From a virus (Duplodnaviria; Heunggongvirae; Uroviricota; Caudoviricetes): a stretch of 60,235 bases of DNA. Positions 1-60,235 of this stretch are shown here, piece by piece (within the stretch, counting starts at the first letter, position 1; each line of letters begins with the position of its first letter). The stretch lies in IMG/VR virus record IMGVR_UViG_3300045007_000064, positions 1 through 60,235 of that record; one strand, written 5' to 3'. The notes below the pieces were generated by a model. The model saw only the letters and a list, made by a program, of their open reading frames with translations, had not been told where the DNA came from and did no database searches. Both the position numbers and the translations under genes were made by a program.

Positions 1-2
1 GG

Positions 3-350
3 GTGAGAACGATGCCGACTGACATTCCAGGAACAACGATGAGCTTCATCGCGGTCCTCATCTACGAGACCACTCAGGGGCTTCCTTGGGACGAGGCCGA
101 CGAGATGGTGAAGCAGCAGTACCTGAAGACGGCGATCCACATCATCAATGCCGCCGAGCCTGTCTGGCGCTCTCGTACCTCGGGCGACCGAGACGCGACC
201 GTGGGGACACTTCAATCCCTCGCTCGCATGGCGACCGTCCGCGGCATCCCGATGCTGAAGGAGGCGGAGTCTGAGATGGACCGTGAGCTGGTCGTGCGGA
301 ACTGGATCAATGAGTGCACGGAGCGTTACTCGAAGCTGGGGCGTGTGTGA
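3..350 (+). CDS. hypothetical protein (may be 5'-truncated)
   Basis: 115-aa ORF; stop overlaps the next ATG (TGATG). Confidence 0.7.
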   Translation: MRTMPTDIPGTTMSFIAVLIYETTQGLPWDEADEMVKQQYLKTAIHIINAAEPVWRSRTSGDRDATVGTLQSLARMATVRGIPMLKEAESEMDRELVVRNWINECTERYSKLGRV

Positions 351-592
351 TGATTCTGACGGACGAAATGCGTGCGGCTCTGGAGGCGATGATCCGCTCT
401 GAGCAGGCTCGCGGCGTGGAGCTGAACCAGGATGACCCGGTTGCGCTGGAGGGCATCGAGGAGATTACTCAGATGCTCCTGAAGTGGGAGTTCCAGCAGT
501 TCGAGGCGGGGCGATACAATCGTCTGCTCGCCGTAGTCTGGGACGAGGCCGTTCTCGCAGGGCCGTTGGCGGTGAATCCCTATGACTCCTGA
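350..592 (+). CDS. hypothetical protein
   Basis: ATG at 350 coupled to the upstream stop. Confidence 0.7.
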   Translation: MILTDEMRAALEAMIRSEQARGVELNQDDPVALEGIEEITQMLLKWEFQQFEAGRYNRLLAVVWDEAVLAGPLAVNPYDS

Positions 593-1010
593 CGAGTTCA
601 AGGACAAGCTGGCGGAGGTCATTGGGTTCTCCCGTAAGGTGTCTCGCCGGATGTCAGACGGGTTCATCTCGGTCATGGAGGCAGATGACTCCGAAATCGC
701 GGACGCCGTTATCAAGGCGATCCGCGGGTATCTGACGATCCCGCACAACCATCCGACCCGGGAAATCCGTGACCCGGGGATGTGCCCGGGCTGTGACTCG
801 TACTGGTACTCGCAGAACCACCCGCAGGAGTGGGAGTACATGTACTGCGCCCCGGACGAGTCTCGATGCCCCGAGAGGGAGGGCGGTGGGTACCAGTGCA
901 TCTTCTGGAAAGATCACGAGGGTAATCACACAGTAAGCAGCCCCACCCCGGTCTCCCGCCGACTGAAGGCGGGGCCGTGGGAGAAGAATTTGGAGTCAGA
1001 CAATGGATGA
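582..1010 (+). CDS. hypothetical protein, Cys/His-rich
   Basis: 142-aa ORF overlapping its neighbours; CPGC motif. Confidence 0.7.
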   Translation: MTPDEFKDKLAEVIGFSRKVSRRMSDGFISVMEADDSEIADAVIKAIRGYLTIPHNHPTREIRDPGMCPGCDSYWYSQNHPQEWEYMYCAPDESRCPEREGGGYQCIFWKDHEGNHTVSSPTPVSRRLKAGPWEKNLESDNG

Positions 1011-1329
1011 AATCAAGTGGAGCGATCCGTACCAGATGTTGATGGTGACGGAGGAGATTGAGGGCGCACACCCCAAGCTCGCGAACTATCCGCTGTTGCC
1101 GGAAGACCTGGTAAGCCTGTACGATGACGGTACCTGGGCGAAGGTCGGTCCGGGGATGATGGTCACCGGGTTTGTACTGAGTCCGGAGCAGGTACAAAAG
1201 CTGAAGCCGGTGTGGCTCCAGAGCATGCACCTGAACTACCATCTGATCGGAGACGTGGACCCCGATGAGGTCGAGGCTGACCTGTACGGCGTACCGAAGG
1301 AGGAAGACAATGGCGGATACACCCTCTAG
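1003..1329 (+). CDS. hypothetical protein
   Basis: GGAG RBS; 108 aa. Confidence 0.75.
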   Translation: MDEIKWSDPYQMLMVTEEIEGAHPKLANYPLLPEDLVSLYDDGTWAKVGPGMMVTGFVLSPEQVQKLKPVWLQSMHLNYHLIGDVDPDEVEADLYGVPKEEDNGGYTL

Positions 1330-1756
1330 CACGACCGCACTGACGGTCATCCTGGGCGAATGGCTCTGGCGGAACGAGTCTGTCAACCAGTACGTCCCCT
1401 TCGACTCCCCGTTCCACTGGGACAACCTCGCGGACTCCGCACGCATGCCGTGGTTCTCGCACGCAACTCAGTTGCTGCACGAGACCGGCATCCGCAAGAG
1501 TCAGCGCCAAGCCGAAGAGGAAATCAAGTACTGGCGCTCGAAGTTCGAAGAGGCTCTGTCGGAGCTTCGGACTACCCATGTGAACGTCTACCGCTACACG
1601 GTGGGCCGTGAACCCAGCCCGTACGAGCGTGACCACGTTCGAGAGCTGGTCGCAGGCCCGGACGCGCAGGGGCGCTACCGCTGGGCAGGCGGGCACGCGC
1701 CTACGCAGGCGGAGTTGGACGCCATCGAGGAGAGAAGGAAGGCCAGTCGTGGTTGA
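1310..1756 (+). CDS. hypothetical protein
   Basis: AGGAGG RBS before ATG 1310. Confidence 0.75.
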   Translation: MADTPSSTTALTVILGEWLWRNESVNQYVPFDSPFHWDNLADSARMPWFSHATQLLHETGIRKSQRQAEEEIKYWRSKFEEALSELRTTHVNVYRYTVGREPSPYERDHVRELVAGPDAQGRYRWAGGHAPTQAELDAIEERRKASRG

Positions 1757-1946
1757 CTCGAATTCCGATGTGCTTCTTTTCCTGTTGCGCCGGGTGGAGG
1801 CTATCGAGGCGCGTCAGCGCGATCACGGCTGGCATGACCCCGACTGTCCGGTGCGGCAGACGCAGCTCGCTCAGAAGCGGGTGGACTCGTACCTGTACTC
1901 GCCGCCATGCGACTGCTGGTTGAAGGAGGACCCTGATGGGGACTGA
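1749..1946 (+). CDS. hypothetical protein (HDPDC...CDC, possible metal binding)
   Basis: GTG at 1749 after GAAGGAAGG. Confidence 0.6.
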   Translation: MVDSNSDVLLFLLRRVEAIEARQRDHGWHDPDCPVRQTQLAQKRVDSYLYSPPCDCWLKEDPDGD

Positions 1947-2307
1947 TGAGGAGTGGGTCCCGACGACCCAGAATGTGCATGACGGATTCGCCCTGTCCTA
2001 CGCGAAAGACTACGAGCCATTCAGCGATGACTGGCTCAAGTCCTCGCGCTTCGGACATGAGGCCTTCCATCGGTGGCTGGAGAGGTTTACCGCACGGATT
2101 CGCCATGACGCCTGGCATGAGGGCTACGCCGCGCACATCGACGGCCTGAGCGCATCGGAAGGTCCGGAGGACCCTGATGCGGTACGTCGTCGGAACCGAG
2201 ACGAAGAGCTGGTCGAGAAGATCATGGCTGCTGACCACGCAGGAGAGCATGACAAGGCGGAAGGCTTGGAGGCGCTTCTCTGGTTGAGACGAAACGAGGA
2301 ATCCTAG
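1936..2307 (+). CDS. hypothetical protein
   Basis: AAGGAGG RBS; 123 aa. Confidence 0.75.
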   Translation: MGTDEEWVPTTQNVHDGFALSYAKDYEPFSDDWLKSSRFGHEAFHRWLERFTARIRHDAWHEGYAAHIDGLSASEGPEDPDAVRRRNRDEELVEKIMAADHAGEHDKAEGLEALLWLRRNEES

Positions 2308-2570
2308 TGATCAATTGCCTGTACTGCGGGGAATCTCGGAGTGCAATCCGGGCATCCCAGAAGACGCACCAGCCGATATACTGCGGGGCGGTGGACTACT
2401 TCGGGGAGGTCGAGTGGGAGCGGGATCGACACCGATTCCGCTCGTGGACCGATAATGAGCTGTGGAATATGGGGATTGACCCTCAGTACTACGAGCTGTA
2501 TCGTAGACTCGTGAGTCAGTGGGAGATTGACCCGGCTCATAGCAGATTTCAAGGAGCAAGCAATGAGTGA
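2307..2570 (+). CDS. hypothetical protein (CxxC...C...H)
   Basis: GTG overlapping the upstream TAG. Confidence 0.7.
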   Translation: MINCLYCGESRSAIRASQKTHQPIYCGAVDYFGEVEWERDRHRFRSWTDNELWNMGIDPQYYELYRRLVSQWEIDPAHSRFQGASNE

Positions 2571-2916
2571 CACGCAATGGGAGTACGCCTCCTTCTACTT
2601 CGGCAATGCCGTCTACCCGTCTGACGCAATCTGGCGGACGAATACGGAGACGGGCGAGCGCCAGGTGATGGTGTACGCCACGGTCGGTCGGGAGTCGGTG
2701 GACGAGCTGCGCGAGTGGTGGGAAGAGCACAGGACCGAGCGCACCATCGACCCGCACTACTCGTCCTGGAAGAGCGAAGACAAGGAGTACCACGCCCTGC
2801 GGTACTGGCTGACGTTCCCCGACGACATCGCGGCTCAGGGGGAGTGGGATCGGGACGCCAAGGGCGGCGGTCCCGCCTCGAAGACGGAGTACTCCGAGGG
2901 TACTGCACTGTACTAA
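2563..2916 (+). CDS. hypothetical protein
   Basis: AAGGAG RBS before ATG 2563. Confidence 0.75.
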   Translation: MSDTQWEYASFYFGNAVYPSDAIWRTNTETGERQVMVYATVGRESVDELREWWEEHRTERTIDPHYSSWKSEDKEYHALRYWLTFPDDIAAQGEWDRDAKGGGPASKTEYSEGTALY

Positions 2917-2932
2917 AGGAAGAGTAGGAACC

Positions 2933-3190
2933 GTGTCCCTAAATTTGCTGGAGCCGTTTCTGGAGGAATTTCAGATCGAAGAGGCTCAGGATGACGATGT
3001 GGTACACACTTACTGCCGTACCTGTTATCCGCGCGATGGGGTGATCCAGATTGCCCACTGCGGCAAGGACATCTCAAACGAGCGACCGGTTCGTGGGTGG
3101 GACCCTTCGGAGGAGTGCGCCATGTGTGTCCTGACGAAGGAGCTTCAGGGGAATCTCTGCAAGAGGGGGCATGTACTGTACGGGAAGTAG
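2933..3190 (+). CDS. small Zn-binding protein, loosely DUF3039-like
   Basis: HTYCRTC...AHCGK...CAMC...CKRGH. Confidence 0.6.
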   Translation: MSLNLLEPFLEEFQIEEAQDDDVVHTYCRTCYPRDGVIQIAHCGKDISNERPVRGWDPSEECAMCVLTKELQGNLCKRGHVLYGK

Positions 3191-3668
3191 GTACAATAAG
3201 GTCATTTTACCTTTTGGCCACTGAGAAGTAAATCCTTATTTTGGGTCGCCAAATTGGATTGTTTCGGTCTGAAAAAGATGCGGACGGGCCTTCCGACCCG
3301 CCCCGCACCCTCTCCCCTCTCTGCTCGGTACTGCCTTCCCGCAGCCACCGGTTTCTGTCTCCGGTGCCCAACTGCGGCTGGGTGGAGGGTCCGTTCCCCT
3401 CCCGATACCTACAGTCTACATCATTCCAGTCCAAAGATGCAAGCCTCATCACACAATCAATCGATGTTTGTTTGCCTGCCCAACTCTTGCGCCCTGGCCA
3501 GGGAGGCTAGGCCTACTCATCATCACTCATGTCTATGAACTATCTATGTGTTACTTATATGACACATGAGTTGATGTGTGTTCTATCAAACATCTGAGTG
3601 ATATGACTAGGCCTAGGCTTACACACCTACACACGAGGGCTGGGCGAGGCAGGGGAGGGCTGATCCTA

Positions 3669-3756
3669 GGCCCTGACAGGCCCTCCTGAGGCCCCTCTAG
3701 ACCCCCCCTCTATAGGCCCCTCAGAGACCCCCCCCTCTACGCCCCCCCCCCCCTCG
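3669..3756. repeat. C-run tract with an imperfect tandem repeat (AGGCCCCTC..GACCCCCCCTCTA x2)
   Basis: C runs of 3,3,4,7,4,8,12; repeat units 3689-3713 and 3714-3740. Confidence 0.85.
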
Positions 3757-3810
3757 ATTTGCCTCTATACACGAGTCTGTGCTATGTGCTACACTAGTGA
3801 CAACAAAAGG

Positions 3811-3845
3811 AAGGCCCCGGGAGTCAACACTTCTCCCGGGGCTTT
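3811..3845. terminator. probable bidirectional intrinsic terminator
   Basis: GCCCCGGGAG/CTCCCGGGGC 10-bp stem flanked by A and T runs where the two transcription directions converge. Confidence 0.8.
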
Positions 3846-3853
3846 CGCCAGTC

Positions 3854-4429
3854 CTAGTGGCTGGGCTTTACTCGATTGTTCGGATCGATGCGCGTATACA
3901 CCTTGCTCACGCCAGATTCCGGCAGCTTGTACCCATATCGCGCGAGACGGAAGCGCAGCGCGCCATGCGTCACACCTAGCCGCTTAGCAAGCCGGTACAG
4001 GGTGACACCATCCGTATCGTGTACCTCCCAGAGCAGCGCCGTATAGTCCTCCGCAGCCTGCCGGTTCTCAGTCGAGTTGTGACGGTTCTGCTGGGCGAGC
4101 GGCTGTAGCTCCAGCAAGCGCTGTAGCTTAGCCGGGTCAGGCTCCGCATATACCTTGCGCTCCCGCACGGGCTTAGCCGGGGGATTAGGTACTGGGAAGG
4201 CGGACGGCAGGGGTGGCAGCACCTCATCGAAGGAATCCGCGATCTGCCGCACACGTTCGCGCGTGATCCCGGTCGCCTTACTGATACTGGCCAACGTCCA
4301 GCCTGCACGACGAAGATGCGCCGCATACAGGTTGCGAGTCTCCAGGTCGTCCGCTAGGGTAGAAAACGCGTCCAACACGCCCATAGGCAGGGTTAGTTGC
4401 GTCTTCTTGTATTCAATTTCATCTGTCAT
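3854..4429 (-). CDS. DNA-binding protein with two helix-turn-helix motifs
   Basis: WTLASISKATGITRERVRQI (sigma-region-4-like) and TLYRLAKRLGVTHGALRFRL; RBS ACAAGGAAC. Confidence 0.8.
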   Translation of the reverse strand: MTDEIEYKKTQLTLPMGVLDAFSTLADDLETRNLYAAHLRRAGWTLASISKATGITRERVRQIADSFDEVLPPLPSAFPVPNPPAKPVRERKVYAEPDPAKLQRLLELQPLAQQNRHNSTENRQAAEDYTALLWEVHDTDGVTLYRLAKRLGVTHGALRFRLARYGYKLPESGVSKVYTRIDPNNRVKPSH

Positions 4430-4481
4430 TGCTGGTAGTTCCTTGTACGACTCCCCTAGGGGAGCTGTCCCGCACAGGTCT

Positions 4482-4510
4482 AGCTTAGCACGGTAACGCG
4501 GCGAGCGCAA
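4482..4510 (-). promoter_or_regulatory. SigA-like promoter of the HTH gene
   Basis: TTGCGC-17-TAAGCT. Confidence 0.75.
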
Positions 4511-4526
4511 GTCTTCAACTTACCCG

Positions 4527-4550
4527 CACGCAAGAGGAACAGGGGTAAAC
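4527..4550 (+). promoter_or_regulatory. degenerate copy of the 24-bp intergenic motif
   Basis: CACGCAAGAGGAACAGGGGTAAAC. Confidence 0.5.
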
Positions 4551-4582
4551 GAAAAAGAGACCCGGGTTCCCCGGGCCTCCTT
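4551..4582 (-). terminator. intrinsic terminator
   Basis: GGAGGCCCGGG-GAAC-CCGGGTCTCT-TTTT on the minus strand. Confidence 0.8.
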
Positions 4583-4732
4583 TCAGCGGTGGCGCACGTC
4601 GTGAATGCCCTCGTGGTTGACGTCCAGCTTGCACTTTCCGTCCTGCCCGGGCGAAGCCATGGCGAAGTCGAAGTCCGTCTTCAAGACCTGGACGCCGCAG
4701 CGCTCCGGCTCGGTGGGGTTCTGGCTGTTCAT
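4583..4732 (-). CDS. small hypothetical protein (cassette gene; C..C..H..H)
   Basis: RBS AAGGGAGAGGAACCC; promoter TTGCAT-16-TATACT. Confidence 0.75.
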   Translation of the reverse strand: MNSQNPTEPERCGVQVLKTDFDFAMASPGQDGKCKLDVNHEGIHDVRHR

Positions 4733-4790
4733 CAGGGTTCCTCTCCCTTGTTGGTAGTTCCAGTATACCCTAATTGACCAGGAATGCAAA

Positions 4791-4818
4791 GAAAAAGCCC
4801 CGTTTCCGGGGCGATTTC
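4791..4818 (-). terminator. intrinsic terminator
   Basis: GCCCCG-GAAA-CGGGGC-TTTTT. Confidence 0.85.
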
Positions 4819-5025
4819 TTAGGCGACTGTCCAGGTGCCTCGGTCGGAGGACCAGACGACGACGTGATCCGGGTTGAGGCCCATGTCCTCAAGTTCCGTT
4901 TCCAATTCGAAGATTCGGGCGGATGCACGCTCTTCCGTCTCGACGGTCGCGTCCTCGTCCTGAAGGATGTTCTTCCAGCCCGCGAGGTTGTCCGCGATTT
5001 CGCGCTGCTCTTCGGTAAGTTCCAT
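4819..5025 (-). CDS. small acidic hypothetical protein (cassette gene)
   Basis: RBS GGGAGAGGAACCC; promoter TTGCGC-17-TAAACT. Confidence 0.8.
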   Translation of the reverse strand: MELTEEQREIADNLAGWKNILQDEDATVETEERASARIFELETELEDMGLNPDHVVVWSSDRGTWTVA

Positions 5026-5089
5026 GATCCGGGTTCCTCTCCCTTTGTGATGTCTCTAGTTTACCCAAAGACAATCGAAAGCGCAAGCC

Positions 5090-5176
5090 TCAAACGAAAA
5101 AGACGCTGAGGCCGATCAGGGTTCCCAGGAACCATCCGATAGCGCTGGTCAGGAACCGATACAGATTGTCCGACAT
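5090..5176 (-). CDS. 28-aa hydrophobic peptide MSDNLYRFLTSAIGWFLGTLIGLSVFFV
   Basis: GGGAG RBS right after the upstream stop; too short for the ORF track. Confidence 0.6.
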   Translation of the reverse strand: MSDNLYRFLTSAIGWFLGTLIGLSVFFV

Positions 5177-5178
5177 GA

Positions 5179-5355
5179 TTACTCCCAGTCTCCGAAGTCC
5201 AGCGCGGCCTGCTCGACCGGCTTGCGATTGGCGGCACGCTTAGCGCGCTCATTGGCGGCGATCATGTCCTCACTCTCCCACACCTTAGCGATAGCCTGCT
5301 CAGCCATCCCAAAGCGCCGGAGCGATTCGGTCATTTCCTCGCGGTTGTTTGCCAT
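5179..5355 (-). CDS. 58-aa hypothetical protein (MANNREEMTESL...)
   Basis: leaderless promoter TTGACT-17-TATGAT-6-ATG. Confidence 0.75.
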   Translation of the reverse strand: MANNREEMTESLRRFGMAEQAIAKVWESEDMIAANERAKRAANRKPVEQAALDFGDWE

Positions 5356-5395
5356 ACCTCCATCATACGGGTAATCCGGGATTCAGTCAAGAAAA

Positions 5396-5419
5396 GTTTA
5401 GTGGTCCGACTCTTGCGCG
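5396..5419 (-). promoter_or_regulatory. 24-bp intergenic motif
   Basis: CGCGCAAGAGTCGGACCACTAAAC. Confidence 0.8.
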
Positions 5420-5432
5420 CCGCCAGGGCCGA

Positions 5433-5460
5433 GAAAAGCCCCGGGCGAGCCGGGGCGATT
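5433..5460 (-). terminator. intrinsic terminator
   Basis: GCCCCGG stem followed by TTTTCT. Confidence 0.8.
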
Positions 5461-5461
5461 C

Positions 5462-5674
5462 TCAGATGATGACCTCTTCCATCGTCTTTGTGATGTGTCG
5501 GGTGATGCTCCGACCATTGACGAAGTAGATTTCGCCGGGGAGCCACAGAATAGCCTCACCGTCGTTGGTGCGGGAGACCGTGGCCTCGCTCAGATCGTCC
5601 TGAATCCAGTCCTGGCTCAGCAGACGATCCAGCGTCAGCTCAGTCTGCTCGACCTGCTCATGCGTGTTGGCCAT
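5462..5674 (-). CDS. hypothetical protein (cassette gene)
   Basis: RBS AAGGGAGAGGAACCCGAA; promoter TTGACG-17-TAAGCT. Confidence 0.8.
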   Translation of the reverse strand: MANTHEQVEQTELTLDRLLSQDWIQDDLSEATVSRTNDGEAILWLPGEIYFVNGRSITRHITKTMEEVII

Positions 5675-5707
5675 TTCGGGTTCCTCTCCCTTGGTGATAC
5701 CTACAGC

Positions 5708-6109
5708 TTACACCGCCAGGGGCTTCGCGTCAAACCCGATCCGGAAATCCACGGGGACAACCGGGGCCGTGCGGCAGAAGCGCACGCGAACGGTCGCTTC
5801 CTTCATCAACTCGCTCAGCAGGCGTACCACGTCCGGGATCGTGTTGTCGTGGTCCTGGATCACGGCGGAACCGAACTCCCGGGAGGGCTTGATAGGAACG
5901 TCCACCGCGACCGGCTCGAAGTGCGGGAACGTCGGCACCTGAATGTGCGCGATCCCGGGCTGACCGTCCTGCGTCACGTAGACGAATCCGGCCTTGCGAT
6001 TCCCGTGGAGGCGCGTGGGGACGTGAACGGTCATCCCAGCCTTGACAGCGGCGACAGCGTAGTCACGGATGAACTCGCTTACAGCGTCAGCGGTGACAGT
6101 CTCAGACAT
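5708..6109 (-). CDS. hypothetical protein (cassette gene)
   Basis: same RBS; promoter TTGCAT-17-TAAACT. Confidence 0.8.
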   Translation of the reverse strand: MSETVTADAVSEFIRDYAVAAVKAGMTVHVPTRLHGNRKAGFVYVTQDGQPGIAHIQVPTFPHFEPVAVDVPIKPSREFGSAVIQDHDNTIPDVVRLLSELMKEATVRVRFCRTAPVVPVDFRIGFDAKPLAV

Positions 6110-6257
6110 TTCGGGTTCCTCTCCCTTTGTTGTCTCTAGTTTAGCCTATGTAGGCTCAGGATGCAAGGTATGCGATGTACTGTGCGCCCAGGAACCAGAA
6201 AGCCCCGATGGTGACGACAGTCCAGAAAGCGCGGCGGAAGTTCTTCATGATTACAGT

Positions 6258-6428
6258 TTACGGGTGTCCCTGTTCCCTGTCAAGTGCGGCCTTCTCCTCG
6301 ACCGCCCGCAGCACGTTCATCACGTACGCGCGTTGTTCGTTCTGCTCAACGAAAGTGTTGAGCCGCTTCAGCCCCACGAAAACGAGGGCGATGAATGCCA
6401 GTACCGCGAGACCGATGACGATTTCCAT
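6258..6428 (-). CDS. 56-aa membrane protein (MEIVIGLAVLAFIALVFVGLKR...)
   Basis: leaderless TTGACA-18-TAGAAT-6-ATG; N-terminal TM helix. Confidence 0.75.
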   Translation of the reverse strand: MEIVIGLAVLAFIALVFVGLKRLNTFVEQNEQRAYVMNVLRAVEEKAALDREQGHP

Positions 6429-6444
6429 GTCATCATTCTACAAT

Positions 6445-6552
6445 AGAAAAAACCCCGGTGTCAACCAGAAGAGGATTTAGGTTGACACCGGGGGTACTGC
6501 ACTTCCGTTTAGTTTCACCTTGAGGGGCGTTCACAGGCGTTTCCCTGGGTGT
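6445..6552 (-). ncRNA. candidate small RNA (~105 nt) ending in a 14-bp terminator hairpin
   Basis: promoter TTGCGT(6588-83)-18-TAAGAT(6564-59); perfect stem 6453-66/6480-93 followed by a U tract; no ORF ends before the terminator. Confidence 0.45.
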
Positions 6553-6629
6553 AGCTCTATCTTAGCACACGGCTCGGGGAGAACGCAAGCGTGAATGCGG
6601 CGAGCGCGAGCAGCGCAAGAGTCAGGACA

Positions 6630-7082
6630 CTAAACCGCATGATCCTCGTGCCAGTCCTGCACGACTGTCACGTTAGGATCACCCTCGAACAGCTCCGCGA
6701 ACTGGCCGCGGGTGAGGACGCCGGTAGGCTCATATCCTCGGCTCTCCTGGTACTGGGCAACAGCACGCTCAGTCAGCACCTCGTAAGCTCCGCCAGGCGC
6801 GCTCGCGGCCTCAGCGAAACCCTCAGCCATGAGGCGACGCTGAATGTGGAGGACGGTCAGAGACTTGCGATTCTCATTGCGTCCAGGCTTGCGAGCCTTG
6901 GAGTAGTGAACGGGGTCCGTCTCGCCTGCGCCAACCACGGAATCACGCGCGATCTTAGCCGGGGCAGGTTTGGCTCCCGCAGACTTCGCGCTTGTCTGCT
7001 TCGGCTCCTTCGGCGCAGGGGAGACAGGTTCGGTGTCGGAGGCCTTGGCGTCCGAAAGCTTGGGGGTCTTGTCATCACTCAT
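6630..7082 (-). CDS. peptidoglycan-binding domain protein with a low-complexity N-terminus
   Basis: VLHIQRRLMAEG...TERAVAQYQESRGYEPTG matches the PG_binding_1 pattern; leaderless. Confidence 0.75.
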   Translation of the reverse strand: MSDDKTPKLSDAKASDTEPVSPAPKEPKQTSAKSAGAKPAPAKIARDSVVGAGETDPVHYSKARKPGRNENRKSLTVLHIQRRLMAEGFAEAASAPGGAYEVLTERAVAQYQESRGYEPTGVLTRGQFAELFEGDPNVTVVQDWHEDHAV

Positions 7083-7099
7083 GACACCATTCTACAACA

Positions 7100-7130
7100 G
7101 AAAAGCCCCGGCGACTTTGCCGGGGTCTTT
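7100..7130 (-). terminator. intrinsic terminator
   Basis: ACCCCGGC/GCCGGGGC stem followed by TTTTCT. Confidence 0.8.
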
Positions 7131-7131
7131 C

Positions 7132-7419
7132 TCAGTGAACGGCGATGAACCCGAACTCTCCCAGGTCGTGCGGCTCGTAATGATCGCCGCAGCGCTCGGA
7201 CGGGTTACCAGTCCAGCCGGTCCCATCGCAGCAGTCGAGACGACCGCACGTGTGCCGCGCGTTGGCGTTGTCCTCACAGCCCGCGCACTCATCGCGCGAG
7301 ACGGAGATAACGCCTTCGCCCTTGCACGTGTCACAGGTGCGCGTGGAGAGGTAACCGGCGTCGGTCGTGTAGGTGACGCGGCCCATGCGTCCGCAGGTGG
7401 GGCAGGAGATGATGTCCAT
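7132..7419 (-). CDS. Cys-rich zinc-finger protein (DnaJ-type CxxCxGxG)
   Basis: CPTCGRMG, CDTCKGEG; leaderless TTGACA-17-TAGACT-6-ATG. Confidence 0.75.
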   Translation of the reverse strand: MDIISCPTCGRMGRVTYTTDAGYLSTRTCDTCKGEGVISVSRDECAGCEDNANARHTCGRLDCCDGTGWTGNPSERCGDHYEPHDLGEFGFIAVH

Positions 7420-7450
7420 GACTTCAGTCTACGCTAGCCGGTCGATAGTG

Positions 7451-7639
7451 TCAAGTTCTATGACTGAACACAGCCGACACAATGGCAGTCTGAGTGAGGA
7501 TGATGGCGAGGACCCACAGCAGCGGCTCGATCACACTCAGGGCGATGAGCACGGCGAGCACGAGAGCAGCGACCAGCAGCACGATAGCGATGACCGCGTA
7601 CCACTCAATCTCTCGGATCACCTTCCAAAAGCGTTCCAT
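7451..7639 (-). CDS. small membrane protein
   Basis: long hydrophobic stretch; GGAGGAGG RBS. Confidence 0.75.
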   Translation of the reverse strand: MERFWKVIREIEWYAVIAIVLLVAALVLAVLIALSVIEPLLWVLAIILTQTAIVSAVFSHRT

Positions 7640-7641
7640 GT

Positions 7642-7824
7642 TTAGTCCTCCTCCTCTTGCGTGGGTGGGCTTTGCACGACAACTGAGGCCGTGTTAGCCT
7701 TCACGATGATTTCCTGAGTCACAATGTCCTCAGCCTCGTCCCTGCGGCTGGACGCCCAAAGTAGGGCGAACATGACCCCAAGGATGATGAACGCCCCAAT
7801 TCCCACGATGAGGGCTAGTTCCAT
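7642..7824 (-). CDS. small membrane protein
   Basis: N-terminal TM helix; leaderless TAGACT-6-ATG. Confidence 0.75.
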   Translation of the reverse strand: MELALIVGIGAFIILGVMFALLWASSRRDEAEDIVTQEIIVKANTASVVVQSPPTQEEED

Positions 7825-7840
7825 GACTCTAGTCTAGCAC

Positions 7841-7928
7841 AGAAAGGGCCGCGCTGACAAACAGAGAGAGGGAAGGGAGCCAGCGCGGCCCGACGCGGGG
7901 TGGCGGGCCAGATAGGCACCTCCCGCGT
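7841..7928 (-). ncRNA. candidate two-hairpin sRNA with a 20-nt anti-Shine-Dalgarno loop
   Basis: promoter TTGCGC(7963-58)-17-TAAGCT(7940-35); stem 1 ACGCGGG/CCCGCGU; stem 2 is 13 bp with a G.U that forms only on this strand; loop UCCCUUCCCUCUCUCUGUUU; U tract; no ORF. Confidence 0.7.
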
Positions 7929-7946
7929 ACTTACAGCTTACACGAC

Positions 7947-7975
7947 GAAGGCCCCGGGCGCAAACCCGGGGCCTC
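7947..7975 (-). terminator. terminator whose loop region contains the -35 box of the sRNA promoter
   Basis: GGCCCCGGG-TTTGCG-CCCGGGGCC. Confidence 0.8.
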
Positions 7976-7984
7976 GCGTGCCTG

Positions 7985-8386
7985 CTACCAGGCCGTGATC
8001 GTGACGACGGGGGTGACCGCCTGCCGGGGCGACTGGAACTTGTCGTACAGCTCGGCGTGCGCCAGGCGGACGCCCACCGCCAAGTCGCGCAGCGTGTCGG
8101 CGTTGGCCTCCGACAGCCCTGCCGTCTCGCCGTCCTCGTCCACGTTGCCGGTGAAGATGACGGGGCCGTACACCTTCGCGCCCATGAGCGCCACGACGAG
8201 GTTGACGGAATCGAACTCCTCGCCCTCGGCGTAGAGGAACTCTTCGTTGTGGTAGGACGCGAGGTCCTCCGACCAGTAGATCGGCTCGATCATGCCGCCG
8301 ACCGCGTGGCGGAGGACGGGGTACGACTCGCCCTCGACCGTCAACTCTTCGATGGTGCCGTTCGGGTTGACCTTGATGAAAAGCAT
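7985..8386 (-). CDS. DUF3846-like protein
   Basis: LRHAVGGMIEPI...YHNEEF; RBS AACAGAGAGAAAGGGAAG. Confidence 0.7.
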   Translation of the reverse strand: MLFIKVNPNGTIEELTVEGESYPVLRHAVGGMIEPIYWSEDLASYHNEEFLYAEGEEFDSVNLVVALMGAKVYGPVIFTGNVDEDGETAGLSEANADTLRDLAVGVRLAHAELYDKFQSPRQAVTPVVTITAW

Positions 8387-8432
8387 GTGCTTCCCTTTCT
8401 CTCTGTTGATACCAGTATAGACTATTCCGGGT

Positions 8433-8464
8433 AAAAAGAAAAGCCCCGATTTCTCGGGGCGATT
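8433..8464 (-). terminator. intrinsic terminator
   Basis: GCCCCGA-GAAA-TCGGGGC followed by TTTTCTTTTT. Confidence 0.85.
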
Positions 8465-8468
8465 CTTA

Positions 8469-8657
8469 TCAGACCGTCTCGTCTGCGAACTCGGAGGGGT
8501 CCCAGTCCTCGTCCTCCCAGAGTTCCTCCTGATCCTCGTCTGTCCAGGGTCGAACCTCTTCGGCCTCGTACCCGTCGTATAGCTGAGCCACTATCGCACG
8601 AGCGTGCGCCTCGTCCCGCGCCGTGATGAAATGTCCGTCAACCCAGAAGTCTCGCAT
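8469..8657 (-). CDS. small acidic hypothetical protein
   Basis: 18-nt RBS identical to that of 7985..8386; promoter TTGCAT-17-TATGCT. Confidence 0.8.
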   Translation of the reverse strand: MRDFWVDGHFITARDEAHARAIVAQLYDGYEAEEVRPWTDEDQEELWEDEDWDPSEFADETV

Positions 8658-8736
8658 GAGCTTCCCTTTCTCTCTGTTAGCACCAGCATACACCTATCAG
8701 GTATGCGATGCAAGCTTTCTGTGCTACACTGGACGC

Positions 8737-8925
8737 ATGAGCAAAAAGCATGAGCCGGATGCCGGATTCCGCATCCGCCAGGAACTCCGCAAGGGGAGCC
8801 GTACCAGCCCCCACGACACCAGGCCCAACCGCCAGCGTTCCCGCCAGGATGCAAAGCGAGCCGCGATCCGTGATTCGGATCGCGGTTTTTCTTTGCCCGG
8901 ATGCACGCAAGAGTACGCCCACTAA
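8737..8925 (+). CDS. 62-aa basic protein (MSKKHEPDAGFRIRQELRKGSRTSPH...KRAAIRDS); the only rightward gene in the cassette region
   Basis: leaderless TACACT(8725-30)-6-ATG. Confidence 0.7.
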   Translation: MSKKHEPDAGFRIRQELRKGSRTSPHDTRPNRQRSRQDAKRAAIRDSDRGFSLPGCTQEYAH

Positions 8926-8927
8926 AG
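8904..8927 (+). promoter_or_regulatory. 24-bp intergenic motif
   Basis: CACGCAAGAGTACGCCCACTAAAG. Confidence 0.8.
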
Positions 8928-8937
8928 CCCGAAGGCC

Positions 8938-9147
8938 TTAGTGCCCCTCGGGGTGGTATGCACTGTCGCAGTAGCACGGGGTCTTCCTGACCGGAGCCGA
9001 AGCCGGAGCGGGGTTGAGGTACGCGCTCGACACGTACGTGATATCAGCGAGCGAGTCCACAACGTGCGCGAGCGCGTCCGCCGCGTCGGCCTCACTCATG
9101 GGAGCGTCGGACGTGTCGATCTGGATGGTGATGGTTGCAGTACGCAT
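8938..9147 (-). CDS. hypothetical protein (cassette gene; C-terminal CxC..H..H)
   Basis: RBS AAGGGAGAGGAACCCGAA. Confidence 0.8.
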   Translation of the reverse strand: MRTATITIQIDTSDAPMSEADAADALAHVVDSLADITYVSSAYLNPAPASAPVRKTPCYCDSAYHPEGH

Positions 9148-9205
9148 TTCGGGTTCCTCTCCCTTGTGTTGATATCAGTCTACCCTATGCGGGCGATTGT
9201 GTCAA

Positions 9206-9550
9206 CTAGTACCCCAGCCACGCGTACAGCATGGCGGCGTCCAGGTACTCCGGGAGCGTGTCCCCATCGATGATCTTGTCCCCCAGGCCGTCGATCAGCT
9301 CGGAGACAGTGAACCCGTGGGCGTCGAGAATCTTCTCCACCCGCCACGTCGGGAGCATCCGGCCCACGCGCGTGACCAGGTTGGTGTACTCCGGCGAGCG
9401 CCCCCAGTACATCTCATCGTACCCGTCCGCCTGAGCCTGAGCCGCATCGCTGAGCCTGCCCACCCGCACCTCTTCGCGGGCACCGCTCTGGTGATACGCG
9501 GTGGCGGCGAGGGCAAGCGCCCGACTGGTGGCCTCTTGGTTGCTGTTCAT
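9206..9550 (-). CDS. hypothetical protein
   Basis: leaderless TTGACA-18-TAGGAT-6-ATG. Confidence 0.8.
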   Translation of the reverse strand: MNSNQEATSRALALAATAYHQSGAREEVRVGRLSDAAQAQADGYDEMYWGRSPEYTNLVTRVGRMLPTWRVEKILDAHGFTVSELIDGLGDKIIDGDTLPEYLDAAMLYAWLGY

Positions 9551-9567
9551 ATCTATATCCTACAACA

Positions 9568-9604
9568 GAAAAGCCCCGACTGTCAAGTGACAATCGGGGC
9601 GATT
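9568..9604 (-). terminator. terminator containing the downstream -35 box
   Basis: GCCCCGA stem followed by TTTTCT; TTGACA at 9586-81. Confidence 0.8.
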
Positions 9605-9613
9605 CCGGCGAGG

Positions 9614-9970
9614 TCAGGCGTCGATCAGCTCGGCGGCCTCCGACTTCTCGGCGTTGCTCTTCCGCGTCTCCGCGGCGGCCTTCGCGCGGCGGCGGCGGGC
9701 GAGGTAGTGCCCGTACTCGTCCAGGAGCGCCTGCGAGTAGCGACCGCGGGAGCCGACCGTGATCCCCTTCGCGGCGAGCTTGTCGGCGTTGGCACGCGCC
9801 CACGCGCGGATGTCGGACTCCTGCTGCTCCGCGACCTGGACGCGGACGTTGCCGATGGTCAGGTCCGCACCGGGGGTGATCGCGTCGGCGTCGAGCTTGG
9901 CGGCGAGCGAGCGCAGGTGCTTGGCGAGGTCGGCGTTGGACGTGTGCTTGATGTTGACGGTGGTACGCAT
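9614..9970 (-). CDS. Lsr2-like DNA-binding domain protein
   Basis: IRAWARAN...ITVGSRGRYSQALLDEY resembles the Lsr2 C-terminal RGR AT-hook domain; RBS AAAGGAAA. Confidence 0.75.
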   Translation of the reverse strand: MRTTVNIKHTSNADLAKHLRSLAAKLDADAITPGADLTIGNVRVQVAEQQESDIRAWARANADKLAAKGITVGSRGRYSQALLDEYGHYLARRRRAKAAAETRKSNAEKSEAAELIDA

Positions 9971-10098
9971 TGGTTTCCTTTGTTCGAAGTGATGGACTCT
10001 CTGTCCCTGTAGTAAATACATTACCCCATTCCGAAGGATTGTGTCAAGTCGATCTAAGAAAATCTTTCTTGATTCCGGAAGGCCCGAACCGCTCACGT

Positions 10099-10122
10099 CA
10101 CGCAAGAGTCCGCCCACTAAAC
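10099..10122 (+). promoter_or_regulatory. 24-bp intergenic motif
   Basis: CACGCAAGAGTCCGCCCACTAAAC. Confidence 0.85.
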
Positions 10123-10148
10123 GGAAAAGCCGGGATTTCTCCCGGCTT
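10123..10148 (-). terminator. intrinsic terminator
   Basis: GCCGGGA-GAAA-TCCCGGC followed by TTTT. Confidence 0.8.
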
Positions 10149-10153
10149 CCCGC

Positions 10154-10369
10154 TCAGACCAGCGCGCGACCCTCGCGGCTCATGTCCCACCACGAGAACA
10201 ACCCACCGCGGCTGTTCCGCTTGACTGCCGCCGTGATCGCGGCGTGGTCGTCCCCGTAGCGATCCGTCAACATGTCATGGTCGGAGGGCGAGACGTTGTA
10301 CTTCCGGTACGCCGCACGCTGCGCGTAGGTCAGTTCCCCGTAGGACTCGTCGTAAACCATCTTAGGCAT
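10154..10369 (-). CDS. hypothetical protein (cassette gene)
   Basis: RBS GGGAAAGGGAGG; promoter TTGCGT-17-TATACT. Confidence 0.8.
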   Translation of the reverse strand: MPKMVYDESYGELTYAQRAAYRKYNVSPSDHDMLTDRYGDDHAAITAAVKRNSRGGLFSWWDMSREGRALV

Positions 10370-10408
10370 TGGTGCCTCCCTTTCCCTTTGTTACTTACAG
10401 TATACGGC

Positions 10409-10443
10409 AAAAACGCCCTAGACGCAATGTCTAGGGCGCTTTT
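10409..10443. terminator. terminator with the -35 box in its loop region
   Basis: CGCCCTAGAC/GTCTAGGGCG stem with flanking A and T runs. Confidence 0.8.
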
Positions 10444-10451
10444 GGTTTCGG

Positions 10452-10658
10452 CTAGGGGAGAATCTCCCAGTCCCACTCGTCGTAATCGACGGCCACGGAC
10501 GTGAGCGTGTTGTCGAGGTCGAGGGCCACATAGGACTCATCCCCGATGAACGTCTCATCCCGGACGATCCCGACCAGAACGGACGGCGGCACGCCCTCGG
10601 CGCGCTTGCCGTAGTTGTCCTTGGCGGTGGCCTTGACGTGCTTTCCGATGTTGCTCAT
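10452..10658 (-). CDS. hypothetical protein (cassette gene)
   Basis: RBS GGGAAAGGGAGA. Confidence 0.8.
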   Translation of the reverse strand: MSNIGKHVKATAKDNYGKRAEGVPPSVLVGIVRDETFIGDESYVALDLDNTLTSVAVDYDEWDWEILP

Positions 10659-10733
10659 GGTTTCTCCCTTTCCCTGGAGTTATTACTATGAGCATACAAC
10701 AAAAACGCCCCGGATACAACCGGGGCGAGTTTG

Positions 10734-10826
10734 TTAGAGCATCGGCTCGCGGTGGGGGTTGTCCCTCCCCATCTGCGAGAGCATGAGCGCGAGGGTGATA
10801 ACCCCGGCGATGAGTGCGGCGATCAC
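10734..10826 (-). CDS. 30-aa membrane peptide MIAALIAGVITLALMLSQMGRDNPHREPML
   Basis: GTGA overlap with the upstream stop; followed by a terminator at 10700-10730. Confidence 0.55.
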   Translation of the reverse strand: MIAALIAGVITLALMLSQMGRDNPHREPML

Positions 10827-11200
10827 AGCGCCGCCACAATCGCCTGGATCGTGGCATCGCTCGGAATCTGCACGAACTTGTACGGCACCTTCGCGACGCA
10901 CTTCTCGTACGCCTCCGGGAAGGCCGACTTCATGAGGTCGTAGTCCGGCTTGGTCGCGTGCCGGAGGGAGGACAGCGAGGCGATGACCTGACCGCGCACG
11001 ACGATCTGTTCCTCGTCTCCCATCTCGGCGCGCAGCTCGGCTTCCAGCACCTTGCGCGTGCGCTCGGCGGCAGCGCCCGCGCGCTCGATGGTCTTGAGTT
11101 CTCCGATGCGCTTGACCTTCGCGAGCAGGTCGGCATCGTTGGTGACGTTGAGTCCGGGCTTGGTGTTCTTGTTCCGGCGCTGGGCGGTGGTGGTGGCCAT
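10823..11200 (-). CDS. hypothetical coiled-coil protein
   Basis: GAGGA RBS; promoter TTGACA-17-TAAGCT (11282-11254); alternative start 11212. Confidence 0.75.
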   Translation of the reverse strand: MATTTAQRRNKNTKPGLNVTNDADLLAKVKRIGELKTIERAGAAAERTRKVLEAELRAEMGDEEQIVVRGQVIASLSSLRHATKPDYDLMKSAFPEAYEKCVAKVPYKFVQIPSDATIQAIVAAL

Positions 11201-11302
11201 GAGAATCCTCATTCTCTAGTGGGAGTCCCCTTGTGGTGTGTCCCTGTACCTATAGCTTAGGGCATGTTCCCGCTAGTGTCAAGTCCCCCGCTCCCGGAGT
11301 CG

Positions 11303-11326
11303 AACGTAAGCATAATGGCACTAAAC
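11303..11326 (+). promoter_or_regulatory. 24-bp intergenic motif
   Basis: AACGTAAGCATAATGGCACTAAAC. Confidence 0.8.
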
Positions 11327-11366
11327 GGGCAGAGAAAAGCCCCCGCTGACCAGACGGGGGCGAATC

Positions 11367-11678
11367 TCAAAACGCCTCGTGAACCTCCGCGTCCAGCAGT
11401 CCAGCCGAGCGGGCGTAGACGCCGCGCTCCTTGGCCCAGGCGACCAGCTCCTTGTTCCGCGTGTTGCGGAAGGCCCCGAGGCCCTCAGGGGCGTCCTTGA
11501 CGCCGACGAGGGTTCCATCCGGCAGGGTGGCCTGCATGTAGCTGAGGTTCATGCCCGGGCGGACCCGGCGAGCGTTGGTGTCGTAGACGAGACCGGTGAG
11601 CCAGCGAACCTTGGTGACCTTGCCACCAGCGGCGATGAGTGCTGCGAGGGTCATGTAAACGGCGGGTGCAACGAACAT
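11367..11678 (-). CDS. hypothetical protein with a weak Lsr2-like C-terminus
   Basis: KELVAWAKERGVYARSAGLLDAEVHEAF; lacks the RGR motif. Confidence 0.65.
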   Translation of the reverse strand: MFVAPAVYMTLAALIAAGGKVTKVRWLTGLVYDTNARRVRPGMNLSYMQATLPDGTLVGVKDAPEGLGAFRNTRNKELVAWAKERGVYARSAGLLDAEVHEAF

Positions 11679-11777
11679 GATGTTCTCATTTCTCTTTTGA
11701 GTTACCAGGGCCGGTGTTTCCGACTAAGAACAATATACCAGGGTTCCAGGCATTGTGTCAACTTAAATACGAGAAAG

Positions 11778-11801
11778 ATTTAGTGCCTATATGCTTACGT
11801 G
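11778..11801 (-). promoter_or_regulatory. 24-bp intergenic motif
   Basis: CACGTAAGCATATAGGCACTAAAT. Confidence 0.8.
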
Positions 11802-11815
11802 TCCCCCGGAGGGGG

Positions 11816-12037
11816 TCACTCGAAAATGACCTTGCCCTTGGCCACCGCTTGCCTCCACTCGGCAGTGCCAGGGTCTAGTACCTCGCCCGTACGCGTGTTG
11901 ATTAGGGCTTCCGGCGCGTGTCCCGCGTCCGCTTGCGCGATGAGCGCGGCGCGATTGACCTTATTCAGGCGCATGCCACGGCCTATCAGTACGCCGACCA
12001 CGACGCACACGATGCCGAAAGCGATGAGCACAACCAT
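11816..12037 (-). CDS. small membrane protein
   Basis: N-terminal TM helix; leaderless TAAGCT-6-ATG. Confidence 0.75.
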   Translation of the reverse strand: MVVLIAFGIVCVVVGVLIGRGMRLNKVNRAALIAQADAGHAPEALINTRTGEVLDPGTAEWRQAVAKGKVIFE

Positions 12038-12055
12038 ATGTCTAGCTTACCAGAC

Positions 12056-12670
12056 TTAGGCGAGGTCGGCAACGTTGTACGAGTCGAACGCGCCCGCTCC
12101 CCAGTAGCGCCGCCGCCACACGACCCACGTCACGGCCTGCACGACCGCGGGGGACAGCGGCATGCCGTACTCACGCGAGAGGATGACGGACGCGCGGCGA
12201 TACTTGTCCGCGATTTCGTCATAGCGCTTGCGCGACAGCTTAGGCACATCGTTGGTCACCGAACGATCGTTGTGTGCCAGGCAGTACGCGTGCCTGTCAA
12301 TCGTCACGCCCTCCGCGCCGCCCGTAATGATGCTCAGGTAGAAGTTGTTGACCTTGAGACCGCCGAGCGCGTCGATAGTGCCCTCCGCAATGATCCGGCG
12401 AGCTTTCGCGAGGTTCGCACTGAGGTAGCCGGAGTCGAGGGTCCCACCGGACGCGAACATGCGCGCCGCGAGGTTGACGTTGTTCCCCCAGGAGTTGAGG
12501 GGAGACAGCGCGGCGAGCACACCGGCAGTCACGTGCACCGGGAGCGAGTGCTTAGCGGCGAACGCCTCAGCGATGAGACGAGCGTCCGCGTACCACGCGA
12601 TACCCTCAGCGATGAGGTCGGCGTCCGCAGAGCGGAAGACTGCCGTGATGTTGCGAGTGTGAAGAGCCAT
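12056..12670 (-). CDS. conserved phage protein, possible HhH-GPD glycosylase-like fold
   Basis: AALSP..W..N, LGGLKVNNF, VTIDRHA, VQAVTWVVWR; RBS GGGAAAGGGA; promoter TTGCAT-17-TAAGCT. Confidence 0.7.
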   Translation of the reverse strand: MALHTRNITAVFRSADADLIAEGIAWYADARLIAEAFAAKHSLPVHVTAGVLAALSPLNSWGNNVNLAARMFASGGTLDSGYLSANLAKARRIIAEGTIDALGGLKVNNFYLSIITGGAEGVTIDRHAYCLAHNDRSVTNDVPKLSRKRYDEIADKYRRASVILSREYGMPLSPAVVQAVTWVVWRRRYWGAGAFDSYNVADLA

Positions 12671-12780
12671 TGTGGATTCCCTTTCCCTTGGTGGCTGATA
12701 TCTACAGCTTACACCATGACGGGGGAGGATGCAAACCCTAATCCGAAACTAGTTCAAACCCGTATCCGCAATGCTCGTAC

Positions 12781-12804
12781 GTTTAGTGGCTAGACTCTTA
12801 CGTG
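12781..12804 (-). promoter_or_regulatory. 24-bp intergenic motif
   Basis: CACGTAAGAGTCTAGCCACTAAAC. Confidence 0.85.
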
Positions 12805-12849
12805 CTCCGGGCAGCAGAAAAGGCGACCCGCGTAGGGCCGCCCTTTCTG

Positions 12850-13182
12850 TCACGCGAACGGGTTGTAGATTGCTCCGGGATTTCCGCTGATCCGGCGAAG
12901 TTCCGCTTCGCGCTCGCGTGCGACCCGCGCGAAGTTCTCCCCGTACAGCTCTCGCTCCGGCTCTCCCGCGGCGATGTTGCGCTGAAGCTCCCGACGTGCG
13001 TTGTAGAGTGCTCCACTCATGACCCCGCCGATCACGTTGACCAGCGTGTGAGCCTCAGCGACCACGCGCCGCCTGTACTCGAACGGAACCTGAATAAGTT
13101 CCTTCGCCTGCGCGGGATGAATCCCGACACCGTATCCGCCCGCGTCGATGCTGGCCTGAAGTTCTGCGTCCGTATATTCCAT
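12850..13182 (-). CDS. hypothetical protein (cassette gene)
   Basis: RBS GGGAAAGGGAG; terminator at 12816-12848. Confidence 0.8.
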   Translation of the reverse strand: MEYTDAELQASIDAGGYGVGIHPAQAKELIQVPFEYRRRVVAEAHTLVNVIGGVMSGALYNARRELQRNIAAGEPERELYGENFARVAREREAELRRISGNPGAIYNPFA

Positions 13183-13268
13183 GATGCTCCCTTTCCCGGA
13201 GGTTGTATGTCCAGCATACACCATAGACACAGAAAAAGCGACCCGCATTACGCGGGCCGCTCATTCTG

Positions 13269-13676
13269 TCAGTCGTCCAGCCCCGTGAGGGTCGTCTCCC
13301 GACCGAAGGTCTCGAAGTACAGCTCCCGGGCGCGAACCCACTCGTCGGGGTCGTCCCACTCGCCATCGGACTCGATGCGGAAGTCCGGGGACTCCTCCCG
13401 GATGCGCAGGAGCGCGGCGCACACCACCACGTCATACGGCTCCCGGCCCGTCTTGCAGAAGTCCGAACCGCCCGACGCCGAGACCGAGAACGTCTCGTAG
13501 TCCTCGCCGTCCGCAGCCCAGCCGTTGAAACGGACCTCATCCGGCGTGAGGATCGGCTTGCCCTCACCGAGTCCATCCCCGATCTTGACGGCGGACCCCT
13601 CGATGATCTTGGCGATGTCCTCGATGACTTCGTTGCTCAGGATGGGCGTGCCCTCCCAATAGTGCGAGTATCCCAC
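13269..13676 (-). CDS. conserved phage hypothetical protein (MGYxHYW...FNG...FCKT.R.PYD)
   Basis: RBS GGAAAGGGAG; terminator at 13232-13262. Confidence 0.8.
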   Translation of the reverse strand: MGYSHYWEGTPILSNEVIEDIAKIIEGSAVKIGDGLGEGKPILTPDEVRFNGWAADGEDYETFSVSASGGSDFCKTGREPYDVVVCAALLRIREESPDFRIESDGEWDDPDEWVRARELYFETFGRETTLTGLDD

Positions 13677-13737
13677 GATGTTCTCCCTTTCCGGAGGTTG
13701 TTTGTTGATTACAGCTTACAGGAATGACAGCGAAGTG

Positions 13738-14112
13738 TCAAGCCTGCCGCTCGACGGCGAGAACTTCCACGGCCTCGAACCGGGCCTCCGAATCGGCATC
13801 CGTGGACGGGACGAACCAGCCCGCGCGGGTGCCGCGTGACTTGACGACACCGCTGCGCCCATCCACGAGGGTGATCTTGTCCCCCGCAGCGATGGTCAGG
13901 TGCCGCGCCATGATCCGCGCGTGCTCCCGGTGCAGCTCGGCGGTGTCGTAGTCCAGCCGATCCTGCGCGTTGTTGCGCTCGGTGCGGAGGTCCAGGTACT
14001 CATTCCCGGAAGCGGCACCACCGCTCTCCAGGTACTCCGTCATGGCCGACAGGGCGTCACTCACGCGCGCCTCCGACTCAGCGACCCTGATCCGCAGTTC
14101 TGCGTAGCTCAT
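13738..14112 (-). CDS. hypothetical protein (coiled coil plus SH3-like tail)
   Basis: RBS GGAAAGGGAAG. Confidence 0.8.
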   Translation of the reverse strand: MSYAELRIRVAESEARVSDALSAMTEYLESGGAASGNEYLDLRTERNNAQDRLDYDTAELHREHARIMARHLTIAAGDKITLVDGRSGVVKSRGTRAGWFVPSTDADSEARFEAVEVLAVERQA

Positions 14113-14188
14113 GTCTTCCCTTTCCGTGTGGCTGATATGGCCAGCTTACCACACATCGGAGCTAATGGGAAGTACCCTGCGCATCGGA

Positions 14189-14212
14189 GTTTAGTGCCAG
14201 TATGCTTACGTG
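14189..14212 (-). promoter_or_regulatory. 24-bp intergenic motif
   Basis: CACGTAAGCATACTGGCACTAAAC. Confidence 0.85.
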
Positions 14213-14221
14213 ATCGGCACA

Positions 14222-14414
14222 GCCAAGTGCCCCGGGCGTCCGTGTCAGAGACTTCCCGGGGCTGAATGGGACACCCACGCGCTCCGGCGTGGCATTCCTT
14301 GGTGACGTTTTTGCTACTCGCATGTGCACTGCGTTTTCGGGGCCGTCTCCCCCACACCCCAGTCCGAAGACTGGACGCACTAGGCCTAAGTGGTTTATCC
14401 TCCCCTAGTGGAGT
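14222..14414 (-). ncRNA. candidate structured ncRNA (~190 nt)
   Basis: promoter TTGCGG-17-TAAGCT (14449-14421); CACUAGG/CCUAGUG stem, C(UUCG)G hairpin 14359-74, GGGG/CCCC and CCACGC/GCGUGG stems, terminal GCCCCGGG stem. Confidence 0.6.
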
Positions 14415-14432
14415 ACTTACAGCTTACCGCAC

Positions 14433-14831
14433 TTAGGCCGAAACCGCAAGGGCGAAATCGAGGGCGTCCGAAGCGAACGCCTCCCGGGCGGCAGCATCCC
14501 CGAGGACGTAATCGTCCTCAAATCGGGAGGGGAACTCATCCGCGAAGTCGGAGAGTGCCACGGCAGGATCGAGGTCGTCCAGGCGACCGTGAACGGCGGC
14601 GAAGATGAGCCGGTACGCGCGGGGCTTGATGACCTCGAACAGTCCTTCGGACTCGTCGGGGCGGATCAGCCGCACCGCGTTGCAGATCAACTCGCACATG
14701 CCACGCATGTACTCGTCGTAATCCGGCTCCGGGAGGTCGGTCTCACCCGCCCAACCCTCGGCGGCGGCTTGGATGATGAGCTTGCCGCACGGGTCGAATG
14801 CGTGGACAAACTTGACCTTGGTAACGCTCAT
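14433..14831 (-). CDS. acidic hypothetical protein
   Basis: RBS GGGAAAGGGAG; TAAGCT promoter. Confidence 0.8.
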   Translation of the reverse strand: MSVTKVKFVHAFDPCGKLIIQAAAEGWAGETDLPEPDYDEYMRGMCELICNAVRLIRPDESEGLFEVIKPRAYRLIFAAVHGRLDDLDPAVALSDFADEFPSRFEDDYVLGDAAAREAFASDALDFALAVSA

Positions 14832-14891
14832 GATGCTCCCTTTCCCAAAGCTCTGTTGTTACCTACAGCTTACAGCACCCGAACCGCATTG

Positions 14892-15197
14892 TCAATGCAA
14901 GTCCTCGTACAGCCCGGCCACCTTCCGCAGCGCGAGCTTGGCATCCTCCACACGCTGATACTGCGAGGCGTACGGGTAGGCCTCCGTCCGGAGGTCGGTG
15001 TACGCCGCGTCGAGTTCCGCCATAGCGGCATCGAACTTGGCGGCATCGACCTTCGGGCCGACCGGCACGCCGTGGTCGCTCGCGTACTCCAGGATCGCGT
15101 ACTCATCGAAGTCGTCGTAGTCCTCGAACTCCACGATGACCGAATTGGTCAGGTCGGTGATCGAACCATCACCCGTGTTGACAACGTAAGTGCTCAT
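14892..15197 (-). CDS. acidic hypothetical protein
   Basis: RBS GAAAGGGAAA; TTGACA-17-TAAGCT. Confidence 0.8.
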   Translation of the reverse strand: MSTYVVNTGDGSITDLTNSVIVEFEDYDDFDEYAILEYASDHGVPVGPKVDAAKFDAAMAELDAAYTDLRTEAYPYASQYQRVEDAKLALRKVAGLYEDLH

Positions 15198-15226
15198 GAG
15201 ATTTCCCTTTCTCGAATACCTACAGC

Positions 15227-15418
15227 TTACCGCACGTCGGCAGGCTTGTCAACTGGCCACATGAACTCGTGCGCGTTGTCCGGGGTGATGCCGAACAGGT
15301 TGAGCATGTCAGCGGTGTTGTCCTCGGCGGGGCGCTCCGAAGCGACCGCACCCGCCATGACGGCGCAGAAAGCCGCACCGACCGCACAGGCGATGATCCC
15401 CAGGGTGATGATGTCCAT
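15227..15418 (-). CDS. small membrane protein
   Basis: N-terminal TM helix; starts 2 nt after the upstream stop. Confidence 0.7.
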   Translation of the reverse strand: MDIITLGIIACAVGAAFCAVMAGAVASERPAEDNTADMLNLFGITPDNAHEFMWPVDKPADVR

Positions 15419-15420
15419 GC

Positions 15421-15837
15421 TCAGGCCCCGTAGTCGAGACGGATGCCGCCGCCCAGGATGCCGACCGCACGCCCGAACTCTGGGAGGGCCGCCGCGGCCT
15501 CCCCGGCGAAGCACACGGCATCGAACTCCTCGAACGGCGAGTCACCCCAGCTCATGCCGCCGAAGGTCAGGAAGTACAGGGCATCGTTGCCGGGAATCTC
15601 CCACGACGCGACATACGGGTCTCCGAGGCGGGAGTCGTCGATGAACTTGACGCCCTCCACGATGGAAGCGATGAGGTCGTCCACGGCGGTCTCTTCGTCC
15701 TCGAAGAATCCTGCCGCGTCGATGTCATCGAGCTTCGCGGCGATCTGGTCACGGAAAGACTCCACAACCGCGCGAACGTCCTCGATGCTCTTGCTCTTCT
15801 CGGCAGTCAGTCCGCCGCCGATGTATGATGCGCCCAT
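15421..15837 (-). CDS. acidic hypothetical protein
   Basis: RBS GAAAGGGAGG. Confidence 0.8.
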   Translation of the reverse strand: MGASYIGGGLTAEKSKSIEDVRAVVESFRDQIAAKLDDIDAAGFFEDEETAVDDLIASIVEGVKFIDDSRLGDPYVASWEIPGNDALYFLTFGGMSWGDSPFEEFDAVCFAGEAAAALPEFGRAVGILGGGIRLDYGA

Positions 15838-15946
15838 TTGGGGCCTCCCTTTCTCTCTTACGCCTAGCTTACACCGCATCCGCATCAGAGTCAAATGCAC
15901 CTTACCGGCATATCCTCCGAACATGCGCGTATCGGGCATACGGCAT

Positions 15947-15970
15947 CACGCAAGAGGACTGGCACTAAAC
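15947..15970 (+). promoter_or_regulatory. 24-bp intergenic motif
   Basis: CACGCAAGAGGACTGGCACTAAAC. Confidence 0.85.
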
Positions 15971-16081
15971 AAAGAGGGGCCGGATTTCTCCGACCCCTCA
16001 CTAGGATTATTTTTCAACTAAATTTAGGTAAGATGGGTGGGTACCCACTAGGGCGGCGCGCGTGTCATGTCCGCATCCTGC

Positions 16082-16336
16082 CTAGTCGATGAACCGCTCG
16101 CGAACGCGCTGCGGCCCGTACTCGATCCACCAGGCCAGCGTGTGCGACTCGCCGGGGACCGCTTCGTGGTCCTCCCACGCCTCATCGGCATCGTCACCGC
16201 GCGACAGGTGCCACCACGGCGCGATGTTGTCGGGGTCGTCCTCGTACGAGGAATTGACCTCCACGAAAAGCGGGCACGGCTCCCCGTCTTCGTTGTGACC
16301 GGCGCAGAGGATGTAATCCGGCTCTTTGAGTGACAT
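16082..16336 (-). CDS. hypothetical protein (C..H..C...H)
   Basis: RBS CAGGGAAAGGGA; TTGACA-17-TAAGGT. Confidence 0.8.
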   Translation of the reverse strand: MSLKEPDYILCAGHNEDGEPCPLFVEVNSSYEDDPDNIAPWWHLSRGDDADEAWEDHEAVPGESHTLAWWIEYGPQRVRERFID

Positions 16337-16368
16337 GTGATTCCCTTTCCCTGGAATGTACTACCACC

Positions 16369-16848
16369 TTACCGCACGTTGGCCAGCGTGTCAACCTTGC
16401 GGTACGTGATGACGTGCGCGGGGTTGTACTTGGTCGGGTCGCACTTGTAGCAGGACCGATTGTTGCGCGGCTTGCGCCAGAATCGGTAGGTGGACACGTG
16501 ACCCGCGGGGCACGTTCCGACCCACGGCGCGGCTTCCGCTCGCAGGTTCGGCGCGTCGGTGGTGGCGGCGGTGGGGTTGGCTCCCAGCCGCAGGGCGATG
16601 ATCTTCCACGCGCGTCCGTGTCCCGCGGTGGGACCGGCAAGTGCGTGTGCAACCTCGTGACGAATGGTGTCCATCACCTGTTCGGCGGTACTCGCCTTGG
16701 TCATCGGACGCGAGAGCGTGATCGTCTTGTCCCGGTAGTTGCACGATCCCAGACGCTGAACGGCATTGTCCCAGCGGAACTTCCACTCCAGCGGCAGGTT
16801 TGCGGCCATGACTCCCAGCGCCATGACGCGGGCCTCTTCAAGATTCAT
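16369..16848 (-). CDS. SprT-like zinc metalloprotease
   Basis: LGSC...ITLS...IRHEVAHAL...GHGRAWK and a C-terminal C..H/CxxC finger; RBS GAGGGAAGGGAACCC. Confidence 0.85.
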   Translation of the reverse strand: MNLEEARVMALGVMAANLPLEWKFRWDNAVQRLGSCNYRDKTITLSRPMTKASTAEQVMDTIRHEVAHALAGPTAGHGRAWKIIALRLGANPTAATTDAPNLRAEAAPWVGTCPAGHVSTYRFWRKPRNNRSCYKCDPTKYNPAHVITYRKVDTLANVR

Positions 16849-16912
16849 CGGGTTCCCTTCCCTCGTGTGATACCAGCATACCCTATCCGCACCGCATCTG
16901 CAAGCTGGAATC

Positions 16913-16936
16913 CGCGCAAGAGTCCTGCCACTAAAC
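16913..16936 (+). promoter_or_regulatory. 24-bp intergenic motif
   Basis: CGCGCAAGAGTCCTGCCACTAAAC. Confidence 0.85.
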
Positions 16937-16940
16937 GGAG

Positions 16941-16992
16941 AAACCCCCGGAGCGCGCGGGGGAAAGGGGAAAGGGAGGCGCGCCCCGGGGGT
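16941..16992 (-). terminator. 15-bp hairpin with a 20-nt anti-SD loop CUCCCUUUCCCCUUUCCCCC
   Basis: stem 16978-92/16943-57 with one G.U on the minus strand, just after the stop of 17006..17353. Confidence 0.75.
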
Positions 16993-17005
16993 GGTTTGTG
17001 TGCGC

Positions 17006-17353
17006 TTAGCGCTGGAAGTCGAGGTCGTAGATTTCGACCTCGCGGGCGTTCTCGACCAGGCGCAGGATCGCGGCCCAGTTGGTCTTGCCCTTCTGACCGG
17101 TGACGTACCAGTTCTCGCCTGTCTCGCGCGGGTTCTCGGTCCGCATCGCGAGGTACTGATACGTGGTCCGCCCGCTGCCGGGGAACTTGGCCTCGATGAG
17201 GACCTTACTGCCGGGTTCCGGCTCATCGTACTTCGATGCTGAAGCCTCGGCCTCAGCGATCCGGGCGAGGACCAGCTCACGCTCGGCGGCGAGACGGTCG
17301 GCTTCAGCGCGCAGCTCAGCCGCGCGGCTCTTGGTGGATCGGATGCTTGCCAT
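17006..17353 (-). CDS. hypothetical protein
   Basis: leaderless TTGACA-18-TAGGAT-6-ATG. Confidence 0.8.
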   Translation of the reverse strand: MASIRSTKSRAAELRAEADRLAAERELVLARIAEAEASASKYDEPEPGSKVLIEAKFPGSGRTTYQYLAMRTENPRETGENWYVTGQKGKTNWAAILRLVENAREVEIYDLDFQR

Positions 17354-17362
17354 GATGTAATC

Positions 17363-17590
17363 CTACTCTCTCGGCGGGCTGGTTGTCAAGCCCGCTCGCC
17401 ACGATTTCCGGTAGAAATCGCGCGGTTCGTTGTGGTTCGGGTAATCCTCGCTCGCGAGCAGAGAATCCAGGTAGTAGATACCGGCATCGGTAAGCCACTC
17501 CCCATCGATGAGCGGTACGTCCTCTTCGGCATGCCGGATGTCCCCGATCACGCCCGCTTTGAGCGCGACCAGGGGCACCTCATCCGGCAT
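17363..17590 (-). CDS. hypothetical protein
   Basis: TGATG coupling with the upstream gene. Confidence 0.7.
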   Translation of the reverse strand: MPDEVPLVALKAGVIGDIRHAEEDVPLIDGEWLTDAGIYYLDSLLASEDYPNHNEPRDFYRKSWRAGLTTSPPRE

Positions 17591-17916
17591 CACTGGCTCA
17601 GGTCCGTCCAGTCGCGGCGGTAGCCGATCCGGAACCGACTCTGCCAGCGCTCCATCGGCTCGCCCTTGACGATGTAGGTGCCGTCCTTGCGGAGCGTGAT
17701 CGTCTTGATGGGACCGTCCGGGTCCGGCTCGTACGTCTTCTCGCCGTCGTCACCCCAGGCGTGCCCCGGCGTGACCACGGTCACCTTGTCGGCCTGCACG
17801 TCCAGCTCGCGCCCGTTGCGGCGCACGGCGATGACCGTGTACGCGCGGTGCAGTCCACCGAGCGCGGTGGAGTAGGTGGCACCCGTGCCGACCTCGATCT
17901 GAGTTTCAGTGTCCAT
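17590..17916 (-). CDS. hypothetical protein
   Basis: RBS CAGGGAAAGGGAG; TTGCAA-17-TAAGCT. Confidence 0.8.
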   Translation of the reverse strand: MDTETQIEVGTGATYSTALGGLHRAYTVIAVRRNGRELDVQADKVTVVTPGHAWGDDGEKTYEPDPDGPIKTITLRKDGTYIVKGEPMERWQSRFRIGYRRDWTDLSQ

Positions 17917-17949
17917 CTGTCTCCCTTTCCCTGGAGTGTTGACTACAGC

Positions 17950-18111
17950 TTACCGCATTGCCTCGCGATTTGCAAGCATGCGTTGCTTGACCTGCGCGTC
18001 AGTCGGCGCAGTCCATCCATGGAACCCCACCGCACGATGCCACAGGATCGAGTGCTCGTGCTTGCCCGCGCCGCACCAGGTGCAGCCATACGGGTTGAGG
18101 TAGACGTTCAT
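17950..18111 (-). CDS. 53-aa CxxC...H protein
   Basis: leaderless TTGACA-17-TACACT-6-ATG. Confidence 0.75.
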   Translation of the reverse strand: MNVYLNPYGCTWCGAGKHEHSILWHRAVGFHGWTAPTDAQVKQRMLANREAMR

Positions 18112-18155
18112 GACTCCAGTGTACGGCATCCGCATCCGCATGTCAAATCGGACCG

Positions 18156-18179
18156 CACGCAAGAGTCCGGGCACTAAAC
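18156..18179 (+). promoter_or_regulatory. 24-bp intergenic motif
   Basis: CACGCAAGAGTCCGGGCACTAAAC. Confidence 0.85.
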
Positions 18180-18218
18180 CCAAATGCCCCGCATCCGCAG
18201 ATACGAGGCATTTAGGTG

Positions 18219-18247
18219 TTGACTTTTGGATTTCGTTGCCCTATACT
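18219..18247 (+). promoter_or_regulatory. near-consensus rightward promoter facing leftward genes
   Basis: TTGACT-17-TATACT followed by a CAGGGAAAG leader but no start codon. Confidence 0.65.
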
Positions 18248-18286
18248 AGAGATATCAGCAAGAACAACTACACAGGGAAAGCGGGA

Positions 18287-18505
18287 TCAGGTCCGAACGG
18301 CGGCGGCGGTGATCCCCTGGAAGCGGAAGTTCCGGACCGCGGCGAACGCATCGGCGGCGTTCAAACCGGTGAGGTCCTTGTCCTTCTTCTCCTTCCGGTC
18401 ATAGACCGTGAGGACGGTTCCATCCGGGGCCTTGACGCTCCAGGAGGTCGAGTCGGACAGGGGCTTGCTGGTTCGGCGGTCCTTACCGCTTCCGTTCACT
18501 GACAT
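18287..18505 (-). CDS. hypothetical protein
   Basis: leaderless TACGGT-6-ATG. Confidence 0.7.
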   Translation of the reverse strand: MSVNGSGKDRRTSKPLSDSTSWSVKAPDGTVLTVYDRKEKKDKDLTGLNAADAFAAVRNFRFQGITAAAVRT

Positions 18506-18517
18506 GGCTCTACCGTA

Positions 18518-18712
18518 TCAGGCTTGCGGTTCGGTGTCAAGCGAGTGGGTGAACTTCTCGTCATCGTACTCGACGTACTGCTCACCGTACTCATTCTTGA
18601 CGGTCACACGGATAACGTCTCCGGTGTCGTCCACGCCGACCAGCTCGCCGGTCAGGCTGATAGCCTTCTCGCCGTTGTCTCGGCGGGTCACGGTTACCTT
18701 AGTCTGAGTCAT
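18518..18712 (-). CDS. hypothetical protein
   Basis: leaderless TAGGAT-6-ATG. Confidence 0.75.
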   Translation of the reverse strand: MTQTKVTVTRRDNGEKAISLTGELVGVDDTGDVIRVTVKNEYGEQYVEYDDEKFTHSLDTEPQA

Positions 18713-18724
18713 CCCGGTATCCTA

Positions 18725-18973
18725 TCAGGCCTTGAGTGCTTTGTCTACCGCGGTTAGACACTTGCGGCACACAACGGTTACGGTCTCGCCGTCTAGCACT
18801 ACACCGAACGGTCGCCAACTCACCGTGCCGTCTCCCCCTTGAACTTCACCCGCGGTTGCCTTACAGGCCCCGCATCGTGCCGTCTCATTCAGGCCGTATA
18901 CCGGCAGGCCTGCGGTTTCCAGTAGTCGTACATCTCGTGCCGTTTCGAGATAGTGTACCTCAATATGTCTCAT
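18725..18973 (-). CDS. zinc-ribbon protein (CGAC...CRKC)
   Basis: leaderless TAGGGT-6-ATG. Confidence 0.75.
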   Translation of the reverse strand: MRHIEVHYLETARDVRLLETAGLPVYGLNETARCGACKATAGEVQGGDGTVSWRPFGVVLDGETVTVVCRKCLTAVDKALKA

Positions 18974-19006
18974 ACGGTTACCCTATCAGACATTTCGCTG
19001 CGTGAT

Positions 19007-19780
19007 TTACGGTTCTACGCGCAGGCCGGTTTCTTCGAGGTTCTGGAGTGCCGGGTAGGTAATCTCGCCACGGTTGCGAACCTCGCCGGTTTCCCGTGCG
19101 AACGCGCCGAACGCGCTCTTGAACACGCCGTCCCGCTTGCCACGGTTGAACAGGCCGTCCTTGCCTCGACCGGTTGGCATCCACTCGGGCCGCACGGTTC
19201 CCAGTGCCGTCTGTACGGTTTCGACCGCACGCGCTACGGTCTTGCCGTTCGAGTCGAAGTAGCTCATCCGCACGGTTACGGTTTCACCCGCGGTTACCTT
19301 CCGGGCCGGTCGCGGTCGCACGAATCCGAGTACGTCCGTGCCGTACCGCACCCGTTCGTGTACGCCGTCTGCGAGCTGGATGCCCTGAGGCTTGCCACTG
19401 AAGGTCTGACCCTCCACGGTTCGGAAGCTTCCGTCCGCACGGAGTTCGGTTACCACGCCGACATGCGGTTGACGGTCCCACTCGCCGGGGTCCGCGCTGA
19501 AGTTGAAGAACACGATATCGCCTACCCGCGGCTTACGGTACAGACGGTTCCGGGTTGTGTAGTAGGCCAGGGCCGCAACGGTTGACTGGAATGAGACTTC
19601 CGGCGCGGTTCCGAACGCATCGGTGAGGATACGGTTGACGAACGAGCCGTTCCATTCCGTGCCCTCGTATGTCCGCGGGCTGAATGCGCTCCGCTTCTCG
19701 GGCTGTGCGTGGTAGCCAACCTGCCGTTGTGCGGCCTCGACAATCTTCGCCGGTAGCGCTCGCCGCATCCTACGGTTCAT
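19007..19780 (-). CDS. CHAP-domain protein lacking the catalytic Cys, with a degenerate PG-binding C-terminus
   Basis: IVEAAQRQVG...WNGSFV...GDIVFF...PHVGVV...TVEGQT. Confidence 0.75.
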   Translation of the reverse strand: MNRRMRRALPAKIVEAAQRQVGYHAQPEKRSAFSPRTYEGTEWNGSFVNRILTDAFGTAPEVSFQSTVAALAYYTTRNRLYRKPRVGDIVFFNFSADPGEWDRQPHVGVVTELRADGSFRTVEGQTFSGKPQGIQLADGVHERVRYGTDVLGFVRPRPARKVTAGETVTVRMSYFDSNGKTVARAVETVQTALGTVRPEWMPTGRGKDGLFNRGKRDGVFKSAFGAFARETGEVRNRGEITYPALQNLEETGLRVEP

Positions 19781-19952
19781 TGAAGCTGTCCTTCCACATC
19801 TTGGTCAGCACGGTTACAGCCGCGTCATCCTGAGTCTCACCCTGGATGGCGAGAATGGTCTCGCTGAAGTCTAGCAGGGATTTAACCTCCGTGCTGTTGA
19901 ACCTCTCACGGTTCGCTTGCCGGATCAGGGCGCGGGCGAACTCAGGCTTCAT
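19770..19952 (-). CDS. hypothetical protein
   Basis: leaderless TTGACA-18-TAGAAT-6-ATG. Confidence 0.75.
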   Translation of the reverse strand: MKPEFARALIRQANRERFNSTEVKSLLDFSETILAIQGETQDDAAVTVLTKMWKDSFNEP

Positions 19953-20115
19953 CCGTGGATTCTACCGTACGAGCGGTTTCGCTGTCAAGGACTCGCTGGA
20001 GGTCACCCCAGAGTGCTCGGAGGTTGACCAGCTCGGCGCGGGTAGACGCGGTTGCCGCGGCGCGCTCAATGCTGTGCTGCATTTCGCGCAGACGGTTCAG
20101 GTTCTCACTGCTCAT
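19942..20115 (-). CDS. 57-aa helical protein (MSSENLNRLREMQ...)
   Basis: GAGGTG RBS; fills the gap between neighbours. Confidence 0.65.
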   Translation of the reverse strand: MSSENLNRLREMQHSIERAAATASTRAELVNLRALWGDLQRVLDSETARTVESTDEA

Positions 20116-21010
20116 CCTCGATCACCTCCGCCTCAACGGTTTCGGCCTCGCCCGCCTCAACGTCCGCAACGTGCTGGAGAATCTTGGCCCGTTCCATCTG
20201 GCCCTTGCGTAGCTTCTCCAGACGCTTACGGATTTCCTCGGCGTTTTCGTTGACGGTTACCTCAACCTTAGTCTCAACCTCAATGGCTCCGCGGTTGCCG
20301 GTACGGTCCAGCAGCGAGTTGGCTGCACCGAGTCGGACGGATTCACTCTCCGCGGTTGCCGCTAGCTCTTCGAGAATGGCGGCGGCTGCGGGAGCGGCAG
20401 ACTGTAGACGGTTGCGAGTTAGCTGGGCCGCGCTGATCTGGATCGCCGGGGATCGACCCGCGCGCCGTGCGTGGAGTCGGCACATGCCCGCGGTATCGGT
20501 TGAGCCGTCCGACCACTGCCAGCATCGGGTACCGTCAGCCTTGACGGTTGAGCATCGGGTCGGTACATTTACCAGACGGGTTTGGTACAGATCGGCGTCC
20601 GGTCCGAGTGCGCGCATCTCGTCCTGCTGGCGCATGTAGGTGCGCGTGACCTTGAGAACCCACGTCGGTGCGAGGGAGGTGGAGTCCTCCGCGAGCAGGA
20701 GGCGAAGGCCGGAGAGATAGTCGGAGTTGTAATCTTCCGGGTCTTCGAGTAGCTTGGTCTTGGAGAGTGCCTGAGCGGCAGCTAGCATTTCCGCACTCAC
20801 TACCTGAATGTAGCCGGTCGGCATTCCATCGGTATCAAAGACTACGTTCCACTGAGCCTTATTCTGCTTGATGACTCGGCGGTTCTCGTAGGTGTCCTCT
20901 ACCACACCTCGTTCGATTTCTTCGAGGCCCCATTCAGACAGGTTCGGCAGTAGGCCCGGGGGAGCTTCGATCTGTAGCTCGGCGGGTTCGCCTGACTCGA
21001 TTTCCTTCAT
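20105..21010 (-). CDS. putative terminase small subunit-like protein
   Basis: HGGxSTG-type C..C..C..H module (RCSTVKADGTRC...CRLH) plus ESVRLGAANSLLDRTG and a coiled-coil tail. Confidence 0.55.
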   Translation of the reverse strand: MKEIESGEPAELQIEAPPGLLPNLSEWGLEEIERGVVEDTYENRRVIKQNKAQWNVVFDTDGMPTGYIQVVSAEMLAAAQALSKTKLLEDPEDYNSDYLSGLRLLLAEDSTSLAPTWVLKVTRTYMRQQDEMRALGPDADLYQTRLVNVPTRCSTVKADGTRCWQWSDGSTDTAGMCRLHARRAGRSPAIQISAAQLTRNRLQSAAPAAAAILEELAATAESESVRLGAANSLLDRTGNRGAIEVETKVEVTVNENAEEIRKRLEKLRKGQMERAKILQHVADVEAGEAETVEAEVIEDEQ

Positions 21011-21241
21011 TGTACAATTCCTAAGAAGTATGAACGTAGTTGCTCAGCAAACCATTTACTGAGGCAGAAACCACTACAATTCCCGGTTTAGGGAGCTTTG
21101 CAGCATCTCATTCTACGCTCTATTATACATCTCTTAGGATTGGTGATCAGACGGTCCCGTAACGCTCCATAATCACCTTGGCCCACTCCACGAGGTCTTC
21201 CGGTCGCTGACCTGACGGTTGCGTGGTATTTGACGGCTGCG

Positions 21242-21445
21242 TTATCGCCAGAGGTCGTACTCACCTCGGCGGATGCGCCGCTGAATCTCTCGCTCGATCA
21301 GTCTGCCGAGCAACCGCGTCCGAGAGTCCTTACGCCGGAGCCGTGCCACGCCCACACCGTAGTCCGATAGGGACTTGTCGGTCAGCTTTCGCAGGACCGG
21401 CACGGTTGACCGGACGACCACGGCGGTTGTCCTACGGATTCTCAT
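21242..21445 (-). CDS. small basic protein
   Basis: GAGGAG RBS. Confidence 0.65.
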   Translation of the reverse strand: MRIRRTTAVVVRSTVPVLRKLTDKSLSDYGVGVARLRRKDSRTRLLGRLIEREIQRRIRRGEYDLWR

Positions 21446-21629
21446 TGAACTCCTCGAAATCCGGCTGGTGATTCTGGTCGCGGTCGGTGTCGTGGGTCAC
21501 GCGCTTGGTGCCCTGCACGGCGGTCGGCGGGATGATCCGCTGTCCTCCCGGAGCGTTCTTCGGAATGTTCAGCCCCAGCGACTCCCAGAGGGTCATCCCC
21601 GGCTTCTTGTACGGATGCGGATCAGCCAC
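21432..21629 (-). CDS. hypothetical protein
   Basis: GTG overlapping the upstream gene. Confidence 0.6.
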   Translation of the reverse strand: MADPHPYKKPGMTLWESLGLNIPKNAPGGQRIIPPTAVQGTKRVTHDTDRDQNHQPDFEEFNENP

Positions 21630-22089
21630 GGTTGAACTCCAACTTCTCCACCGAGTAGTACTCGTCACGGACGGTTGCCGATTTCCACTCCTCGAATTCC
21701 AGAGGGGTCTTCAGGGAGAGGGTCGGCTTGCCCATGTAGTCCGAAGGCTCCAGACCCTTCTCAGCCAGAGCACTCCACGCGAGGAGTCGCTGAGCGTGTG
21801 CCTCCTGCTTGACCTGGTTCTCGCGGTCGGTCTTCAGCATGTACTCGACGTACTTGCCGGGGTAGTCGTTGAGGCGGTCCGCTTCGGCCTGAGCCTCCTC
21901 CTCGGAGCGGAAGAACCCCTTATTGGTCTCCACCTTCTCGTCCCAATCGGGACGGTAGTGCCCCGAGTCATACGACCAGTTGTAGACCAGCACCCAGATC
22001 GGAGCCTCGACCAGCTCGCGAATCTTCTCCAGGGTCATCTTTCCCGGGACGGTGGGCCAGTCCTTGTGACCGAACTCGTTGTCACTCAT
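21622..22089 (-). CDS. hypothetical protein
   Basis: 155-aa ORF from ATG 22089. Confidence 0.75.
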   Translation of the reverse strand: MSDNEFGHKDWPTVPGKMTLEKIRELVEAPIWVLVYNWSYDSGHYRPDWDEKVETNKGFFRSEEEAQAEADRLNDYPGKYVEYMLKTDRENQVKQEAHAQRLLAWSALAEKGLEPSDYMGKPTLSLKTPLEFEEWKSATVRDEYYSVEKLEFNRG

Positions 22090-22207
22090 CGCGACCCGCC
22101 GTAATGAGCGTGTCGGTTCCGAGGAACACACCCTCCTCGTACCGGAAGATCAGGATGGTGACCGCACCCGAGGGTGTCGGGGTGGTGGTCTTCACTCGTC
22201 TGTTCAT
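22082..22207 (-). CDS. 41-aa hypothetical protein (MNRRVKTTTP...)
   Basis: leaderless TTGCAA-17-TAGGCT-6-ATG. Confidence 0.65.
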   Translation of the reverse strand: MNRRVKTTTPTPSGAVTILIFRYEEGVFLGTDTLITAGRDE

Positions 22208-22216
22208 GTCTCTAGC

Positions 22217-22459
22217 CTACCCCATCCGCTCCAGATTTGCAAGCCGTTCGAGGACCTTCTGTGCGGAATCCAGAGTGTCGGTGTCCGTAACGTACACCCA
22301 GTCCAGTGACACATAGCCACCGTCATACGCACGCTTGTCGAGGACACGGGATACCGCTTGCTGGTACAGGTCCGGGGCGTCGGTCGTATCCCACGCACGA
22401 GCGGCTGCCACCGCTGTACGAAGATCGACCAAGACGACGTTCTCTCGTGACCGGATCAT
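22217..22459 (-). CDS. hypothetical protein
   Basis: start uncertain. Confidence 0.6.
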   Translation of the reverse strand: MIRSRENVVLVDLRTAVAAARAWDTTDAPDLYQQAVSRVLDKRAYDGGYVSLDWVYVTDTDTLDSAQKVLERLANLERMG

Positions 22460-22484
22460 CAGTCGATCAACTCCAGCGAGGGGG

Positions 22485-22859
22485 TCACGATGCGCTCTCC
22501 CAGGGGACGAACTCGTGGACGAGCGTACCTGCGTGCCTGTTGAACATGTACTCGACCTGGGGAGCATCAACCTGCTCTGCGAGCGCGGACGGGCTGGTGA
22601 AGTCCACCTGGTACCAGCACCCTCTGTTGTTTAGGGCAAGGTAGATCAACCCCCGAGCGAAGAAGTACAGCCCCGGGGTGGTAGGGATCGGTCGATCCAA
22701 GACCTCGAACTCCCAGTCCTCGTCACGGAAGAACCCGAACTTGCTCTCCAGCGCTCCGGAGTCGTAGGCGTGCGTCACCGTGAACTCCGCGGTGTCCTGG
22801 TTCTTCCGGCACGTCGCACGAACGCGGTCGCCGGTCCTGATCTTCGTCTGATCCGTCAT
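22485..22859 (-). CDS. hypothetical protein
   Basis: leaderless TTGACT-17-TAAGCT-6-ATG. Confidence 0.8.
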   Translation of the reverse strand: MTDQTKIRTGDRVRATCRKNQDTAEFTVTHAYDSGALESKFGFFRDEDWEFEVLDRPIPTTPGLYFFARGLIYLALNNRGCWYQVDFTSPSALAEQVDAPQVEYMFNRHAGTLVHEFVPWESAS

Positions 22860-22868
22860 AGCTCCAGC

Positions 22869-23060
22869 TTACCCTTCTGACGGATAGAAGTCAATCCCCT
22901 CTTCGTAGAACTCAGCCGTCAGCCCGTCACAGGTGAACAGCTTGATCGACACCGGTCCGAAGGTCTCGAAGAACTCGTCCGGAGCCTCCTTGCAGACCTT
23001 CTCGTATGCGTCATTCAGCTCGGCGGCAAATCGCGCGAGCATCGGATTGACGGTTGCCAT
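22869..23060 (-). CDS. small acidic protein
   Basis: AGGAGAAG RBS. Confidence 0.75.
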   Translation of the reverse strand: MATVNPMLARFAAELNDAYEKVCKEAPDEFFETFGPVSIKLFTCDGLTAEFYEEGIDFYPSEG

Positions 23061-23069
23061 TATCTTCTC

Positions 23070-23174
23070 CTACTTCTCGGGTGGACGCGCTGGACACCAG
23101 CTCTTATGCTCTTGAGCGGCGTACGGTCCGAGTCGAGGCAGTCCTAGTGGGCCGCATCGGCAATTGGATGCCAT
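23070..23174 (-). CDS. 34-aa peptide MASNCRCGPLGLPRLGPYAAQEHKSWCPARPPEK
   Basis: strong RBS AAGGAGAAG; CxC..H..C. Confidence 0.55.
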   Translation of the reverse strand: MASNCRCGPLGLPRLGPYAAQEHKSWCPARPPEK

Positions 23175-23243
23175 GTTCTTCTCCTTGTTTGGTCGTCCCG
23201 GGGGCTAGGCGGTGCGGGACAGATGCGTGCCAGCCCCCGGATT

Positions 23244-24989
23244 CTAGAGGCCTGACGCAGACGCCAATGTCCGCACGCAGGCTTGGCCAATGATCCGAGA
23301 GGCGGACGAGATGTCATCGGGATCAACGTCTACGACCTCCATTCCTCGGATGATACTCGTGTTCTGTCCACGAAGCTGCAACCAGACTACTGCAACCCCG
23401 GCCTTTTCACAAGCCTGAATCCAGCGAGCGGTTGCCTTCACCTGGTCGATTCCCGGTCCGGTTTTGAATTCACCATCGGAAATCACGAACAGCAGACGCG
23501 CGCCCTCACCTTGCAGTAGGTTCAACTCCCCGTCCAGCGCCCGGAAGCCGCCGTCGAAGTCTTCGTAGGCACCCATACCGTCCCATACGCGAACTTCACT
23601 CAGTCGCTCCCCAGACCGGAGGCCCGGGACGACATTCTTGCCGAAGTACACCTGAGCGGCGGTTGCCTCCGCTACTCGATACACCGCATCCGAGATGATC
23701 CACACCGCCGAGCCGATCCCCGGCTGTACACGCTTCATCGACCCGGAGGTGTCCGTCATGATGCCCACGGTCAGCGTCGGCTCCTCGGTTTCCAACCAGC
23801 GCCGTCTCTTGAACGGTCGGAATGGTGTCGGGGATGCACCCGCCCAGATTGCCGCGTCCCGGCGCATCGCCTCGCCACCGTGCAGGCGTCCAGGCGGAAT
23901 GTCGGACAGGTACTCGTCAAGCTCCCGGTCCCGGTAGCGCGCCTGATCCAACTCGCGCGCCAACAGCACCGCCGCGTGACGCTCACTCGCAGTGGGCGCA
24001 CGGGACTTCTGTAGCTCGGCGGGTCGGCCTAGACGAGAGCCGAAAACCTGCTCGGCTTTCTTCTCGTTCTGCTCTTTCGTCTCCCGCTCTTCGCGTTGGG
24101 TCTGCGCGTCCAGCTCTTCCTTGATTTCCTGAGCCACCTCGAACACCTCGCTCAGTCCACCCCGTTCGGACCTCTCCAGCGCATCCAAGATAGCCGACAG
24201 CAAATCACCTAGCGAGCCGGGGGACTCCTGGCCTGGCTCACCGCCCAACCCCAAAGCACCAGGCGGGTCCGCGGGCATGAGGTTGTGAAGCTCCCACGCC
24301 AAAGCCACCTGACGGTCCAGGTCCGCGCCGGTATCCGACAGCTTCGCAAACTCCAGGATGATTTCTCGGGCGCGGTCCAGTACAGACGGACTCCACCCGT
24401 TCGCAATCAGCCAGTCCTGGACGCGCACAACGTCCTTCTCCTCGAACACACCGACCCACCAGCGACCCAGGATAAGCTGGCACGCAAAGCGGGGCGATCC
24501 GGTGTATTCATCTGAGCCGTTCATGATGATCGCCCGGGCAGACGTGCGTAGGTATCCACGGTCTCGGGGATTCAGTGCATGCCCCCAGAACTCCACGCGG
24601 GTTTCTTCCAGCATCTCGAACGTATCCCACGCCGGTCCTAGACGTGACACGAACTCCGCCGTCCAGTGCGCGGTCGAGAACCGAGCGTGCATAGCCTCGT
24701 GCATCACCACGCCACCGGCAACCGGATACTTGCTCAACTCCATCCGGTCCGTAAGGTCACCGATCTTTGCCGGTTCCCCTTCCGGGAACACGACCGAGGC
24801 GTTGACGTAGATACGACCCTCGCGAATCGAATACCACGCCACGCCTTCGCCCGTTTCTCCCGGGAACACGTTAGCGTTCAGGGACGCTACACCCGACCAC
24901 TCACGCGCCAAGTCCCGCACACCCAGGGACGTCAACGTCCACTCAACAGGTGTGACGGTACTCGACGCGTTTGCTGGAGCGTGGGCCAC
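23244..24989 (-). CDS. metallopeptidase-like (HExxH) plus vWA domain protein
   Basis: MHEAMH...LEETRVE; MIDAS motif DTSGSM; LFVISDG; start uncertain (TAGTG overlap at 24989). Confidence 0.8.
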   Translation of the reverse strand: MAHAPANASSTVTPVEWTLTSLGVRDLAREWSGVASLNANVFPGETGEGVAWYSIREGRIYVNASVVFPEGEPAKIGDLTDRMELSKYPVAGGVVMHEAMHARFSTAHWTAEFVSRLGPAWDTFEMLEETRVEFWGHALNPRDRGYLRTSARAIIMNGSDEYTGSPRFACQLILGRWWVGVFEEKDVVRVQDWLIANGWSPSVLDRAREIILEFAKLSDTGADLDRQVALAWELHNLMPADPPGALGLGGEPGQESPGSLGDLLSAILDALERSERGGLSEVFEVAQEIKEELDAQTQREERETKEQNEKKAEQVFGSRLGRPAELQKSRAPTASERHAAVLLARELDQARYRDRELDEYLSDIPPGRLHGGEAMRRDAAIWAGASPTPFRPFKRRRWLETEEPTLTVGIMTDTSGSMKRVQPGIGSAVWIISDAVYRVAEATAAQVYFGKNVVPGLRSGERLSEVRVWDGMGAYEDFDGGFRALDGELNLLQGEGARLLFVISDGEFKTGPGIDQVKATARWIQACEKAGVAVVWLQLRGQNTSIIRGMEVVDVDPDDISSASRIIGQACVRTLASASGL

Positions 24990-25300
24990 TAACGGTGCCA
25001 CCCATCTGCGATGAGCTGCTGCGCCCACTCCTCCGCGACCTTCGTCCGCAGCGGCTCGTGGATCAGAGGAACCGTCCGGCGCAGGAACTCCGTTGCCGCC
25101 GCGAGGTCCGAGTCGGACGCCTCTTCCGGCTTCACCGAGTCACCCGGGGCTTCCGTGTAGACGATGGGGTGCACATCCGTTGTCCACTCGTCATGAGACG
25201 CGGGGCACGTCATGATCCGAACCGTCTTGTTCGGGGCAGGACAGCGGCACTGCCCCATCATCACGCCGTGCTTGCAACGCAGAACGAAATGTTCAGCCAT
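24989..25300 (-). CDS. Zn-binding hypothetical protein (CKHG...CRC...C..H)
   Basis: GGAGAAG RBS. Confidence 0.75.
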   Translation of the reverse strand: MAEHFVLRCKHGVMMGQCRCPAPNKTVRIMTCPASHDEWTTDVHPIVYTEAPGDSVKPEEASDSDLAAATEFLRRTVPLIHEPLRTKVAEEWAQQLIADGWHR

Positions 25301-25520
25301 GAGTCTTCTCCACTCCGAACGGGTTGGTGTATGCCTTGAACGCCGCCTTGTACGCAAGCTCCGCGTTCTCCAGGACATCCGACGCGCGCTGGTATTCCAG
25401 CACGGTGTCCTCTCCGCCCACCTCGTGCGCGGCAACGTCGTAACGCTTACGCGCCGCGGAGAGCTTCTGCGCGGCGCGCGTCAGAGCCTGCGACTGGTCG
25501 AGTCCTGGTGTCTTTGTCAT
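25293..25520 (-). CDS. hypothetical protein
   Basis: leaderless TTGACA-17-TAAGCT-6-ATG. Confidence 0.8.
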   Translation of the reverse strand: MTKTPGLDQSQALTRAAQKLSAARKRYDVAAHEVGGEDTVLEYQRASDVLENAELAYKAAFKAYTNPFGVEKTHG

Positions 25521-25529
25521 GTCTCCAGC

Positions 25530-25664
25530 TTACAGGGAGTCTCGTACCTTGTCAAGCGCCTCGTTCCAGGAGGTCGCCGTCTTCCGGTCCCGCTTGGTCT
25601 CGATCACCCACGACACGCCCGCGATAACAGCCAGGCCCACCGCGAAGAACACCCCCGCGATCAC
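25530..25664 (-). CDS. 44-aa membrane protein
   Basis: GTGA overlap; TM helix MIAGVFFAVGLAVIAGVSWVI. Confidence 0.65.
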   Translation of the reverse strand: MIAGVFFAVGLAVIAGVSWVIETKRDRKTATSWNEALDKVRDSL

Positions 25665-25933
25665 GCGAACGGCTCCATCGACGCGAGCAGCCGATTCAGC
25701 AGCTCATCGTCGGCGCGCTCCTCGTTCGAGTTCTCTGCACCCGACTGCGAGTACCAGCGGCGAAGGCGTGCGATGTCCGCGGAACTCAGCGGGACATCCA
25801 CCGTCCGAGGAGGTTGAGCAGCCCTTAGCTTGTCAACCAAAGCACCCTCGGTGTCGGACGGCGACTGAGGGAACTCCTCGTACCAGCGAAGCACCCACGA
25901 GATTTCTTCAGGAGTCAGGTCCATGTTTACCAT
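25661..25933 (-). CDS. hypothetical protein with an internal two-fold repeat
   Basis: leaderless; DLTPEEISWVLRWY vs PLSSADIARLRRWY. Confidence 0.75.
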   Translation of the reverse strand: MVNMDLTPEEISWVLRWYEEFPQSPSDTEGALVDKLRAAQPPRTVDVPLSSADIARLRRWYSQSGAENSNEERADDELLNRLLASMEPFA

Positions 25934-25942
25934 GTAACCAGC

Positions 25943-26242
25943 CTACACCGAAGACGAGTCCCAGTCAAGTCCTGATCCCCTACCGTCCTCATCGACTTCC
26001 GAGCTTTTCACGCTGACGAGCATCCACTCGTTGATCGTGTGCTCCAGCTCCGCGAAGGTCATCCCGCGGATCGCGTTCTCGCCTGCCTCCCCGGCTGCCA
26101 GGGTGAACAGGCGCTTGGCCATGAGTTCCTTGTACCCCGGCTCCATGCCCATGAAGGCGATCACATGCTCAGCAGGCAGGTCTTGGAAGCGCAGAGCCTC
26201 TAGCTCTCCGCCTCCCGGGATGGTGACTCTGACGAGTTCCAT
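25943..26242 (-). CDS. hypothetical protein
   Basis: start uncertain (26242 or 26308). Confidence 0.65.
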   Translation of the reverse strand: MELVRVTIPGGGELEALRFQDLPAEHVIAFMGMEPGYKELMAKRLFTLAAGEAGENAIRGMTFAELEHTINEWMLVSVKSSEVDEDGRGSGLDWDSSSV

Positions 26243-26529
26243 GGGTCCCACCGCACCGTTCCGATGTGGAAGCCGCCCGCACCGCGCGGGCACTTGTAAA
26301 TCTGCCACATCTTTCCTTCACGACCCATTCTACCACCAGCAATGCGAGTGGCCTCTTCCCGCTCCGGGAACAGCGTCTTCGGCTCCCCATCCCGCGAGGT
26401 GCATCCGCACACCGCCCGCACCGGATGCCGCTTGCGCGCCTTCTTCGGCACCTTCTTCGACTCCGGCACCGGCCCGCGCTTACGCCGCTTGCTCTCCCGC
26501 GACTTACGATTCACAGCCACTCGTACCAC
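26200..26529 (-). CDS. basic protein with a C-terminal YxCP...FH motif
   Basis: KTLF..REEA...IYKCPRGAGGFHI. Confidence 0.65.
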   Translation of the reverse strand: MVRVAVNRKSRESKRRKRGPVPESKKVPKKARKRHPVRAVCGCTSRDGEPKTLFPEREEATRIAGGRMGREGKMWQIYKCPRGAGGFHIGTVRWDPWNSSESPSREAES

Positions 26530-26747
26530 TTCCCCTCATGCTCTAGCCGTTCGATACCTGCAAGAAGGCTACCCGCGTCTTTCACGATCCGGTAGTTCCT
26601 CACACGCGCCGCCCTCTGATACCTCATGCAGTCACAGTTTTTGCCGTAGCAGACCTTCTGCCCTCGGACCGGCACGAAGTCCGATCTTAGTGACTGATGG
26701 TCGTCATCACTGTGTCCGCACAAGCATAGGGTATACACCCGAGGCAT
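26511..26747 (-). CDS. CxCGH-x4-H zinc-motif protein
   Basis: CLCGHSDDDH...C...CDC. Confidence 0.7.
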   Translation of the reverse strand: MPRVYTLCLCGHSDDDHQSLRSDFVPVRGQKVCYGKNCDCMRYQRAARVRNYRIVKDAGSLLAGIERLEHEGKWYEWL

Positions 26748-26748
26748 G

Positions 26749-27267
26749 TCAACCGCCTGCCACCATCTGACGGATAGCCTCGCGGCACTCCGCGCAGTGC
26801 AGACGGTTGTCCGGCGTAGAGCGGAACGCCTCGCCACCGCGCTCATTGTACGCGATAGGAATCAGGCGACCGGCTTCCTCCGGAGGACGCTTGCAGTAGA
26901 AGCACCGGATGCCCTCACGCCACTCAGGCTTCAGCCCGCGCGCCATGGAAGACGCGAGACCCTTGGCGAGTGCGTGATCGTGGTCCGGTCCCGTCGTCTT
27001 CTGGATGAACGAGCGGATGTTCGGCATGGTCAGCACCCACTTGAACTCTCCGCACGAGCACGGTACCTTTCCGCTCTGACAGCCAACCTCTCCGATTCCG
27101 AGCGTGTCCACCGGGCGCTCCTCGCCCGACAGATCGAAGTGCGACCCTGCCGAGTGACCACACACGCACACCCGCTGATCCCGGCGAGTCCCCGCCTTCT
27201 TCTTCGTCACATAACGGTCCACGTCGGCCTGCGTGATACCCAGGATCGGATCGATGATTTCAGACAC
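26749..27267 (-). CDS. multi-zinc-motif protein
   Basis: CVCGHSAGSH...C...CSC; CFYC; CAEC. Confidence 0.8.
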   Translation of the reverse strand: MSEIIDPILGITQADVDRYVTKKKAGTRRDQRVCVCGHSAGSHFDLSGEERPVDTLGIGEVGCQSGKVPCSCGEFKWVLTMPNIRSFIQKTTGPDHDHALAKGLASSMARGLKPEWREGIRCFYCKRPPEEAGRLIPIAYNERGGEAFRSTPDNRLHCAECREAIRQMVAGG

Positions 27268-27299
27268 TTTTGGTCTCCTTGTAGTGTATATTGGCTTCC

Positions 27300-27600
27300 A
27301 CTAATCGACTATGCCTACTGAACTTTCCTAGAGCAGCCCCAGAAAGTACTTGGCATATACCTATTTATAGGGTAAGAAGAAAAAATATGCGTTCTACCAA
27401 ACCCCTGTGAGCATAGTGTATTAGTGTATAGTTAATAGTTATATTAGTAAGTCTTACACCAGTTTTCCTCAAAAAGTCAACTGACTATTCCTCACTATGC
27501 GTCCACTGTACCACCACTGTCTGACTATTTCCTGATAGTTATAGTCATAGTCATAGTCGATAGAGAAATTAGTTATAGTCGTACATAGACAATAGTCTCT
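27300..27600. repeat. AT-rich non-coding region with ATAGT(C)/(G)ACTAT repeats
   Basis: about 13 copies in both orientations, including tandem ATAGTC x3 at 27541-58. Confidence 0.85.
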
Positions 27601-27944
27601 CAGCCCTCAGATTCAGACCGTTTGTCAAGTCCCAGAGCACCCTCGAAGACCCGCCCCACGAGCGTTTGCCATAGCGCATACAGGGCCGCAAAACCCGCCA
27701 GGAACCAGTTATACATCGCCAGGTTCAGCAGCACTGACAGGTACGCCACGAGCGCATCCGACGCCGACGACCCGCTCGGCTCCAGTATCAGCCACACCAG
27801 CCCGTACAGCACGGCAAAGCCCACACCAGAAACGAAGGTCACGACCATTGCCCCGACCACCAGACGCTCCGCAAAACGAGCTTTTCGGCCCGCCGCCTCC
27901 GCCCCTGCACGGAAGGTACGCCTGTCCTGGTCACTCAGTGGCAT
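27600..27944 (-). CDS. membrane protein (2 TM)
   Basis: two hydrophobic segments. Confidence 0.75.
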   Translation of the reverse strand: MPLSDQDRRTFRAGAEAAGRKARFAERLVVGAMVVTFVSGVGFAVLYGLVWLILEPSGSSASDALVAYLSVLLNLAMYNWFLAGFAALYALWQTLVGRVFEGALGLDKRSESEG

Positions 27945-28230
27945 AGAAGCCGCCCTCCAGCGTCCAGGTGCCCAGCCAGTCCATGTCTGGCCAGCCGGAA
28001 GGAAGCTCACCGTTGTAGCGGGAGAAGCGCATGCAGTTCGCATCCACGACCTCCCGCAGGGCGGCGGCTACGGCCTCGAAGTCCTCCGAGTACGGCTCGC
28101 ACTTCACGAGAGAGTAGGAGAAGCGCACCGGACTCGCCCACGCCTCCACGACCAGCGTTCCCGGCTTCTCCCCCGCAGACCGGTCAAAATCCGAGAAGGT
28201 AAAGGGGGTCTCAGCGTTAGCCGAAGGCAT
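27931..28230 (-). CDS. hypothetical protein (paralog of 28269..28544)
   Basis: LVVEAW...LGTWTLEGGFY. Confidence 0.7.
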   Translation of the reverse strand: MPSANAETPFTFSDFDRSAGEKPGTLVVEAWASPVRFSYSLVKCEPYSEDFEAVAAALREVVDANCMRFSRYNGELPSGWPDMDWLGTWTLEGGFYATE

Positions 28231-28268
28231 GGAACTCACCGTTCTTCTCCCAGGTCCCCTCCGGGGGG

Positions 28269-28544
28269 CTAAACTGCTGGAACATACCCACCTCCACGGG
28301 TCCAGGTGCCGATGACGGTTCGATCCGTCTCGTCCACCCCTTGCAGATTGAATCTCATAGCGGAAACCACCTCCTGCTCCTGACCGGAGATGTAGTTGGC
28401 GATAGCCTCCTCCACACCCCGGAACTCGAAGTGGAACTCGTAATCCTCCAGGGCTACCCACGCCCCGTTGTTGTCAGCGAACCACGGCTCCACGACCACA
28501 CGGGTTTTCCCCGCCACCACGGCCCCCACGGACATGTACTTCAC
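28269..28544 (-). CDS. hypothetical protein (paralog of 27931..28230)
   Basis: VVVEPW...IGTWTRGGGY. Confidence 0.7.
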   Translation of the reverse strand: MKYMSVGAVVAGKTRVVVEPWFADNNGAWVALEDYEFHFEFRGVEEAIANYISGQEQEVVSAMRFNLQGVDETDRTVIGTWTRGGGYVPAV

Positions 28545-28963
28545 GCCAACAACCCCTCATCCATCAGGCGGAGCTGCCGCTTGAACTCCCACAGAGCTTC
28601 CTTCCACGGGCGACCGCCATCCTGCGCACCCTGGAGCACACTGAGTGCCCAGACGAGGTTACGGTCCTGATCGAACGAGAGGCGGACGCCATACTCGTGA
28701 AGCTTTTCCACGAGGATGCTGCCGATACTCGGCTCCTCCCCCGTCAGCTCCCTCTCCACCATCGTCTCAAACGTCTCCGGCTCCAGGCGCTTGATGAGGT
28801 GTCCGACGATGCACACCGGCACAACCGGGGCGGGAGCGTTCGGCTCATCGGGAGAGTCCCCGTAGTCGAAGTAGACGCAATCCGCCACGGTGTCAGGCGC
28901 AGCCTCCACGATTTCTTCCAGCGCCGAGAGAACCGCAGCGCGGACTTCAGATGTCGAATCCAT
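28541..28963 (-). CDS. hypothetical protein
   Basis: C.Y...P.CIVGH...AQDGG.PW pattern. Confidence 0.75.
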   Translation of the reverse strand: MDSTSEVRAAVLSALEEIVEAAPDTVADCVYFDYGDSPDEPNAPAPVVPVCIVGHLIKRLEPETFETMVERELTGEEPSIGSILVEKLHEYGVRLSFDQDRNLVWALSVLQGAQDGGRPWKEALWEFKRQLRLMDEGLLA

Positions 28964-29291
28964 GAGGAAGTTCCTTTCCGATGATCTGGTGGACCGAGAA
29001 ATCCTTACGGCGAATCACTCGGAGATTGCTGGCCTCACGGGTCAGCCGAAGATCGCCCTCTCGACGCGCCTGCGCAAGAAGCTGGCTGTCTCGGGCGGTG
29101 GTCTGGAAGATGACCTTGACGGCCTCTTCATCCTCCGTTGCCGGGAAGTACGCCTCCGCCACGTAGGGCTGGTAGGTGTACAGGACGGTCCGGGTGCGGC
29201 CCATGTACCGCTGGTTCCGGATGATCGACCAGATAGCCGACACCTTCTCCCGGAACGACAAAGGCTCCGGAACCGTGTTGATCGTTGTCAT
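28947..29291 (-). CDS. hypothetical protein
   Basis: leaderless TTGACA-17-TAAGCT-6-ATG. Confidence 0.8.
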   Translation of the reverse strand: MTTINTVPEPLSFREKVSAIWSIIRNQRYMGRTRTVLYTYQPYVAEAYFPATEDEEAVKVIFQTTARDSQLLAQARREGDLRLTREASNLRVIRRKDFSVHQIIGKELPHGFDI

Positions 29292-29329
29292 ACGACCAGC
29301 TTACAGGTTCCGGAGCCTCATGTCAAGCC

Positions 29330-29617
29330 TCAGATGTCTTCCCAGCGAGACCCGACCGGCTTCCGCTGGAGCTTATCACCTGGCTCGTCCAGCATCATCT
29401 CCGCTTCCGCCAGGGTGTCCACAGAGAAGGTCTTGTACTTCTGCCGCTTGTTCACCACGCGGTACTTGTACTCGACGGGATTGTCGTTGAGGATATCCTC
29501 AATGGCCCCGAGGGTCATCGCCGGATCGTCGTAGTAGCTTCCGCGATGATCTACACCCGTTCCGTCTTCGATTGCCAGACGGATAGCGGCGATTACTTCA
29601 CTCGGATTCTTCGACAC
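29330..29617 (-). CDS. hypothetical protein
   Basis: GGAG RBS before GTG. Confidence 0.7.
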   Translation of the reverse strand: MSKNPSEVIAAIRLAIEDGTGVDHRGSYYDDPAMTLGAIEDILNDNPVEYKYRVVNKRQKYKTFSVDTLAEAEMMLDEPGDKLQRKPVGSRWEDI

Positions 29618-29846
29618 GATTCCACTCTCTCCATCGTCCGACGAGGGTAGACACCCCCATGGCTCCCCGCTTGTACACGACAACGGCGCGAGCCTGCGGG
29701 ATTTCCGCACGCACCTGATCTACGGTCTCCAGCCCGTCATCGAGGGGGAAGATCGCGTAGTGCTGGAAGTTGTCTCCCGCCCACACCTGGGCGTAGTACC
29801 CGACGTGATCCTCGGGCGACCACAGCTTCTCTTCATGTGCACTCAT
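29598..29846 (-). CDS. hypothetical protein
   Basis: leaderless TAGGGT-6-ATG. Confidence 0.75.
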   Translation of the reverse strand: MSAHEEKLWSPEDHVGYYAQVWAGDNFQHYAIFPLDDGLETVDQVRAEIPQARAVVVYKRGAMGVSTLVGRWREWNRVEESE

Positions 29847-29858
29847 AGCCACACCCTA

Positions 29859-30527
29859 TCACACCTCGGCGTCCGAAGCAACCGACCGGCGCGCATTCGC
29901 AGCAGCACGCAGAGCGGCGCGCATCGCGTTCACCTTGTAGGGCGACCAGTCCCGGAGCACTGCTTCCTGGTCATCGTGGTAAGTGTTCATCGCGGCGAGC
30001 ACCTCCGCGTCGGACGGTTCGCCCTGCTCGCGGTCGCTCTCAGCCGAACCCCGAGGGGATGAAACCCCGTGATGGAACCCCTCCGCGTATCCGGCTTCGT
30101 AGTCGTCGGACGGTTCGCCCTGCGGCTCGGGTCCGAGAGGACGAGAAGTGGCCACGTTGAAGTCGGATGATGATCGCTCGGACGCACCGATCCGCTTCGC
30201 AATGTCCATGAGCGGTTCGCCCTGCGGCTCCGATGCCTCGGAACGACGGAGAGCCGCGGCGAGGCGCATCACCATCCCGACAGGCGAGTCAGCCGACCAC
30301 GACCCCTTCTGATCCCAGGAATCGATCAGCGCGTCGGCTTCTTCGAGCAGTTCCTGCGCGTCGGACGGTTCGAACTCAGCCCCCTCAAGCTGCTCAGCGC
30401 GCTCGCTAAGCCACGAGACCGGAATCGCGCTCGCTACATGCCCGTAGTTGTCTAGCGGGTAGTAGACCTTCGGCCCCTCGATCACCGCCTCACGCAATGC
30501 ATCGGCCAAAGTCTTGTCACTCATCAT
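29859..30527 (-). CDS. mosaic protein with (EPQ)GEPSD linker repeats
   Basis: 4 DNA repeats with the core CGGTTCG. Confidence 0.75.
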   Translation of the reverse strand: MMSDKTLADALREAVIEGPKVYYPLDNYGHVASAIPVSWLSERAEQLEGAEFEPSDAQELLEEADALIDSWDQKGSWSADSPVGMVMRLAAALRRSEASEPQGEPLMDIAKRIGASERSSSDFNVATSRPLGPEPQGEPSDDYEAGYAEGFHHGVSSPRGSAESDREQGEPSDAEVLAAMNTYHDDQEAVLRDWSPYKVNAMRAALRAAANARRSVASDAEV

Positions 30528-30738
30528 CGTCTCTTAGGTCCTTGCCACGGGCCTCAGCCTCCCGCTCACGTCGCCGCCGCAGGAGCACTAGCACGCCCTG
30601 CTCTGCCATCGGCATACCGGAGAAGTTCTCGATACCAATCAGGGTACCCGCCAGCATGTCCAGAAGCTCGCTCCGGGTCGGGTCGAGGTCCGCATACATC
30701 CTACGGATTTCTGCCTGACGCGCGGTCAACTTAGTCAC
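30517..30738 (-). CDS. hypothetical protein
   Basis: GAGGAG RBS before GTG. Confidence 0.7.
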   Translation of the reverse strand: MTKLTARQAEIRRMYADLDPTRSELLDMLAGTLIGIENFSGMPMAEQGVLVLLRRRREREAEARGKDLRDDDE

Positions 30739-31072
30739 GAGACTTCTCCTCTTCTGCCAGTTTCCGGATGATCGGAATGGCCTTCTTGACTTGCTTCTTG
30801 GTCCAACCGTGACGTTTACGGTTCTCCTCGTTCCCCCGTTCAAGCTGTTCGAGGAAGTCGGCGTAGTCGCCGCGGACGTGTGCCTCCTGGAGGACGGGAT
30901 TGAACGGATGGGATTGGAGATAGCTCGCGTATGAATACAGCGCCCCTCGCGCAGCCTCCCACTTCTTCCACGCCTCGTCGTCCGATCCCGCTGGCATGGC
31001 GCGATCCATGAGAGAGGCCGCAGCGTAGACGATTCCCGCGGCCTGACGGTACTCACTCTTGTAGTTCGTCAC
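30731..31072 (-). CDS. hypothetical protein
   Basis: GTGA overlap. Confidence 0.7.
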   Translation of the reverse strand: MTNYKSEYRQAAGIVYAAASLMDRAMPAGSDDEAWKKWEAARGALYSYASYLQSHPFNPVLQEAHVRGDYADFLEQLERGNEENRKRHGWTKKQVKKAIPIIRKLAEEEKSRD

Positions 31073-31260
31073 TCTTCCCACTCTCCTGTCTCGGGGTTAC
31101 GGAAGTAGACGACGGCATCTCGTCCGTTCTCCACCTCGCGCACGAAATAGTCCAGAGCCGCCTCCGCATCCGCGAAGGTCTGTCGGACCGGAGCGGTCTG
31201 GCCTATCGGACTGTAGAAAGGCATGGTGCTCTCCACCATGAACGGTCGCCGGAAGCTCAC
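31069..31260 (-). CDS. hypothetical protein
   Basis: GTGA overlap. Confidence 0.65.
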   Translation of the reverse strand: MSFRRPFMVESTMPFYSPIGQTAPVRQTFADAEAALDYFVREVENGRDAVVYFRNPETGEWEE

Positions 31261-31436
31261 TCGTACGCCCCCAAGTCCTGGATGAAGCCGGGACGGGGGT
31301 CAAGCTCCGTACCCGGTCTGCGAGTCGCTGACCGTACAGGAATGCTCCCAGCGGGAGCGTCTGCGTACCCGACGTACGGAAGCGGATCGAGCTTCAGCGT
31401 GCGGACACTCTTCGGTCGTCCATCGTTACGAGACAT
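31257..31436 (-). CDS. hypothetical protein
   Basis: GGGAG RBS. Confidence 0.55.
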   Translation of the reverse strand: MSRNDGRPKSVRTLKLDPLPYVGYADAPAGSIPVRSATRRPGTELDPRPGFIQDLGAYE

Positions 31437-31623
31437 TGAACATCTCCCGCAGCTTGGCGTCCTGAAGCTCGTCACGGGCGGTCTGCAAGAGACCTTCGAT
31501 CACGACCATGCGGAGGATGCTACTCTCTCCCGCGGTATTCCGAGCGGCCAGCGCCTGTCTCTCCAGGAACTCGACAGCCCCTTTCGAGGCGAGGATGGCC
31601 TTCTGGCCTGTCGTCACATGCAT
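31426..31623 (-). CDS. hypothetical protein
   Basis: AGGAGG RBS. Confidence 0.7.
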   Translation of the reverse strand: MHVTTGQKAILASKGAVEFLERQALAARNTAGESSILRMVVIEGLLQTARDELQDAKLREMFNVS

Positions 31624-31631
31624 GACGCCTC

Positions 31632-31862
31632 CTATTCCGCGTACTCGATGGTCAGCCCCTGAGTCGCGTCATCGATCACGTAGACCTGAGGGCGACTCTT
31701 GACCTGAAGGGCCACCGCAACCCCCTCCACGAGGATGTACTCCAGGGTCCCGGCGAGCGTCACCTTCGACTTGTAGTTGGTCTCAGCCATCGTGACGACG
31801 ACAGGCTTCCCCACGAGGGAGAGCAGGACATCGGAGGTCAGGTCCAGTACGTTTTTCTTCAT
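31632..31862 (-). CDS. small beta-rich (Sm/SH3-like) protein
   Basis: leaderless TTGCGC-17-TAGGCT-6-ATG. Confidence 0.75.
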   Translation of the reverse strand: MKKNVLDLTSDVLLSLVGKPVVVTMAETNYKSKVTLAGTLEYILVEGVAVALQVKSRPQVYVIDDATQGLTIEYAE

Positions 31863-31947
31863 GATCCCAGCCTACCCTATCGCCGCGCTGAGCGCAAGTA
31901 GCGCTCGGTGCTCTGTTCGTATCCCATGCGAGGACGCCACAGCGCTC

Positions 31948-32262
31948 TTAGCCACGGGGGTCCTCTTTCTCGCGAGCTTCCTGGTACTTCACGTGCATGT
32001 CACCTCGTACCCCATTCAGGTCGAGGATTTGGTCGTAGATGTTGTCGGCGCGATTCACCATACCCAGCCGAAGCGAGGCATCTCGCTCATCCATGAGCTT
32101 GCCGATCTGCTTGTCCAGCTCCTTCACGACGAAGGCGTACTTCTCGGACTTCGGCGTCTTGGTGACCTTCTTCAGCTCAGGCCACATCTGAAGGAACGTG
32201 TACTGATCCAGGTCCAGCCACTCGTTGAGGACGTTGAAGACCGCTTCCTGTCGCTTGTTCAT
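31948..32262 (-). CDS. hypothetical protein
   Basis: leaderless TTGCGC-17-TAAGCT-6-ATG. Confidence 0.8.
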   Translation of the reverse strand: MNKRQEAVFNVLNEWLDLDQYTFLQMWPELKKVTKTPKSEKYAFVVKELDKQIGKLMDERDASLRLGMVNRADNIYDQILDLNGVRGDMHVKYQEAREKEDPRG

Positions 32263-32280
32263 ATCCTCAGCTTACCGTAT

Positions 32281-32421
32281 TCAGAACGGAAGCGCAAGCA
32301 GCAGGGAGGTGATAGCTCCCAGGAAGCCACCGGCCCCGCCCGCCACGAGCGCGGGGCGCTGGCGGCGGTCGATGAGGTAGGTGACCCCGTAGGCCAGGAG
32401 GGCGAGGGGGATGGCGATCAT
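32281..32421 (-). CDS. 46-aa membrane protein (2 TM)
   Basis: ATGA overlap. Confidence 0.6.
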   Translation of the reverse strand: MIAIPLALLAYGVTYLIDRRQRPALVAGGAGGFLGAITSLLLALPF

Positions 32422-32729
32422 CTGTTGCTCCAGTCGTTCTCTTCGCGGATGAGTCTCCACACAGCGCGGAGTCCGACGACGGCTCCCACTATACCCCATC
32501 CGACACCAACAATCAAGAAGTTGGTGACCATGAAGGTGAAGCCCTCCGCCGCCTTCCCGTCTGCCGTCACAAGATCGAAGACATATCCCGACACCGCAGC
32601 GATGATGAACCACGCGAACGAAGCCACGGCAGGAATGATCATCGGCAACGCGAACTTACCGATGACCAGATTCCCGAACAGGTGGCTGCTGGATTCGTGA
32701 TGGATGAATCCCCGAGGCTTAATATCCAT
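32418..32729 (-). CDS. membrane protein, MEKP-family paralog 6
   Basis: MDIKPRGFIH...LVIGKFALP plus 2 TM. Confidence 0.8.
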   Translation of the reverse strand: MDIKPRGFIHHESSSHLFGNLVIGKFALPMIIPAVASFAWFIIAAVSGYVFDLVTADGKAAEGFTFMVTNFLIVGVGWGIVGAVVGLRAVWRLIREENDWSNR

Positions 32730-33033
32730 CGTAGTTATTCTCTTCGTTCGCGTTCTTGATGTCATCGATCATCCAGGACACGAGGGCGATCAGACCGGCG
32801 AGTGCAGAGACACCCACGAGGCCCAGAAAAGGCCACCCGACCAGTCCCCACCAGTTCGAGTCACCCGTCACGGCGTACATGGCCCCGGAGGCGATGATGA
32901 GCAGCAGGAAGATGAGGCCCACGAGGGCGATGAGCACGCGCGTCGGCATGACGAACTTGCCGATGGCGAACACCCCGGCTTCGTCATACTCTCTGGTCTG
33001 ACGGAAGTGGATGTAGGGGTAGGGCTTGTCCAC
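32719..33033 (-). CDS. membrane protein, MEKP-family paralog 5
   Basis: MDKPYPYIH...FAIGKFVMP plus 2 TM. Confidence 0.8.
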   Translation of the reverse strand: MDKPYPYIHFRQTREYDEAGVFAIGKFVMPTRVLIALVGLIFLLLIIASGAMYAVTGDSNWWGLVGWPFLGLVGVSALAGLIALVSWMIDDIKNANEENNYDGY

Positions 33034-33374
33034 TAGCGAACCTCCGGTCCGTTGATCTTGATTTCTCCGGCGATGTATGAGAAGAACCACACCACGAACC
33101 GGAGAATGAGGATGGTGAAGTAGAAGGCGAGAAGGCCCAGCAACGACCAGGCGGGCCACCACACAGTGCCGCCCGAGAAGAGAGCCAGGAGGACCTGGAG
33201 AATGGCCATGATCCCGACGTAGACAAAAACCAGAACCGCCACCGCCTCAGCACTGATCTGGAACCGACCCATGTGGTAGTACGTCTTGTAGATTTCATGG
33301 CGCTGGTAGGGGTAGTCATGCATCCGACCGGTACCTACACGACTCTTGTGGAAGAATCCCTTGGGCTTTTCCAT
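33033..33374 (-). CDS. membrane protein, MEKP-family paralog 4
   Basis: MEKPKGFFH...HMGRFQIS plus 2 TM. Confidence 0.8.
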   Translation of the reverse strand: MEKPKGFFHKSRVGTGRMHDYPYQRHEIYKTYYHMGRFQISAEAVAVLVFVYVGIMAILQVLLALFSGGTVWWPAWSLLGLLAFYFTILILRFVVWFFSYIAGEIKINGPEVR

Positions 33375-33676
33375 CAGTAGTTGCCTCCTTCGATCTGACG
33401 CTTCGCCTTCAGGATGTCATCCCTGAACTTGATCGCGATAGCCGCGAACAGCCAGAAGACGAAGAACAGACCGATCAACCCGAGGGGCACACCCGCCGCA
33501 AACAGGAAGGCGACGTTCTGCGTGGCGAATGCTGTGATGACCAGCAGGGCCGTCACGATGAGGAACGTGTTGATGATGATGTAGACGGGGATGACCGCCC
33601 GACCGACCATCAGCACCCCGAAGGCGCTGAAGGTTCGGGTCTTGGTGACCTCGATGAACTTGCGTGGCTTTTCCAT
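33374..33676 (-). CDS. membrane protein, MEKP-family paralog 3
   Basis: MEKPRKFIE...LMVGRAVIP plus 2 TM; leaderless promoter. Confidence 0.8.
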   Translation of the reverse strand: MEKPRKFIEVTKTRTFSAFGVLMVGRAVIPVYIIINTFLIVTALLVITAFATQNVAFLFAAGVPLGLIGLFFVFWLFAAIAIKFRDDILKAKRQIEGGNY

Positions 33677-33688
33677 GGTCTCAGCCTA

Positions 33689-34042
33689 TCAGTATCCGTC
33701 TCGGATGTCAAGGTCTCGCTGGGCGTTCTTGAAGTACGCCGCGATCCACCGAAAGAACTTCCCGGCCTGCGTGACCAGAACCACGACCCCGACCAGCACA
33801 AACGAAATACCGAGGAAGAACCACATCGGCATGAAGTCCCAGCCGTATGCCGCGCCGTCCGGATTGATGGGGTGTGTGAACGACCCGACCACCCCGTACC
33901 CAACGAAGCAGGCCAGGGCAATCAGCCAGGTCACGATGAAAACCGCGACAGGAATCTTCACTCGCCCGATGACGAGCAGTCCCGCCTCCCGGTGGTCCGG
34001 ATGGTTATTGGTCCAGTGAATGAACCCGCGAGGCTTCTCCAT
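33689..34042 (-). CDS. membrane protein, MEKP-family paralog 2
   Basis: MEKPRGFIH...LVIGRVKIP plus 2 TM. Confidence 0.8.
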   Translation of the reverse strand: MEKPRGFIHWTNNHPDHREAGLLVIGRVKIPVAVFIVTWLIALACFVGYGVVGSFTHPINPDGAAYGWDFMPMWFFLGISFVLVGVVVLVTQAGKFFRWIAAYFKNAQRDLDIRDGY

Positions 34043-34332
34043 CACAGGTCCTTTCTGTTGACATCCTTGTAGATGTCCGTGAGCACGAAGATTCCGAACG
34101 CCAACGCCACACTGGCGAGAGCCGCCAGGTACAGACCGAAGAACCAGCCGGGGTAGACCAAGAAGGAAGGGTCCTGCGTGTTGATAGCCGCAATGAGAAG
34201 GCCTACGGAGACAACACCACCGATGACCCACGCGATGCCGAAGAACAGCACCGGGATAGCCACACGGCCCACAACCAGAACGTCTCGTCCGGCCCGATGG
34301 TCACCGTGGATGAAAGGCTTGGGCTTTTCCAT
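34042..34332 (-). CDS. membrane protein, MEKP-family paralog 1
   Basis: MEKPKPFIH...LVVGRVAIP plus 2 TM. Confidence 0.8.
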   Translation of the reverse strand: MEKPKPFIHGDHRAGRDVLVVGRVAIPVLFFGIAWVIGGVVSVGLLIAAINTQDPSFLVYPGWFFGLYLAALASVALAFGIFVLTDIYKDVNRKDL

Positions 34333-34952
34333 CACGCCTCCGTTTCCAGAAGGATCGTGCTCGCGAGGCTCTTGGCGACATTCGCGGCGAGGTCTGCGTG
34401 CTTCTGCCAATACTCCTCGTTGTCGTATCCGTCCGCAAGCTCCTGCTCATGCCGCGCGTTGTCCTTGGCCCTATCGAGGGCGGCGAACTTCTCCTCCACC
34501 GTCATCTTCTCCCAGTAGTCCGGGAGCGGAAGGACGACCTCACCGGCCTGCCCCTCGTCGGAGTACCGCATGAAGCCGATAACCGCCCACGAGAGGTCCA
34601 CGATGCCGAACTGCGCCCAGCGGTCGTAGAACGCCGCCTTGTAGCCGACCTGGACGCGAGGAATCCCGCGCTCGTCCACGATGTTCGTGTACATGTCGTG
34701 GTCGGTCAGCTTCCGCGACCAGCCTTCGGGGAGGGTCACGGTGACGAACAGGTCATCACCCGGGACCGGCTCACCCTTGATGATACCCAGCGCCTCAGCC
34801 GCCTCCCAGTCTCCCTTAGCCGGGAGCTTGTCGGAGTTGGCGACCTGTCGCGCCCCCGCAGCCTCCATCTCGGTGATGTAGGTCTCGGAGCCGCCCATCA
34901 GACCGATCAGGTTCAGGAGGGGGTCGCGGTTGGAAGTGTTCTCGATTGCCAT
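34332..34952 (-). CDS. conserved hypothetical protein
   Basis: 206 aa; leaderless TTGACA-17-TAAGCT-6-ATG. Confidence 0.8.
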   Translation of the reverse strand: MAIENTSNRDPLLNLIGLMGGSETYITEMEAAGARQVANSDKLPAKGDWEAAEALGIIKGEPVPGDDLFVTVTLPEGWSRKLTDHDMYTNIVDERGIPRVQVGYKAAFYDRWAQFGIVDLSWAVIGFMRYSDEGQAGEVVLPLPDYWEKMTVEEKFAALDRAKDNARHEQELADGYDNEEYWQKHADLAANVAKSLASTILLETEA

Positions 34953-34961
34953 GTTCTCAGC

Positions 34962-35264
34962 TTATCCGTTCTGTCTCTGCGTGTCAAGGGGTGGGAGAGG
35001 AGTAATCTCCCAGTCGTCCGCGAGGTGCCAGTCGTTGTCGAAGTTCCAGTCCGGGTCCTCGAAGTCCTCGCCGTTTGGAATCTTCTCCACGGAAAAGATA
35101 CGAGGTCCGTGCATGGAATCGAGGAAGACATAGGACACGGTGATATCGAAGTCCCGAGGTCCCAGCCAATCCGACCGGAAGTCCTCCGGCGCGTGCAGAT
35201 GCACCCGGTCTCCTGGTTTCAGGTTCTCGATGAAGCCCAGATTCTCGAAGCCGTAGGCTCTCAT
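34962..35264 (-). CDS. hypothetical protein
   Basis: TAATG coupling. Confidence 0.75.
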   Translation of the reverse strand: MRAYGFENLGFIENLKPGDRVHLHAPEDFRSDWLGPRDFDITVSYVFLDSMHGPRIFSVEKIPNGEDFEDPDWNFDNDWHLADDWEITPLPPLDTQRQNG

Positions 35265-35713
35265 TACAGCTCAATCGCTCCGGAGGCGGTGTTCCGACCG
35301 TCCGTGATCGCAAGCTGCGACCGACGCCAGACGCGCTCCACGGCCTCGGTCTCTCGACGCTGCTCGCGCTCCGCCTTGGCGCGCTTCTCGATGGCAACCC
35401 GGATGTTGCGCCGGTTCCAGTAGCCGCCCTCCTGACGGTAGCCGAGGTAGACCTCGATGTACTGGTCATCGAAGTGATGACCATCCACCTCGGGGCGGTA
35501 GATGAGGGTGAGCTGGTACCAGGACTGGTCGTTGTGCCGACCGCCACGCATCGGACCCTTGATTCGGTCGAGCTTGCCCATGCCGTACAGGTCCAGGTGG
35601 AACTGGATGTACTCGCGCATGTCGAGCTGTTCGGCCTGCTTCTTGGCGATGCGCTCGGCACGCTTCTCGCGACGCTTCTTCCGCTTGTCGATGCTCTTGG
35701 TGTTCATAGCCAT
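35264..35713 (-). CDS. hypothetical protein
   Basis: leaderless TTGACA-17-TAAGTT-6-ATG. Confidence 0.8.
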   Translation of the reverse strand: MAMNTKSIDKRKKRREKRAERIAKKQAEQLDMREYIQFHLDLYGMGKLDRIKGPMRGGRHNDQSWYQLTLIYRPEVDGHHFDDQYIEVYLGYRQEGGYWNRRNIRVAIEKRAKAEREQRRETEAVERVWRRSQLAITDGRNTASGAIEL

Positions 35714-35744
35714 GTCTACAACTTACCCTTTCGTCTGGTAGATG

Positions 35745-36125
35745 TCAAGCTTCGGTGCAGTCTTTGCACGTGCAGTCTTCGAGGGCGGTGTGCTCGCTCG
35801 GCTCACCACCCCCGTACGGGTAGTGAGACAGGACAGCCTTCACCTCCCGCGAAGGCGAGGAGTCCAGCAGGAGGTGGAACTGCTCGTTCCACGCCTCCTC
35901 CGGAGTCTTATCCAGCTCACGGCGAATGTCCTCAGGGATTTCCGCACGCGCAGCCTCGATCATGAGCTGCTGAGGCGGACCCAGCACCATCCTCCGAGGC
36001 TCGGGGGCTTCGAGGTTGGGGTCCACATGGAACCGCCGACTGGTGATGCCGTTCCGGATCGCGAAGCCTACGCCGCCCAGAGTGGCGAAGCCGAAGCCTA
36101 CGATGAGGATGAGTTCGATGATCAT
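35745..36125 (-). CDS. membrane-anchored protein with a C-terminal H..C.C..C motif
   Basis: leaderless; N-terminal TM helix. Confidence 0.75.
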   Translation of the reverse strand: MIIELILIVGFGFATLGGVGFAIRNGITSRRFHVDPNLEAPEPRRMVLGPPQQLMIEAARAEIPEDIRRELDKTPEEAWNEQFHLLLDSSPSREVKAVLSHYPYGGGEPSEHTALEDCTCKDCTEA

Positions 36126-36155
36126 AAGACTAGCCTACACCTTTCTGGCGGCTTG

Positions 36156-36830
36156 TCAAGCCCACTTCTTGTGGCGGCGGTCGAGTTCCATCCAGTAGCG
36201 GACCTCGGCATCCCAGTCTACGCGCTCTTGCTTGCTAGAGAGGATCGGTCGGCGCGCCTGCTCCGCTACGAATTCCAGGTACGCATCAATGAGAGACCAC
36301 GCCTCAATGGACATGGGTCGGCTAGGCCGACGAGTCTCGATTGCGCGGATCGTCTTTACGCCTACGACACCATCCGCTACCAAGCCATAGGCGCGCTGGA
36401 TTTCCGCCACGAGAGCGGGATTGTCGAAGGAGATTTCCGAGGTGTCTGGGATGCGCTCGGCTTCCTTGACAACCTTCGCGCATTCCGGGCAGATGCACCC
36501 CTCCAGAGCCACACGATCTGGGGACTTCATCGAGATAAACTCGCCCCTCCAGGTCTCCACCTGATCGTACTCGCGGCCTGGGATTCGAGCGAGAACGGGG
36601 GTCTGCACTTCCAGAAGCAGAGCGTGGAAAGACCGCAGCCACCACGCCTCGTTCTGCTCAATCTCATCCCGCATTGCCTGGGAGAGAGTGGCTACAGCCT
36701 TGACAGGCTCCGGAGCGCTGCTGATCTTGCGCCGGTAGTTCGACCGGGTGATGAAGACGTGGACGATGCCGGTTATCGTGGCGGCGATGGCCCCAGAACC
36801 GAGAACGCCCGTGAGCAGAGCTTCGATCAC
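36156..36830 (-). CDS. membrane-anchored protein with a CxCxxC motif and a short PG-binding motif
   Basis: N-terminal TM helix; IQRAYGLVADGVVGVKTIRAI. Confidence 0.7.
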   Translation of the reverse strand: MIEALLTGVLGSGAIAATITGIVHVFITRSNYRRKISSAPEPVKAVATLSQAMRDEIEQNEAWWLRSFHALLLEVQTPVLARIPGREYDQVETWRGEFISMKSPDRVALEGCICPECAKVVKEAERIPDTSEISFDNPALVAEIQRAYGLVADGVVGVKTIRAIETRRPSRPMSIEAWSLIDAYLEFVAEQARRPILSSKQERVDWDAEVRYWMELDRRHKKWA

Positions 36831-37030
36831 TTCTGCACCGGCCTCATCTGCCAGAGGTCTGCCGGAAGCTTACTTTCCGGTACGAGGGACCCGTTCGCAT
36901 ACCACTGGCCGATATGCGTACGGATATAGACGACAACGCTCTCAGTGGAGCGGTACGCGTTCTCCTGGTAGTCCGCCATAGAGATGTAGAAGCCGACGTT
37001 CTGAGGCGCGGTGACCTTCTTACGAGGCAT
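36827..37030 (-). CDS. hypothetical protein
   Basis: coupled to its neighbours. Confidence 0.7.
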   Translation of the reverse strand: MPRKKVTAPQNVGFYISMADYQENAYRSTESVVVYIRTHIGQWYANGSLVPESKLPADLWQMRPVQK

Positions 37031-37172
37031 CGTCTCGCAGCCCCTTCAGAGCGGCCTTGGCGATAGCCTCAGACAGTCCCGACTCCATCACGAACCACTC
37101 ATCGTACTCATACTCGCCCATCGCGATGACGGAGTAGTTGCCATTGCTCTCTCGGAGGATTGCGTACTTCAT
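37020..37172 (-). CDS. 50-aa hypothetical protein (MKYAILRESNG...)
   Basis: ATGA overlap. Confidence 0.6.
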   Translation of the reverse strand: MKYAILRESNGNYSVIAMGEYEYDEWFVMESGLSEAIAKAALKGLRDDAS

Positions 37173-37336
37173 CGGCCCTGCTCCGTATCGTAGAGTCGAG
37201 CGAAGACCATCGCAGCTTCGAGCTTCACACGGGAGATACCCTCGTTGCTCAGGTAGATTTCTGCGTCCTTGACGGCCTCATCGGCAAGCTCGGTGGCCCG
37301 CTTCTTCAGCGCCGGGGTGAGGTAGGTCGTTGTCAT
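37169..37336 (-). CDS. 55-aa hypothetical protein (MTTTYLTPAL...)
   Basis: leaderless TTGACA-17-TAGGCT-6-ATG. Confidence 0.7.
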   Translation of the reverse strand: MTTTYLTPALKKRATELADEAVKDAEIYLSNEGISRVKLEAAMVFARLYDTEQGR

Positions 37337-37367
37337 GAGACCAGCCTAGCTCATTCAGATACGAGTG

Positions 37368-37982
37368 TCAAGCCCTGGCTGACTCGGCGGGGACCACGGA
37401 GCGAGCCATGGCCTGGAGGGTACGCATCGAGTGGATCACGTCATCCAGAGCGCGGTGCGCATTCTCGTTCTCGATATAGGGAACCGGGATGTTCACGCCG
37501 TTGAAGAACTGGATGACGGACGAGATATCCATGATCCGGTGATGCATCTGGAATCCGTACACGTCGGACTCGATCAGGTCGCGCCAGCCGTTGAACCGCA
37601 GGAACTCACGGTCGAAGCTAACGGAGTATCCGGCGAACTTGAACGGGATGAGGCCCGCGCCGTACATCTTGGCATCCGCAACGAAGGCCTCCACGATTTC
37701 GCTCATCGGCGTGGTCTCGACATCGGGTGCCAGAAGGTCCTGGAGGAGACGACTCGTGGAGTGCATATCCGTGAGGAATTCCGACTCCTCGATCTGCTGG
37801 ATCGCTTCCTGATAATCGTCGTCGCTCAGGCTAACAATGAAGCTCAGCGGATCAGAAATCTGCTGGAAGTATGCGTCCACGAACAGCCACGCAACTTCGA
37901 TGACATGGTTACCCTCCGGGTCGAGTCCGGTGGTTTCACAGTCGATGATTGCGTACCGGCAGTCGTCTCGGTGGCTTACCAT
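37368..37982 (-). CDS. orn: oligoribonuclease-like DEDDh exonuclease
   Basis: IDCETTGLDP, MH.TS.L, GYSVSFDREFL, HHRIMDISS, HRALDDV. Confidence 0.8.
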   Translation of the reverse strand: MVSHRDDCRYAIIDCETTGLDPEGNHVIEVAWLFVDAYFQQISDPLSFIVSLSDDDYQEAIQQIEESEFLTDMHSTSRLLQDLLAPDVETTPMSEIVEAFVADAKMYGAGLIPFKFAGYSVSFDREFLRFNGWRDLIESDVYGFQMHHRIMDISSVIQFFNGVNIPVPYIENENAHRALDDVIHSMRTLQAMARSVVPAESARA

Positions 37983-38233
37983 TATTCGATTCCTATCACT
38001 ACGGAGGTGTGCTTCACAGCCAAGCCTCCGTCTTCCGGCACCATCAGAAACATCTGACTGCCGACCTTCGGTTCGTTCATTGCTTCGACGGGAATCCACA
38101 TCCCGTCATCGTCTAGCTTTACTCTCTCTACTTCAGAGTGGGGGTCGATATCGTGCCGTTTGCGAAGGCGTCGGAACTTGCCACCATCCTTGGTGAACTC
38201 GTACACGGCTCCGCTTTCAGTCGTAACTCGCAT
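37982..38233 (-). CDS. hypothetical protein
   Basis: GGAGG RBS. Confidence 0.75.
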   Translation of the reverse strand: MRVTTESGAVYEFTKDGGKFRRLRKRHDIDPHSEVERVKLDDDGMWIPVEAMNEPKVGSQMFLMVPEDGGLAVKHTSVVIGIE

Positions 38234-38242
38234 CCTCCGAGT

Positions 38243-38440
38243 CTAGCCCACCAGCACCCCGGGTGCAAGTCCGAGGTAGGTGTTGACCGTGAACCAGACC
38301 GCCACGGCCAAGCACCCGAGGCAGAAGACGAAGCCTACCCAGTGACCGAACGTCTTCTCCTCGATGGCCCGAAGCAGGGACATGAATGCCGTGAAAGCGA
38401 TGACGAGGGTGAGAGCACCCATGAGGATTGCTACGGACAT
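38243..38440 (-). CDS. membrane protein (2 TM)
   Basis: hydrophobic; coupled. Confidence 0.7.
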   Translation of the reverse strand: MSVAILMGALTLVIAFTAFMSLLRAIEEKTFGHWVGFVFCLGCLAVAVWFTVNTYLGLAPGVLVG

Positions 38441-38703
38441 TATCGAGACTCCCTAATGGCGTCGTACCGACGACCGAGCTTGAACAGGTGATAGACGAAC
38501 GGGCTGCTGATCGCGATCAGGAGCAGCAGGAGGGCGGGCTGACTGAAGAACAGCAGCGCAGCCAAGTACCCCAGAAGGTAGAAGAACAGACCTCGGATCA
38601 CATACAAGATAACACCCGCCTCGGCGGCGCGATTGGCGAAGGGATACCAGGCAGCCTCGGAGAAGTCCTCCGAGTACCGGAAAAGACGCAGCGGCTCCAT
38701 CAC
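38440..38703 (-). CDS. membrane protein
   Basis: hydrophobic; coupled. Confidence 0.7.
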   Translation of the reverse strand: MMEPLRLFRYSEDFSEAAWYPFANRAAEAGVILYVIRGLFFYLLGYLAALLFFSQPALLLLLIAISSPFVYHLFKLGRRYDAIRESR

Positions 38704-38948
38704 AGCTCCTGCTTTGCGATGTACCGCTCACGCAGCTTGATCGCGTCTTGATCCGCCAGGTGCGCCTCGAAGTCATCTCGGGCGTTGATCGCCTTCGCCT
38801 TCCGGTTCTCCAGCTCGCGCATCTTCACCTTGTAGGTGCGCTCGTAGTTGGCTTCCTTGGTACGGGTGTTGGTGTAGTGGACGAGGACGCCCGCCGCGAT
38901 CAGAACAACGACGGCGGTAAGTCCCACGACAAACCATAGAGGTGCCAT
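38700..38948 (-). CDS. membrane-anchored coiled-coil protein
   Basis: N-terminal TM helix. Confidence 0.75.
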   Translation of the reverse strand: MAPLWFVVGLTAVVVLIAAGVLVHYTNTRTKEANYERTYKVKMRELENRKAKAINARDDFEAHLADQDAIKLRERYIAKQEL

Positions 38949-38949
38949 G

Positions 38950-39183
38950 TTACAGCCCCAATCTGTGCTTCAGTGCTTGGCCACGCTTCATGAGCGTGGT
39001 GAGATGGTGGTGCATCTCGTGGTCAGTGTAATCCGATTGCAGCTTACGTGCAACCTGTAGCTCGACATCGAAGTTCAGGAGGGAATCGATGTCAGGAACG
39101 CGGATGGCCTCCCATACGACATCGCACCCGGGGCAGTCCCCCGGGTACGACGCGCGAACAGCCGTGTGGTTGTGCGTGCTCAC
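38950..39183 (-). CDS. hypothetical protein (H.H...CPGC)
   Basis: GTGA overlap. Confidence 0.65.
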   Translation of the reverse strand: MSTHNHTAVRASYPGDCPGCDVVWEAIRVPDIDSLLNFDVELQVARKLQSDYTDHEMHHHLTTLMKRGQALKHRLGL

Positions 39184-39410
39184 GTGACCATCGCTCCTTG
39201 AGCGTAGCCCATCCAGATCGCCACGATCCAGCCGATTACGGCACCGATCACGAGAATCGTTGACGTATAGAGGAGGCGGCGGAAGACGATTCGCTCGTGA
39301 GTATCGAACGGATCGTTTACATCCCAGTAAACGGCGGTCACGATGGAGAACCCGATCCCGATCAGGAACGGGAAGATCATCGTCCACCCGAGTGCGCCTG
39401 CCACGTCCAT
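39180..39410 (-). CDS. membrane protein (2 TM)
   Basis: TAATG coupling. Confidence 0.7.
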   Translation of the reverse strand: MDVAGALGWTMIFPFLIGIGFSIVTAVYWDVNDPFDTHERIVFRRLLYTSTILVIGAVIGWIVAIWMGYAQGAMVT

Positions 39411-39811
39411 TACGCCACGGCCTTTCCGGTGCCTGCCCAGAGGATGAGGTTCTGATCCGCGCGCAGCCACGAGTTGCGGTGTCGCGTCTCGAAGGCGAAC
39501 TCCTTCTCCTCCACGAGAATGTCCAGGCTGTCCAGCGCCTCGTCGGCAGCCGCCTCGATCTTGCCGAGGACGTAGTTCTCGATGTCGGTGCCGGAGTAGC
39601 GCATGCCGTAGTAGCCCCGGGCGCGAGCACCCGCGGGCGTGCTGGCGCGGTGCTGGGTCCCGCGGTCGATGATGGTCGCGGGACGACCCTCCGCGGCGAT
39701 GATCGCGGCCAGGCCCTCCGCGACCCGAGAGTCGTCGGCCTGCGCGTCGATGACCCGCTCCGGAGAGTCGGCATCCGTGGTCTCGATGAGGTATCGCATC
39801 TTGTAGTTCAT
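39410..39811 (-). CDS. hypothetical protein
   Basis: leaderless TTGACG-18-TAGGCT-6-ATG. Confidence 0.8.
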   Translation of the reverse strand: MNYKMRYLIETTDADSPERVIDAQADDSRVAEGLAAIIAAEGRPATIIDRGTQHRASTPAGARARGYYGMRYSGTDIENYVLGKIEAAADEALDSLDILVEEKEFAFETRHRNSWLRADQNLILWAGTGKAVA

Positions 39812-39815
39812 GGTG

Positions 39816-40343
39816 TCAGCCTACCATAGACACGGGCTTGCCGTCAAGCATCGGCTTGAAGTCTCCCCAGTCGTATCGGCGGGCAATCTCCAGCGCCACC
39901 ATGGCGTCCTCACCGGCCTTGTGCGGGGTCACCGTCAGCCCCATGCGCTCTGCCATGGCGGCGATGCCGAGCTTGCCCTGCTTGCCGAACTCCCGGCGCG
40001 CGATCCGCAGCGTGTCGAACCAGGGGAAGTGGATTGGCTCCAGGTTCCACATCTCGAACCAGGCATAGAGCTGCTTCTGGTCGATCTTCGCGTCATGCGC
40101 CACGAGCACGGTGTCCGAGGGCAGGGCGAGAAGCCGCGAGTAGAGAGCATCCGGGTTCAGACCCAGGAGGGTCTTGGCGGGGGAGATGTGGTGCCAGCGC
40201 CCGCGCTCCTGCTCACCGCCCTTCTCGGGGTGCAGGCGCAGAACAGCCTGCTCCCAGGTCCCATCCTCGTAGGCGAAGCCGTACGCACAGAGGGAGCCGG
40301 GGATCGCGTTTGCCATCTCGAAGTCGATACCAACCAGGTTCAT
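39816..40343 (-). CDS. DnaQ-like (DEDDh) 3'-5' exonuclease
   Basis: IDFEMAN, VAHDAKID, WFDTLRIAR, HKAGEDA. Confidence 0.85.
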   Translation of the reverse strand: MNLVGIDFEMANAIPGSLCAYGFAYEDGTWEQAVLRLHPEKGGEQERGRWHHISPAKTLLGLNPDALYSRLLALPSDTVLVAHDAKIDQKQLYAWFEMWNLEPIHFPWFDTLRIARREFGKQGKLGIAAMAERMGLTVTPHKAGEDAMVALEIARRYDWGDFKPMLDGKPVSMVG

Positions 40344-40361
40344 ACCCCCAGCCTACACTAC

Positions 40362-40763
40362 TTACTCCGAAGGCGCAAGCTCCACGAGGCGAAGGGGCAG
40401 GAAGTCGTAGGGGAGGTCCTTATACCGGTACGAGCGACCCCCAGTGACGAGCCAGATGGCATCCTCAATACTGGAATCATCGTCCGAGACGTAAAGCTGA
40501 ACGTACATGTCACCGCTCTTGGTGGCATAGATGCCAGCCTGATCCGGGAGCTTCAGCTCTGCTCGTTCGGCAATTTCGATGTCGTACCCTCTCTGAATGA
40601 GACGAGACAGGGAGACCTCACCGGACCCCAGAATATCACTAAGCGCAGGTGTATTAGAGATGAACTTCACTCGGTCAATCAGCACCGTGTCGTTCAGGGT
40701 AAGCCGTACGAGGTCACCCGGCTGTAGCGAGTCGATGACCTTCTTGATGTTCTCGTATTTCAT
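40362..40763 (-). CDS. hypothetical protein
   Basis: GGAG RBS. Confidence 0.75.
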   Translation of the reverse strand: MKYENIKKVIDSLQPGDLVRLTLNDTVLIDRVKFISNTPALSDILGSGEVSLSRLIQRGYDIEIAERAELKLPDQAGIYATKSGDMYVQLYVSDDDSSIEDAIWLVTGGRSYRYKDLPYDFLPLRLVELAPSE

Positions 40764-40778
40764 GTTTTCTCCAAGACT

Positions 40779-40808
40779 AAACCCCCGACCATTTAGGCCG
40801 GGGGCTTA
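40779..40808 (-). terminator. terminator after the surface protein gene
   Basis: CCCCCGG/TCGGGGG stem followed by TTT. Confidence 0.7.
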
Positions 40809-40823
40809 GTTTAGCAGACGCTA

Positions 40824-43220
40824 TTACTCGGCGTCAACCTTACGGCGGCGGGTAGCCAGGTAGATGCCTGCACCAGCCAGGAGGATAGCGATACCGCCGA
40901 TCCAGAGCGGGGTTGCGTCCCCACCCGTCGTGGCGAGGAAGCCCTCACCCTCAGCGATTTCCACCGGAGGCTTAGCAGCCTTCACCGGAGTCTTCGGCTC
41001 GTCCACCGGAGGCGTCACCACAGGCGGCTCCTCGGTCTCGCACTCCAGGGCCGCGATGTCCTCGGCGGTCACCGTGTAGGTGCCCTCCTCGGTTACGGTC
41101 TTGGCGTTCTCGGTGTCCAGGACCCACTCAGCTCCCACGCGGATGTACGGGGTCGTGGTGACCTCGCGGGTGATGTCCAGGACATCCCCCTCCTCGTTGT
41201 CGCAGGTGATGACCGGCTTGGACCACTCACCAGGAACGACCTTCGCGGGAGGCTGTTCGCCTGCACACTCGATGTTCTTGGCCTCGATTTCCTCGGCGGT
41301 CAGGGCACGGGTCTCAGTCTGAGTGGTCGTAACCGACTCACCCTCAACCCACTTGGAACCCTCGCGGACGTACTCGGTGGAGGTTACCTGGCGCGTGATC
41401 TGCACGGTGGAGTCACCGCACTGGTACTCGCTGTCAACCCACGGGGTCTCGGTGATCTTGTTCTCCGGCTGAGGACCGGCGCACTCGATGTCAGCGGCTT
41501 CCTGCTCCGCCTCGGTCAGCGGGCGGGTCTGGTTCTCGGTCGTGGTGACCGTCTCTCCAGCAACCCACTTGCCGTCAACCAGGACGTACGGGGTCACGCT
41601 CTTGGTCCGCGTCTGCGGAACCTCGGTAGCGGTGCACTCGTACTCGCCGTCAACCCACTCGGAGAAGACGATCTTGTCCTCGGGCTGCGGCGGGATGCAG
41701 TCGCTCTCAACCGTAGCCTTGGCGATGCGCTTCCACTCAGACGTTCCCGACTGGAAGACCTCGACCTTGTGGTCACCGGAGTCCTCGGGGAAGGTCAGCT
41801 TGACCGTCTCCGACTTGTTCGGCTCCACAGCGTACGCGCCGTAGAACGTACCGTCCACGTTGACCACGAAGCTCGCGGTTTTGTTGGCCTCGCCGTCCTT
41901 CTGCGGGTTGGTGAGAGTGATGTCAGCCGCACCGCAGACCTTGGTGATGTCCGCCTTGGGGTTCGCAGGAACCTCGACCGGAGGGCAGACCGTAGCGGTG
42001 TCCTCGTGCACGAACGGTGCCGTGCCCGGGTACATCTGCCAGCGGGTGAAGTCCGAAGGCTTGGTGCCAGCGGTGCCAGCCCAGATGTGCGTCTTGCGGA
42101 ACTCCGGCTTGATCTGCGCCGATCCGTCTACGACACGCTTGCCGTCGATGGTCTTGTACTTGGTGTCGATCCAGGGTCCGTTCACGAACTTGCCATACGT
42201 GGCAACCCACTCGGGATCGACGTACACGGTGTCATTGTCGGCACCGCAAACCTCGTTGGCGAGGAGCTTCGGGTACGGAATCTCGGTCAGCGGCGGGGTG
42301 CAGTCCTTGGCCTTGACCACATACAGCTTGTAGTCATGCGGCTCCAGACGGGCATCATCAGCGGGGCTGTTGAGCTTGGTCAGGGAGTCGAAGTAGGCCT
42401 GATCGGCGGCGTCACGAATCCAGTACTTGTCGAACTGGACCTTGTACGGATCACAGCGCTGCTCGGGGACGTAGTTGCAGTCCTTAGAGAGAATCGTCTG
42501 CGGCCAGTCGGCGTTCACGCTCTTGGTCTCCCAGGTCGCGCAGACCTCCTTGACCTCGAACGGCGGGGTCGGAGGAGTCACGGAGCCGGTGTTACAGAAC
42601 TCCCAGCCTCGTTCGTCCACGCCACCCTGGCGGTTGACGTTGTTCTCACCGAAGTGGTAGTTGAACCCGTTGACCTGGACCCACGTCACGCACTGACCGG
42701 GCTGGTAGCCGAGAGCGCTCCACGGGATCGTGGTAGCACCGATGTACGGCTTGCCGGGGTGTCCGTTGTTGCCGTCGATGTGAAGGCTTCCACCTGGACG
42801 GGTGTTGACGTGACCGCCGACCTGGAACGTACCGGAGGTCAGCTTGACACCCTCCGAAGTCAGGATGAACGGTCGATTGGCGTCGTTCGGGTAGTTGCTG
42901 GCGATGCCAGTCTGCACGGTACGAGCCTGAACGGGCGGAGCCTGAGCCTGGGCGTCGGTCGTCTGGACCTCAGCCCGCGGCTCGGCAGGAGCGGGCGTGA
43001 CCTCGGGGGTCTCGACCACTTCAGCGGGGGCGGGAGCGGCGACCTCTTCGGGCACCACAGCTTCCTCCACTGCGGGGGCTTCGGTCGGAGTGACCTCAGC
43101 CTCGGCGGAAACCTCCGGGGCCGGGGTAGCCTCGTCGGTTGCGTACGCCGCACCCGCGCCACCGAAGGCGAGGATCGCGGCGAGCGCGAAGGCAGCGGGT
43201 GCCTTCAGGAATCGCTTCAT
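40824..43220 (-). CDS. sortase-anchored (LPXTG-like LATTG) cell-surface protein
   Basis: signal peptide MKRFLK...AAYA; P/E/A-rich linker; 3 Cys-bounded ~70-aa repeats; LATTGG plus TM plus RRRK. Confidence 0.85.
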   Translation of the reverse strand: MKRFLKAPAAFALAAILAFGGAGAAYATDEATPAPEVSAEAEVTPTEAPAVEEAVVPEEVAAPAPAEVVETPEVTPAPAEPRAEVQTTDAQAQAPPVQARTVQTGIASNYPNDANRPFILTSEGVKLTSGTFQVGGHVNTRPGGSLHIDGNNGHPGKPYIGATTIPWSALGYQPGQCVTWVQVNGFNYHFGENNVNRQGGVDERGWEFCNTGSVTPPTPPFEVKEVCATWETKSVNADWPQTILSKDCNYVPEQRCDPYKVQFDKYWIRDAADQAYFDSLTKLNSPADDARLEPHDYKLYVVKAKDCTPPLTEIPYPKLLANEVCGADNDTVYVDPEWVATYGKFVNGPWIDTKYKTIDGKRVVDGSAQIKPEFRKTHIWAGTAGTKPSDFTRWQMYPGTAPFVHEDTATVCPPVEVPANPKADITKVCGAADITLTNPQKDGEANKTASFVVNVDGTFYGAYAVEPNKSETVKLTFPEDSGDHKVEVFQSGTSEWKRIAKATVESDCIPPQPEDKIVFSEWVDGEYECTATEVPQTRTKSVTPYVLVDGKWVAGETVTTTENQTRPLTEAEQEAADIECAGPQPENKITETPWVDSEYQCGDSTVQITRQVTSTEYVREGSKWVEGESVTTTQTETRALTAEEIEAKNIECAGEQPPAKVVPGEWSKPVITCDNEEGDVLDITREVTTTPYIRVGAEWVLDTENAKTVTEEGTYTVTAEDIAALECETEEPPVVTPPVDEPKTPVKAAKPPVEIAEGEGFLATTGGDATPLWIGGIAILLAGAGIYLATRRRKVDAE

Positions 43221-43295
43221 TGTGTCTCTTTCTGTTGGTTCCGGAACCCCCTCGGCACCGGATACGTCTAACCTAGCGCACTCCGCGCTCGGATG

Positions 43296-43826
43296 TCAAC
43301 CCTTGGAGGGAAACTTTTCGATGAAGGCCTCGTTGCCGAGGTTGCTCAGCTCGGTCTCGCAGGTCTGACGACCGAAGTCAGACACATCCAGCGGGTTGCC
43401 GAGCGTGTCCACGGTGGTGTCCGCCATGGAAGCCTTGACCTGCTCGACACAGGCCTCGAAGGCACGGTCCCGGTCCAGAAGCTCCTGATGCGTCTGCTCG
43501 GTCAGCAGGGATTCCAGGTGGTCGTTGGTGTCCCGCAGCTCCCGGTTCTCACGCAGGAGGTCGTTGTATCGCTCCTGGACCGCCGAGTTCCACTGCTCAT
43601 CGTTGCTCGGAAGCGGCGGGTAGAGAGCGTTGTGGAGCGCGTTTACGCCGAAGAACGCGCCGACGAGGACGACAGCACCGATGAGGACGGACCAGGCGAG
43701 GAATCGCGAGCTTCGAAGACGCTCGTTCTCGTCCATCGCGGCTTCGTACTCCTCGCGATAGCTCTTGCCGAGAGGCGTGTCGGGGGCCGGATTGACGCGG
43801 CGGCTGCGGCGGTTTCCTGTGTTCAT
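43296..43826 (-). CDS. single-pass membrane protein with a coiled coil
   Basis: TM helix FLAWSVLIGAVVLVGAFF; TTGACT-17-TAGTGT-7-ATG. Confidence 0.75.
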   Translation of the reverse strand: MNTGNRRSRRVNPAPDTPLGKSYREEYEAAMDENERLRSSRFLAWSVLIGAVVLVGAFFGVNALHNALYPPLPSNDEQWNSAVQERYNDLLRENRELRDTNDHLESLLTEQTHQELLDRDRAFEACVEQVKASMADTTVDTLGNPLDVSDFGRQTCETELSNLGNEAFIEKFPSKG

Positions 43827-43865
43827 GTCTACGACACTACAGCACTATTAGAGAAGAGTCAAGCC

Positions 43866-44081
43866 CTAGTCTGTATGAATCTCGAACCAGTCGAACCGGA
43901 AGACCCAGCCTCCATCGGTGAGGGACTGTCTCGGCTTGACCCGGGCGGGAATCCCTCGCGACCTGCGCATGTGGTTGATGAGCTTCCGCTTACCGATGGA
44001 GTCGATCAGGTTGGCAGCCACCACCTCCTGATACGCTCTTTTCACCACCCGTGGCTCGGTCTTGGACTGGTATACAGCCAT
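43866..44081 (-). CDS. small basic protein
   Basis: AGGAG RBS. Confidence 0.75.
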   Translation of the reverse strand: MAVYQSKTEPRVVKRAYQEVVAANLIDSIGKRKLINHMRRSRGIPARVKPRQSLTDGGWVFRFDWFEIHTD

Positions 44082-44095
44082 TGGTTTCTCCTGTC

Positions 44096-44150
44096 AAATT
44101 TTGCCCCATACTGGCCCCCAATTATAGGAGACCAGTATAGGGCATAATTT
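44096..44150. promoter_or_regulatory. 19-bp inverted repeat (17/19) flanking a TATAAT
   Basis: arms 44096-114 and 44132-150; ATTATA at 44121-26. Confidence 0.7.
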
Positions 44151-44159
44151 AGAGGACTT

Positions 44160-44630
44160 TCAATCCTCTTCGGCGGTCAGAAGGTTCTTCGGCGGGTACT
44201 CACCGTAGTACTTGGTGTAATCCACCGGATTTATCTTATCCCACATGCGGCCTGGGAGGGCACGCAGGACCCACGTCGCTGCATCAGTGATCGCCACAAC
44301 CGGGTCGGAGATGGTCTTGTCGATCATATGGTCATCGATCTTGCGGACGATGGTCTTCCTCTTGACCGACATCTTCTTGGTCGCGAAGTAAAACATCCCC
44401 TTGAACTCGGTGACCGTCTCCTCTCGGTAGTACAGGCCGACCTTGGGGTAGCTGAGGTCCTTGAACACCCTCCAGTAGTAGCCCTCCGGAAGCGAAGGCA
44501 TACCGGTCTGAGAATCGACCGGGTACAACGAGTGGATGTATCGAAGGTCCGTGTACCCGCTGGATGACGAGTAGTTGACCAGCTCTTCAAAAGCCCTCAG
44601 ATCGTCATGGGTGACTTTGTATTCAGACAT
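44160..44630 (-). CDS. hypothetical protein
   Basis: GGAGAAGG RBS. Confidence 0.75.
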   Translation of the reverse strand: MSEYKVTHDDLRAFEELVNYSSSSGYTDLRYIHSLYPVDSQTGMPSLPEGYYWRVFKDLSYPKVGLYYREETVTEFKGMFYFATKKMSVKRKTIVRKIDDHMIDKTISDPVVAITDAATWVLRALPGRMWDKINPVDYTKYYGEYPPKNLLTAEED

Positions 44631-44649
44631 TACCTTCTCCAGGTGTTTA

Positions 44650-45063
44650 TCACTTTTCGTTTTCTTCGACAGGAACCGGAGGCAGAACCTCCGCCACCTC
44701 CCAGGTGTCAGGCTCCTCGCCCTCCAGCAGGACGCCGGAGAAGTAGGCACCGTCTCGGGACGCGGTGAAGTAGTCCCCCGACAGGGACACTTGATCGAAG
44801 CCCAGCTCTTCCAGACCGGAGACCTTGGTTTCCACGACCCGGGAGGAGTAGACAGAGCTACCCGCCGCCACACCGCCCAGGCCGAAGATAATCAAGCAGA
44901 CAAGAGTGATGGCTGTCCACATGGTGAACATCTCACTCTCCGTCTCGATGTCCCGGAACCTGAAGTGCAACACGAGGCCAACCGCGAGGACGCCAAGAAC
45001 AACTCCGCCCGCCACGTAGAAGCTGGTGTAGTCCCAGCCTGGGTCTTGAATCTCCAGGATCAT
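44650..45063 (-). CDS. membrane protein, DPGW-family paralog
   Basis: MILEIQDPGWDY plus 2 TM. Confidence 0.8.
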   Translation of the reverse strand: MILEIQDPGWDYTSFYVAGGVVLGVLAVGLVLHFRFRDIETESEMFTMWTAITLVCLIIFGLGGVAAGSSVYSSRVVETKVSGLEELGFDQVSLSGDYFTASRDGAYFSGVLLEGEEPDTWEVAEVLPPVPVEENEK

Positions 45064-45800
45064 TACATCTTCTCCTTCAGAGTCGGCATCAGGCGGATGC
45101 CCTTACGGTCCATCACGCCCAGCAGCCCAGGGAACTCGTGCGCCAGGACGGACACAGTGCGAACCGTGTCATGCGCGAAGCACCGCTGCAACTCCTCACG
45201 GATGCGCTCGACAGAAACCTCTTCGACCTTATCCATAACGCTCAGGTTATAGATGGCGGTTCGAAGGTCGGCAGACAGCTTGAAGTCCTTGGTGATCATG
45301 AACCGCAGCGCTCGGAAGACACGCAGGGCGTCCTCCAGAAAGCGGTCACGCGGCTCACCGACAGCTACCAGCAGGCGCTTGCTCAGGTGGAACTGACCGT
45401 CGAACAGGTCGATGATGTTACCGTCCTCGTCCTCCGCCATCGCGTTCACACTGAAGTCGCGGCGGCTCAGGTCATCCTCCAGGGTGCCAGGAACAACCCA
45501 GTCAGGGCGGCGACCGTCCGAGTACGGACCCTCACGCCGAGCCAGCACGAAGTCCGCCGTGATCTTCTCGTTGGGGTGGTCCTTCGGGAACTTGGCCCGG
45601 ATGGTCAGGTACTCCGGGGTTTCCAGGAAGATCGTGAACCCCAGGTCACGCAGATGATCCGCCATGAACGTGTAGGCCTCCTCGATGGAGTTGACGACCT
45701 CAGGATTCACGACCACCGTGTAGTCAAAGTCCTTGACGGGCAGACCCAGCAGGCGGTCGCGCACTGCGCCGCCCACCAGGTACATCTTGATGTCTGTCAT
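45063..45800 (-). CDS. class II tRNA nucleotidyltransferase (CCA-adding/poly(A) polymerase family)
   Basis: YLVGGAVRDRLLG..KDFD, DLSRRDFSVNAMA, EDALRVFRALRF; leaderless. Confidence 0.9.
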   Translation of the reverse strand: MTDIKMYLVGGAVRDRLLGLPVKDFDYTVVVNPEVVNSIEEAYTFMADHLRDLGFTIFLETPEYLTIRAKFPKDHPNEKITADFVLARREGPYSDGRRPDWVVPGTLEDDLSRRDFSVNAMAEDEDGNIIDLFDGQFHLSKRLLVAVGEPRDRFLEDALRVFRALRFMITKDFKLSADLRTAIYNLSVMDKVEEVSVERIREELQRCFAHDTVRTVSVLAHEFPGLLGVMDRKGIRLMPTLKEKM

Positions 45801-45809
45801 GCTTCCAGC

Positions 45810-46580
45810 TTACGAGGTGGTGAGAGGAATGTCAAGCCCAGCCTGGAACTTGGCGAACTGCGCCTCCACGTCCCGCAGACGGTTGCGAGCGTAGGAGGGG
45901 TTGTAGAACACGGCGTCCTTGTCGAACACCTCCCGGTAGAGCGGGATCAGCGGCATATACCGGTCGATGAAGTACTTGGCCTTCGGGTCGTCGTACTCGT
46001 AGTGGTGGTGCAGGGACCCCGCGTTGTCCACGAAATCGCTGAACTTCACAATGCGGCTCGACTCGGACCGCAGGGCGATCTTCTCCACATGCTCCTGATA
46101 CTGCTTGACCTTATCTGCCTTGCTGATACCCTCGGGGAGAATGGGGTTCGAGACGGCATCCACGATAGCCGCCGTGGTGTACCCGAACTTGCTCCCGATG
46201 AAGTTGAACGCTGCGGTCCGAGCCTCCTGCTCGGTCGCACTCCGCGGCACGCCGTCGAAGTCCGCGAACTCGAAGGCGTGATCCTCCACCGTGTCATGGA
46301 GCACAGCCGCGAGATAGGTGTCCACGTCCTTCACGCCGAGGGCGGTCAGACGCAGAGCCACCCGAAGCGGATGCTCGATGTACGGCGGGTTCGGCATCCC
46401 ACCGCGACCACCACGACGAACGTCGGTGCGGTGCAGGTAGCTCGCCACCTGGATCGCATCGTTCAGTCGCTCGGTGTATCGCACCGGGAACCGAAGCTCG
46501 AAGTACGCACGCAGCTTGGCCGCGAGGCTGACGGAATCCAGGTCCTTCAGCGGCTGGTGCTCATTCCGGAAGGTAATCAC
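45810..46580 (-). CDS. RelA/SpoT-family HD hydrolase (small alarmone hydrolase/Mesh1-like)
   Basis: ASYLH...PYIEHPLRVA...AAVLHDTVED...VKFSDFVDN. Confidence 0.85.
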   Translation of the reverse strand: MITFRNEHQPLKDLDSVSLAAKLRAYFELRFPVRYTERLNDAIQVASYLHRTDVRRGGRGGMPNPPYIEHPLRVALRLTALGVKDVDTYLAAVLHDTVEDHAFEFADFDGVPRSATEQEARTAAFNFIGSKFGYTTAAIVDAVSNPILPEGISKADKVKQYQEHVEKIALRSESSRIVKFSDFVDNAGSLHHHYEYDDPKAKYFIDRYMPLIPLYREVFDKDAVFYNPSYARNRLRDVEAQFAKFQAGLDIPLTTS

Positions 46581-46990
46581 TTGACCGGCTCCGTGATGCG
46601 CCAGCGGTCGCCGTCCGCGTGGACGATGGACCCCATAGACCCGTCCTCGGTGATGTAGAAGTCGATCTGACCGTCCGCATCCACCAGAGATACCGCCTTC
46701 TGGCCGTTCTCGTTCAGAGCCTCCAGAATTCGGTCGTCCTGGTGACCGCTGTACGTGACCGATCCGGTGATGCCCGCCGCCGCGGCGGCAACGAGCAGGA
46801 CGACCAGCGTAGCCGCACCCGTACCACCGGCCCAGGTGACCAGGGTCTCCGCCGTATCCCGGCTCGACTGGAACCGGGAGAGCACGGCGAACAGGATCGC
46901 GAGGACGAGAAGCACCGCAGGGGCGATCATGAACATCGAGAACTGGAACCAGTCCCAACCCGGGTCTACAATAGTGATGATTTCTGACAT
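46577..46990 (-). CDS. membrane protein, DPGW-family paralog
   Basis: MSEIITIVDPGWDW plus 2 TM; leaderless. Confidence 0.8.
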   Translation of the reverse strand: MSEIITIVDPGWDWFQFSMFMIAPAVLLVLAILFAVLSRFQSSRDTAETLVTWAGGTGAATLVVLLVAAAAAGITGSVTYSGHQDDRILEALNENGQKAVSLVDADGQIDFYITEDGSMGSIVHADGDRWRITEPVK

Positions 46991-46999
46991 AGCCTCAGC

Positions 47000-47428
47000 C
47001 TACTCCTTCTCCACGTTCATGTCAAGCAACATGATCTGCCATGTCATCTCGGGGTACTCGATGATGACCCCGCGGACATACTGGTTATCCTTGACGGCGG
47101 TGAACTGGTACCTCTCGGACTCGTCCTCGTAGTTGAGGTAGCCCAGCTTCTCAAGCTGGTGCTGTTTCTCGGCCTCGATAGCGGTGGATCGCATGGTTGA
47201 ACTTACGATAGCATTCACCCCCGCCCCCGCGGGGACCGCGCAAGCCGCAATGATAAGCCCGATGAAGGCAGCGTGGCGAAGGCCCCCTGCCACACGACGG
47301 GTGGAGGCCGTGAAGGACAGGAGCCAGACGAGGCCGACCACGACAAAGAGAATCGCCACACCTACCGCGGTCCACTGCCAGCCGATCCAGGACCAGCCCG
47401 GGTCTTCAACAATGATCTTGTCGATCAT
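47000..47428 (-). CDS. membrane protein, DPGW-family paralog
   Basis: MIDKIIVEDPGWSW plus 2 TM. Confidence 0.8.
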   Translation of the reverse strand: MIDKIIVEDPGWSWIGWQWTAVGVAILFVVVGLVWLLSFTASTRRVAGGLRHAAFIGLIIAACAVPAGAGVNAIVSSTMRSTAIEAEKQHQLEKLGYLNYEDESERYQFTAVKDNQYVRGVIIEYPEMTWQIMLLDMNVEKE

Positions 47429-48501
47429 GATTCCTCGTTCTCATATTCTGCGCCGATGCGCTTGTACTTGATGGGGTTGGCGAGTAGCGGCTCAATCGCA
47501 CCCAACGCTGCACCCATTCTGCCGAGGAGAGTGCTCTCCTCCAGGATGACGTACGGAAGCTCATACTTCTCGCAGAAATCGATCCAGTACTGGTCGCTGG
47601 TTTCCCGCTTATCCCCGCCGTAACGGAGCGGGTCAGCCTCGAACGGGATGTTGGAGCGCAGGATGATGTAGAGGTCACTCTTGGTCAGCTTGGCAGCCTC
47701 CAGAAGGGCCTCCGGCACGGTCTCCGGCTCCCAGTTCTCCCAGAACCCGAGGGTCGTAAAGAGGTCGGTGTCCTGGAGCACGAGAGGCGCGAGGACATTC
47801 TCGTACGCGGTTTCCTGGAGGGCCTGTTGACCCTCCCAGATGCTCAGCATCTTCTCGTAGGTGACCTCAGCGCCGACCATCTCCAGGTAGGGGCGTGCCC
47901 ATTCGAAGAGCTTGGTCGTCGGGATGCCGATATCCCAGTAGGCGTCGGAGAGAGCGCGCGTCAAGGTTGTCTTGCCGACGCTTTCCGCTCCGAACATTGT
48001 CACCTTCTTCTGAAGGTAATGACGGAACTCGGGAAGAATCTGATCCCAGCCGCCCTTGGTGAACGGTGCGTTGCGTGCGCTCGTCCCCTTGGTGTAGCGC
48101 GACCAGCGGTCGGGGTCGAAGGGCATGAAGACACCGTTGGCGCGCTTCGCCAGCTCGACACCGTACTGCTCAGATGCCACGATGTAGTCGCCGTCTCGGA
48201 AGCCGTAGCGGTGAAGGTTACCGACCCAGTTGGCCCAGAAGGCATCAGGGGTGTCGCCTGGCTCCTGAGGGGTGTCCTCGTTCTGCCACTCCAGGTGGAA
48301 CCGAGGAGCGCCTTCCAGGAGGTTGAGGTTCAACAGCGCCGCCTCCAGCGCCTTCGCGCGCTCCGTAACCATCGGCTCGCTGGGCTGGGTGTTGAGGAAG
48401 AGGACGACCTCGTTCACGTCCAGGTGCCCCGCGAACTTCACCAGGTCCAGATGGCCGAACGTCGGCGGCAGGGCCGTCATCAGAACATATGCCTGAGTCA
48501 T
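47425..48501 (-). CDS. nadR: NadR-like bifunctional NMN adenylyltransferase / ribosylnicotinamide kinase
   Basis: PPTFGH nucleotidyltransferase motif; P-loop GAESVGKTTL; EWAR; DTDLFTT. Confidence 0.8.
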   Translation of the reverse strand: MTQAYVLMTALPPTFGHLDLVKFAGHLDVNEVVLFLNTQPSEPMVTERAKALEAALLNLNLLEGAPRFHLEWQNEDTPQEPGDTPDAFWANWVGNLHRYGFRDGDYIVASEQYGVELAKRANGVFMPFDPDRWSRYTKGTSARNAPFTKGGWDQILPEFRHYLQKKVTMFGAESVGKTTLTRALSDAYWDIGIPTTKLFEWARPYLEMVGAEVTYEKMLSIWEGQQALQETAYENVLAPLVLQDTDLFTTLGFWENWEPETVPEALLEAAKLTKSDLYIILRSNIPFEADPLRYGGDKRETSDQYWIDFCEKYELPYVILEESTLLGRMGAALGAIEPLLANPIKYKRIGAEYENEES

Positions 48502-49238
48502 TCCCAATCCTTCCCCTGGAATCCAGCCTGGATCGCAGAGCGGGCAGGCTCGGAGAACTCTGCCACGCGCTTGCGGATGGTCGCCTTGATCTGAGCGTGC
48601 TGCTCGGGCCACTTCTTGGTGGTCGGAGGATCGTGCAACTCGTCACCGATACGCACGCCGAGGAGGTCGTCGGTGATGTACCACTCGGTGAGGATTTCAC
48701 CGGAAGCACGCAGCTTCTCGACGTAGTGCTTGAATCCCTCCACGACATGGATGTTGCCGACGAAAACCCACGGGTCACCCTCGATGTCATCGAAGCCCTC
48801 GCCCTTGTGCTCCATGCCTCCCGAGATGGGGAACTGGAAGATCGGCGCGAACTCGTTCGACTTGCCGCTGAACGGACGCCAGTTGAAGAAGATGTACGCC
48901 TCGTTCAGGTTACCCCGGTAGTCGTTGATCTTCAGCAGGATGCCGTCAGACCAGAGCATGATCGTGTGCTGGGGATCGCCGTAATTGCTGGGACCGTGGT
49001 GGACCCAGACGGGGGTGAACCCGGCATCACGGGCGATATCTACCGCCTCCGTGAACGGGATGTTACGGTAGAAGTCACCCCGCAGCATCAGCTCGTCCTT
49101 CTTGCGCTGTGCGCTCTCCTGGAGGAGTAGGAAGCCGAGACCCTGGGTGCCGGGGTCTTCCTTGTAGCTCTTGCCGGTGACCTTCTCCGCCTCCAGAAGG
49201 GGGTCGAAGTGGAGGATGCTGTCGAAGTCTTCGCTCAT
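48498..49238 (-). CDS. hypothetical protein
   Basis: 246 aa; leaderless TTGACG-17-TAAGCT-6-ATG. Confidence 0.8.
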   Translation of the reverse strand: MSEDFDSILHFDPLLEAEKVTGKSYKEDPGTQGLGFLLLQESAQRKKDELMLRGDFYRNIPFTEAVDIARDAGFTPVWVHHGPSNYGDPQHTIMLWSDGILLKINDYRGNLNEAYIFFNWRPFSGKSNEFAPIFQFPISGGMEHKGEGFDDIEGDPWVFVGNIHVVEGFKHYVEKLRASGEILTEWYITDDLLGVRIGDELHDPPTTKKWPEQHAQIKATIRKRVAEFSEPARSAIQAGFQGKDWE

Positions 49239-49247
49239 GGTTACAGC

Positions 49248-49442
49248 TTACTGTACTTTCTCGGATACGTCAAGTCTCCGCCAGTTGTCCAGCGGCTCTG
49301 CATCGGTGATGAACGGCTTCTCGCAGGAGTGCATCACGAGACGCGCATCCGGGGAGAAGTCGAACTGGACACTCCCAGCGGGAGCCTCGTCTACAACTGC
49401 GAGACGAGCGCTCCCGGTGAGAGTCTTAGGTCCGTCAGACAC
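49248..49442 (-). CDS. hypothetical protein
   Basis: GTG overlapping the end of pnuC. Confidence 0.55.
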   Translation of the reverse strand: MSDGPKTLTGSARLAVVDEAPAGSVQFDFSPDARLVMHSCEKPFITDAEPLDNWRRLDVSEKVQ

Positions 49443-50280
49443 CCTTGACCACACGGCCTTCAGAGGGCGGGAGGGTGTCGTAGAGAGCCTTGGTGGCCTC
49501 CACGTCAGCCTCAGCGTAGGCGACCAGCTTGGGATCGAACTGCACGTTGTTGACGGCGACCACCGGGGATTCATCCAGGATGTCCGTACCGGCTTCCTTC
49601 ATCGACTGACGCCACAGGATGTAGCCCGGGATGTTGGCGAAGAAGAAAATGAGCTGCTGGACGGCGGCGAAGGGGGCACCAGCGGTGAAGTAGAGCGTCA
49701 CGCCGACGATGTTGACCGCACCCCAGACGAACCAGGCGAAGAGCACCTTGTTGTCGAGGAGGAACTGAGCGGCGATTGTCAGGACCAGAATGGCAGCGTC
49801 CCAGAAGGCGAACTGTCCACCGAAAGCGGTCGAGATGAAGTACGCACCCGCGTAGGTAGCGGCGGTCGCGAGGATATAGGCAGGAATCCACTTGGCCTGG
49901 AGCTTGTGAACCGGGCGGCTCTTGGCGTCCGGACCCCAGCGGAAGAAGCCGTAGACGAGCTGACCCACCAGGTACGCCGACAGGATCGCGGAAGCGAGCA
50001 GTCCGTACTGGAAGTACGCGATGGCGAACGCGGCGGATGCGGCGAAGCCGAGGGCGTAGGTGAATCGGCGCTGCTTGATGGACAGATAGGTCGCACCGTA
50101 GTTGATGGTCGCACCCGCGACCTCAAACCAGTTCGGTGCGCCGGTCAGCCAGCCCATGCCGTAGGCGAGGGCGAAGGTCAGACCGGAGAGAACGACTGCG
50201 ATCACCGCAGCGATGAAGAAGTCGTTCTTCAGGAAGCGCACCAGACCTGAGGTCGGTGCGGGGAGATAGGGCGTGCTCAC
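49435..50280 (-). CDS. pnuC: PnuC-like nicotinamide riboside transporter
   Basis: multi-TM; YGFFRW, WDAAILVLTIAAQFLLDNK, W..W...N. Confidence 0.85.
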   Translation of the reverse strand: MSTPYLPAPTSGLVRFLKNDFFIAAVIAVVLSGLTFALAYGMGWLTGAPNWFEVAGATINYGATYLSIKQRRFTYALGFAASAAFAIAYFQYGLLASAILSAYLVGQLVYGFFRWGPDAKSRPVHKLQAKWIPAYILATAATYAGAYFISTAFGGQFAFWDAAILVLTIAAQFLLDNKVLFAWFVWGAVNIVGVTLYFTAGAPFAAVQQLIFFFANIPGYILWRQSMKEAGTDILDESPVVAVNNVQFDPKLVAYAEADVEATKALYDTLPPSEGRVVKGV

Positions 50281-50429
50281 TGGAAGGTTCCTTTCAGGAC
50301 GGCAGAAAAGTACTCATGAAGAGCCTCGTACTGCGCTTCACCGATGTACAGATTGTCCACGGTGATCGCCAGCGTCCCGGGTGTCTCCCGCACGGCTAGA
50401 CCGTTGGAGGCTACGAATTCTTTGCTCAT
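50277..50429 (-). CDS. 50-aa hypothetical protein
   Basis: leaderless TTGACG-17-TACGTT-6-ATG; GTGA overlap with pnuC. Confidence 0.65.
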   Translation of the reverse strand: MSKEFVASNGLAVRETPGTLAITVDNLYIGEAQYEALHEYFSAVLKGTFQ

Positions 50430-50450
50430 GCCTCCAACGTAGCAGCTATC

Positions 50451-50633
50451 TTAGCTGCCGTCAAGCCTCGGACCCAAGGTTCCACAGAAGACGCAGACGG
50501 CACGATCCGCACCCACCGCCACCTGGAATCGGTGGAGGGAGCGCGGACCGTTCGGTACGCCCTTATCGCACGGAAGCTGAGTAAAGTTGGCGCTGTTACT
50601 CAGATGTGTGTTGACCATACTAACGTCGGACAT
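50451..50633 (-). CDS. small protein with C..H...CVFC
   Basis: 60-aa ORF. Confidence 0.6.
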   Translation of the reverse strand: MSDVSMVNTHLSNSANFTQLPCDKGVPNGPRSLHRFQVAVGADRAVCVFCGTLGPRLDGS

Positions 50634-50808
50634 GCTGCCCCCAGATTTGAAGAGACTTCAGGGTAATGGACTTCTCGGTAGACTCATCGAGGTAATACGG
50701 CCCTGTTCCGTAGAGAACTACCTCAAAGTCGTCGGGAATACCTGATCCCCGAAGGATTCGAGCGGTAAGATGTCCTTCGTCTACCCAGCGCAGGGCGCGG
50801 TCAGTCAT
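50620..50808 (-). CDS. hypothetical protein
   Basis: coupled ORF. Confidence 0.6.
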   Translation of the reverse strand: MTDRALRWVDEGHLTARILRGSGIPDDFEVVLYGTGPYYLDESTEKSITLKSLQIWGQHVRR

Positions 50809-50989
50809 CGTCCCGCACCCGTACAACGCCGCCGACGAACCAGTTATCCTGCTCGGCCTCGTAGCCGTGCGGGAGGCTGATCTGTGCCGGGTAGTGGCGG
50901 TCGATGGCCTTCTCCGAGGCCTCGTCCGCGTCGTCTGCCTCTACGAAGACGCTACGGTAAAGCGGGGTCTCGAATACAACTTCAAACAT
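50801..50989 (-). CDS. small acidic protein
   Basis: EA.D..EA pattern; GAGGAAG RBS. Confidence 0.7.
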   Translation of the reverse strand: MFEVVFETPLYRSVFVEADDADEASEKAIDRHYPAQISLPHGYEAEQDNWFVGGVVRVRDDD

Positions 50990-51170
50990 TGCCACGGTTC
51001 TTGGCTTCCTCTCGGGCCTTAAGAAGCTTCGCGTCCCAGTACAGCCAGTACGAGGGGACCGTGTACAGCATGAAGAAATCACGCATTCCACGGAAGAAGA
51101 TTCTCTTAATTCGGTTCATAGAAACAACTGTAGCTGATGGATCGGAGCCTGTCAACATACTCACTCCCAT
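50982..51170 (-). CDS. hypothetical protein
   Basis: start uncertain. Confidence 0.55.
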   Translation of the reverse strand: MGVSMLTGSDPSATVVSMNRIKRIFFRGMRDFFMLYTVPSYWLYWDAKLLKAREEAKNRGNV

Positions 51171-52432
51171 CCAGAATCAACGTTCGCCTTAGGCCAGACG
51201 GACCGAATACGGTTCTTCACGGCGTCCGACAGCTCTCGGTCAACAGACGCATTGTGCTTACCGAGAAGCTGACGAACGGACCCATCCGGGGCCAGTTCGA
51301 TATTCGACACCATGTCTTCGCCCTTCATCACGGCAAAGAGAAGAGTCGATCCGTCAGCGGCTTGGTGTCCGTAACCGCTGATGCAGTTATGCATACGATT
51401 ACTCCAGTCGAAAAGCTCCTTCGTGCTCTTCGGGGCGATGATGGAGAACCCGTTATCCTCACCAAGAAACTTCTCAGCCTGCTCCTTGAGCACGATTTCT
51501 CGGTCTGCCGTCTCGATTCTTCTGAAGATACGAGGGGCAACCGTGTCGTGTAGGTCGCGCAGGTCACGGAAACCGACATCTTGCAGCGTTTCCATGTTCC
51601 GGAAACTGTCCCGGAACAACATGGTGAATTCCTCGTCTGGATTTCTGGTTAGTCTCCGGAGCTGAGTCTCGGTGCCTGTACGGAGGAATCTCCGTAGCTC
51701 TCGCAAGCCATCTCTTGTCCTGAAGAGAGAGTCTATGTCTCGTACGGTATCGATCTGAGCCTCAAGAATGCTCACGATCCAGTCCGTAGGAACGATGCCC
51801 TGGAACGTCATGACGATCTGGAGTGCCAACGTCCGCTTCGCGTGAGCACTGCCGTATCGGGAGGGCTGCATACCTGCCAGCGCGCGAGGCACCCCCTTCT
51901 GGAAGTGCTTACCCAAAATCTGCCGAGACAAACCCGTCACCGTCTCGTTTCGGAGAAGGTTAGGGACGCCAGGGGACATCGGGTCGAAGTCGGGAAGTAG
52001 AGGGAACTCCTTCTCGACAAGTGCTTTCATGGACTCGAACCCGAGATGCTTGGCCCCCACGTCCATCAGCTCGACCTCGCGCCGGTAGTACCGAGCGTCG
52101 TCTTGAATCGCGTCGAGGAACAGAGGCAACCTGTTCCGAACTGGCCCCATCTTTGATCTACCAGAACGGCGACCTCTGATGTCCCGAGGCACAATTCGTT
52201 CCTTGGAGTAGACCGCGAGCTTTCCCGTCTTCATCGAGTAAAACTCTACCCTGGTTTCCTGGAATCGGCTCCACGTCTTCCCGTTGTCCTCTCGGACTCC
52301 AGAACTGCGGTCGGAGTGGGCGACCATAAACCCAGAGGGAGTAGTGAAGACAGAACTCCATTTTTCCGGCATATACATCCCTGAGGCGGAAGTGATGCTG
52401 TCAGAGTCCTTCCGGTAGAGCAACATGGTCAT
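51161..52432 (-). CDS. PcfJ-like domain protein
   Basis: PKSTKELFDWSNRMHNCISGY...IEL...VRQLLGKHN. Confidence 0.8.
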   Translation of the reverse strand: MTMLLYRKDSDSITSASGMYMPEKWSSVFTTPSGFMVAHSDRSSGVREDNGKTWSRFQETRVEFYSMKTGKLAVYSKERIVPRDIRGRRSGRSKMGPVRNRLPLFLDAIQDDARYYRREVELMDVGAKHLGFESMKALVEKEFPLLPDFDPMSPGVPNLLRNETVTGLSRQILGKHFQKGVPRALAGMQPSRYGSAHAKRTLALQIVMTFQGIVPTDWIVSILEAQIDTVRDIDSLFRTRDGLRELRRFLRTGTETQLRRLTRNPDEEFTMLFRDSFRNMETLQDVGFRDLRDLHDTVAPRIFRRIETADREIVLKEQAEKFLGEDNGFSIIAPKSTKELFDWSNRMHNCISGYGHQAADGSTLLFAVMKGEDMVSNIELAPDGSVRQLLGKHNASVDRELSDAVKNRIRSVWPKANVDSGWE

Positions 52433-52794
52433 GCGTAGCGCTCGATCCCGTAGTTGGCACCCTTCTTCACGGCAATCCAGGTCGCGGTAACGACACCCTT
52501 GATGAGGTCGCTCTGGCTGATCATCTCCACGAGCGTCTGTCCGAAGAAGGGGTAGTAGGTCCCGGTGTTGACATCCTGGAACCAGAACCGCGCAGCGGAA
52601 CGTCCGCGCTCCAGGGACATGATCTTCAGAGTCGCCTCGAAGGGTTCATTGTCCCGGTAAGTAACGCCAGAGGCGGGGTGCTCCGGTTCTCCGAAGGTGT
52701 ACTCCAGAAGAGCCGGGAACTCTTCGATCTTGTTGCCCACCCACATACGCTTCGTGCCGTAAGGGACTTCCTTGAGGCTATTCTTCTTGGGCAT
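52429..52794 (-). CDS. hypothetical protein
   Basis: GGAGAAG RBS; ATGA overlap. Confidence 0.75.
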   Translation of the reverse strand: MPKKNSLKEVPYGTKRMWVGNKIEEFPALLEYTFGEPEHPASGVTYRDNEPFEATLKIMSLERGRSAARFWFQDVNTGTYYPFFGQTLVEMISQSDLIKGVVTATWIAVKKGANYGIERYA

Positions 52795-52969
52795 TTTCTT
52801 CTCCAGGATGTAGGATGGACATATCAGAATGGTCTTGAATCAAGGGCTTCCCGTCCAGTCCAAGGAGCCGGGGACGGGAAGGGGCCTGGGACCCGAAGTG
52901 GAAAATCTCTTTCCCTGGTGTGTAATACACCGCTCCGGACCCCAGGCCACTTCTCGGGTCTCTGGTCAT
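52778..52969 (-). CDS. hypothetical protein
   Basis: TGATG coupling. Confidence 0.5.
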   Translation of the reverse strand: MTRDPRSGLGSGAVYYTPGKEIFHFGSQAPSRPRLLGLDGKPLIQDHSDMSILHPGEENAQEE

Positions 52970-54519
52970 CAGACGATGTGACCCAGGTTCGCTCGGACCT
53001 CAGCGAAGGTCTGCGTCTTGACGAACTTGCCGTCCTCCCAGACCGTGCGGAGCTGGTCGAACTCGGTGCCCTCGGTCTCGGCTCCGGTGTGCTTCGTCGT
53101 GCTGTCCACGAGGAAGTAGCCGACGCTTCCGTCTTCCTTCTCGTAACCGGCGACCGCAATGCGACCGCGAGCCGACTTCTTGGTACCGTTGTCCGTGGCG
53201 GGGTCCTTGTAGATGTCGATGCCCTTTCCGTTGACCTGAATCCAGGTCGCCTTCATGGCACTCATGAACGTGTCACGGGTCTGGTACTGGTAGGTGAACG
53301 AGCCGACACCGAACACCACGTTGGTGCTGGCGAAGCCCTTGGCCTCCAGACGCTCCATGATCGCCTTGGCGCGGTCGTAGGTGATCGAGTCACCGTAGAT
53401 GACGCCGATGTGCGAGTCCAGAACCTTGTAGCCCTGCTCGGTGACGGTGCCGCCGAAGGTGTCCCACAGCAGCTCCACGACGCCCTTCTTGGAGGCAGAG
53501 CGCCCCGGGGAGGCCATAAGGGACTCTGTGTTGTCACGGTACTGGGAGTGGAATTCCTGGGTCCCCGTCAGGATGTCCACGGGGTCGCCCGAGTCAGGGC
53601 GGATGACGAGCTTGCCGTCACGCGCCATGATCTGATCCTTCAGCTCCGGCAGGACGTTTGTGAGGACGTTCCACAGGTCGTAGCTGTCGGAAACCGCCGA
53701 GAGAATTCCCTTGGGGTTGACGGCGAGCATGCGGCGGAAGTAGCCCAGCTCATCCTCGGGACCGAACGCGGTCGCGACCGAGTGCTCCGTGGCGGGGACC
53801 GATCCGATGACCAGGCCGTCAGCAGGACCGTAGTAGTCCTGCGCGGTCGGGAGAACGTTCAGGTTGTCCGAGCCGGTGAAGCTGAGCGCGTGACCCAGGC
53901 CCGACAGCGCGGCGGCGTGAACGCCAGCCATGCCACGGAAGCTGAAGTCGTGACCCTGCCACTCGACGCCCGCCGTGGAGCCGGTCGTCTTGACCGCGTG
54001 CTCGTCCAGGAGCTTGCGGAAGCGGTCAGCGATGGTGGCGCTCGTTGCGGCCTGCCAGACCTCAGCCGACATCGGGGTCTCGATGTAGTTCGTCAGCCAG
54101 TAGAAGTCCGGGTGGGTGTTCTCGACCGTGAACTTGGGAACACGGAGCGGAACCTTGACGCCCTCGGGGAGCGAGCGGAAGCGGAGCGGCAGGTATCCGA
54201 GACGGTGGAGCGCACGGATGTGCTCGACGCCGACACCCACGGCGATGTCCGGGGTCAGGATGGAGTCGAGGAAGTTCGCGTACTGCTCTGCGACCTCATC
54301 CTCGGTCGCCGCGAAGAACGGCTCCCACTTCTCGGTGATCCACGAGTGGAGGAACGCCTGAAGACCGAAGTGAACGGTCTCCTCCACGCCCTCGATGCGC
54401 GAGCCACGGTCGGTGAAGTTGGAGAGGACGTACTCGGTGCCCTCGGGATACATGTGGATGTGTCCCAGCTTGTAGGCATCGGTCTCGGTGAGAGGACGGA
54501 TTGCGTCGAAGTTGCTCAT
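52969..54519 (-). CDS. NAMPT-like protein (nicotinamide phosphoribosyltransferase or Namat)
   Basis: TDAYKLGH, WLTNYIET, HDFSFRG, SVPATEHSV, VSDSYD, VIRPDSGDP, IYGDSIT, KDPATDNGTKKSARG. Confidence 0.92.
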   Translation of the reverse strand: MSNFDAIRPLTETDAYKLGHIHMYPEGTEYVLSNFTDRGSRIEGVEETVHFGLQAFLHSWITEKWEPFFAATEDEVAEQYANFLDSILTPDIAVGVGVEHIRALHRLGYLPLRFRSLPEGVKVPLRVPKFTVENTHPDFYWLTNYIETPMSAEVWQAATSATIADRFRKLLDEHAVKTTGSTAGVEWQGHDFSFRGMAGVHAAALSGLGHALSFTGSDNLNVLPTAQDYYGPADGLVIGSVPATEHSVATAFGPEDELGYFRRMLAVNPKGILSAVSDSYDLWNVLTNVLPELKDQIMARDGKLVIRPDSGDPVDILTGTQEFHSQYRDNTESLMASPGRSASKKGVVELLWDTFGGTVTEQGYKVLDSHIGVIYGDSITYDRAKAIMERLEAKGFASTNVVFGVGSFTYQYQTRDTFMSAMKATWIQVNGKGIDIYKDPATDNGTKKSARGRIAVAGYEKEDGSVGYFLVDSTTKHTGAETEGTEFDQLRTVWEDGKFVKTQTFAEVRANLGHIV

Positions 54520-54572
54520 GGGAGCCTTTCTGTCGTTGATAGTTTCAGACTACACCCTCGAAGGGAAGCTTG

Positions 54573-54764
54573 TCAAGCCCCGGGAAGACCCATTACCTCG
54601 TCAACGTCGATGCACCCGGCATCGATGAGACGTTCCGCCATGACGACATGCTCAGGTTCGACAGGGTGGTGAATACCCTCCCCGTCCCCGATGAGCACCC
54701 GGGCTACCCGGGTCCGTAGTTGGCGGTAGCCGCTCTGAGTCAGTTCAGACGCTTTGGTTCCCAT
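54573..54764 (-). CDS. hypothetical protein
   Basis: AAGGA RBS. Confidence 0.65.
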   Translation of the reverse strand: MGTKASELTQSGYRQLRTRVARVLIGDGEGIHHPVEPEHVVMAERLIDAGCIDVDEVMGLPGA

Positions 54765-54773
54765 TGTTGTTCC

Positions 54774-54974
54774 TTAATTCCAGATTTCCCACGGCCAGAG
54801 GATTCCGTCCGGGGTCCAACACAGTTCCGACTTACCGCCGAACATGAATCCGCCGCGCTCCGCACACTCATTCAGGTACGGGATGCCCCAGAATACCCAG
54901 ACGAGAACCGCGGTTACGAGGAGAAGTCCCAAGATGACCTTATACCGGTGCTTGCTCCAGAACGAGTCCTTCAT
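54774..54974 (-). CDS. small membrane protein (TM plus C...GG...C)
   Basis: ATGA overlap. Confidence 0.7.
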   Translation of the reverse strand: MKDSFWSKHRYKVILGLLLVTAVLVWVFWGIPYLNECAERGGFMFGGKSELCWTPDGILWPWEIWN

Positions 54975-55870
54975 GGCAGGATTTCCTGGTCGAGATACGG
55001 CACGATCTTGTGGACCTTCAGGCGGGTGCCGACAGGCCAGTCAATGCTGGTGCCCTGGACAACCGAATCCTCCATGAAGTACGAGTCGGTCGTGTGGATC
55101 GTACCGAAGTGCTCCAGAAGAGCATCGATACCCTTCGAGAAAATGCCGTGCGTGACCCAGAGGTCCACGCGGTCCTTCGGGAGACCGGTCGCCTCAGCGA
55201 GGCCGATGAACGTACCGCCGCCGTCACAGATGTCATCCACGACCAGCAGCTTGCCCTCGTCGGGAAGCGCATCGACCATGTGGAATCCGGACAGCTTGCC
55301 GGTCTTCTCGTCTCGGGTCTTGCCCGCCTGGTAGACGGGCACCCCCATGAGGCGCGCGGCGCGGTTGGCTCGGTCGTGTGCGCCCTTGTCCGGAGCGATG
55401 ACACCCACGTAGGTGCTCGGGCGGGTGTCGTGGTAGCCGTCCTGAATCTGGCTCTTGATAAGCCGCTCCACCGGGTAGACGGTGAGGTTGCGCAGGGCAT
55501 CCTCGAAGTAGCCGAGAGCCGCCTCGGAGTGCGGATCGAGGGTGATGGTCTGGTCGGGATTGACCAGCTCACCCAGGAACTCGGAGTAGACGCGAGCGCC
55601 GATGACATCGCCTCGGTCCTGGCGAGCACCAGGAAGGTACGGGAGGATCAGCACGGTCTCCTCGCCGCGAGCGGCGCACAGCTCCGCCCACATGGCGAGC
55701 ATGAAGAGCTGATCGTGCGAGTGTCCCTGGACGATGGCGATCTGGTGGGAGAAGATACCACGAGGGGCCTCGGTCTCCTGGATGTGAACGGCCCCGTCCG
55801 GGAACACGATGGGCTTGAACGGTGCATCGACCATGAAGCCGTTGACGGTCTTGGCGCGGAAGGTGATCAC
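54971..55870 (-). CDS. ribose-phosphate pyrophosphokinase-like protein (Prs or Adps)
   Basis: FPDG, ILPYLPGARQDR, LDPHS, IAPDKGA, VVDDICDGGGTF, VTHGIFS. Confidence 0.9.
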   Translation of the reverse strand: MITFRAKTVNGFMVDAPFKPIVFPDGAVHIQETEAPRGIFSHQIAIVQGHSHDQLFMLAMWAELCAARGEETVLILPYLPGARQDRGDVIGARVYSEFLGELVNPDQTITLDPHSEAALGYFEDALRNLTVYPVERLIKSQIQDGYHDTRPSTYVGVIAPDKGAHDRANRAARLMGVPVYQAGKTRDEKTGKLSGFHMVDALPDEGKLLVVDDICDGGGTFIGLAEATGLPKDRVDLWVTHGIFSKGIDALLEHFGTIHTTDSYFMEDSVVQGTSIDWPVGTRLKVHKIVPYLDQEILP

Positions 55871-56124
55871 GGGGTCTCGTCTTCCTTTGTGGTAGGCGTG
55901 ACGCTGACGATGTTGTTGGTGAGGTTCACGATCAGCTCATTGGTCTGACGGGTGGCGAAGAAGATCAGAACGAAGACGTAGAGGAGTCCCGAATACGCGA
56001 GAATGGAACCGATGGACGAGAACAGCGGAATACCAAAGGCCCCGATGATAATCGCGACAATGGCGGCGAGCGCGATACCCAGAAGAATGTACCGGTCGGT
56101 GTTGGTGATTGCTGGCTTGATCAT
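55867..56124 (-). CDS. membrane protein (2 TM)
   Basis: leaderless TTGACA-17-TAAGCT-6-ATG. Confidence 0.8.
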   Translation of the reverse strand: MIKPAITNTDRYILLGIALAAIVAIIIGAFGIPLFSSIGSILAYSGLLYVFVLIFFATRQTNELIVNLTNNIVSVTPTTKEDETP

Positions 56125-56133
56125 GGTTCTAGC

Positions 56134-56469
56134 TTACTCGTCTTCCTCGTCGGTGTCAAGGCTCTTATGAAGTTCTTCCAGGTCGCGACGGTCGAACTCG
56201 GCATCGAGTCGATCCAGCAGGAGCCGGAGACCGGCAACATCGTCCCGGTCGAAGATGTGGATGCGGTCGAGACCCGCCTTCTCCAGGGTCCAGGCGGTGT
56301 TGATACGCGCCTCGTGACCGATGATCGCCTCCCCGAGGTTGTCTACCTGGGAGAACTGCGGTGCGGTCGGCTTCGTGGCGTACCAGACATCGACAAAGCG
56401 TGGCCGGTTCCCCTCCTCGTCAGGTGTGCCGAAGTACTCGTAGCTCACGTCGATGTAATTGTCTGTCAT
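56134..56469 (-). CDS. acidic hypothetical protein
   Basis: GAGGG RBS. Confidence 0.75.
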   Translation of the reverse strand: MTDNYIDVSYEYFGTPDEEGNRPRFVDVWYATKPTAPQFSQVDNLGEAIIGHEARINTAWTLEKAGLDRIHIFDRDDVAGLRLLLDRLDAEFDRRDLEELHKSLDTDEEDE

Positions 56470-56485
56470 AGTGCTCGCCCTCGTG

Positions 56486-56794
56486 TCAGCGCTGTTCGTC
56501 ATTGTAGTAGTCTCCGATCTGGTAGGACTCAAACGTGCCGTAGGAGACGTACACGTACCCAGTATCGCCGTCCTGGTCCTTGATGTCAAATCGGTAGTCC
56601 TCGTCGTCCGTGTGGATGATCGGGACCTGGGAGATACACATGCCGTCCTTGTTGTATCCGGCACAGATCATCTGAACCCAGGTGCTCTCCGGTTCGATCA
56701 CCTTGTCCGTGATCGTACCCGCGCTGATGGAGGAGCCGCAGCCCGTAAGAAGTACCGCCAAGGCCACGAAGGCAGGGGCGAAGAGTCGTTTCAT
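56486..56794 (-). CDS. lipoprotein
   Basis: signal peptide with lipobox LTGC. Confidence 0.8.
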   Translation of the reverse strand: MKRLFAPAFVALAVLLTGCGSSISAGTITDKVIEPESTWVQMICAGYNKDGMCISQVPIIHTDDEDYRFDIKDQDGDTGYVYVSYGTFESYQIGDYYNDEQR

Positions 56795-56796
56795 GC

Positions 56797-57195
56797 TTAG
56801 GACTCTACGCTGAGAACCCCGCCGTTGTCAAGATACCGGATCACAGGGATGCCCGCTTTCGTGGCCTGACCTGCGGTATGTGTGGCTCCCTTGGACCCAT
56901 CCTTGATGAACGCGAGGCAGACATCGGCTCCAAGATCGACCATAAGCTGGTTCCGGATGAATCCGGCTGCACGGCCCTCGTTCTCCCAATCAGCCGCATG
57001 AGGCTCCTCCACCGCCCAGGAGACTGATCGTGCGATATCTCGGGCCATGCGGTCGGCTCCTCGGGAGGCATCACCATGGACGATGATAATCTCCTCTTGA
57101 ACAGGGCAATTCTCCTTCACCCAGTTGAAAATAGCCAGGTAGATAGCCTCTTTAGATTCCCAGGTCCGAGACCCAGTGATGAGAATCCGCTTCAC
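56797..57195 (-). CDS. YspA/SLOG-family (DUF2493-like) protein
   Basis: RILITGSRTW, IVHGDASRGAD, AGFIRNQLM, GSKGATHT. Confidence 0.85.
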   Translation of the reverse strand: MKRILITGSRTWESKEAIYLAIFNWVKENCPVQEEIIIVHGDASRGADRMARDIARSVSWAVEEPHAADWENEGRAAGFIRNQLMVDLGADVCLAFIKDGSKGATHTAGQATKAGIPVIRYLDNGGVLSVES

Positions 57196-57407
57196 GGGAG
57201 GTCTACTCCCATAACACCGGCAGTCCAGGCACCCTCTAGTTCCTCCATAAACCAATGAGAATTGAAGACCTTGCGGGCCTGTCGTCGGTAGCTCGTCTTG
57301 ACTGGCTCGATGGCCTGCTCCCAGGGAACATCTTCCGCCTGGTGCTCATTCAGGTCAATCTCGTACAGATTACGAGCAAGGGCTTCTTCTCGGATGGAAA
57401 CGTTCAC
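57192..57407 (-). CDS. hypothetical protein
   Basis: GTGA overlaps. Confidence 0.7.
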   Translation of the reverse strand: MNVSIREEALARNLYEIDLNEHQAEDVPWEQAIEPVKTSYRRQARKVFNSHWFMEELEGAWTAGVMGVDLP

Positions 57408-58111
57408 AACTTCTCCCAGGGTGAGGGGTAGGGGAACTTCGACTCTACCAGACTCCGCGTCTTTTTGAAACTGTTCTCGTCGGTGGAAAGGAAGTCCAGC
57501 GGTCCCTTAATCGTATACTGAGAATGGTGCTTCACATCCTCCCTCTGGAGGTGGGGTCCGGAGGGTAGCCGCGAGAGGTTACCGTAGAGCGTACGCCAGA
57601 TAGGCGGGTGATCGTGGTTCAAAACCTCGGATGCCTCGTCCAGAATCCGTAGCATCTCGGTCCCGTTGATCTTCATCGGGATATGCAGCTCATAGTGCAT
57701 CGGGAACTTGATGCCCTGCATGCGGAGGTAGGTCAGTGTGTCCCGGAAGACTTGCTTGCGTGGCGCAGACCTCGGGTCCCCCATCGATTCCCGGATGTGC
57801 TTCTCCAGAGGCTTCCAGAACCAGACGGGGAAAGGGTCTGGCCAGGTGTCCATAACGAAGAAGTCGTCATTCCACACCCAGAAGTCTCCCGGCTCGTACT
57901 CCGCCGCGGTGCGGATGTTGTGAAGACTATTCTGGAATCGATTCTCGTAGGGGTTACCAGGAAGCAGTCTGACCTTATCCAGGTCCACCCAGTCCGGGGC
58001 ACTGCCGATGATCGTCACATCGCCCGGAGGAGCGTACTCGTGGAGGGACCGTAGGCTGAAGCGAAGCTCCTCCGACTCGCCCTCTTTGACGTAGTAGATG
58101 TGGTGGGTCAT
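57404..58111 (-). CDS. Stealth/glycosyltransferase-like protein
   Basis: EELRFSLRSL..YAP...IIG..PDW and WNDDFF; leaderless. Confidence 0.65.
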   Translation of the reverse strand: MTHHIYYVKEGESEELRFSLRSLHEYAPPGDVTIIGSAPDWVDLDKVRLLPGNPYENRFQNSLHNIRTAAEYEPGDFWVWNDDFFVMDTWPDPFPVWFWKPLEKHIRESMGDPRSAPRKQVFRDTLTYLRMQGIKFPMHYELHIPMKINGTEMLRILDEASEVLNHDHPPIWRTLYGNLSRLPSGPHLQREDVKHHSQYTIKGPLDFLSTDENSFKKTRSLVESKFPYPSPWEKL

Positions 58112-58126
58112 GGATTCACCATACCA

Positions 58127-58160
58127 GAAAAGCGGCCCCCTCGGAAGGGGACCGCTTCTC
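58127..58160 (-). terminator. terminator after rIIB
   Basis: GCGGTCCCC/GGGGGCCGC stem followed by TTTTC. Confidence 0.8.
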
Positions 58161-58167
58161 AGGTTGG

Positions 58168-59253
58168 TCAGAGCTTGTAGCCCAGCTCGTTCGCTGCGGC
58201 CTCGAACTCATCGCGGCGACCTGCCGTGATGCGCTTGTTCTTGTAGCGCTTCAGGTTGGTGGTCGGGTCGGCCTTCATCAGAGCCGTGATGAGGGCCTTG
58301 TACTCGTCCTTACGGGAGCCTCCCGTAGCCGCGGGGGCCGGGGTCTCGATCTTCCGCTTGGTGACGTTGACCTTGATCGTCTGAGGAGTGTCCTCCTCAG
58401 CCTCCTCAGCCTCCTCGACCTCCGGCTCAGGCAGGCCCAGCTCGGAGAACGAGATGACCGTCTTGTCCCACTTCTTCTTGTCGGGGTTTTCGCTGAGGAC
58501 GATGTACCGGCAGACGCGAATCTTCCGGTCGTTTTCGTCCAGCGGAACCGAGACCACATCGCGCGGGTTGACCAGCACGTTCAGCAGACGCGGTGCGTTG
58601 CTGCCGAGGTAGTAGGCGGCGTAGCTGTGGTCTCCGACGTGTAGCCCTGTGCTACAGGCCGTACGGCGCTGCGGGTCCACCTTGGAGCGCGGAATCTCCA
58701 CGACCGCACCGACGTGGTTCGGGAGGTGGTCGTACTCGTACTCCACACCGTCCACGATACCGGGACCGGCATGCATGGAGGTGCCGTCTGCACGAACGGC
58801 CTTGTAGAGGACCGCATCGCCGTCCGGAGTGATCTGGAGTCCGTGCTTCTCCACGAAGATGAAGAACTCGTCCTGGCCCTTGACAGACGGGTTGGTGGCT
58901 GCCTTCTCCCAGAACTTGAGCCACGCGGCCCACTCTTCCTCGGGAGCGCCGCTGTCCATCACCGAAATGATGTGCGTGGCCAGGCGGTGCGCAGCGAGGT
59001 CACCGTCGAAGAACAGCTTGGTACCCTTCCGAGACACACGCTCGGAGAGCTTCGTGAGCTTCTTGTAGACAGCCTCGAACGGCGCGACAAGCTCCAGCAG
59101 CTCGTCGTCGGAGAGAGTCTGCGTCGGGAAGAGACCCGCAACGACCTTCTCGAAGTTGTCATCGTCAGAGCCGATGGTGTGCGTTCCTCCGTCAGGGAAG
59201 ATGACAGTCACACCGCTGAATTCAGCGTCAGACGTGATGGTGTAGTATGCCAC
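58168..59253 (-). CDS. rIIB: rIIB-like protein
   Basis: NPS...F.F...ITPDG...YKAV...CSTGLH...VNPRDVVSVP.D...K.RVCRY. Confidence 0.88.
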   Translation of the reverse strand: MAYYTITSDAEFSGVTVIFPDGGTHTIGSDDDNFEKVVAGLFPTQTLSDDELLELVAPFEAVYKKLTKLSERVSRKGTKLFFDGDLAAHRLATHIISVMDSGAPEEEWAAWLKFWEKAATNPSVKGQDEFFIFVEKHGLQITPDGDAVLYKAVRADGTSMHAGPGIVDGVEYEYDHLPNHVGAVVEIPRSKVDPQRRTACSTGLHVGDHSYAAYYLGSNAPRLLNVLVNPRDVVSVPLDENDRKIRVCRYIVLSENPDKKKWDKTVISFSELGLPEPEVEEAEEAEEDTPQTIKVNVTKRKIETPAPAATGGSRKDEYKALITALMKADPTTNLKRYKNKRITAGRRDEFEAAANELGYKL

Positions 59254-59306
59254 GGTGGCAGTTCCTTTCGTCGTTAGTTCTATGGTACAGGTTGCCTGTC
59301 AGAATG

Positions 59307-60233
59307 TCAACCCTTGAGGGCAGCATTCTTGAGGTTGATGTAGTCCACGATAGCCGCAGGTTCGGCGCGCGAACCATCGATGCCGTTGAGTAGGGGGTAG
59401 CGGGTGAACAGGCTCTCACCGATCTTGTTCTTGTTGGGGTCCTTGATCTTGTCGAACGCCTCCTTGACCTCGGGGAGGTACGGGATCAGCCACTCCAGAC
59501 GGTCACGAGTGCTCTGTCCCGTGTCGCGATAGTCCCGGAGCGCCTTCAGCCACTTCTGGGTCGGCTTGTGCTTGATCTTGCTGATATCCGAGTCCATGAG
59601 GGAACGGATGCCGTACGTGGAGTAGAGATTCCGGTCCCGGAGAGCCATAAGCTCCCACTTCGTCGGCGTCTTGATCGTGTCCAGGACGGCCTTCGCCGCG
59701 ACCTTACCGATGGTGGTCTCGGGCGGGAGCAGAGGAAGAACGTCGGTGAGGTCTGTATTCTTGTTGACAAGAATCAGAGCTGCCTTCGCCTCCGTCGCCA
59801 CAAAGGTACCGATTCCGCTGTACTTCGAGGAGTAGTTCGTCTTCGTCGTCATGGACTCACGAACCCACTGCTCCATGCCCCCGGCCTGGTTGCGGAGAAT
59901 GATCACCGCGTCATACTCCTTCTTGATTTCCTCGGGAGTCATGCGAGAGATATCCGCCACGCCGTGGTACGAACTGCGGATAACCTGGAGACGGGTGTCT
60001 CGGGCCTTGTTCGAGTTCTCCTGAGCAATCCGAGCAGCGCGCTGGACGCTCGCTGCGGCCATGAAATCCTCGGCGCTGATGACCACATCAGCGATGTCAC
60101 GGTAGATGCGGTTCAGCCGGTTCAGCGGCTCATTCGTGATGAAGATTTCGTAGCGGTGCTCGCGGGGGTCCGAGAGGCTGTTCAGCCAGTCCCCGACGTA
60201 GGCGTACTCGCTGTGTGCGATCCTCGACCCCGC
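59307..60233 (-). CDS. rIIA: rIIA-like protein, C-terminal part (runs off the window)
   Basis: frame open to the window edge; directly upstream of rIIB. Confidence 0.6.
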   Translation of the reverse strand, partial: AGSRIAHSEYAYVGDWLNSLSDPREHRYEIFITNEPLNRLNRIYRDIADVVISAEDFMAAASVQRAARIAQENSNKARDTRLQVIRSSYHGVADISRMTPEEIKKEYDAVIILRNQAGGMEQWVRESMTTKTNYSSKYSGIGTFVATEAKAALILVNKNTDLTDVLPLLPPETTIGKVAAKAVLDTIKTPTKWELMALRDRNLYSTYGIRSLMDSDISKIKHKPTQKWLKALRDYRDTGQSTRDRLEWLIPYLPEVKEAFDKIKDPNKNKIGESLFTRYPLLNGIDGSRAEPAAIVDYINLKNAALKG

Positions 60234-60235
60234 TT

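Follow-up and report, generated by a model that had tools for sequence, protein, structure and literature searches.

A 24-bp bipartite element in the terminal-repeat counterpart of a T5-like phage genome: a candidate site for a phage-encoded DNA-binding protein

What might a phage use a short DNA element for that recurs thirteen times between 4.5 and 18.2 kb of its genome and nowhere else? The element was noticed in the window analyzed here, a stretch of 60,235 nucleotides that belongs to the 171,128-bp genome of a tailed Microbacterium phage. The original prediction listed eleven copies of an asymmetric motif within an "early cassette region", and read them as an operator, activator or stoperator-like site or as a recombination site for cassette exchange—with a nearby double-HTH protein as the candidate binder.

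When the window was scanned with the consensus of that prediction at up to 3 mismatches, 12 matches were found against 0.01 expected, and 0 of 100 shuffles reached 12. These matches comprise ten of the eleven listed copies and two that had been missed, 6612–6635 (+) and 7640–7663 (-). The remaining listed copy, at 4527, was recovered by a weight matrix and by orthology, and all eleven are real. Applied to the whole genome at an 8-bit threshold, the weight matrix gives 13 copies, all of them between 4.5 and 18.2 kb; none occurs in the remaining 153 kb at this threshold of only 8 bits. The claim that no copy lies beyond 18.2 kb hence holds genome-wide, and the motif is not equally frequent elsewhere. 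Its layout is asymmetric and bipartite: CACGYAAGMRT, a free spacer of 5 bp, and CACTAAAC. The copies are as follows.

4527–4550, + strand: degenerate copy (CACGCAAGAGGAACAGGGGTAAAC) with 4 mismatches, 8 nt past a terminator and upstream of the promoter of the double-HTH gene; orthologous to better-kept copies at Zooman 15747 and Big4 16336
5396–5419, - strand: forward relative to the genes; hairpin 18 nt before, TTGACT-17-TATGAT 5 nt after
6612–6635, + strand: its GTTTAG provides the TAG stop of gene 6630–7082; promoter 23 nt downstream; orthologs in Zooman, Big4, A3Wally and L019
7640–7663, - strand: atypical (CACGCAAGAGGAGGAGGACTAAAC), across the stop codon and ribosome-binding site that join two membrane-protein genes; kept in all five genomes
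8904–8927, + strand: between convergent units, next to gene 8938–9147 (-) and a small ORF at 8750–8941 (+) with a terminator at 8858–8888; ortholog in L019 in the opposite orientation
10099–10122, + strand: terminator 6 nt before, TTGACA of the Lsr2-like gene promoter 51 nt after
11303–11326, + strand: GTAAGCAT subtype; terminator 12 nt before, TTGACA-17-TAAGCT 20 nt after
11778–11801, - strand: GTAAGCAT subtype abutting a short hairpin; TTGACA-18-TATATT 16 nt after
12781–12804, - strand: perfect match; terminator 17 nt before, TTTGCA-18-TAAGCT 45 nt after
14189–14212, - strand: perfect match after the hairpin that closes a non-coding unit with a Pistol ribozyme match
15947–15970, + strand: 3 nt after the terminator at 15974–15999; best-scoring promoter 52 nt downstream
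16913–16936, + strand: terminator 7 nt before, promoter of the SprT-like gene (TTGCAG-17-TATGCT) 9 nt after; orthologs 20 nt (Zooman) and 19 nt (Big4) from their -35 boxes
18156–18179, + strand: perfect match; TTGACA-17-TACACT 9 nt after

Eleven of the 13 copies sit in non-coding spacers, 3' of a hairpin with a T-run and 5–52 bp upstream of a TTGACA-type -35 box, which bears out the predicted order of terminator, motif and promoter. The other two touch coding sequence: copy 6612 overlaps a stop codon, and copy 7640 spans a stop codon and a ribosome-binding site—its conservation may reflect coding constraints, and its function as a site is uncertain. Both orientations occur, as had been stated. 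Relative to the leftward genes, eight copies read GTTTAGTG..CGTG with transcription and five read CACG..AAAC; the corresponding reverse/forward counts in relatives are 10/4, 11/4 and 9/4. In L019, one orthologous junction carries the motif the other way round, and hence orientation is not critical there. Situated between the two, the 24-mer is neither hairpin nor promoter; the hairpin and promoter-spacer sequences vary from junction to junction.

The region that holds these copies corresponds, judged by homology, to the direct terminal repeat (DTR) of 15–18 kb that related phages have, a key context that the original prediction did not recognize.

3232–21072, no strand: DTR counterpart, with boundaries placed by homology; present as a single copy in a collapsed metagenomic contig

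Window position ~3,232 is the map position of the inner ends of the DTRs of Zooman (17,079 bp) and A3Wally (15,503 bp), position 1 of Zooman maps to window ~21,072, and window 22.8–24 kb matches Zooman 171.0–172.0 kb, near the right end of the Zooman unique region. In Zooman, Big4 (DTR of 17,669 bp) and A3Wally, each motif copy has a counterpart at the opposite end of the genome, always at the same offset, and gene 1 is duplicated too. All their copies therefore lie inside the DTRs, 11–15 per repeat, and the motif is found only there. This confinement does not mirror the supply of promoters and terminators: the 17.8-kb repeat counterpart has 24 promoter-like sites and the other 153 kb has 68, together with 28 terminator-like sites, yet no motif copy. 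The annotation of Zooman, in all its parts, lists no RNA polymerase or sigma factor, and no integrase or repressor either. From the missing polymerase and sigma annotations it follows that host polymerase is probably used throughout, as in T5.

Copies occupy syntenic positions across the genomes compared, and what is kept within them has the pattern of a two-part site. Identity between orthologs of different clades is 90% for the left box and 81% for the right one, whereas the spacer (54%) and the flanks (35–49%) have diverged. On top of this, single positions changed lineage by lineage. Position 24 is C in the window (11 of 13 copies), L019 (12 of 13) and A3Wally (11 of 13), and G in Zooman (11 of 14) and Big4 (11 of 15); position 10 is A in 7 of 13 copies of A3Wally only. 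As the spacers still differ from copy to copy, these parallel changes are not explained by whole motifs simply being copied. The host strain used for isolation was the same for A3Wally and for Zooman/Big4, and different motif versions on one host strain point to a phage-encoded reader.

A further regularity lies in the distance to the promoter. Copies that read opposite to the genes (n = 27) lie at distances from the -35 box that fit a period of 10.75 bp best, with an Rbar of 0.53 (permutation p = 0.0012 for the window of 10–11.25 bp, 0.0064 for any period of 7–16 bp); this n results from collapsing same-distance orthologs, partly by hand, and the -35 boxes are computational calls. Gaps of orthologs differ by near-whole helical turns (9/20, 20/42, 21/43/41/51, 45/56/67), and slippage of an 11-bp repeat unit could be the source of some 11-bp differences. 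No significant phasing to this box is seen for the copies in forward orientation (n = 11).

From the distribution, conservation, base changes and phasing observed in these genomes, we infer that the element is bound by a protein, that this protein is of phage origin, and that it controls transcription. More precisely, the 24-bp element might be the multi-copy binding site of a phage-encoded, sequence-specific DNA-binding protein that controls the first-expressed genes—the most likely reading, to which we assign a probability of roughly 0.5. The sites would mark the transcription units of the terminal repeat, DNA that should be the earliest expressed (a pre-early class, as in T5). Each would lie in the spacer between the terminator of one unit and the sigma-A promoter of the next, a spacer predicted to be untranscribed. 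Bound there, the protein would influence RNA polymerase at the promoter downstream, working from one face of the helix, such that the whole repeat could be switched on or off as a class; blocking read-through from the upstream unit might be an additional role. Box-versus-spacer conservation, parallel base changes and phasing to the -35 box thus lend the predicted bipartite protein site near promoters indirect support. Two observations sit less easily with this regulatory reading. Anchoring to the terminator (0–18 nt) is tighter than to the promoter (5–77 nt), which is not required of a pure promoter regulator, and a motif copy lies near only about half of the promoters of the repeat, which counts against it. 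A more specific version is tentative: a single phage factor might read some 13 phased, repeat-only sites and switch the first-injected genes as one class, while lineages re-tune the protein–site pair. Such re-tuning would explain the C/G switch at position 24 as well as the unrelated repeats in distant relatives.

Which protein, then, could be the reader? The repeat encodes two candidates.

3854–4429, - strand: gene of the double-HTH protein, 191 aa, the last gene of the DTR; Pfam Sigma70_r4 and HTH_23
9614–10117, - strand: gene of an Lsr2-like DNA-binding protein; Pfam Lsr2_DNA-bd at E = 4e-5, below the curated cut-off

The longest ORF of the Lsr2-like gene overlaps motif copy 10099, and hence its true start is probably downstream; gp26 of phage Pumpernickel is annotated as an Lsr2-like DNA bridging protein. 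The double-HTH protein, favored in the original prediction, has more than 1,200 metagenomic homologs of 183–194 aa. An AlphaFold2 model (pLDDT 92.5), for which solved structures give no significant match, goes with two HTH modules and a flexible Pro-rich linker that would suit an asymmetric bipartite site, one HTH per box. A two-domain monomer on an asymmetric site has precedent (PMC9283540). The gene is also repeat-encoded and conserved in all motif-bearing phages, a motif copy precedes its promoter, and the relative L112 carries a repeat of similar geometry (CACGGAAAA, ~10 nt, TAAAAA). Nevertheless, neither recognition helix varies among 35 homologs, which go down to 53% identity, while the motif is not repeated in any of 80 related loci with a gene for the protein—L106 alone has a single strong match—and several loci carry unrelated, lineage-specific repeats instead. 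Window and Big4 helices are identical despite C versus G at position 24, and no conserved site is found upstream of the gene across the family. With helices that stay invariant though more than 70 related loci lack the motif, and without any change that tracks position 24, this protein is a poor candidate, and we regard it as a doubtful reader.

A different explanation, likewise raised at the outset, is that the 24-mer marks cassette boundaries, as a short homology or a recombinase target for swapping promoter–gene–terminator cassettes, comparable to the promoter-early stem-loops (PeSLs) of T4-like phages. The repeat is indeed mosaic: several blocks of between-phage homology stop precisely at the motif, an extra block present in the window is flanked by two copies in the same orientation, and Big4 has an additional unit of gene plus motif. 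Such block ends are, however, what any conserved island would give within spacer DNA that has diverged. The copies are syntenic in all genomes, and core genes have a copy next to them no less often than variable genes do—68% versus 56% overall and, for genes beside gaps of at least 60 nt, 84% versus 64% (p = 0.016). Neighboring copies are often mutually inverted, which would lead to DNA inversion rather than deletion or insertion; spacers are not homogenized, and helical phasing to promoters has no role in such a process. Hence, an exchange site is not supported, and we consider it unlikely.

The element might also serve the repeat as a physical piece of DNA, by pausing or pulling during entry, in duplication of the repeat at packaging, in protection from nucleases, or as T5-like nicks. 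The strict restriction to the repeat, seen in four complete genomes, would fit this idea, as would the roughly even spacing of ~1–1.4 kb and the two orientations, which would serve both genome ends. Against it, the copies avoid coding DNA and follow the terminator–promoter spacers precisely, and phasing to the -35 box would not be expected. The nicks of T5 and BF23 are spread along the genome, whereas here only the repeat carries copies. T5-like phages do inject their terminal repeat first and carry site-specific nicks, but those of T5 and BF23 are one-stranded while the motif occurs on both strands (PMC10644984). Overall, such a DNA-level role appears improbable.

Less probable still is a host-protein site exploited by the phage. 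Binding upstream of promoters is common among host factors, and in relatives DnaA-box-like repeats lie nearby. However, phages of the same host strain carry different lineage-specific versions, and a scan of 596 Gb of bacterial genomes (185,579 species genomes) gave 12 scattered single matches, about the number we estimate for chance, among them one isolated match in one Microbacterium genome. As the motif is nearly absent from bacterial genomes, it is not a host regulon site. Finally, a promoter for a phage-specific RNA polymerase, with most copies giving antisense transcripts that silence early genes, is hardly credible: the element is conserved over 24 bp, asymmetric and mostly directed against the genes, and its right box CACTAAAG appears to resemble the core of the T3 promoter from -7 to +1, but the genome has no match to PF00940 (T7-type)—a weak argument, as control genomes are also silent—Zooman has no annotated polymerase or sigma factor of its own, and the box spacing is unlike that of sigma-70-family promoters.

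Among known systems, the stoperators of Cluster A mycobacteriophages (L5 gp71-type) are close in appearance, as short, asymmetric, multi-copy intergenic sites in an actinobacteriophage. Stoperators are 13–14 bp long and have one orientation relative to transcription, whereas the element described here has 24 bp with a free 5-bp spacer, occurs only in the repeat, takes either orientation, and sits in spacers for which no transcription is predicted. Stoperators are distributed genome-wide, halt elongation and are recognized by the immunity repressor, a phage protein whose two-domain monomer explains the asymmetry (PMC9283540); the reader of the present motif is putative. Their phages are temperate, while the present one is apparently a lytic T5-like siphovirus. 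With copies confined to the terminal repeat and in both orientations, the element is unlike a stoperator in distribution and in orientation. PeSLs are likewise repeated at terminator–promoter junctions of small early genes in a variable region (PMC2839356, PMC4122927). There, the conserved part consists of terminator and promoter, and indel breakpoints map to it; the 24-mer is a separate third element, and borders core genes no less often than variable ones.

The organization as a whole recalls the first-step-transfer (pre-early) region of T5 and BF23, with which it shares a long DTR, small genes, host sigma-70-type promoters and the lack of a phage RNA polymerase (PMC10644984, PMC7472727). 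This likeness is one of organization, and by analogy the repeat would be expected to enter and to be expressed first. T5 uses host polymerase for all gene classes, and its class switching is unexplained (PMC7472727). For T5, our search turned up no repeated cis-element tied to one gene class. As to a possible mode of action, CRP class I sites, the marboxes of MarA/SoxS/Rob and the p4 sites of phi29 also lie upstream of the -35 box, with distances that differ by whole turns. Marboxes are asymmetric as well; their reader is a monomer that carries two HTH motifs, and, depending on the distance, they function in either orientation. The sequences are unrelated, the likeness is not one of family, and neither an AraC-family nor a CRP-like protein was identified in this phage.

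A search of one paper library gave no published description of the motif and no paper on these phages. An element that is repeat-only and promoter-adjacent would offer a handle on T5-type class switching, and would do so in harmless and culturable Microbacterium phages. Hereby, the C/G difference between Zooman/Big4 and A3Wally amounts to a specificity contrast on the same host. Different repeats at the same position in distant relatives suggest a general, fast-evolving feature of an abundant and mostly metagenomic group of phages. If the single-factor version is true, the pre-early class of T5-like phages that rely solely on host RNA polymerase would have a cis-code in this element.

The 24-mer is a real element that is specific to the terminal repeat of its phage, a large Microbacterium siphovirus with Zooman, Big4 and A3Wally as kin and Pumpernickel and Cece as farther kin. 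Within the window, the consensus of the original prediction finds 12 matches at three or fewer mismatches, against 0.01 expected from shuffles. Ten of the eleven copies listed there are recovered at this level and the eleventh by a weight-matrix scan, while two further copies lie at 6612–6635 (+) and 7640–7663 (−). The matrix, built from 51 copies, yields 13 matches at a threshold of 8 bits in the whole 171,128-bp genome, all of them within 4.5–18.2 kb—the absence of copies beyond 18.2 kb, first noticed in the window, hence holds genome-wide. Per-position information gives the consensus CACGYAAGMRT–5 free bases–CACTAAAC, of which no description was found in the literature searched. The eleventh listed copy is

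4527–4550, degenerate motif copy with 4 mismatches, matched by the weight-matrix scan and orthologous to better-kept copies in relatives.

The territory of the motif becomes apparent in the related phages. Zooman carries 14 copies at 1,204–16,844, which recur identically at 176,855–192,495, and its gene 1 reappears as gene 314 with the same offset of 175,651 bp; in Big4 and A3Wally, motif copies are likewise doubled between the genome ends. Hence, these phages have long direct terminal repeats (DTRs), of 17,079 bp in Zooman, 17,669 bp in Big4 and 15,503 bp in A3Wally, and in all three the motif is found inside the DTRs only. Mapping both DTR boundaries by homology places the counterpart in the window at ~3,232–21,072, and the contig, a collapsed assembly, contains the repeat only once. 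This counterpart has about 40 small leftward genes and one small antisense ORF, and nowhere else in the genome are sigma-A-type promoters and intrinsic terminators clustered as densely. Its inner boundary (~3,232) falls within a gene-free convergence zone (3232–3850), whose equivalent in Zooman and Big4 bears one extra motif copy, followed by a promoter directed out of the repeat.

Motif-bearing junctions share a common anatomy. In gene direction, a stop codon is usually followed by a GC-rich hairpin, a T-run (often TTTTCTnTGCCC), 0–5 bases and the motif in either orientation; 5–77 bases further downstream come TTGACA-17/18-TAnnnT, the ribosome-binding site GGGAAAGGGA and the start codon. As the motif follows a predicted terminator and precedes a predicted promoter, it is predicted to sit in a spacer without transcription. 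Three copies depart from this order:

copy 6612, overlapping a stop codon;
copy 7640, inside an operon, across a stop codon and a ribosome-binding site;
copy 8904, between convergent units.

The motif is missing from several terminator–promoter junctions of the repeat, and from all 68 promoter-like and all 28 terminator-like sites elsewhere in the genome. The repeat also contains compact PeSL-like junctions, where the −35 region of the next promoter either overlaps the terminator hairpin or comes immediately after it (7083–7131, 8387–8468, 9551–9613 and 10370–10451); the 24-mer is absent from all four.

Sequence conservation within the motif follows its two boxes. Identity between orthologous copies from different clades amounts to 90% (left box) and 81% (right box), compared with 54% in the spacer and 35–49% in the flanks. 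Moreover, the same position is altered at many copies across whole lineages: position 24 carries C in the window, the related IMG/VR contig L019 and A3Wally (11–12 of 13 copies), whereas Zooman and Big4 have G there (11 of 14–15), and position 10 is A solely in A3Wally (7 of 13). Since the spacers are still unlike between copies, copying of the whole motif does not explain these changes, which suggest co-evolution with a trans-acting reader. This reader is probably phage-encoded, as A3Wally, Zooman and Big4 share the same isolation host strain and a scan of 596 Gb of bacterial genomes gave single motif matches at chance level only.

Copies oriented against the genes are, in addition, phased relative to the promoter. 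Measured to the best-scoring −35 box downstream, their distances fit a period of 10.75 bp best (n = 27, Rbar 0.53; permutation p = 0.0012 for periods of 10–11.25 bp and p = 0.0064 over all periods between 7 and 16 bp), and these distances differ between orthologous sites by near-whole turns. For forward copies (n = 11) phasing is not significant; combined tests with the box centres as reference are still significant, but post hoc. As the likeliest role of the 24-mer, with a probability of roughly one half, we propose the operator set of a phage regulator of the pre-early genes, which would make it a variant on the theme of multi-copy phage operators.

Other roles have to be weighed against such an operator set. 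A site for DNA entry, packaging or nicking would be consistent with the confinement to the repeat, but is at odds with the precise placement in spacers and with the phasing. The T3-like core, and a sigma-54-like spacing in one copy, might recall a promoter for a phage RNA polymerase. This reading was rejected as unlikely: no gene for a polymerase or sigma factor was found, the annotations of the entire Zooman genome including neither, and the would-be GG position is not constant. Cassette exchange at the motif, also proposed in the original prediction, would have homology between phages break there, and some homology blocks do stop at it. Overall, however, homology breakpoints, the gene-family map and an adjacency test lend exchange no support: the copies are syntenic among relatives, and the motif borders 68% of core versus 56% of variable genes, or 84% versus 64% (p = 0.016) among genes beside a gap of at least 60 nt. 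Finally, a host regulon site is rejected by the bacterial genome scan, and a known RNA family by an Rfam search without any match at the motif; the occurrence of both orientations and the predicted untranscribed position speak against an RNA element as well.

As to the identity of the reader, the product of the gene at 3854–4429 (−), originally named as the nearest candidate binder, is a genuine double-HTH protein containing a Pro-rich linker. Both of its recognition helices are invariant across 35 homologs, down to 53% identity, and remain unchanged where motif position 24 differs; furthermore, none of 80 IMG/VR loci encoding this protein bears the motif as a repeat—one locus (L106) has a single strong match, and the few others reach 9–11 bits. 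This makes it quite improbable as the specific reader. No conserved site was found upstream of its gene, and a fold search with the protein gave no significant match. The element CGACACGCCCGGGAT was rejected as its conserved target, since the window, L019, Pumpernickel and the majority of the other loci lack it. Further candidates are the Lsr2-like protein, other small repeat-encoded proteins and a WhiB-family factor:

121,552–122,115 of the whole genome (G000; L114 1462–2025), +, WhiB-family gene of 187 aa, whose extra C-terminal domain resembles, by eye, a zinc ribbon with four cysteines (CPFC…CESC).

In this homolog (~121.5–122.1 kb), which is longer than typical WhiB-like proteins, the WhiB domain is followed by the Cys-rich C-terminal part, with no HTH.

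The repeat of the window bears further features:

14352–14414, −, match to the Pistol self-cleaving ribozyme (RF02679; Rfam 42.2 bits, gathering score 34.5, full-length model);
8750–8941, +, small antisense ORF, the sole ORF in the repeat opposite to all others;
8858–8888, +, terminator of this ORF, its stem showing compensatory changes between phages.

The unit with the Pistol match is protein-free, has its own TAAGCT-type promoter and ends in the hairpin before motif copy 14189. The antisense ORF has its own promoter, encodes a small, very basic product (MSKKHEPDAGFRIRQELRKG…) and is kept in Zooman, Big4, A3Wally and L019.

The Microbacterium phages correspond in architecture to phage T5, likewise a siphovirus, in which host-type promoters drive the many small genes of a long terminal repeat (PMC10644984, PMC7472727). 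In three of the Microbacterium phages, the stretch separating a motif copy from a promoter, close to the inner part of the repeat, carries repeats resembling DnaA boxes, inverted or in tandem (TTATCCACAGGCTGTGGATAA, with a variable number of 11-bp CTGTGGATAAC units):

Zooman, ~15,340–15,380;
Big4, ~15,940–15,980;
A3Wally, ~13,735–13,775.

These recall the DnaA boxes reported for the T5 injection-stop region.

Among the wider relatives, L019 has 13 canonical motif copies, one of which lies at an orthologous junction in opposite orientation, and Pumpernickel bears the variant GACGCAAGAGAA–about 7 bases–CCTAAT. Another conserved element, CGACACGCCCGGGAT(R)CA, precedes the −35 boxes of 3–5 terminal-repeat promoters per genome by about 8–25 nt; it is found in Zooman, Big4, A3Wally and the IMG/VR loci L033, L111 and L112, and reaches farther relatives than the 24-mer. 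In more distant relatives, the corresponding position behind terminators is taken by other repeats: by CAGAAATTCCAAGTCCC in L033, by TTACACGGAAAA–about 10 bases–TAAAAA in L112, with a geometry similar to that of the motif in the window, and by GTGTATTTATTTTTTCT in the IMG/VR loci L042, L046 and L051. The last of these is an AT-rich 17-mer after most terminators (about 16 copies, ~500-bp spacing); nearly always in one orientation and followed within a few bases by a −35-like box, it looks like a promoter module of the UP-element type. Given such unlike repeats at the equivalent position in distant relatives, a lineage-specific repeat in the position following terminators looks like a general feature of this phage group.

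Follow-up and report, generated by a model that had tools for sequence, protein, structure and literature searches.

Evidence for a conserved two-hairpin RNA with a pyrimidine-rich loop complementary to early-gene leaders in a large virus related to Microbacterium phages

What is encoded by the 88 nucleotides (positions 7841-7928) that separate the gene of a DUF3846 protein from that of a 60-aa membrane protein in the early region of an uncultured virus? The original prediction described a promoter-driven small RNA of two hairpins, whose loop is antisense to ribosome-binding motifs of the phage's own early genes and which would silence leadered mRNAs while sparing leaderless ones. The window analysed here, 60,235 nucleotides (IMGVR_UViG_3300045007_000064:1-60235), covers the opening 60 kb of a virus record of 171 kb in IMG/VR. 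Among cultured phages, its closest relatives measure about 190 kb: Zooman, Big4, A3Wally and a fifth isolate (host Microbacterium foliorum), and Cece (host M. radiodurans). Neither a publication on this group of phages nor RNA-seq data for Microbacterium phages turned up in literature searches. The features discussed below are listed in Table 1.

Table 1 Features of the element, its neighbourhood and related units in the window. Positions are counted from the first letter of the window; (-), minus strand.
Feature	Position	Strand	Description
Promoter-driven structured unit, about 135 nt	3275-3418	(-)	End of early region; strong terminator at its end
Promoter-to-terminator unit	6445-6590	(-)	TTGCGT-18-TAAGAT, about 100 nt, 14-bp hairpin with loop UAAAUCCUCUUCU, U6
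Promoter of next gene	7822-7860	(-)	TTGTCA 7860-7855, 18 nt, TG-n-TAGACT 7839-7831, 6 nt, ATG 7824-7822
Short U tract, predicted 3' end	7841-7845	(-)	UUUCU; overlaps extended -10 region of next promoter
Stem 2	7846-7891	(-)	13 bp, 7891-7879 with 7858-7846; closes 20-nt loop
Loop	7878-7859	(-)	UCCCUUCCCUCUCUCUGUUU; 20 nt, inside stem 2
Stem 1, 5' hairpin	7893-7928	(-)	ACGCGGG/CCCGCGU; begins at predicted +1 A7928
Predicted promoter of the RNA	7935-7963	(-)	TTGCGC-17-TAAGCT; fits the phage's own consensus
Hairpin T0	7950-7973	(-)	Arms GGCCCCGGG / CCCGGGGCC; predicted -35 box TTGCGC in loop; DUF3846 gene upstream
DUF3846 gene (Pfam)	7985-8386	(-)	ATG 8386; stop codon 7987-7985
Candidate target 1	8390-8419	(-)	-10 TATACT 8419-8414; leader AACAGAGAGAAAGGGAAG 8407-8390 of DUF3846 gene, ATG 8386
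Candidate target 2	8661-8690	(-)	-10 TATGCT 8690-8685; identical leader 8678-8661; gene of 62-aa acidic protein, ATG 8657
Candidate target 3, leader of SprT-like gene (Pfam)	16854-16864	(-)	GAGGGAAGGGA; ATG 16848
Second pyrimidine-loop hairpin	16941-16992	(-)	15-bp stem, 20-nt all-pyrimidine loop CUCCCUUUCCCCUUUCCCCC; follows ORF 17006-17353, no promoter of its own

The early region is a dense run of small minus-strand genes, most of them with their own promoter and their own terminator hairpin. In Zooman, Big4, A3Wally and Cece it is found twice per complete genome, about 175 kb apart, and it thus lies in a direct terminal repeat of about 17 kb, within which the element is placed in the isolates. 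The 171-kb record of the window carries a single copy of the early cassette region, so its terminal repeat was probably collapsed or cut in assembly. Two classes of mRNA can be distinguished in this phage, purine-rich leadered cassettes and leaderless-type units. Promoters of the early type, TTGAC/TTGCG-17-TAAGCT-gtaggt-A(+1), are present at at least 10 units in the window, and purine-rich leaders are found in some early units (e.g., AACAGAGAGAAAGGGAAG, GGGAAAGGGAG, AAGGGAGAGGAAC). Leaderless-type units, TTGNNN-16..18-TANNNT-6/7-ATG, number at least 33 in the window when an ORF of at least 45 aa is required, all of them on the minus strand, from 5355 to 56794. Judged by these signals, leaderless mRNAs made from near-consensus sigma-A-type promoters are of great importance to the phage.

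The architecture first described for the element was recovered on the minus strand. The SigA-type promoter consists of TTGCGC (7963-7958), a 17-nt spacer and TAAGCT (7940-7935); the predicted +1, A7928, lies 6 nt past the -10 box and is the first base of stem 1. The 13-bp stem 2 contains the expected strand-specific G.U pair (G7880.U7857, an A.C mismatch on the other strand) and is followed by a U tract, though a short one (UUUCU, 7845-7841). The predicted fold of the 88-nt RNA matches the two-hairpin description exactly, with an energy of -49.3 kcal/mol (z = -6.45; 0 of 200 shuffles equally stable) versus -44.8 kcal/mol for the plus strand. The loop has an unpaired probability of 0.98 in the window, and of 0.88-0.98 over the copies. 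The claim that the element contains no ORF stands in one respect: no ORF over it is common to the relatives. In the window itself, a 34-codon GTG ORF (7815-7919) overlaps it. In a consensus scan for canonical intrinsic terminators (GC-rich stem, loop of 3-8 nt, at least 5 U in the next 8 nt), stem 2, with its 20-nt loop and tail UUUCUGUG, was not called; the other terminators of the phage have loops of 4-6 nt.

All five isolates and the metagenome contig L049 carry the element in the same place, ahead of the leaderless membrane-protein gene; this includes Cece, in which the neighbouring membrane protein is just 58% identical. Every copy has the two-hairpin fold (about 81-95 nt, z -4.2 to -7.2). 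Covariation in relatives, which had been set beforehand as a check, was found: 14 of 20 pairs have changes on both sides, a number reached by 0 of 500 shuffles, in a set of six sequences from about four lineages whose alignment was guided by a covariance model from the window sequence alone and is fitted to that model. A plain MAFFT/RNAalifold alignment, in which the stems were misaligned, was dropped in favor of the covariance-model alignment. For both stems together, 94.8% of cells are paired, against 34-45% with the partners slid. Stem 2 has 10 of 13 pairs doubly changed and 94.9% of cells paired (six sequences); stem 1 has 4 of 7 pairs doubly changed, with the alignment of Zooman and Cece uncertain there, and its position holds a 5' hairpin of different sequence in every relative. 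Compensatory G-C to A-U changes are seen in both stems of Big4. The arms of stem 2 are entirely different in A3Wally and Cece, with the loop core kept. Among the copies the loop measures 19-23 nt, of which 17-19 bases are C or U; its core CUCUCUGU is invariant and CCCUU is nearly so. The 3' tail reads CCCUUUCU in Big4 and A3Wally, CCCAUUUCU in Zooman and CUCAUUUU in Cece. The G.U and U.G pairs of the window and Zooman are A.C mismatches on the plus strand, which identifies the minus strand as the transcribed one. We consider it very likely that the element is a conserved, structured minus-strand RNA whose large loop is under sequence selection.

The same comparisons bear on a simpler reading, in which the structure merely terminates transcription or insulates one cassette from the next; the pyrimidine loop would then have no function that depends on its sequence, and would match the leaders simply because CU-rich meets GA-rich composition. 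In favor of this reading, the -35 box of the next promoter lies inside stem 2 in the window and in Big4. An invariant loop core between two rewritten stem arms is not what a terminator calls for; a 20-nt loop would be a handicap to one, given the 4-6-nt loops of the phage's other terminators, and a dedicated promoter and a conserved 5' hairpin would be pointless. Moreover, a plain terminator suffices at the same position in L050 (Ga0157292_10000049, 2430-2510, plus strand), a more distant metagenomic relative (membrane protein 67% identical) that has a plain terminator and a leaderless promoter there, without the cassette. The cassette is thus a separable module. The element is best explained as a cassette of the early region in which a structured RNA replaces the usual small ORF.

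Database searches placed the element in no known family: there was no Rfam match (cmscan of 7000-9000, both strands, E up to 10), and no match to the covariance models of 6C RNA (RF01066) or C4 antisense RNA (RF01695) at E up to 10. A search of IMG/VR by the neighbouring protein returned no relatives, and the loop 17-mer had two AT-rich chance matches there only. In 185,579 prokaryote genomes the 17-mer had 82 matches, none in Microbacterium and none fitting the structure model, where about 70 chance matches were estimated for a 17-mer in 596 Gb, both strands. The matches are thus close to chance and absent from Microbacterium, and no host or prophage copy is present among the genomes searched. 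A striking share of the 82 was located in genomes of Ktedonobacteraceae/Chloroflexia, where the sequence may belong to some repeated element or common leader. A filter for hairpins (stem, at least 9 bp; loop, at least 12 nt and at least 85% pyrimidine), applied to both strands of the 171-195-kb genomes, passed only the element and one other site (16941-16992).

Whether the RNA is made on its own depends on the signals in front of it. The string gtgTAAGCTgtaagtA of the window is identical to one ahead of protein-coding cassettes. All relatives keep a -10 box (TAAGCT, TAGGCT or TAGAGT), and 6 nt further on each has an A that is either the base of stem 1 or no more than 2 nt away from it. A3Wally and Cece have a poor -35 box, in contrast to the good ones of the window, Big4 and Zooman (TTGCGC, TTGATC). 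The position of the -35 box in the loop of hairpin T0 has a counterpart at 10404, where a -35 box in a terminator loop precedes a protein-coding cassette. A hairpin is found at the position of T0 in all relatives. The simple terminator scan called a neighbouring terminator (8460-8443) but missed T0 of the window (fewer than 5 U in the tail). With such a U-poor tail, T0 may let transcription of the upstream gene run through.

A leaky T0 would permit a cis arrangement, in which the upstream mRNA (that of the DUF3846 gene or of the neighbouring cassette) ends at stem 2 as a 3'-UTR and the loop pairs with the 5' leader of the same mRNA, or is released as a 3'-UTR-derived RNA, limiting translation or marking decay. 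Besides the U-poor tail of T0, which unlike the terminator at 8460-8443 did not score as terminator-like, two observations favor this: the complementary leader belongs to the immediately upstream gene in the window and in Cece, and the second pyrimidine-loop hairpin (16941-16992) stands directly after an ORF without its own promoter. Against it, a phage-type -10 box is kept at fixed distance from stem 1 in all relatives, the T0 tail of A3Wally is U-rich, and the best-matching leader of Zooman and Big4 lies two cassettes upstream, past another terminator. We regard the cis arrangement as unlikely.

On the downstream side, the promoter of the next gene was found by a promoter scan and gives a predicted leaderless mRNA for the 60-aa membrane protein. 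Its -35 box, TTGTCA, falls in the loop/3' arm of stem 2, and GTGCTAnnnT-6 nt-ATG of the membrane-protein gene is invariant over all relatives.

The complementarities reported for the loop in the window were all found again. The perfect 11-nt match to the sprT leader is present, GAGGGAAGGGA at 16864-16854 being the exact complement of part of the loop. The leaders of the two nearest upstream genes are indeed identical (AACAGAGAGAAAGGGAAG, 8390-8407 and 8661-8678, minus strand), and the proposed 16-nt pairing with a 2-nt bulge amounts to 10 + 6 bp and -24.1 kcal/mol for each of them. AACAGAGAGAAAGGGAAG has exactly two copies in the 171-kb genome, each starting 6 nt past a -10 box and ending 3 nt before an ATG. 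The 5' half of the loop matches the GGAAGGG-type ribosome-binding stretch of several early leaders. Against composition-matched shuffled loops the loop-leader match of the window is marginal (P = 0.07 ungapped, 0.055 by energy), and it ranks about 11th to 14th genome-wide by energy, behind G-rich sites.

The match is stronger in several relatives. The gene of the 62-aa acidic protein and its leader are also present in Zooman and Big4, in which the loop GCUUCCCUUCCUCUCUGUC pairs over 17 of 19 nt with the leader AACAGAGAGAAAGGGAAGC of this homologue; the Big4 leader is the best predicted site genome-wide (176 kb, both strands; -31.5 kcal/mol) and beats all shuffled loops. In Cece, the adjacent upstream DUF3846 leader has the exact complement of its first 14 nt in the loop; a 13-mer of this stretch has no other occurrence in 186 kb. 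Compared with composition-matched shuffled loops, the ungapped match gives P = 0.002 for Big4, 0 of 1000 for Zooman and P = 0.001 for Cece; the pairing energy of Cece is ordinary (P = 0.43). With at most one mismatch, the 13-mer ACAGAGAGAAAGG occurs only in leaders just upstream and, inverted, in the loop, in five of five genomes. In every genome the longest sense-strand matches of the loop are mostly located in 5' leaders of the early region, where exact complements 10-14 nt long are found over the genomes compared; long complementarity is limited to one to three phage genes per genome. In A3Wally, the fifth isolate and L049, the loop is kept and the adjacent leader retains only AACAG and GAAGGGAA. 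The best leader match of A3Wally and the fifth isolate has 10 complementary nt (adjacent leader, 5 + 8 nt), and a ACAGAGAG leader matching the loop was not found in A3Wally and L049. Covariation between loop and target was not found: the SprT leader is without a matching change in Big4 and Zooman, and the loop of the window has diverged, its leaders not.

Part of this signal may be a matter of composition. In the purine-rich upstream 1.5 kb, even shuffled CU-rich loops reach -21 to -24 kcal/mol. With the marginal match in the window and the ordinary energy in Cece, this is what a terminator with a by-product complementarity would give; weighed against the invariant loop and the superfluous promoter, such a terminator is quite improbable. 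The duplex-energy scan is dominated by G-runs, so the leaders of the window and of Cece do not stand out by energy alone. Numbers from RNAcofold were discarded: pairing inside a closed loop cannot be represented, and the structures had stem 2 melted or the 3' tail paired.

The uneven match could also mean that the small RNA is real and its loop serves another partner (host mRNAs, a purine-rich phage or host RNA for which it acts as a sponge, or a pyrimidine-binding protein), the leader match being secondary. The full retention of the loop in A3Wally and L049, where the matching ACAGAGAG leader is absent, points this way, as does the best-energy site in the window's genome, a purine-rich single strand of the 3418-3275 unit (-29.7 kcal/mol). 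That unit ranks only 13th in Big4, however, and chance is an unlikely source of the exact inverted 13- to 14-mers that lie beside the element in Cece, Big4 and Zooman; a partner other than the leaders is, in our judgement, decidedly unlikely.

The repeated motif may further be read as double-stranded DNA, with ACAGAGAGRAAGG as an asymmetric operator for a phage regulator and the inverted repeat as a terminator built around it. Two early promoters have ACAGAGAGRAAGG at +2 to +14, and an inverted copy precedes the promoter of the membrane-protein gene; the 13-mer thus occurs in both orientations and only at promoter-proximal places, in a phage that packs promoter parts into terminator hairpins. 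The stem arms, however, covary and use G.U pairs, which indicates selection on RNA; as for the motif, its spacing from the downstream promoter is different in Cece, that promoter is predicted to work without the motif in L050, and no candidate regulator was identified. An operator is very improbable on these grounds.

From sequence, fold, conservation, covariation, strand, promoter likeness and complementarity together, we infer, tentatively and at somewhat less than even likelihood, transcription, termination, pairing in vivo and repression as follows: the element would be a trans-acting small RNA of about 82-93 nt whose loop pairs with a few early leaders and represses their translation. Host sigma-A polymerase would start at A7928, with the -35 box within the preceding terminator hairpin. 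The 5' hairpin would bury the 5' end of the RNA; the GC-rich 3' hairpin would act as terminator and keep the pyrimidine-rich loop of 19-23 nt open. The 3' half of the loop, UCUCUCUGU, could pair with the first mRNA bases, AACAGAGAGA, of one or two neighbouring early cassettes, and the 5' half, CCCUUCC, with the GGAAGGG-type ribosome-binding stretch of many early cassettes. The target starts at a free 5' mRNA end and could therefore wind into the closed loop past one helical turn. Such pairing would cover the entire short 5' leader and block 30S binding, and would possibly create a site for a double-strand-specific RNase. With the leaders blocked, synthesis of a few early proteins (DUF3846, 62-aa acidic and SprT-like) would fall as the RNA accumulates, and leaderless mRNAs would be untouched. 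Counting against this reading, the promoter is of the early type, so the RNA would be made simultaneously with its targets; usual terminators have a longer U tract and a much smaller loop; and L050 lacks the cassette.

The original prediction of an anti-Shine-Dalgarno RNA is retained in part: a conserved non-coding unit with a phage-type promoter and an accessible loop complementary to early leaders is present, but the loop is without CCUCC, the complement of the canonical motif GGAGG, and so does not amount to a general anti-Shine-Dalgarno sequence against canonical sites of the host. The proposed switch between leadered and leaderless mRNAs fared similarly. Both classes exist, the leaderless-type units numbering at least 33, but the long complementarity extends to one to three genes and is marginal in the window, and the long match to the adjacent leaders is missing in A3Wally; a global switch is speculative.

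It gains some colour from the second pyrimidine-loop hairpin, whose loop is complementary to another leader class, that of GGGAAAGGGAG, and which is kept in Big4 (record position 5378) with a compensatory stem change. The 6445-6590 unit has an identical loop in Zooman (L001 226-345, minus strand) and is probably a further non-coding RNA, as predicted from the absence in Zooman of the 33-codon GTG ORF that it contains in the window. The 3' arm of its hairpin contains the -35 box of the next, leaderless gene. The 3275-3418 unit is kept with compensatory changes in Big4 (about 17.49-17.63 kb) and Zooman; its purine-rich single-stranded stretch is the top-energy partner of the focal loop in the window's genome, not in Big4. 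A set of phage RNAs (the element, the 16941-16992 hairpin and possibly the 6445-6590 unit), each antisense to one private leader class, might switch translation off leadered host-takeover genes, to which leaderless mRNAs would be immune; we hold this extension to be unlikely. Separately, a decayed sense copy of a promoter and leader, GGGACTGTGT-ACAGAGAGAAATAG, was seen in Cece (L008 1437-1500, plus strand), 15 nt past the terminator of the element; it is followed by no ORF, and would pair with the loop if transcription extended that far. This decayed copy suggests that promoter-leader modules are junctions of cassette shuffling.

Several known systems resemble parts of the proposed RNA. In c4 RNA of P1/P7 (RF01695) and CI RNA of P4, exposed segments pair with leader/ribosome-binding sequences of neighbouring genes and shut them off. 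Like these, the element is a phage-encoded small RNA with segments complementary to the phage's own neighbouring leaders; unlike these, which are processed from the transcript that they control and serve immunity in temperate phages, it has its own predicted promoter and a different fold, and belongs to the early region, within the terminal repeat, of an actinophage that is large and presumably lytic. In icaR mRNA of Staphylococcus aureus, a UCCCCUG motif of the 3'-UTR pairs with the Shine-Dalgarno region of the 5'-UTR. The likeness lies in a 3'-end pyrimidine motif complementary to a ribosome-binding leader, and icaR is a model for the cis arrangement; pairing there is within one mRNA, whereas the element is preceded by a predicted dedicated promoter and its best-matching leaders may be on other transcripts. 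The PeSL cassettes of T4-type phages and the terminal-repeat host-takeover module of SPO1 consist of small early genes with their own promoter, a strong ribosome-binding site and a terminator hairpin. They share with the present region the dense small early genes with reused regulatory parts, but are DNA-level shuffling and expression modules; we know of no PeSL or SPO1 module with an RNA-only cassette antisense to a shared leader. We know of no actinobacteriophage for which a regulatory RNA that acts by base pairing on a defined target has been described.

Highly expressed non-coding RNAs were detected by RNA-seq near the genome ends of D29, Kampy, L5 and Rhodococcus phage WC1 (PMC10986025). 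These are likewise non-coding and in terminal regions of Actinobacteria phages; they have no sequence relation to the element and are without a proposed pairing target, and the element, unlike them, is predicted from sequence only. The 6C small RNA, from the same bacterial phylum, binds mRNAs by C-rich loops without a chaperone (PMC6486639). The element resembles 6C (RF01066; 6C/B11 of Mycobacterium tuberculosis) in its similar size, GC-rich stems and actinobacterial setting, exposed C-rich loops of 6C pairing with purine-rich mRNA without Hfq or ProQ (PMC6486639). However, 6C is chromosomal and has C-run loops, whereas the element is phage-borne, with one long mixed C/U loop of 19-23 nt and a stem 1 without a C-rich loop; the loop of the element would moreover cover the whole 5' leader, from +1 to the ribosome-binding stretch. 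In its proposed action the element comes closest to 6C and to the c4/CI RNAs. With no Rfam match, it is a member of neither the 6C nor the c4/CI family, and represents a new family of RNA that is unusual within a known general kind.

The proposed pairing has a specific target, a 5' leader about 21 nt long, and the element is present in cultured relatives (Zooman, Big4, A3Wally, Cece) that grow on a laboratory host that is harmless. If true, the pairing would mean that RNA by itself can set the timing of host-takeover genes in a large lytic phage, and would be a natural example of regulation separating leadered from leaderless mRNAs. Were the multi-RNA switch also true, it would be an RNA-only counterpart of RegA/RegB of T4, exploiting the actinobacterial split between leadered and leaderless mRNAs.

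Follow-up and report, generated by a model that had tools for sequence, protein, structure and literature searches.

A terminator with a long pyrimidine-only loop recurs behind a small leaderless early gene in related phages and is a candidate anti-Shine-Dalgarno element

The window (the whole stretch of DNA that was analysed, 60,235 nucleotides) represents the initial 60 kb of a virus record of IMG/VR (IMGVR_UViG_3300045007_000064; 171 kb), which belongs to a large Microbacterium phage. The DNA of the locus is 83-85% identical to that of the Microbacterium phages Zooman (OK040793) and Big4 (ON637770), the genomes of which are both about 192 kb in length; the phage Cece (OP068343) is a more distant relative. 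On the minus strand between ~4 and ~20 kb, small early genes form an array, many being equipped with a sigma-70-type promoter and a terminator of their own, and 18 promoter-like sites are found in this early region against 4.0 expected. The early genes are of two kinds: in leaderless genes the -10 box is located directly before the ATG, whereas the others possess a leader of ~20-25 nt with a purine-only Shine-Dalgarno sequence (SD).

The gene P0001 (ORF 17006..17353, minus strand) encodes a protein of 115 aa. It is preceded by the promoter TTGACA-N18-TAGGAT (17360..17389, minus strand), which agrees with the consensus at 10 of 12 positions and ends 6 nt before the ATG, so that the P0001 mRNA is predicted to be leaderless. 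The same layout precedes the homologous ORF in Zooman, Big4, Cece, the IMG/VR contig G001 and the soil-metagenome contigs L024/L021/L031 and L030. The AlphaFold model of P0001 (mean pLDDT 77) is composed of a long N-terminal helix and a small beta domain. The sequence has no match in Pfam or Atlas and corresponds in PHROG to families of unknown function only; the Foldseek search of the model on the PDB gave nothing at E <= 0.001, the best Z in VIA-align was 5.3 with most matches covering the N-terminal helix only, and the homologue search in viral contigs returned none. The proteins linked to the hairpin described below share 26-55% identity between distant lineages.

In the deposited annotations of Zooman (gene 3974-4552) and Big4 (gene 4765-5364) the start of the homologous gene is an upstream GTG overlapping the previous gene. 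An internal ATG (4211 in Zooman, 4999 in Big4) is preceded there by a conserved TTGACA-N18-TATGAT-N6-ATG, and the homology to P0001 begins at this ATG. Judging from this arrangement, the short form starting at the internal ATG is probably made in both phages, alone or in addition to the long one.

A hairpin (16943-16992) follows the TAA of the ORF 17353-17006 after a gap of 13 nt. According to the sequence and the fold, it is formed, all on the minus strand, by a 5' arm of 15 nt (16978..16992), an apical loop of 20 nt, CUCCCUUUCCCCUUUCCCCC (16958..16977), which consists of pyrimidines only (13 C and 7 U), and a 3' arm of 15 nt (16943..16957). The stem contains 13 G-C pairs, one A-U pair and one G.U pair, the U of which is provided by the 3' arm; on the plus strand this pair turns into a C/A mismatch, which makes the hairpin specific to the minus-strand RNA. 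The hairpin is continued by a U-rich tail UUCUCCGUUU (16933..16942, minus strand), which is interrupted, as in other terminators of the early region, and has the same letters in G001 and in the metagenome variants L021/L024/L031/L033. Folded with RNAfold in a context of 86 nt, the hairpin has -39.5 kcal/mol (z = -4.5), a value reached by 0 of 200 shuffles. A 15-bp stem with one strand-specific G.U pair and a 20-nt loop just after the stop of 17006..17353 is what the sequence-only reading had described, and folding reproduces it in each of these respects.

The next -35 box lies ~40 nt downstream of the hairpin, and this placement is alike in the six lineages considered below. A GC-rich stem-loop with a U-rich tract, located between a stop codon and the next promoter, has the attributes of an intrinsic terminator, and on these sequence features the hairpin 16943-16992 is almost certainly the terminator of the small early gene. 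Its loop is predicted to be accessible, since a loop of C and U only cannot pair with itself; in each of the five sequences that were folded, both the MFE and the centroid structure leave it unpaired. Viewed on the plus strand, the 21-nt purine run 16958-16978 is the longest homopurine/homopyrimidine run of the 171-kb record. The possibility that this run serves as the ribosome-binding site (RBS) of a plus-strand ORF, 16991-17242, was considered and rejected: the ORF runs antisense to a conserved gene, the C/A mismatch would fall within the stem, and the run varies freely in relatives.

The end of the U-rich tail overlaps with a copy of the 21-nt inter-cassette motif TTTAGTGNCNGNACTCTTGCG (16915..16935, minus strand), which is conserved behind the homologous hairpins of Zooman, Big4, Cece and G001. 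With <=3 mismatches allowed, the window contains 9 copies of the motif where 0.04 would be expected; they occur in both orientations, usually just after a terminator, and the other eight sites are at 5397, 6614, 8906, 10101, 12782, 14190, 15949 and 18158. Because of this excess and of its preservation in relatives, the motif is probably bound by a regulator of the early cassettes. The promoter of the next cassette, TTGCAG-N17-TATGCT (16875..16903, minus strand), was read by eye, its -35 hexamer being too weak for the promoter listing. This cassette contains the SD-led gene of a SprT-like protease with the start at 16848. In Zooman and Big4 two extra genes (10/11 and 12/13) separate the hairpin from the protease cassette, whereas in the window this cassette is directly next to the hairpin (the region 16336-16848 compared with Zooman genes 10-12); cassettes are therefore gained or lost at terminator-promoter junctions.

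The length of the loop is unusual for the region. Between 5 and 24 kb of the minus strand, the loops of the other terminator-like hairpins measure 3-7 nt, in line with the earlier remark that most terminators here are much shorter in this part. Strong tailed hairpins with a long loop are only three on the minus strand of the early region (6453-6493, 7846-7891 and 16943-16992), and the loops of all three are pyrimidine-rich. The former two belong to a unit at 6445-6552 and to a putative two-hairpin sRNA at 7841-7928, respectively, which are located in the same early region and on the same strand as 16943-16992. All three share the strong terminator stem with a long pyrimidine-rich loop, but the units 7841-7928 and 6445-6552 are ORF-free and have their own promoters, whereas the hairpin 16943-16992 stands directly behind a conserved coding gene. 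The 3' stem arms of the hairpins of these two units bear the -35 box of the next, leaderless promoter.

Both of these terminators are conserved in Zooman (homologues of 7846-7891 and 6453-6493, both minus strand, at 12384-12434 and 13900-13942) and in Big4 (12952-12998 and 14448-14492), and the first one (7841) also in Cece (12063-12111) and in other contigs; long-loop terminator homologues are found at 62209-62253 and 64855-64905 in G001 and at 7836-7880 (minus strand) in L019. The CUCUCUGU-containing loop of the 7841 hairpin is kept with the stem completely replaced, and the 6453 loop is identical in three phages and measures 21 nt in G001. In contrast, the loop sequence of 16943-16992 evolves faster than those of the two ORF-free units. 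The sequence-only reading had stressed that its 20 nt equal the loop length of the 7841 hairpin; this is true in the window but coincidental, as the homologous loops of relatives range from 10 to 23 nt.

The unit composed of a leaderless promoter, an ORF of ~110 aa and a terminator with a long C/U loop is found in six lineages, namely this record, Zooman/Big4, Cece, G001 and the soil-metagenome groups L021/L024/L031/L033 and L030. The relatives were gathered by tblastn of phage records and by a scan for the 21-nt inter-cassette motif, from which the matches in L016, L022, L034 and L035 (low-GC contigs) and in L008, L009 and L023 were set aside as unrelated. This recurrence, as established by sequence comparison, is new. 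The homologous hairpin is always located 3' of the P0001 homologue and always possesses an open loop: 20 nt in the window (16943-16992), 19 nt in Zooman (4565-4613), Big4 (5378-5426) and the group L021/L031/L033 (1195-1241 in L021), 23 nt in the variant L024 (1463-1513), 17 nt in L030 (4156-4204), 17 nt beyond a bulged stem extension in Cece (5290-5339) and 10 nt in G001 (51119-51156). A second small hairpin with a C/U-only loop is present in the 3'UTR of Cece and G001, and a second unpaired C/U tract in that of L024.

The stems of these hairpins differ in sequence. RNAalifold nevertheless retains 15 pairs, among which 6 display double compensatory changes, and each of five 3'UTRs folded yields the stem with the open loop (z from -4.4 to -5.7). 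The loops vary among the lineages both in letters and in length (10-23 nt), while 96 of their 102 bases are pyrimidines (one sequence per lineage) and the rare purines are located at the loop edges. The conservation of the loop, named earlier as a way to refute its role, was examined with a divided result: the letters are not kept, CUCCCUUUCC being present only in this window and in no relative, but the composition and the single-stranded state are kept in all six lineages. The loop is very probably under selection, as far as the alignment of these lineages allows one to judge. It probably has a function, because a long C/U-only loop is retained in six lineages while its letters change.

It could be supposed that the hairpin is a terminator only, in which the loop, a simple sequence prone to slippage, is tolerated or kept under weak constraint (such as the avoidance of competing folds) and has no regulatory target. 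The loop is indeed built of C(3-5)U(2-3) repeats, and the near-identical variants L021 and L024 differ in it by exactly one UUCC unit (19 vs 23 nt), as slippage predicts; the loop therefore seems to evolve by slippage, within a pyrimidine-only constraint. However, drift should bring purines, transversions and shrinkage, which is at odds with the pyrimidine content retained next to rewritten stems. Most other terminators of these phages manage with loops of 3-7 nt. Moreover, an intrinsic terminator is weakened by a long loop, the retention of which thus calls for a reason. We consider a terminator with no further role to be unlikely.

The preservation of composition and single-strandedness rather than of sequence would also suit a low-specificity pyrimidine binder. 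The loop could then be a pyrimidine-tract site for a protein which controls the stability or the fate of the transcript, either a host or phage binder of single-stranded RNA (such as ribosomal protein S1 or one of the cold-shock or KH type) or the protein encoded by the linked ORF, and the SD complementarity described below would be incidental. The link between the ORF and the loop, kept across lineages in spite of the divergence of the proteins, fits such a site. On the other hand, the linked protein shows no RNA-binding family or fold (none in Pfam, and the structure searches are weak and unspecific), the two other C/U-loop hairpins of the region have no linked ORF, and the loops are C-rich with C runs of 2-5 mirroring the G runs of the SDs, rather than U-rich. 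A protein site thus seems improbable to us.

The sequence GGAAAGGGAG, the complement of the 5' half of the loop, has 7 copies in the window against 0.12 expected. Six copies are located on the minus strand, 5-7 nt before the starts 10369, 10658, 13182, 13676, 14831 and 17916, and the seventh is the loop itself in the plus-strand reading. The earlier statement that a sequence of the loop is the exact complement of the RBS of these six genes is thereby borne out at every one of the starts. At 5 of the 6 sites the match lengthens to 11 nt (GGGAAAGGGAG). Examples are the SD of the gene starting at 10369 (10376..10386, minus strand), which represents the class, and that of the gene starting at 17916 (17921..17931, minus strand), an 11-nt perfect complement of the loop that would reside with it on the same long transcript if no terminator intervenes. 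Other members of the class are located before the starts 10658, 12670, 13182, 13676, 14112, 14831 and 16336.

Compared with 20 leadered early SDs (SD sets were compiled by a simple selection rule and then hand-pruned), the loop of 16943-16992 is able to form 9-11 contiguous Watson-Crick pairs with 10 of them. These ten make up the GGGAAAGGGA[G/A] class, with duplex energies from -16 to -22 kcal/mol. The mean energy of the loop-SD duplex amounts to -17.0 kcal/mol vs -10.5 kcal/mol for the 3' tail of the host 16S RNA (range -9.4 to -12.6). For three other SDs the 7841 loop is the best partner (10-11 nt, about -23 to -24 kcal/mol), and the 6453 loop is weakly best for the GGGAGAGGAA SD class.

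The significance of these matches depends on what is preserved on shuffling. With the loop bases shuffled, p is about 0.02-0.05 in the window and 0.05-0.23 in Zooman and Big4; when the shuffles preserve the run lengths (C-run/U-run), it is 0.15-0.43 in the window and 0.06-0.89 in relatives. Since the latter values are not significant, the exact match follows from the C(3-5)/U(3) runs of the loop set against the G(3)/A(3) runs of the SDs. Run structure alone is thus sufficient to explain the exact SD match, as a terminator with no target would also allow. Shuffled loops have on average -15 kcal/mol with the SDs; any C/U loop pairs fairly well with purine-only SDs. The proposal that each RBS class has its own anti-SD RNA holds as a description of the window, where the three long loops divide the SD classes roughly in this manner, but a dedicated RNA per class is not supported: the exact CUCCCUUUCC/GGAAAGGGAG match is absent from relatives and is at chance level once run lengths are kept.

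The types of runs in the SDs vary from phage to phage, the AAA-type being dominant in the window, the AA-type in Zooman and the GAGAG-type in Cece. As read from the sequences, the run structure of the loops and that of the SDs differ between the phages in parallel. In the double-centred 4x4 matrix of loops against SD sets, the assignment of each loop to its own phage ranks first of 24 when scored by energy and second of 24 when scored by longest match, the minimum possible p with four lineages being 0.04. The uncentred cross-phage matrix shows no diagonal, and the Big4 loop fits the SDs of the window better than its own. Taken as sequence evidence, the centred matrix hints that the loops track the RBS repertoire of their own phage.

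Many of the short leaders form weak hairpins (-3 to -7 kcal/mol) in which the SD purines are placed in a loop of 6-8 nt. Here a CUCC, UUCC or GGG element is paired with the 3' edge of the SD or with a CCC after it. Such folds are observed before the starts 17916, 16336, 14831, 13676, 13182, 10658, 9147, 6109, 5674, 5025 and 4732. By analogy with the 6C RNA, leader loops displaying the SD would allow loop-loop contacts (PMC6486639). RNAcofold runs with the hairpin and the leaders paired the U tail instead and are uninformative in this respect, as the program cannot represent pairing between a loop and a strand.

Our tentative reading, held with a little less than even confidence, is that the terminator loop acts as a C-rich anti-SD seed on the SD-led early mRNAs of the phage. 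The leaderless early transcript (promoter 17389-17360, ORF 17353-17006) would end at the hairpin. Selection would keep the apical loop long, single-stranded and purely C/U, and presumably accessible in vivo. The loop could then pair with the purine-only SDs (GGGAAAGGGA[G/A] and relatives) that other early genes carry in their short leaders; a large number of these SDs are predicted to be displayed in small leader-hairpin loops. The pairing may take place in trans, or in cis on a longer transcript from the 17916 cassette, and would lower 30S binding or expose the mRNA to decay, with a resulting change in translation. Leaderless genes would be spared, the carrier mRNA included, which has no SD for the loop to block since the carrier gene is leaderless in every lineage. 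The loop of G001, only 10 nt in length, is a counter-point to this reading, and in order to act stoichiometrically on numerous abundant early mRNAs the 3' fragment would itself have to be very abundant or stable.

The loop might instead be confined to the cis contact, that is, pair with the SD 17921-17931 on the long transcript of the 17916 cassette in a 5'-3' UTR interaction, limiting translation or triggering decay. A precedent is known for icaR (PMC3868564). The perfect 11-nt complement (-22 kcal/mol) is situated on the same strand ~1 kb further upstream, and the listing of terminator-like sites has no entry in this interval. In Zooman and Big4, too, the homologous ORF is preceded by an SD-led gene, the exact match being 8 nt long. 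In Cece, however, the two upstream genes of the homologous locus are leaderless and offer no upstream SD, and its C/U loops are still kept; besides, the internal leaderless promoter before the ORF in all lineages means that much of the loop-bearing RNA would lack the SD. A purely cis-acting element appears to be quite unlikely.

Another conceivable target is the mRNA of the host. The loop would then be a general C-rich anti-SD decoy dampening SD-dependent host translation in favour of the leaderless phage genes, on which the phage relies heavily in its early region. C/U loops do pair with any G-rich SD; but the loops contain no conserved CCUCC, the best match to the canonical GGAGG, and fit the unusual GGGAAAGGGA-type SDs of the phage itself better. 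We therefore regard host mRNAs as a very improbable target.

The anti-SD reading can be extended to the whole early region, though we consider this wider scheme doubtful. The three pyrimidine-loop RNAs (two stand-alone sRNAs and the mRNA terminator) would jointly cover the repertoire of purine-only SDs and act as a translational switch, the SD-led cassettes being silenced as the RNAs accumulate and the leaderless genes being still translated. The loops and the SDs would co-evolve by changes in their C/U and G/A runs.

To our knowledge, little work has been devoted to post-transcriptional control by RNAs that phages encode, above all in actinobacteriophages, the hosts of which have no Hfq. If the loop is an anti-SD seed, the terminator of a phage mRNA doubles as a riboregulator, and the SD-led and leaderless modes of translation would be separated within one early region. 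The relatives Zooman, Big4 and Cece were isolated within SEA-PHAGES and are in culture on Microbacterium hosts, which makes the idea directly testable. Should the anti-SD reading turn out to be wrong, a loop that is ~95% pyrimidine across lineages with such divergent linked proteins would still need explaining.

Among known systems, RNAIII of Staphylococcus aureus is, by analogy, the closest to the phage hairpin in functional design. It is a 514-nt coding RNA (delta-haemolysin) with 14 hairpins and proven targets, in which the UCCC loops of the C-rich hairpins H7, H13 and H14, the latter being the last one, pair with the SD regions of several mRNAs (PMC3861533). The likeness consists in an mRNA with a 3' hairpin loop addressing many targets, which in the case of the phage are candidates only. 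In contrast to the phage element, RNAIII is a host RNA with a short UCCC box; the phage element, which has no sequence relationship to it, comprises one hairpin (two in some relatives) with a C/U loop of 10-23 nt. In the icaR mRNA the anti-SD motif UCCCC of the 3'UTR pairs with the SD of its own 5'UTR (PMC3868564). This is a pyrimidine anti-SD motif in a bacterial 3'UTR, and the phage loop, likewise a pyrimidine tract of a 3'UTR, is a candidate for such pairing. However, icaR acts in cis, whereas the short phage transcript is leaderless and the cis option exists only on a putative longer transcript, and not in every relative.

The 6C sRNA of Actinobacteria (Rfam RF01066) binds by its C-rich loops to G-rich, often loop-displayed sequences near the RBS and requires no chaperone (PMC6486639). 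It shares with the phage hairpin the host phylum and the C-rich hairpin loops, but it is a stand-alone sRNA conserved in sequence and fold, while the phage element is an mRNA terminator; the 13 nt between the stop codon and the stem leave no room for a promoter, hence the hairpin is not an ORF-free unit of the 6C kind. The RsaE/RoxS sRNAs of Firmicutes possess several C-rich regions that pair with SDs and block translation initiation (PMC4409812); unlike the phage hairpin, they are stand-alone, host-encoded and conserved in sequence. The Rfam cmscan of 4000-21000 with E up to 10 gave no family at 16943-16992, 6C (RF01066) included, and the RsaE model has an insignificant match elsewhere in the region (10363-10442, E = 3.1). 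Separately from the hairpin, the ORF-free stretch at 14352-14414 (minus strand) of the window matches the full model of the Pistol ribozyme (Rfam RF02679) with 42.2 bits against the gathering score of 34.5 (E = 6e-5).

What the first reader, a model, noticed from the sequence alone, without database searches (positions are those of the whole stretch)
18690..21676. Strand-polarised ACGGTT hexamer cluster written into coding DNA around the terminase-small-subunit-like gene
Seen: about 26 ACGGTT on the + strand in 3 kb (17 in 18690-19913), against well under 1 per kb expected by composition, plus many GCGGTT. I noticed no AACCGT on + here and only scattered copies elsewhere. The hexamers fall in different frames of several genes (E-T-V, V-T-V, N-R) and use otherwise uncommon A/T-ending codons, so selection appears to act on the DNA. 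Known: pac sites of P22, Sf6 and SPP1 lie in or near the small terminase gene. Inference: a packaging-initiation or other polar protein-loading zone.
Basis: partly seen in the sequence, partly recalled or inferred. Interest (0 to 1): 0.83.

Follow-up and report, generated by a model that had tools for sequence, protein, structure and literature searches.

The report
Polar motif array at phage genome end
About 46 same-strand copies of a 5-6 base DNA word are written into the genes flanking the physical left end of a large Microbacterium phage genome, over its small-terminase-like gene. They are most likely a multi-site landing pad for the DNA-packaging machinery, though no binding has been shown.

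Summary
Window 18415-21676 holds 46 CGGTT on the + strand (27 as ACGGTT) against 1 reverse complement. About 4 would be expected. This is the strongest local k-mer cluster in the 171-kb genome.

The genes here lie on the minus strand, so the sense-strand word is (C/G)AACCG(T/C). Synonymous-codon controls give 12-20 copies against 44 observed.

The key new fact is position. Five related ~190-kb Microbacterium phage records all begin 61-62 nt upstream of the ortholog of gene 20105-21010. In Big4 that point is the left edge of an exact 17,669-bp direct terminal repeat. The array therefore runs from about -600 to +2,700 around a physical genome end, near window 21072.

The gene's product is a true small-terminase homolog (profile against solved NV1 and PaP3 TerS, E 5e-8). 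It carries an added CCCH zinc ribbon and a 150-residue N-terminal domain with no fold match.

Relatives keep the density but turn over half of the sites. One distant relative uses AACGG instead. Host genomes show no enrichment or strand skew, so a host Chi-like role is disfavoured.

Best reading (about 0.45): an avidity-based, polar terminase docking zone. Binding is untested. Earlier notes of this scan (not checked here) describe similar arrays of 11-12-mers in E. coli phages.

The parts
18415..20884 (-). Main array inside the terminal repeat: 40 copies of sense-strand AACCG (CGGTT on +), written through seven genes from the TerS-like gene to gene 18287-18505
   Evidence: Synonymous-codon controls.
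21084..21676 (-). Upstream arm of the array: 6 copies in the last small genes of the unique region, just outside the terminal repeat. Big4 has 4 AACCGT at the same place.
20885..21083 (-). Motif-poor zone that holds the inferred physical left end (about window 21072, +/- 20), 62 nt upstream of the gene-1 ATG at 21010
   Evidence: Five relatives' records start 61-62 nt upstream of the orthologous ATG. Alignment of the junction. The position in this genome is inferred by homology, not mapped.
20105..21010 (-). TerS-like gene (301 aa): N-terminal domain with no fold match, an invariant CCCH zinc ribbon (C153, C163, C177, H180), and a C-terminal TerS core
   Evidence: Profile against solved NV1 TerS (7joq, E 5e-8) and PaP3 TerS (6w7t, E 8e-5). 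PHROG terminase-small-subunit hits. Alignment. Models.
21122..21129 (-). Conserved TGTATAAT box (-10-like), about 50 nt upstream of the inferred end. It would be cut away from the left copy of the repeat in virion DNA.
19007..19780 (-). CHAP-domain 'endolysin' gene, the most densely loaded gene of the array (19 sites)
3240..21072 (-). Inferred single collapsed copy of the ~17.8-kb direct terminal repeat. The array occupies its first ~2.7 kb.
   Evidence: The Big4 repeat is exactly 17,669 bp. Its right boundary maps to about window 3240, and the own contig is circularly collapsed.

Best explanation
The array is a cis-acting DNA signal for genome packaging. It is a polar, high-density field of short recognition words, (C/G)AACCG(T/C), flanking the left cutting site of a phage with fixed ends and a direct terminal repeat. 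The proposed reader is the small terminase encoded inside the array.

Proposed mechanism (inferred). The TerS-like protein forms the usual ring through its C-terminal core. Its flexibly tethered N-terminal and zinc-ribbon modules each bind one short word weakly. Only where words occur every ~20-100 bp can one or several rings make many contacts at once. The array therefore gives specificity by avidity without any long site. That would explain why density and orientation are conserved while individual positions turn over, and why spacing is unphased. The uniform orientation would fix which way the terminase faces, so cutting happens in the motif-poor gap and packaging proceeds into the repeat, as in the lambda order cosN-cosB-Nu1.

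Shown here: the array exists, it is polar, it is selected at the DNA level, it lies at the inferred end, it is conserved with turnover, and the gene is a TerS homolog.

Not shown: who binds the word, the direction of packaging, and the exact end in this genome.
For: 1. Position. Five related records (Big4, Zooman, Cece, A3Wally, Pumpernickel) begin 61-62 nt upstream of the orthologous gene 1. In Big4 this is the left edge of an exact 17,669-bp terminal repeat. In each of them AACCG is packed into the first 2.5-3.5 kb: Big4 42, Zooman 37, A3Wally 29, Pumpernickel ~30, Cece 24. Big4 has 4 more AACCGT just outside the repeat.

2. The gene inside the array is a TerS homolog (E 5e-8 and 8e-5 to solved TerS). 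It is the only TerS candidate annotated in these relatives (Cece gene 1). The large terminase lies elsewhere.

3. Selection acts on the DNA. There are 44 copies against 12-20 under synonymous-codon controls, and all three frames and intergenic DNA are used.

4. Density is kept rather than position. Own and Big4 share 20 of 40-42 sites, against 23% conservation for all 5-mers, while half of the sites are lineage-specific.

5. The word changes with the phage lineage. A 45%-GC relative, whose gene-1 protein is 42% identical, carries 19 AACGG (2 reverse complements) at the same place.

6. It is not a host-genome word. ACGGTT occurs 256-431 times per strand in three Microbacterium genomes, at or below the composition expectation. 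Around nrdE in 19 Microbacterium species the counts are 33 against 37 on the two strands.

7. From established knowledge: TerS sites of lambda (cosB), SPP1 (pacL/pacR), P22, Sf6 and P1 lie in or beside the TerS gene and next to the cut.
Against: No binding or packaging data exist for any member of this phage group.

The scale, about 46 sites over 3.3 kb of coding DNA, exceeds every described pac or cos site by an order of magnitude.

The spacing shows no 10.5-bp phasing, so a regular wrapped complex is unlikely.

The DNA-binding helix-turn-helix of the solved PaP3/NV1 TerS (residues 1-40; PMC7672466) is not the part that aligns. The reader module is therefore only guessed.

Other homologs of the protein sit in loci without any array. 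These are L094 and L096 (43% and 38% identical) and the more remote L098-L100.

All sites also share the direction of transcription, so an RNA-level reading fits the polarity equally well.

Confidence: 0.45

Rival explanations
1. A phage-specific Chi-like signal. The words, read as 5'-RCGGTT-3' on the strand whose 3' end lies at the left terminus, would stop or switch a helicase-nuclease entering at that end. This is most plausibly the phage's own Cas4-type exonuclease plus helicase, working with its RecA-like protein. Resection would then halt inside the repeat and the end would be channelled into repeat-to-repeat recombination, giving concatemers.
For: The array is end-proximal, strictly polar, dense and unphased, as expected for a signal read by a translocating enzyme. 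The orientation fits the Chi rule for entry at the left end (my reasoning from the known RecBCD and AddAB polarity). Relatives encode a RecA-like recombinase, a Cas4-family exonuclease, a helicase and a RuvC-like resolvase side by side. A phage-encoded reader would explain the change of word with lineage.
Against: No mirror-image array exists near the right end of the repeat. Six or seven sites lie outside the repeat, upstream of the end, where such a signal would not be needed. No phage-encoded Chi system is known. Co-location with the TerS gene is left unexplained.
Confidence: 0.12
2. A replication signal. The words would be a field of priming or loading sites for the phage Prim-Pol/D5-type primase-helicase on the lagging-strand template of forks that run toward the left end, or a diffuse origin.
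For: Short strand-specific words of 3-5 nt are how primases choose start sites (established for T7 gp4 and T4 gp61). CGGTT read as template would specify a primer ACCG. The phage has its own primase-helicase.
Against: The primase is an AEP Prim-Pol fused to an SF3 helicase, not the zinc-finger/TOPRIM type with known pentamer sites. I saw no tight iteron cluster or AT-rich unwinding element, though I checked only at coarse resolution. A primase site would be needed genome-wide, yet the word is at background level elsewhere (1 per kb) and scarcer in the rest of the repeat.
Confidence: 0.12
3. An RNA-level signal. AACCG(U/C) repeated in the mRNA of the first operon would be read by an RNA-binding protein or a nuclease that times or limits expression of these genes.
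For: Every site is on the sense strand of the genes it lies in. The array ends near the end of the first gene block. 5-6 nt is the typical size of a single-strand recognition element. The top fold-search rows for the N-terminal domain of the gene-1 protein are RRM domains, but only at E >= 0.24, so this is a lead and not evidence.
Against: The array crosses a conserved promoter-like box and the genome end, so it covers at least two transcription units. Its placement tracks the physical end in all relatives. No RNA family or structure is involved. The fold matches are not significant.
Confidence: 0.12
4. A DNA-entry signal at the leading end, comparable in role to the T5 first-step-transfer controls. 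A host or virion protein would bind the first DNA to enter the cell.
For: The array is at the extreme end of a long repeat that makes up ~9% of the genome and is full of small genes, as in T5. A separate conserved G-tract cluster sits ~500 bp inside the other edge of the repeat. The T5 stop signal sits in a similar position (bioRxiv 10.1101/866236).
Against: Which end enters first is unknown. The T5 signals are non-coding inverted repeats and DnaA boxes at the inner edge of the repeat, not coding direct words at the outer edge. Sites outside the repeat are not explained.
Confidence: 0.08
5. A host Chi- or KOPS-type word borrowed by the phage to tame the host RecBCD, AdnAB or FtsK.
For: The polarity and end-proximity fit.
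Against: ACGGTT is not over-represented in three Microbacterium genomes: 256-431 per strand in 2.9-3.6 Mb, against roughly 520 per 3.6 Mb expected from composition. It shows no strand bias over 411 kb around nrdE in 19 species, 33 against 37. A distant relative uses a different word.
Confidence: 0.04

Closest known systems
Lambda cosB (R1-R3 sites for gpNu1) with cosN and cosQ
   Same: Repeated TerS-binding words lie just inside the first-packaged end, directly before or over the TerS gene at the left end of the genome. They are polar with respect to packaging.
   Different: Lambda has three 16-bp sites in about 120 bp of non-coding DNA plus an IHF site, and cohesive ends. Here there are about 46 words of 5-6 bp over 3.3 kb of coding DNA, on both sides of the end, and the genome has a 17.7-kb direct terminal repeat.
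SPP1 pac (pacL - pacC - pacR) and P1 pac (seven TGATCA/G hexamers)
   Same: Short repeated boxes flank a cleavage region. Part of the site lies inside the terminase gene. Recognition is by many weak contacts of a TerS ring (SF6/SPP1-type TerS, PMC4737164; P1 hexamers from my own knowledge).
   Different: Those sites span 160-300 bp with 3-7 boxes and serve headful packaging with imprecise cuts. The P1 hexamers are palindromic and therefore not polar. Here the array is ten times larger, strictly polar and tied to a fixed end.
Polar 11-12-mer arrays around the TerS gene at the left edge of the terminal repeat of E. coli Wifcevirus-type phages
   Same: Same architecture: same-strand words run through coding and non-coding DNA, bracket the small-terminase gene just inside the physical left end of a genome with a direct terminal repeat, and are conserved in distant relatives.
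   Different: Those arrays have about 10-12 copies of a long word in 1.2-1.5 kb. This one has about 46 copies of a 5-6 bp word in 3.3 kb, and the phage and TerS families are unrelated. I did not re-test those notes.
Chi (RecBCD/AddAB) and KOPS (FtsK) polar words
   Same: Short, strictly oriented, unphased words embedded in coding DNA and read as density by a moving enzyme.
   Different: Those words are spread over whole chromosomes, over-represented and skewed with replication. This word is at background level in host genomes and in the rest of the phage genome, and it forms a single local cluster.
T5 repeat regions / injection stop signal in the left terminal repeat
   Same: Conserved cis-acting repeat structures inside a long terminal repeat of ~8-9% of the genome.
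   Different: The T5 elements are non-coding inverted repeats, palindromes and DnaA boxes near the inner edge of the repeat (bioRxiv 10.1101/866236). This array is coding, direct and at the outer edge.

Membership tests
TerS recognition site (pac / cosB type) | Lies next to the terminase cutting site or physical genome end | tested here: met
   Five relatives' records begin 61-62 nt upstream of gene 1, and the Big4 repeat edge is exact. For this genome the position is by homology only.
TerS recognition site (pac / cosB type) | Lies in or beside the TerS gene | tested here: met
   The array covers gene 20105-21010, a TerS homolog.
TerS recognition site (pac / cosB type) | A few repeated boxes within about 100-300 bp | tested here: not met
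   About 46 words over 3.3 kb, median spacing 56 bp, no phasing.
TerS recognition site (pac / cosB type) | Bound by TerS and required in cis for packaging | not testable with these tools
   Needs EMSA, DAP-seq or ChIP, and recoded phages.
Small terminase (for the 20105-21010 product) | Sequence homology to the oligomerisation core of solved TerS | tested here: met
   Profile A1 against 7joq (E 5e-8, query 173-278 to chain 40-148) and against 6w7t (E 8e-5). phrog_2538 at 6e-6.
Small terminase (for the 20105-21010 product) | N-terminal helix-turn-helix DNA-binding domain | tested here: inconclusive
   The aligned part starts after the HTH of PaP3/NV1. In its place are a CCCH zinc ribbon and a 150-residue domain with no significant fold match.
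Small terminase (for the 20105-21010 product) | Gene adjacent to the large terminase gene | tested here: not met
   The large terminase is at Big4 24.0-26.3 kb and at own genome 166.3-168.6 kb, separated from gene 1 by the repeat and a block of opposite-strand genes.
Chi-type host recombination hotspot | Over-represented in the host genome | tested here: not met
   256-431 ACGGTT per strand in three Microbacterium genomes of 2.9-3.6 Mb, at or below the composition expectation.
Chi-type host recombination hotspot | Strand bias co-oriented with replication | tested here: inconclusive
   33 against 37 over 411 kb around nrdE in 19 Microbacterium species. No whole-replichore analysis was done, and the true host is unknown.
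KOPS/SRS-type translocase-guiding words | Genome-wide skewed distribution converging on a target site | tested here: not met
   There is one local cluster only. Elsewhere there is about 1 per kb on either strand.
Replication-origin iterons | Tight cluster of 10-22-bp iterons beside an AT-rich unwinding element | tested here: inconclusive
   The words are 5-6 bp and dispersed over 3.3 kb. GC stays near 0.60 at 2-kb resolution. No fine-scale search for an unwinding element was made.
T5-type injection stop region | Non-coding inverted repeats, palindromes and DnaA boxes at the inner edge of the left repeat | tested here: not met
   The array is coding, direct and at the outer edge. T5 features are from bioRxiv 10.1101/866236.

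The most novel reading that the evidence does not exclude
The words are not static docking sites. They would be a virus-encoded polar guide sequence read by a moving enzyme. One version is a phage-specific Chi that halts the phage's own Cas4-type nuclease-helicase inside the terminal repeat and hands the end to the phage RecA for concatemer formation. The other is a KOPS-like signal telling a translocating terminase that it has entered the repeat and must terminate at the repeat's far edge. Either would be the first such guide system owned by a virus.
Probability: 0.15. Interest if true: 0.85.

Novelty: new variant of a known kind. Interest (0 to 1): 0.62.

Why it matters
How phages with long exact terminal repeats (T5, SPO1 and many large actinophages) find and cut their ends is largely unknown.

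This array offers a concrete, testable cis element and a candidate reader protein for one such group. It also suggests a general principle: specificity from the density and orientation of a very short word, tolerated inside genes through synonymous and conservative codon choices, rather than from one long site.

If confirmed, it would allow ends and packaging direction to be predicted from sequence alone in related metagenomic phages. It would also explain unusual codon usage in the genes at the genome end. Similar arrays noted by this scan in unrelated E. coli phages hint that the layout is widespread.

Tried and rejected
1. Host Chi/KOPS idea. I counted the word in three Microbacterium genomes and in 19 nrdE loci and found no enrichment and no skew.

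2. Helical phasing of the sites. None was found at 9.5-11.5 or 21 bp.

3. A longer hidden motif. A logo over 158 sites shows only S-AACCG-Y.

4. A second, mirror array at the other end of the repeat or elsewhere. None was found.

6. Fold of the whole gene-1 protein and of its N-terminal 185 residues against the PDB. No significant match: Foldseek best E 0.24-0.6, VIA wide best Z 3.7. The RRM-like rows are too weak to use.

7. Arrays in other homolog loci. L094, L096 and the more remote L098-L100 have none, so co-variation of word and protein rests on a single AACGG lineage.

8. T7-type primase sites. The phage primase is Prim-Pol/D5, not gp4-like.

9. Promoter and terminator scan of the region. 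It explained nothing about the array.

10. Literature searches found no paper on these phages or on such arrays. The Matilda jumbo-phage preprint was read and is not relevant.


Full report
**1. Observation**

The window holds 46 ACGGTT on both strands, against 23.9 +/- 4.9 in dinucleotide shuffles. Of these, 27 lie on the + strand between 18414 and 21676, with no AACCGT on + there. An unbiased k-mer comparison of 18001-22000 with the rest of the 171,128-bp genome shows that the enriched core is the pentamer CGGTT. It occurs 46 times against 4.3 expected, with 2 reverse complements. ACGGTT occurs 27 times against 0.85, and GCGGTT 13 times against 1.4. A scan of every 5- and 6-mer in 3-kb windows across the genome ranks this cluster first by far. 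No 500-bp window elsewhere holds more than 4 copies, while the array reaches 14.

**2. Coding context**

The genes here are on the minus strand, so the sense-strand word is AACCG followed by T or C and preceded by C or G. A logo over 158 sites in four phages shows nothing longer. Of 48 sites, 31 are xxA-ACC-Gxx, 10 are AAC-CGx, 5 are xAA-CCG and 2 are intergenic.

I held the ten protein sequences fixed and varied only the codons. Resampling from genome-wide codon usage gives 12.0 +/- 2.6 AACCG. Permuting synonymous codons within each gene gives 19.7 +/- 2.6. The observed count is 44. Selection therefore acts on the nucleotide sequence. It has probably also shaped the proteins, because even the resampled expectation is above the genome background of about 1 per kb.

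**3. Where the array lies**

The genome is related, at about 68-72% DNA identity, to ~190-kb Microbacterium siphophages: Big4, Zooman, Cece, A3Wally and Pumpernickel. All five records begin 61-62 nt upstream of gene 1, the ortholog of window 20105-21010. In Big4, positions 1-17669 are identical to 174695-192363, an exact direct terminal repeat.

The own contig has no terminal repeat. Big4 aligns across its ends, so it is a circularly collapsed assembly with one copy of the repeat. By homology the left end lies near window 21072 and the right edge of the repeat near window 3240.

Relative to that end, the words run from about -600 to about +2,700. A sparse zone from about -150 to +520 holds the end itself. 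That the relatives' record ends reflect mapped virion ends is my inference from how such records are usually made.

**4. Conservation**

The same word fills the first 2.5-3.5 kb of every relative: Big4 42, Zooman 37, A3Wally 29, Pumpernickel about 30, and Cece 24 over 4.4 kb. Few reverse complements occur. Metagenomic contigs whose gene-1 protein is only 45-56% identical also carry it: L091 26, L093 31 against 1 in the rest of the locus, L097 36.

Own and Big4 share 20 of 40-42 sites. That compares with 23% conservation for all 5-mers in the same alignment. The other half of the sites is lineage-specific in each genome. Existing sites are retained and new ones are gained, so density and orientation are what is kept.

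One 45%-GC contig (L095), whose gene-1 protein is 42% identical, has 19 AACGG and 2 reverse complements at the same place. Other homolog loci have no array: L094, L096, and the more remote L098-L100.

After the array the sense-strand word is scarcer than average in the rest of the repeat. The own genome has 6 against 16 expected (P 0.004), Big4 has 8 against 14.7, and A3Wally has 1 against 7.4. This effect is modest.

**5. The gene inside the array**

The 301-residue product has no Pfam match and weak PHROG terminase-small-subunit hits. A profile of 23 homologs matches the solved small terminases of Pseudomonas phages NV1 (7joq, E 5e-8) and PaP3 (6w7t, E 8e-5) over residues 173-278. That region is the TerS core. 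It does not include the N-terminal helix-turn-helix that binds DNA in PaP3 (PMC7672466).

Directly before the core are four invariant residues, C153, C163, C177 and H180, which make a zinc ribbon. The first 150 residues fold confidently (pLDDT 86) but match no solved fold.

The family is large, with 1,436 cluster representatives. Many 150-250-residue members have only the ribbon plus core. The large terminase is far away, and no other TerS candidate is annotated in the relatives.

**6. Tests of rival readings**

- *Host Chi or KOPS.* ACGGTT is not enriched in three Microbacterium genomes. It shows no strand bias over 411 kb in 19 species.
- *Regular nucleoprotein wrapping.* There is no 10.5-bp phasing.
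- *T7-type primase sites.* The primase is Prim-Pol plus an SF3 helicase.
- *T5-type stop region.* Those elements are non-coding inverted repeats at the inner edge of the repeat.
- *RNA-level reading.* All sites are sense-strand, which is compatible. However, the array crosses a conserved TGTATAAT box and the genome end, so it spans more than one transcription unit.
- *Phage-owned recombination signal.* Relatives encode a RecA-like protein, a Cas4-type exonuclease, a helicase and RuvC together. No mirror array exists at the other end.

**7. Best reading**

The position at the end, the overlap with the only TerS homolog, DNA-level selection, conserved density with turnover, and a lineage-specific word fit best with a packaging signal read by the phage's own terminase.

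I propose avidity. Many weak contacts form between flexibly tethered DNA-binding modules of TerS rings and a dense, uniformly oriented field of short words. This explains the lack of phasing and of positional conservation, and it gives direction to cutting and packaging.

I put this at about 0.45. The recombination, replication and RNA readings each get about 0.12, an entry signal 0.08, and a host Chi-type word 0.04.

**8. Comparison and novelty**

In layout the array works like lambda cosB or the SPP1 pacL/pacR boxes. It fails the size criterion of those sites and has not been shown to bind TerS. I therefore call it a new variant of a known kind, not a member.

Earlier notes of this scan describe polar arrays of 11-12-mers around the TerS gene at the left edge of the terminal repeat of E. 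coli Wifcevirus-type phages. I did not re-test them. They suggest the layout may be general. My literature searches found nothing on these Microbacterium phages or on such arrays.

Noticed in passing
window 3702-3753 (C7, C8, C12 on +, so G runs on the gene-sense strand); Big4 17124-17190 (G10, G7, G7, G9, G8): A conserved cluster of long G tracts, with G-quadruplex potential, lies in non-coding DNA about 460-550 bp inside the right edge of the terminal repeat. The T5 injection-stop region sits in a comparable position. It could be a termination or entry signal.
   Followed up: partly
window 21122-21129 (minus strand): A TGTATAAT -10-like box is conserved in own, Big4, Cece, L091, L093 and L097, 25-90 nt upstream of the inferred genome end. 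The left copy of gene 1 in virion DNA would lack this promoter. Only the right copy, or concatemers, would have it.
   Followed up: partly
window about 3240-21072: The assembly holds one collapsed copy of a ~17.8-kb direct terminal repeat and is circularly permuted relative to the relatives' records. The true genome is probably about 189 kb.
   Followed up: partly
window 3240-17900; Big4 3001-17669; A3Wally 2601-10000: After the array the sense-strand word AACCG is scarcer than the genome average in the rest of the repeat: 6 against 16, 8 against 14.7, and 1 against 7.4. The antisense word is at normal frequency.
   Followed up: partly
L095 5345-7086: A 45%-GC metagenomic relative has a polar array of AACGG (19 copies, 2 reverse complements; 5 copies extended to AACGGCT), starting at its gene-1 homolog. 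The word is different but the layout is the same.
   Followed up: partly
window 20105-21010 (minus), residues 1-185 of the product: The TerS-like protein has a confidently folded 150-residue N-terminal domain with no solved-structure match, and an invariant C-x9-C-x13-C-x2-H zinc ribbon. About 60 full-length cluster representatives exist in metagenomes.
   Followed up: partly
window 19988-19959 (minus strand): A near-consensus promoter (TTGACA, 18 nt, TAGAAT) lies inside the array, placed so that gene 19770-19952 would be transcribed as a leaderless mRNA.
   Followed up: no
L092, L093, L094, L099, L100: Several independent metagenomic contigs that carry gene-1 homologs start 450-730 bp upstream of that gene. 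This may reflect assembly breaks near the repeat edge.
   Followed up: no
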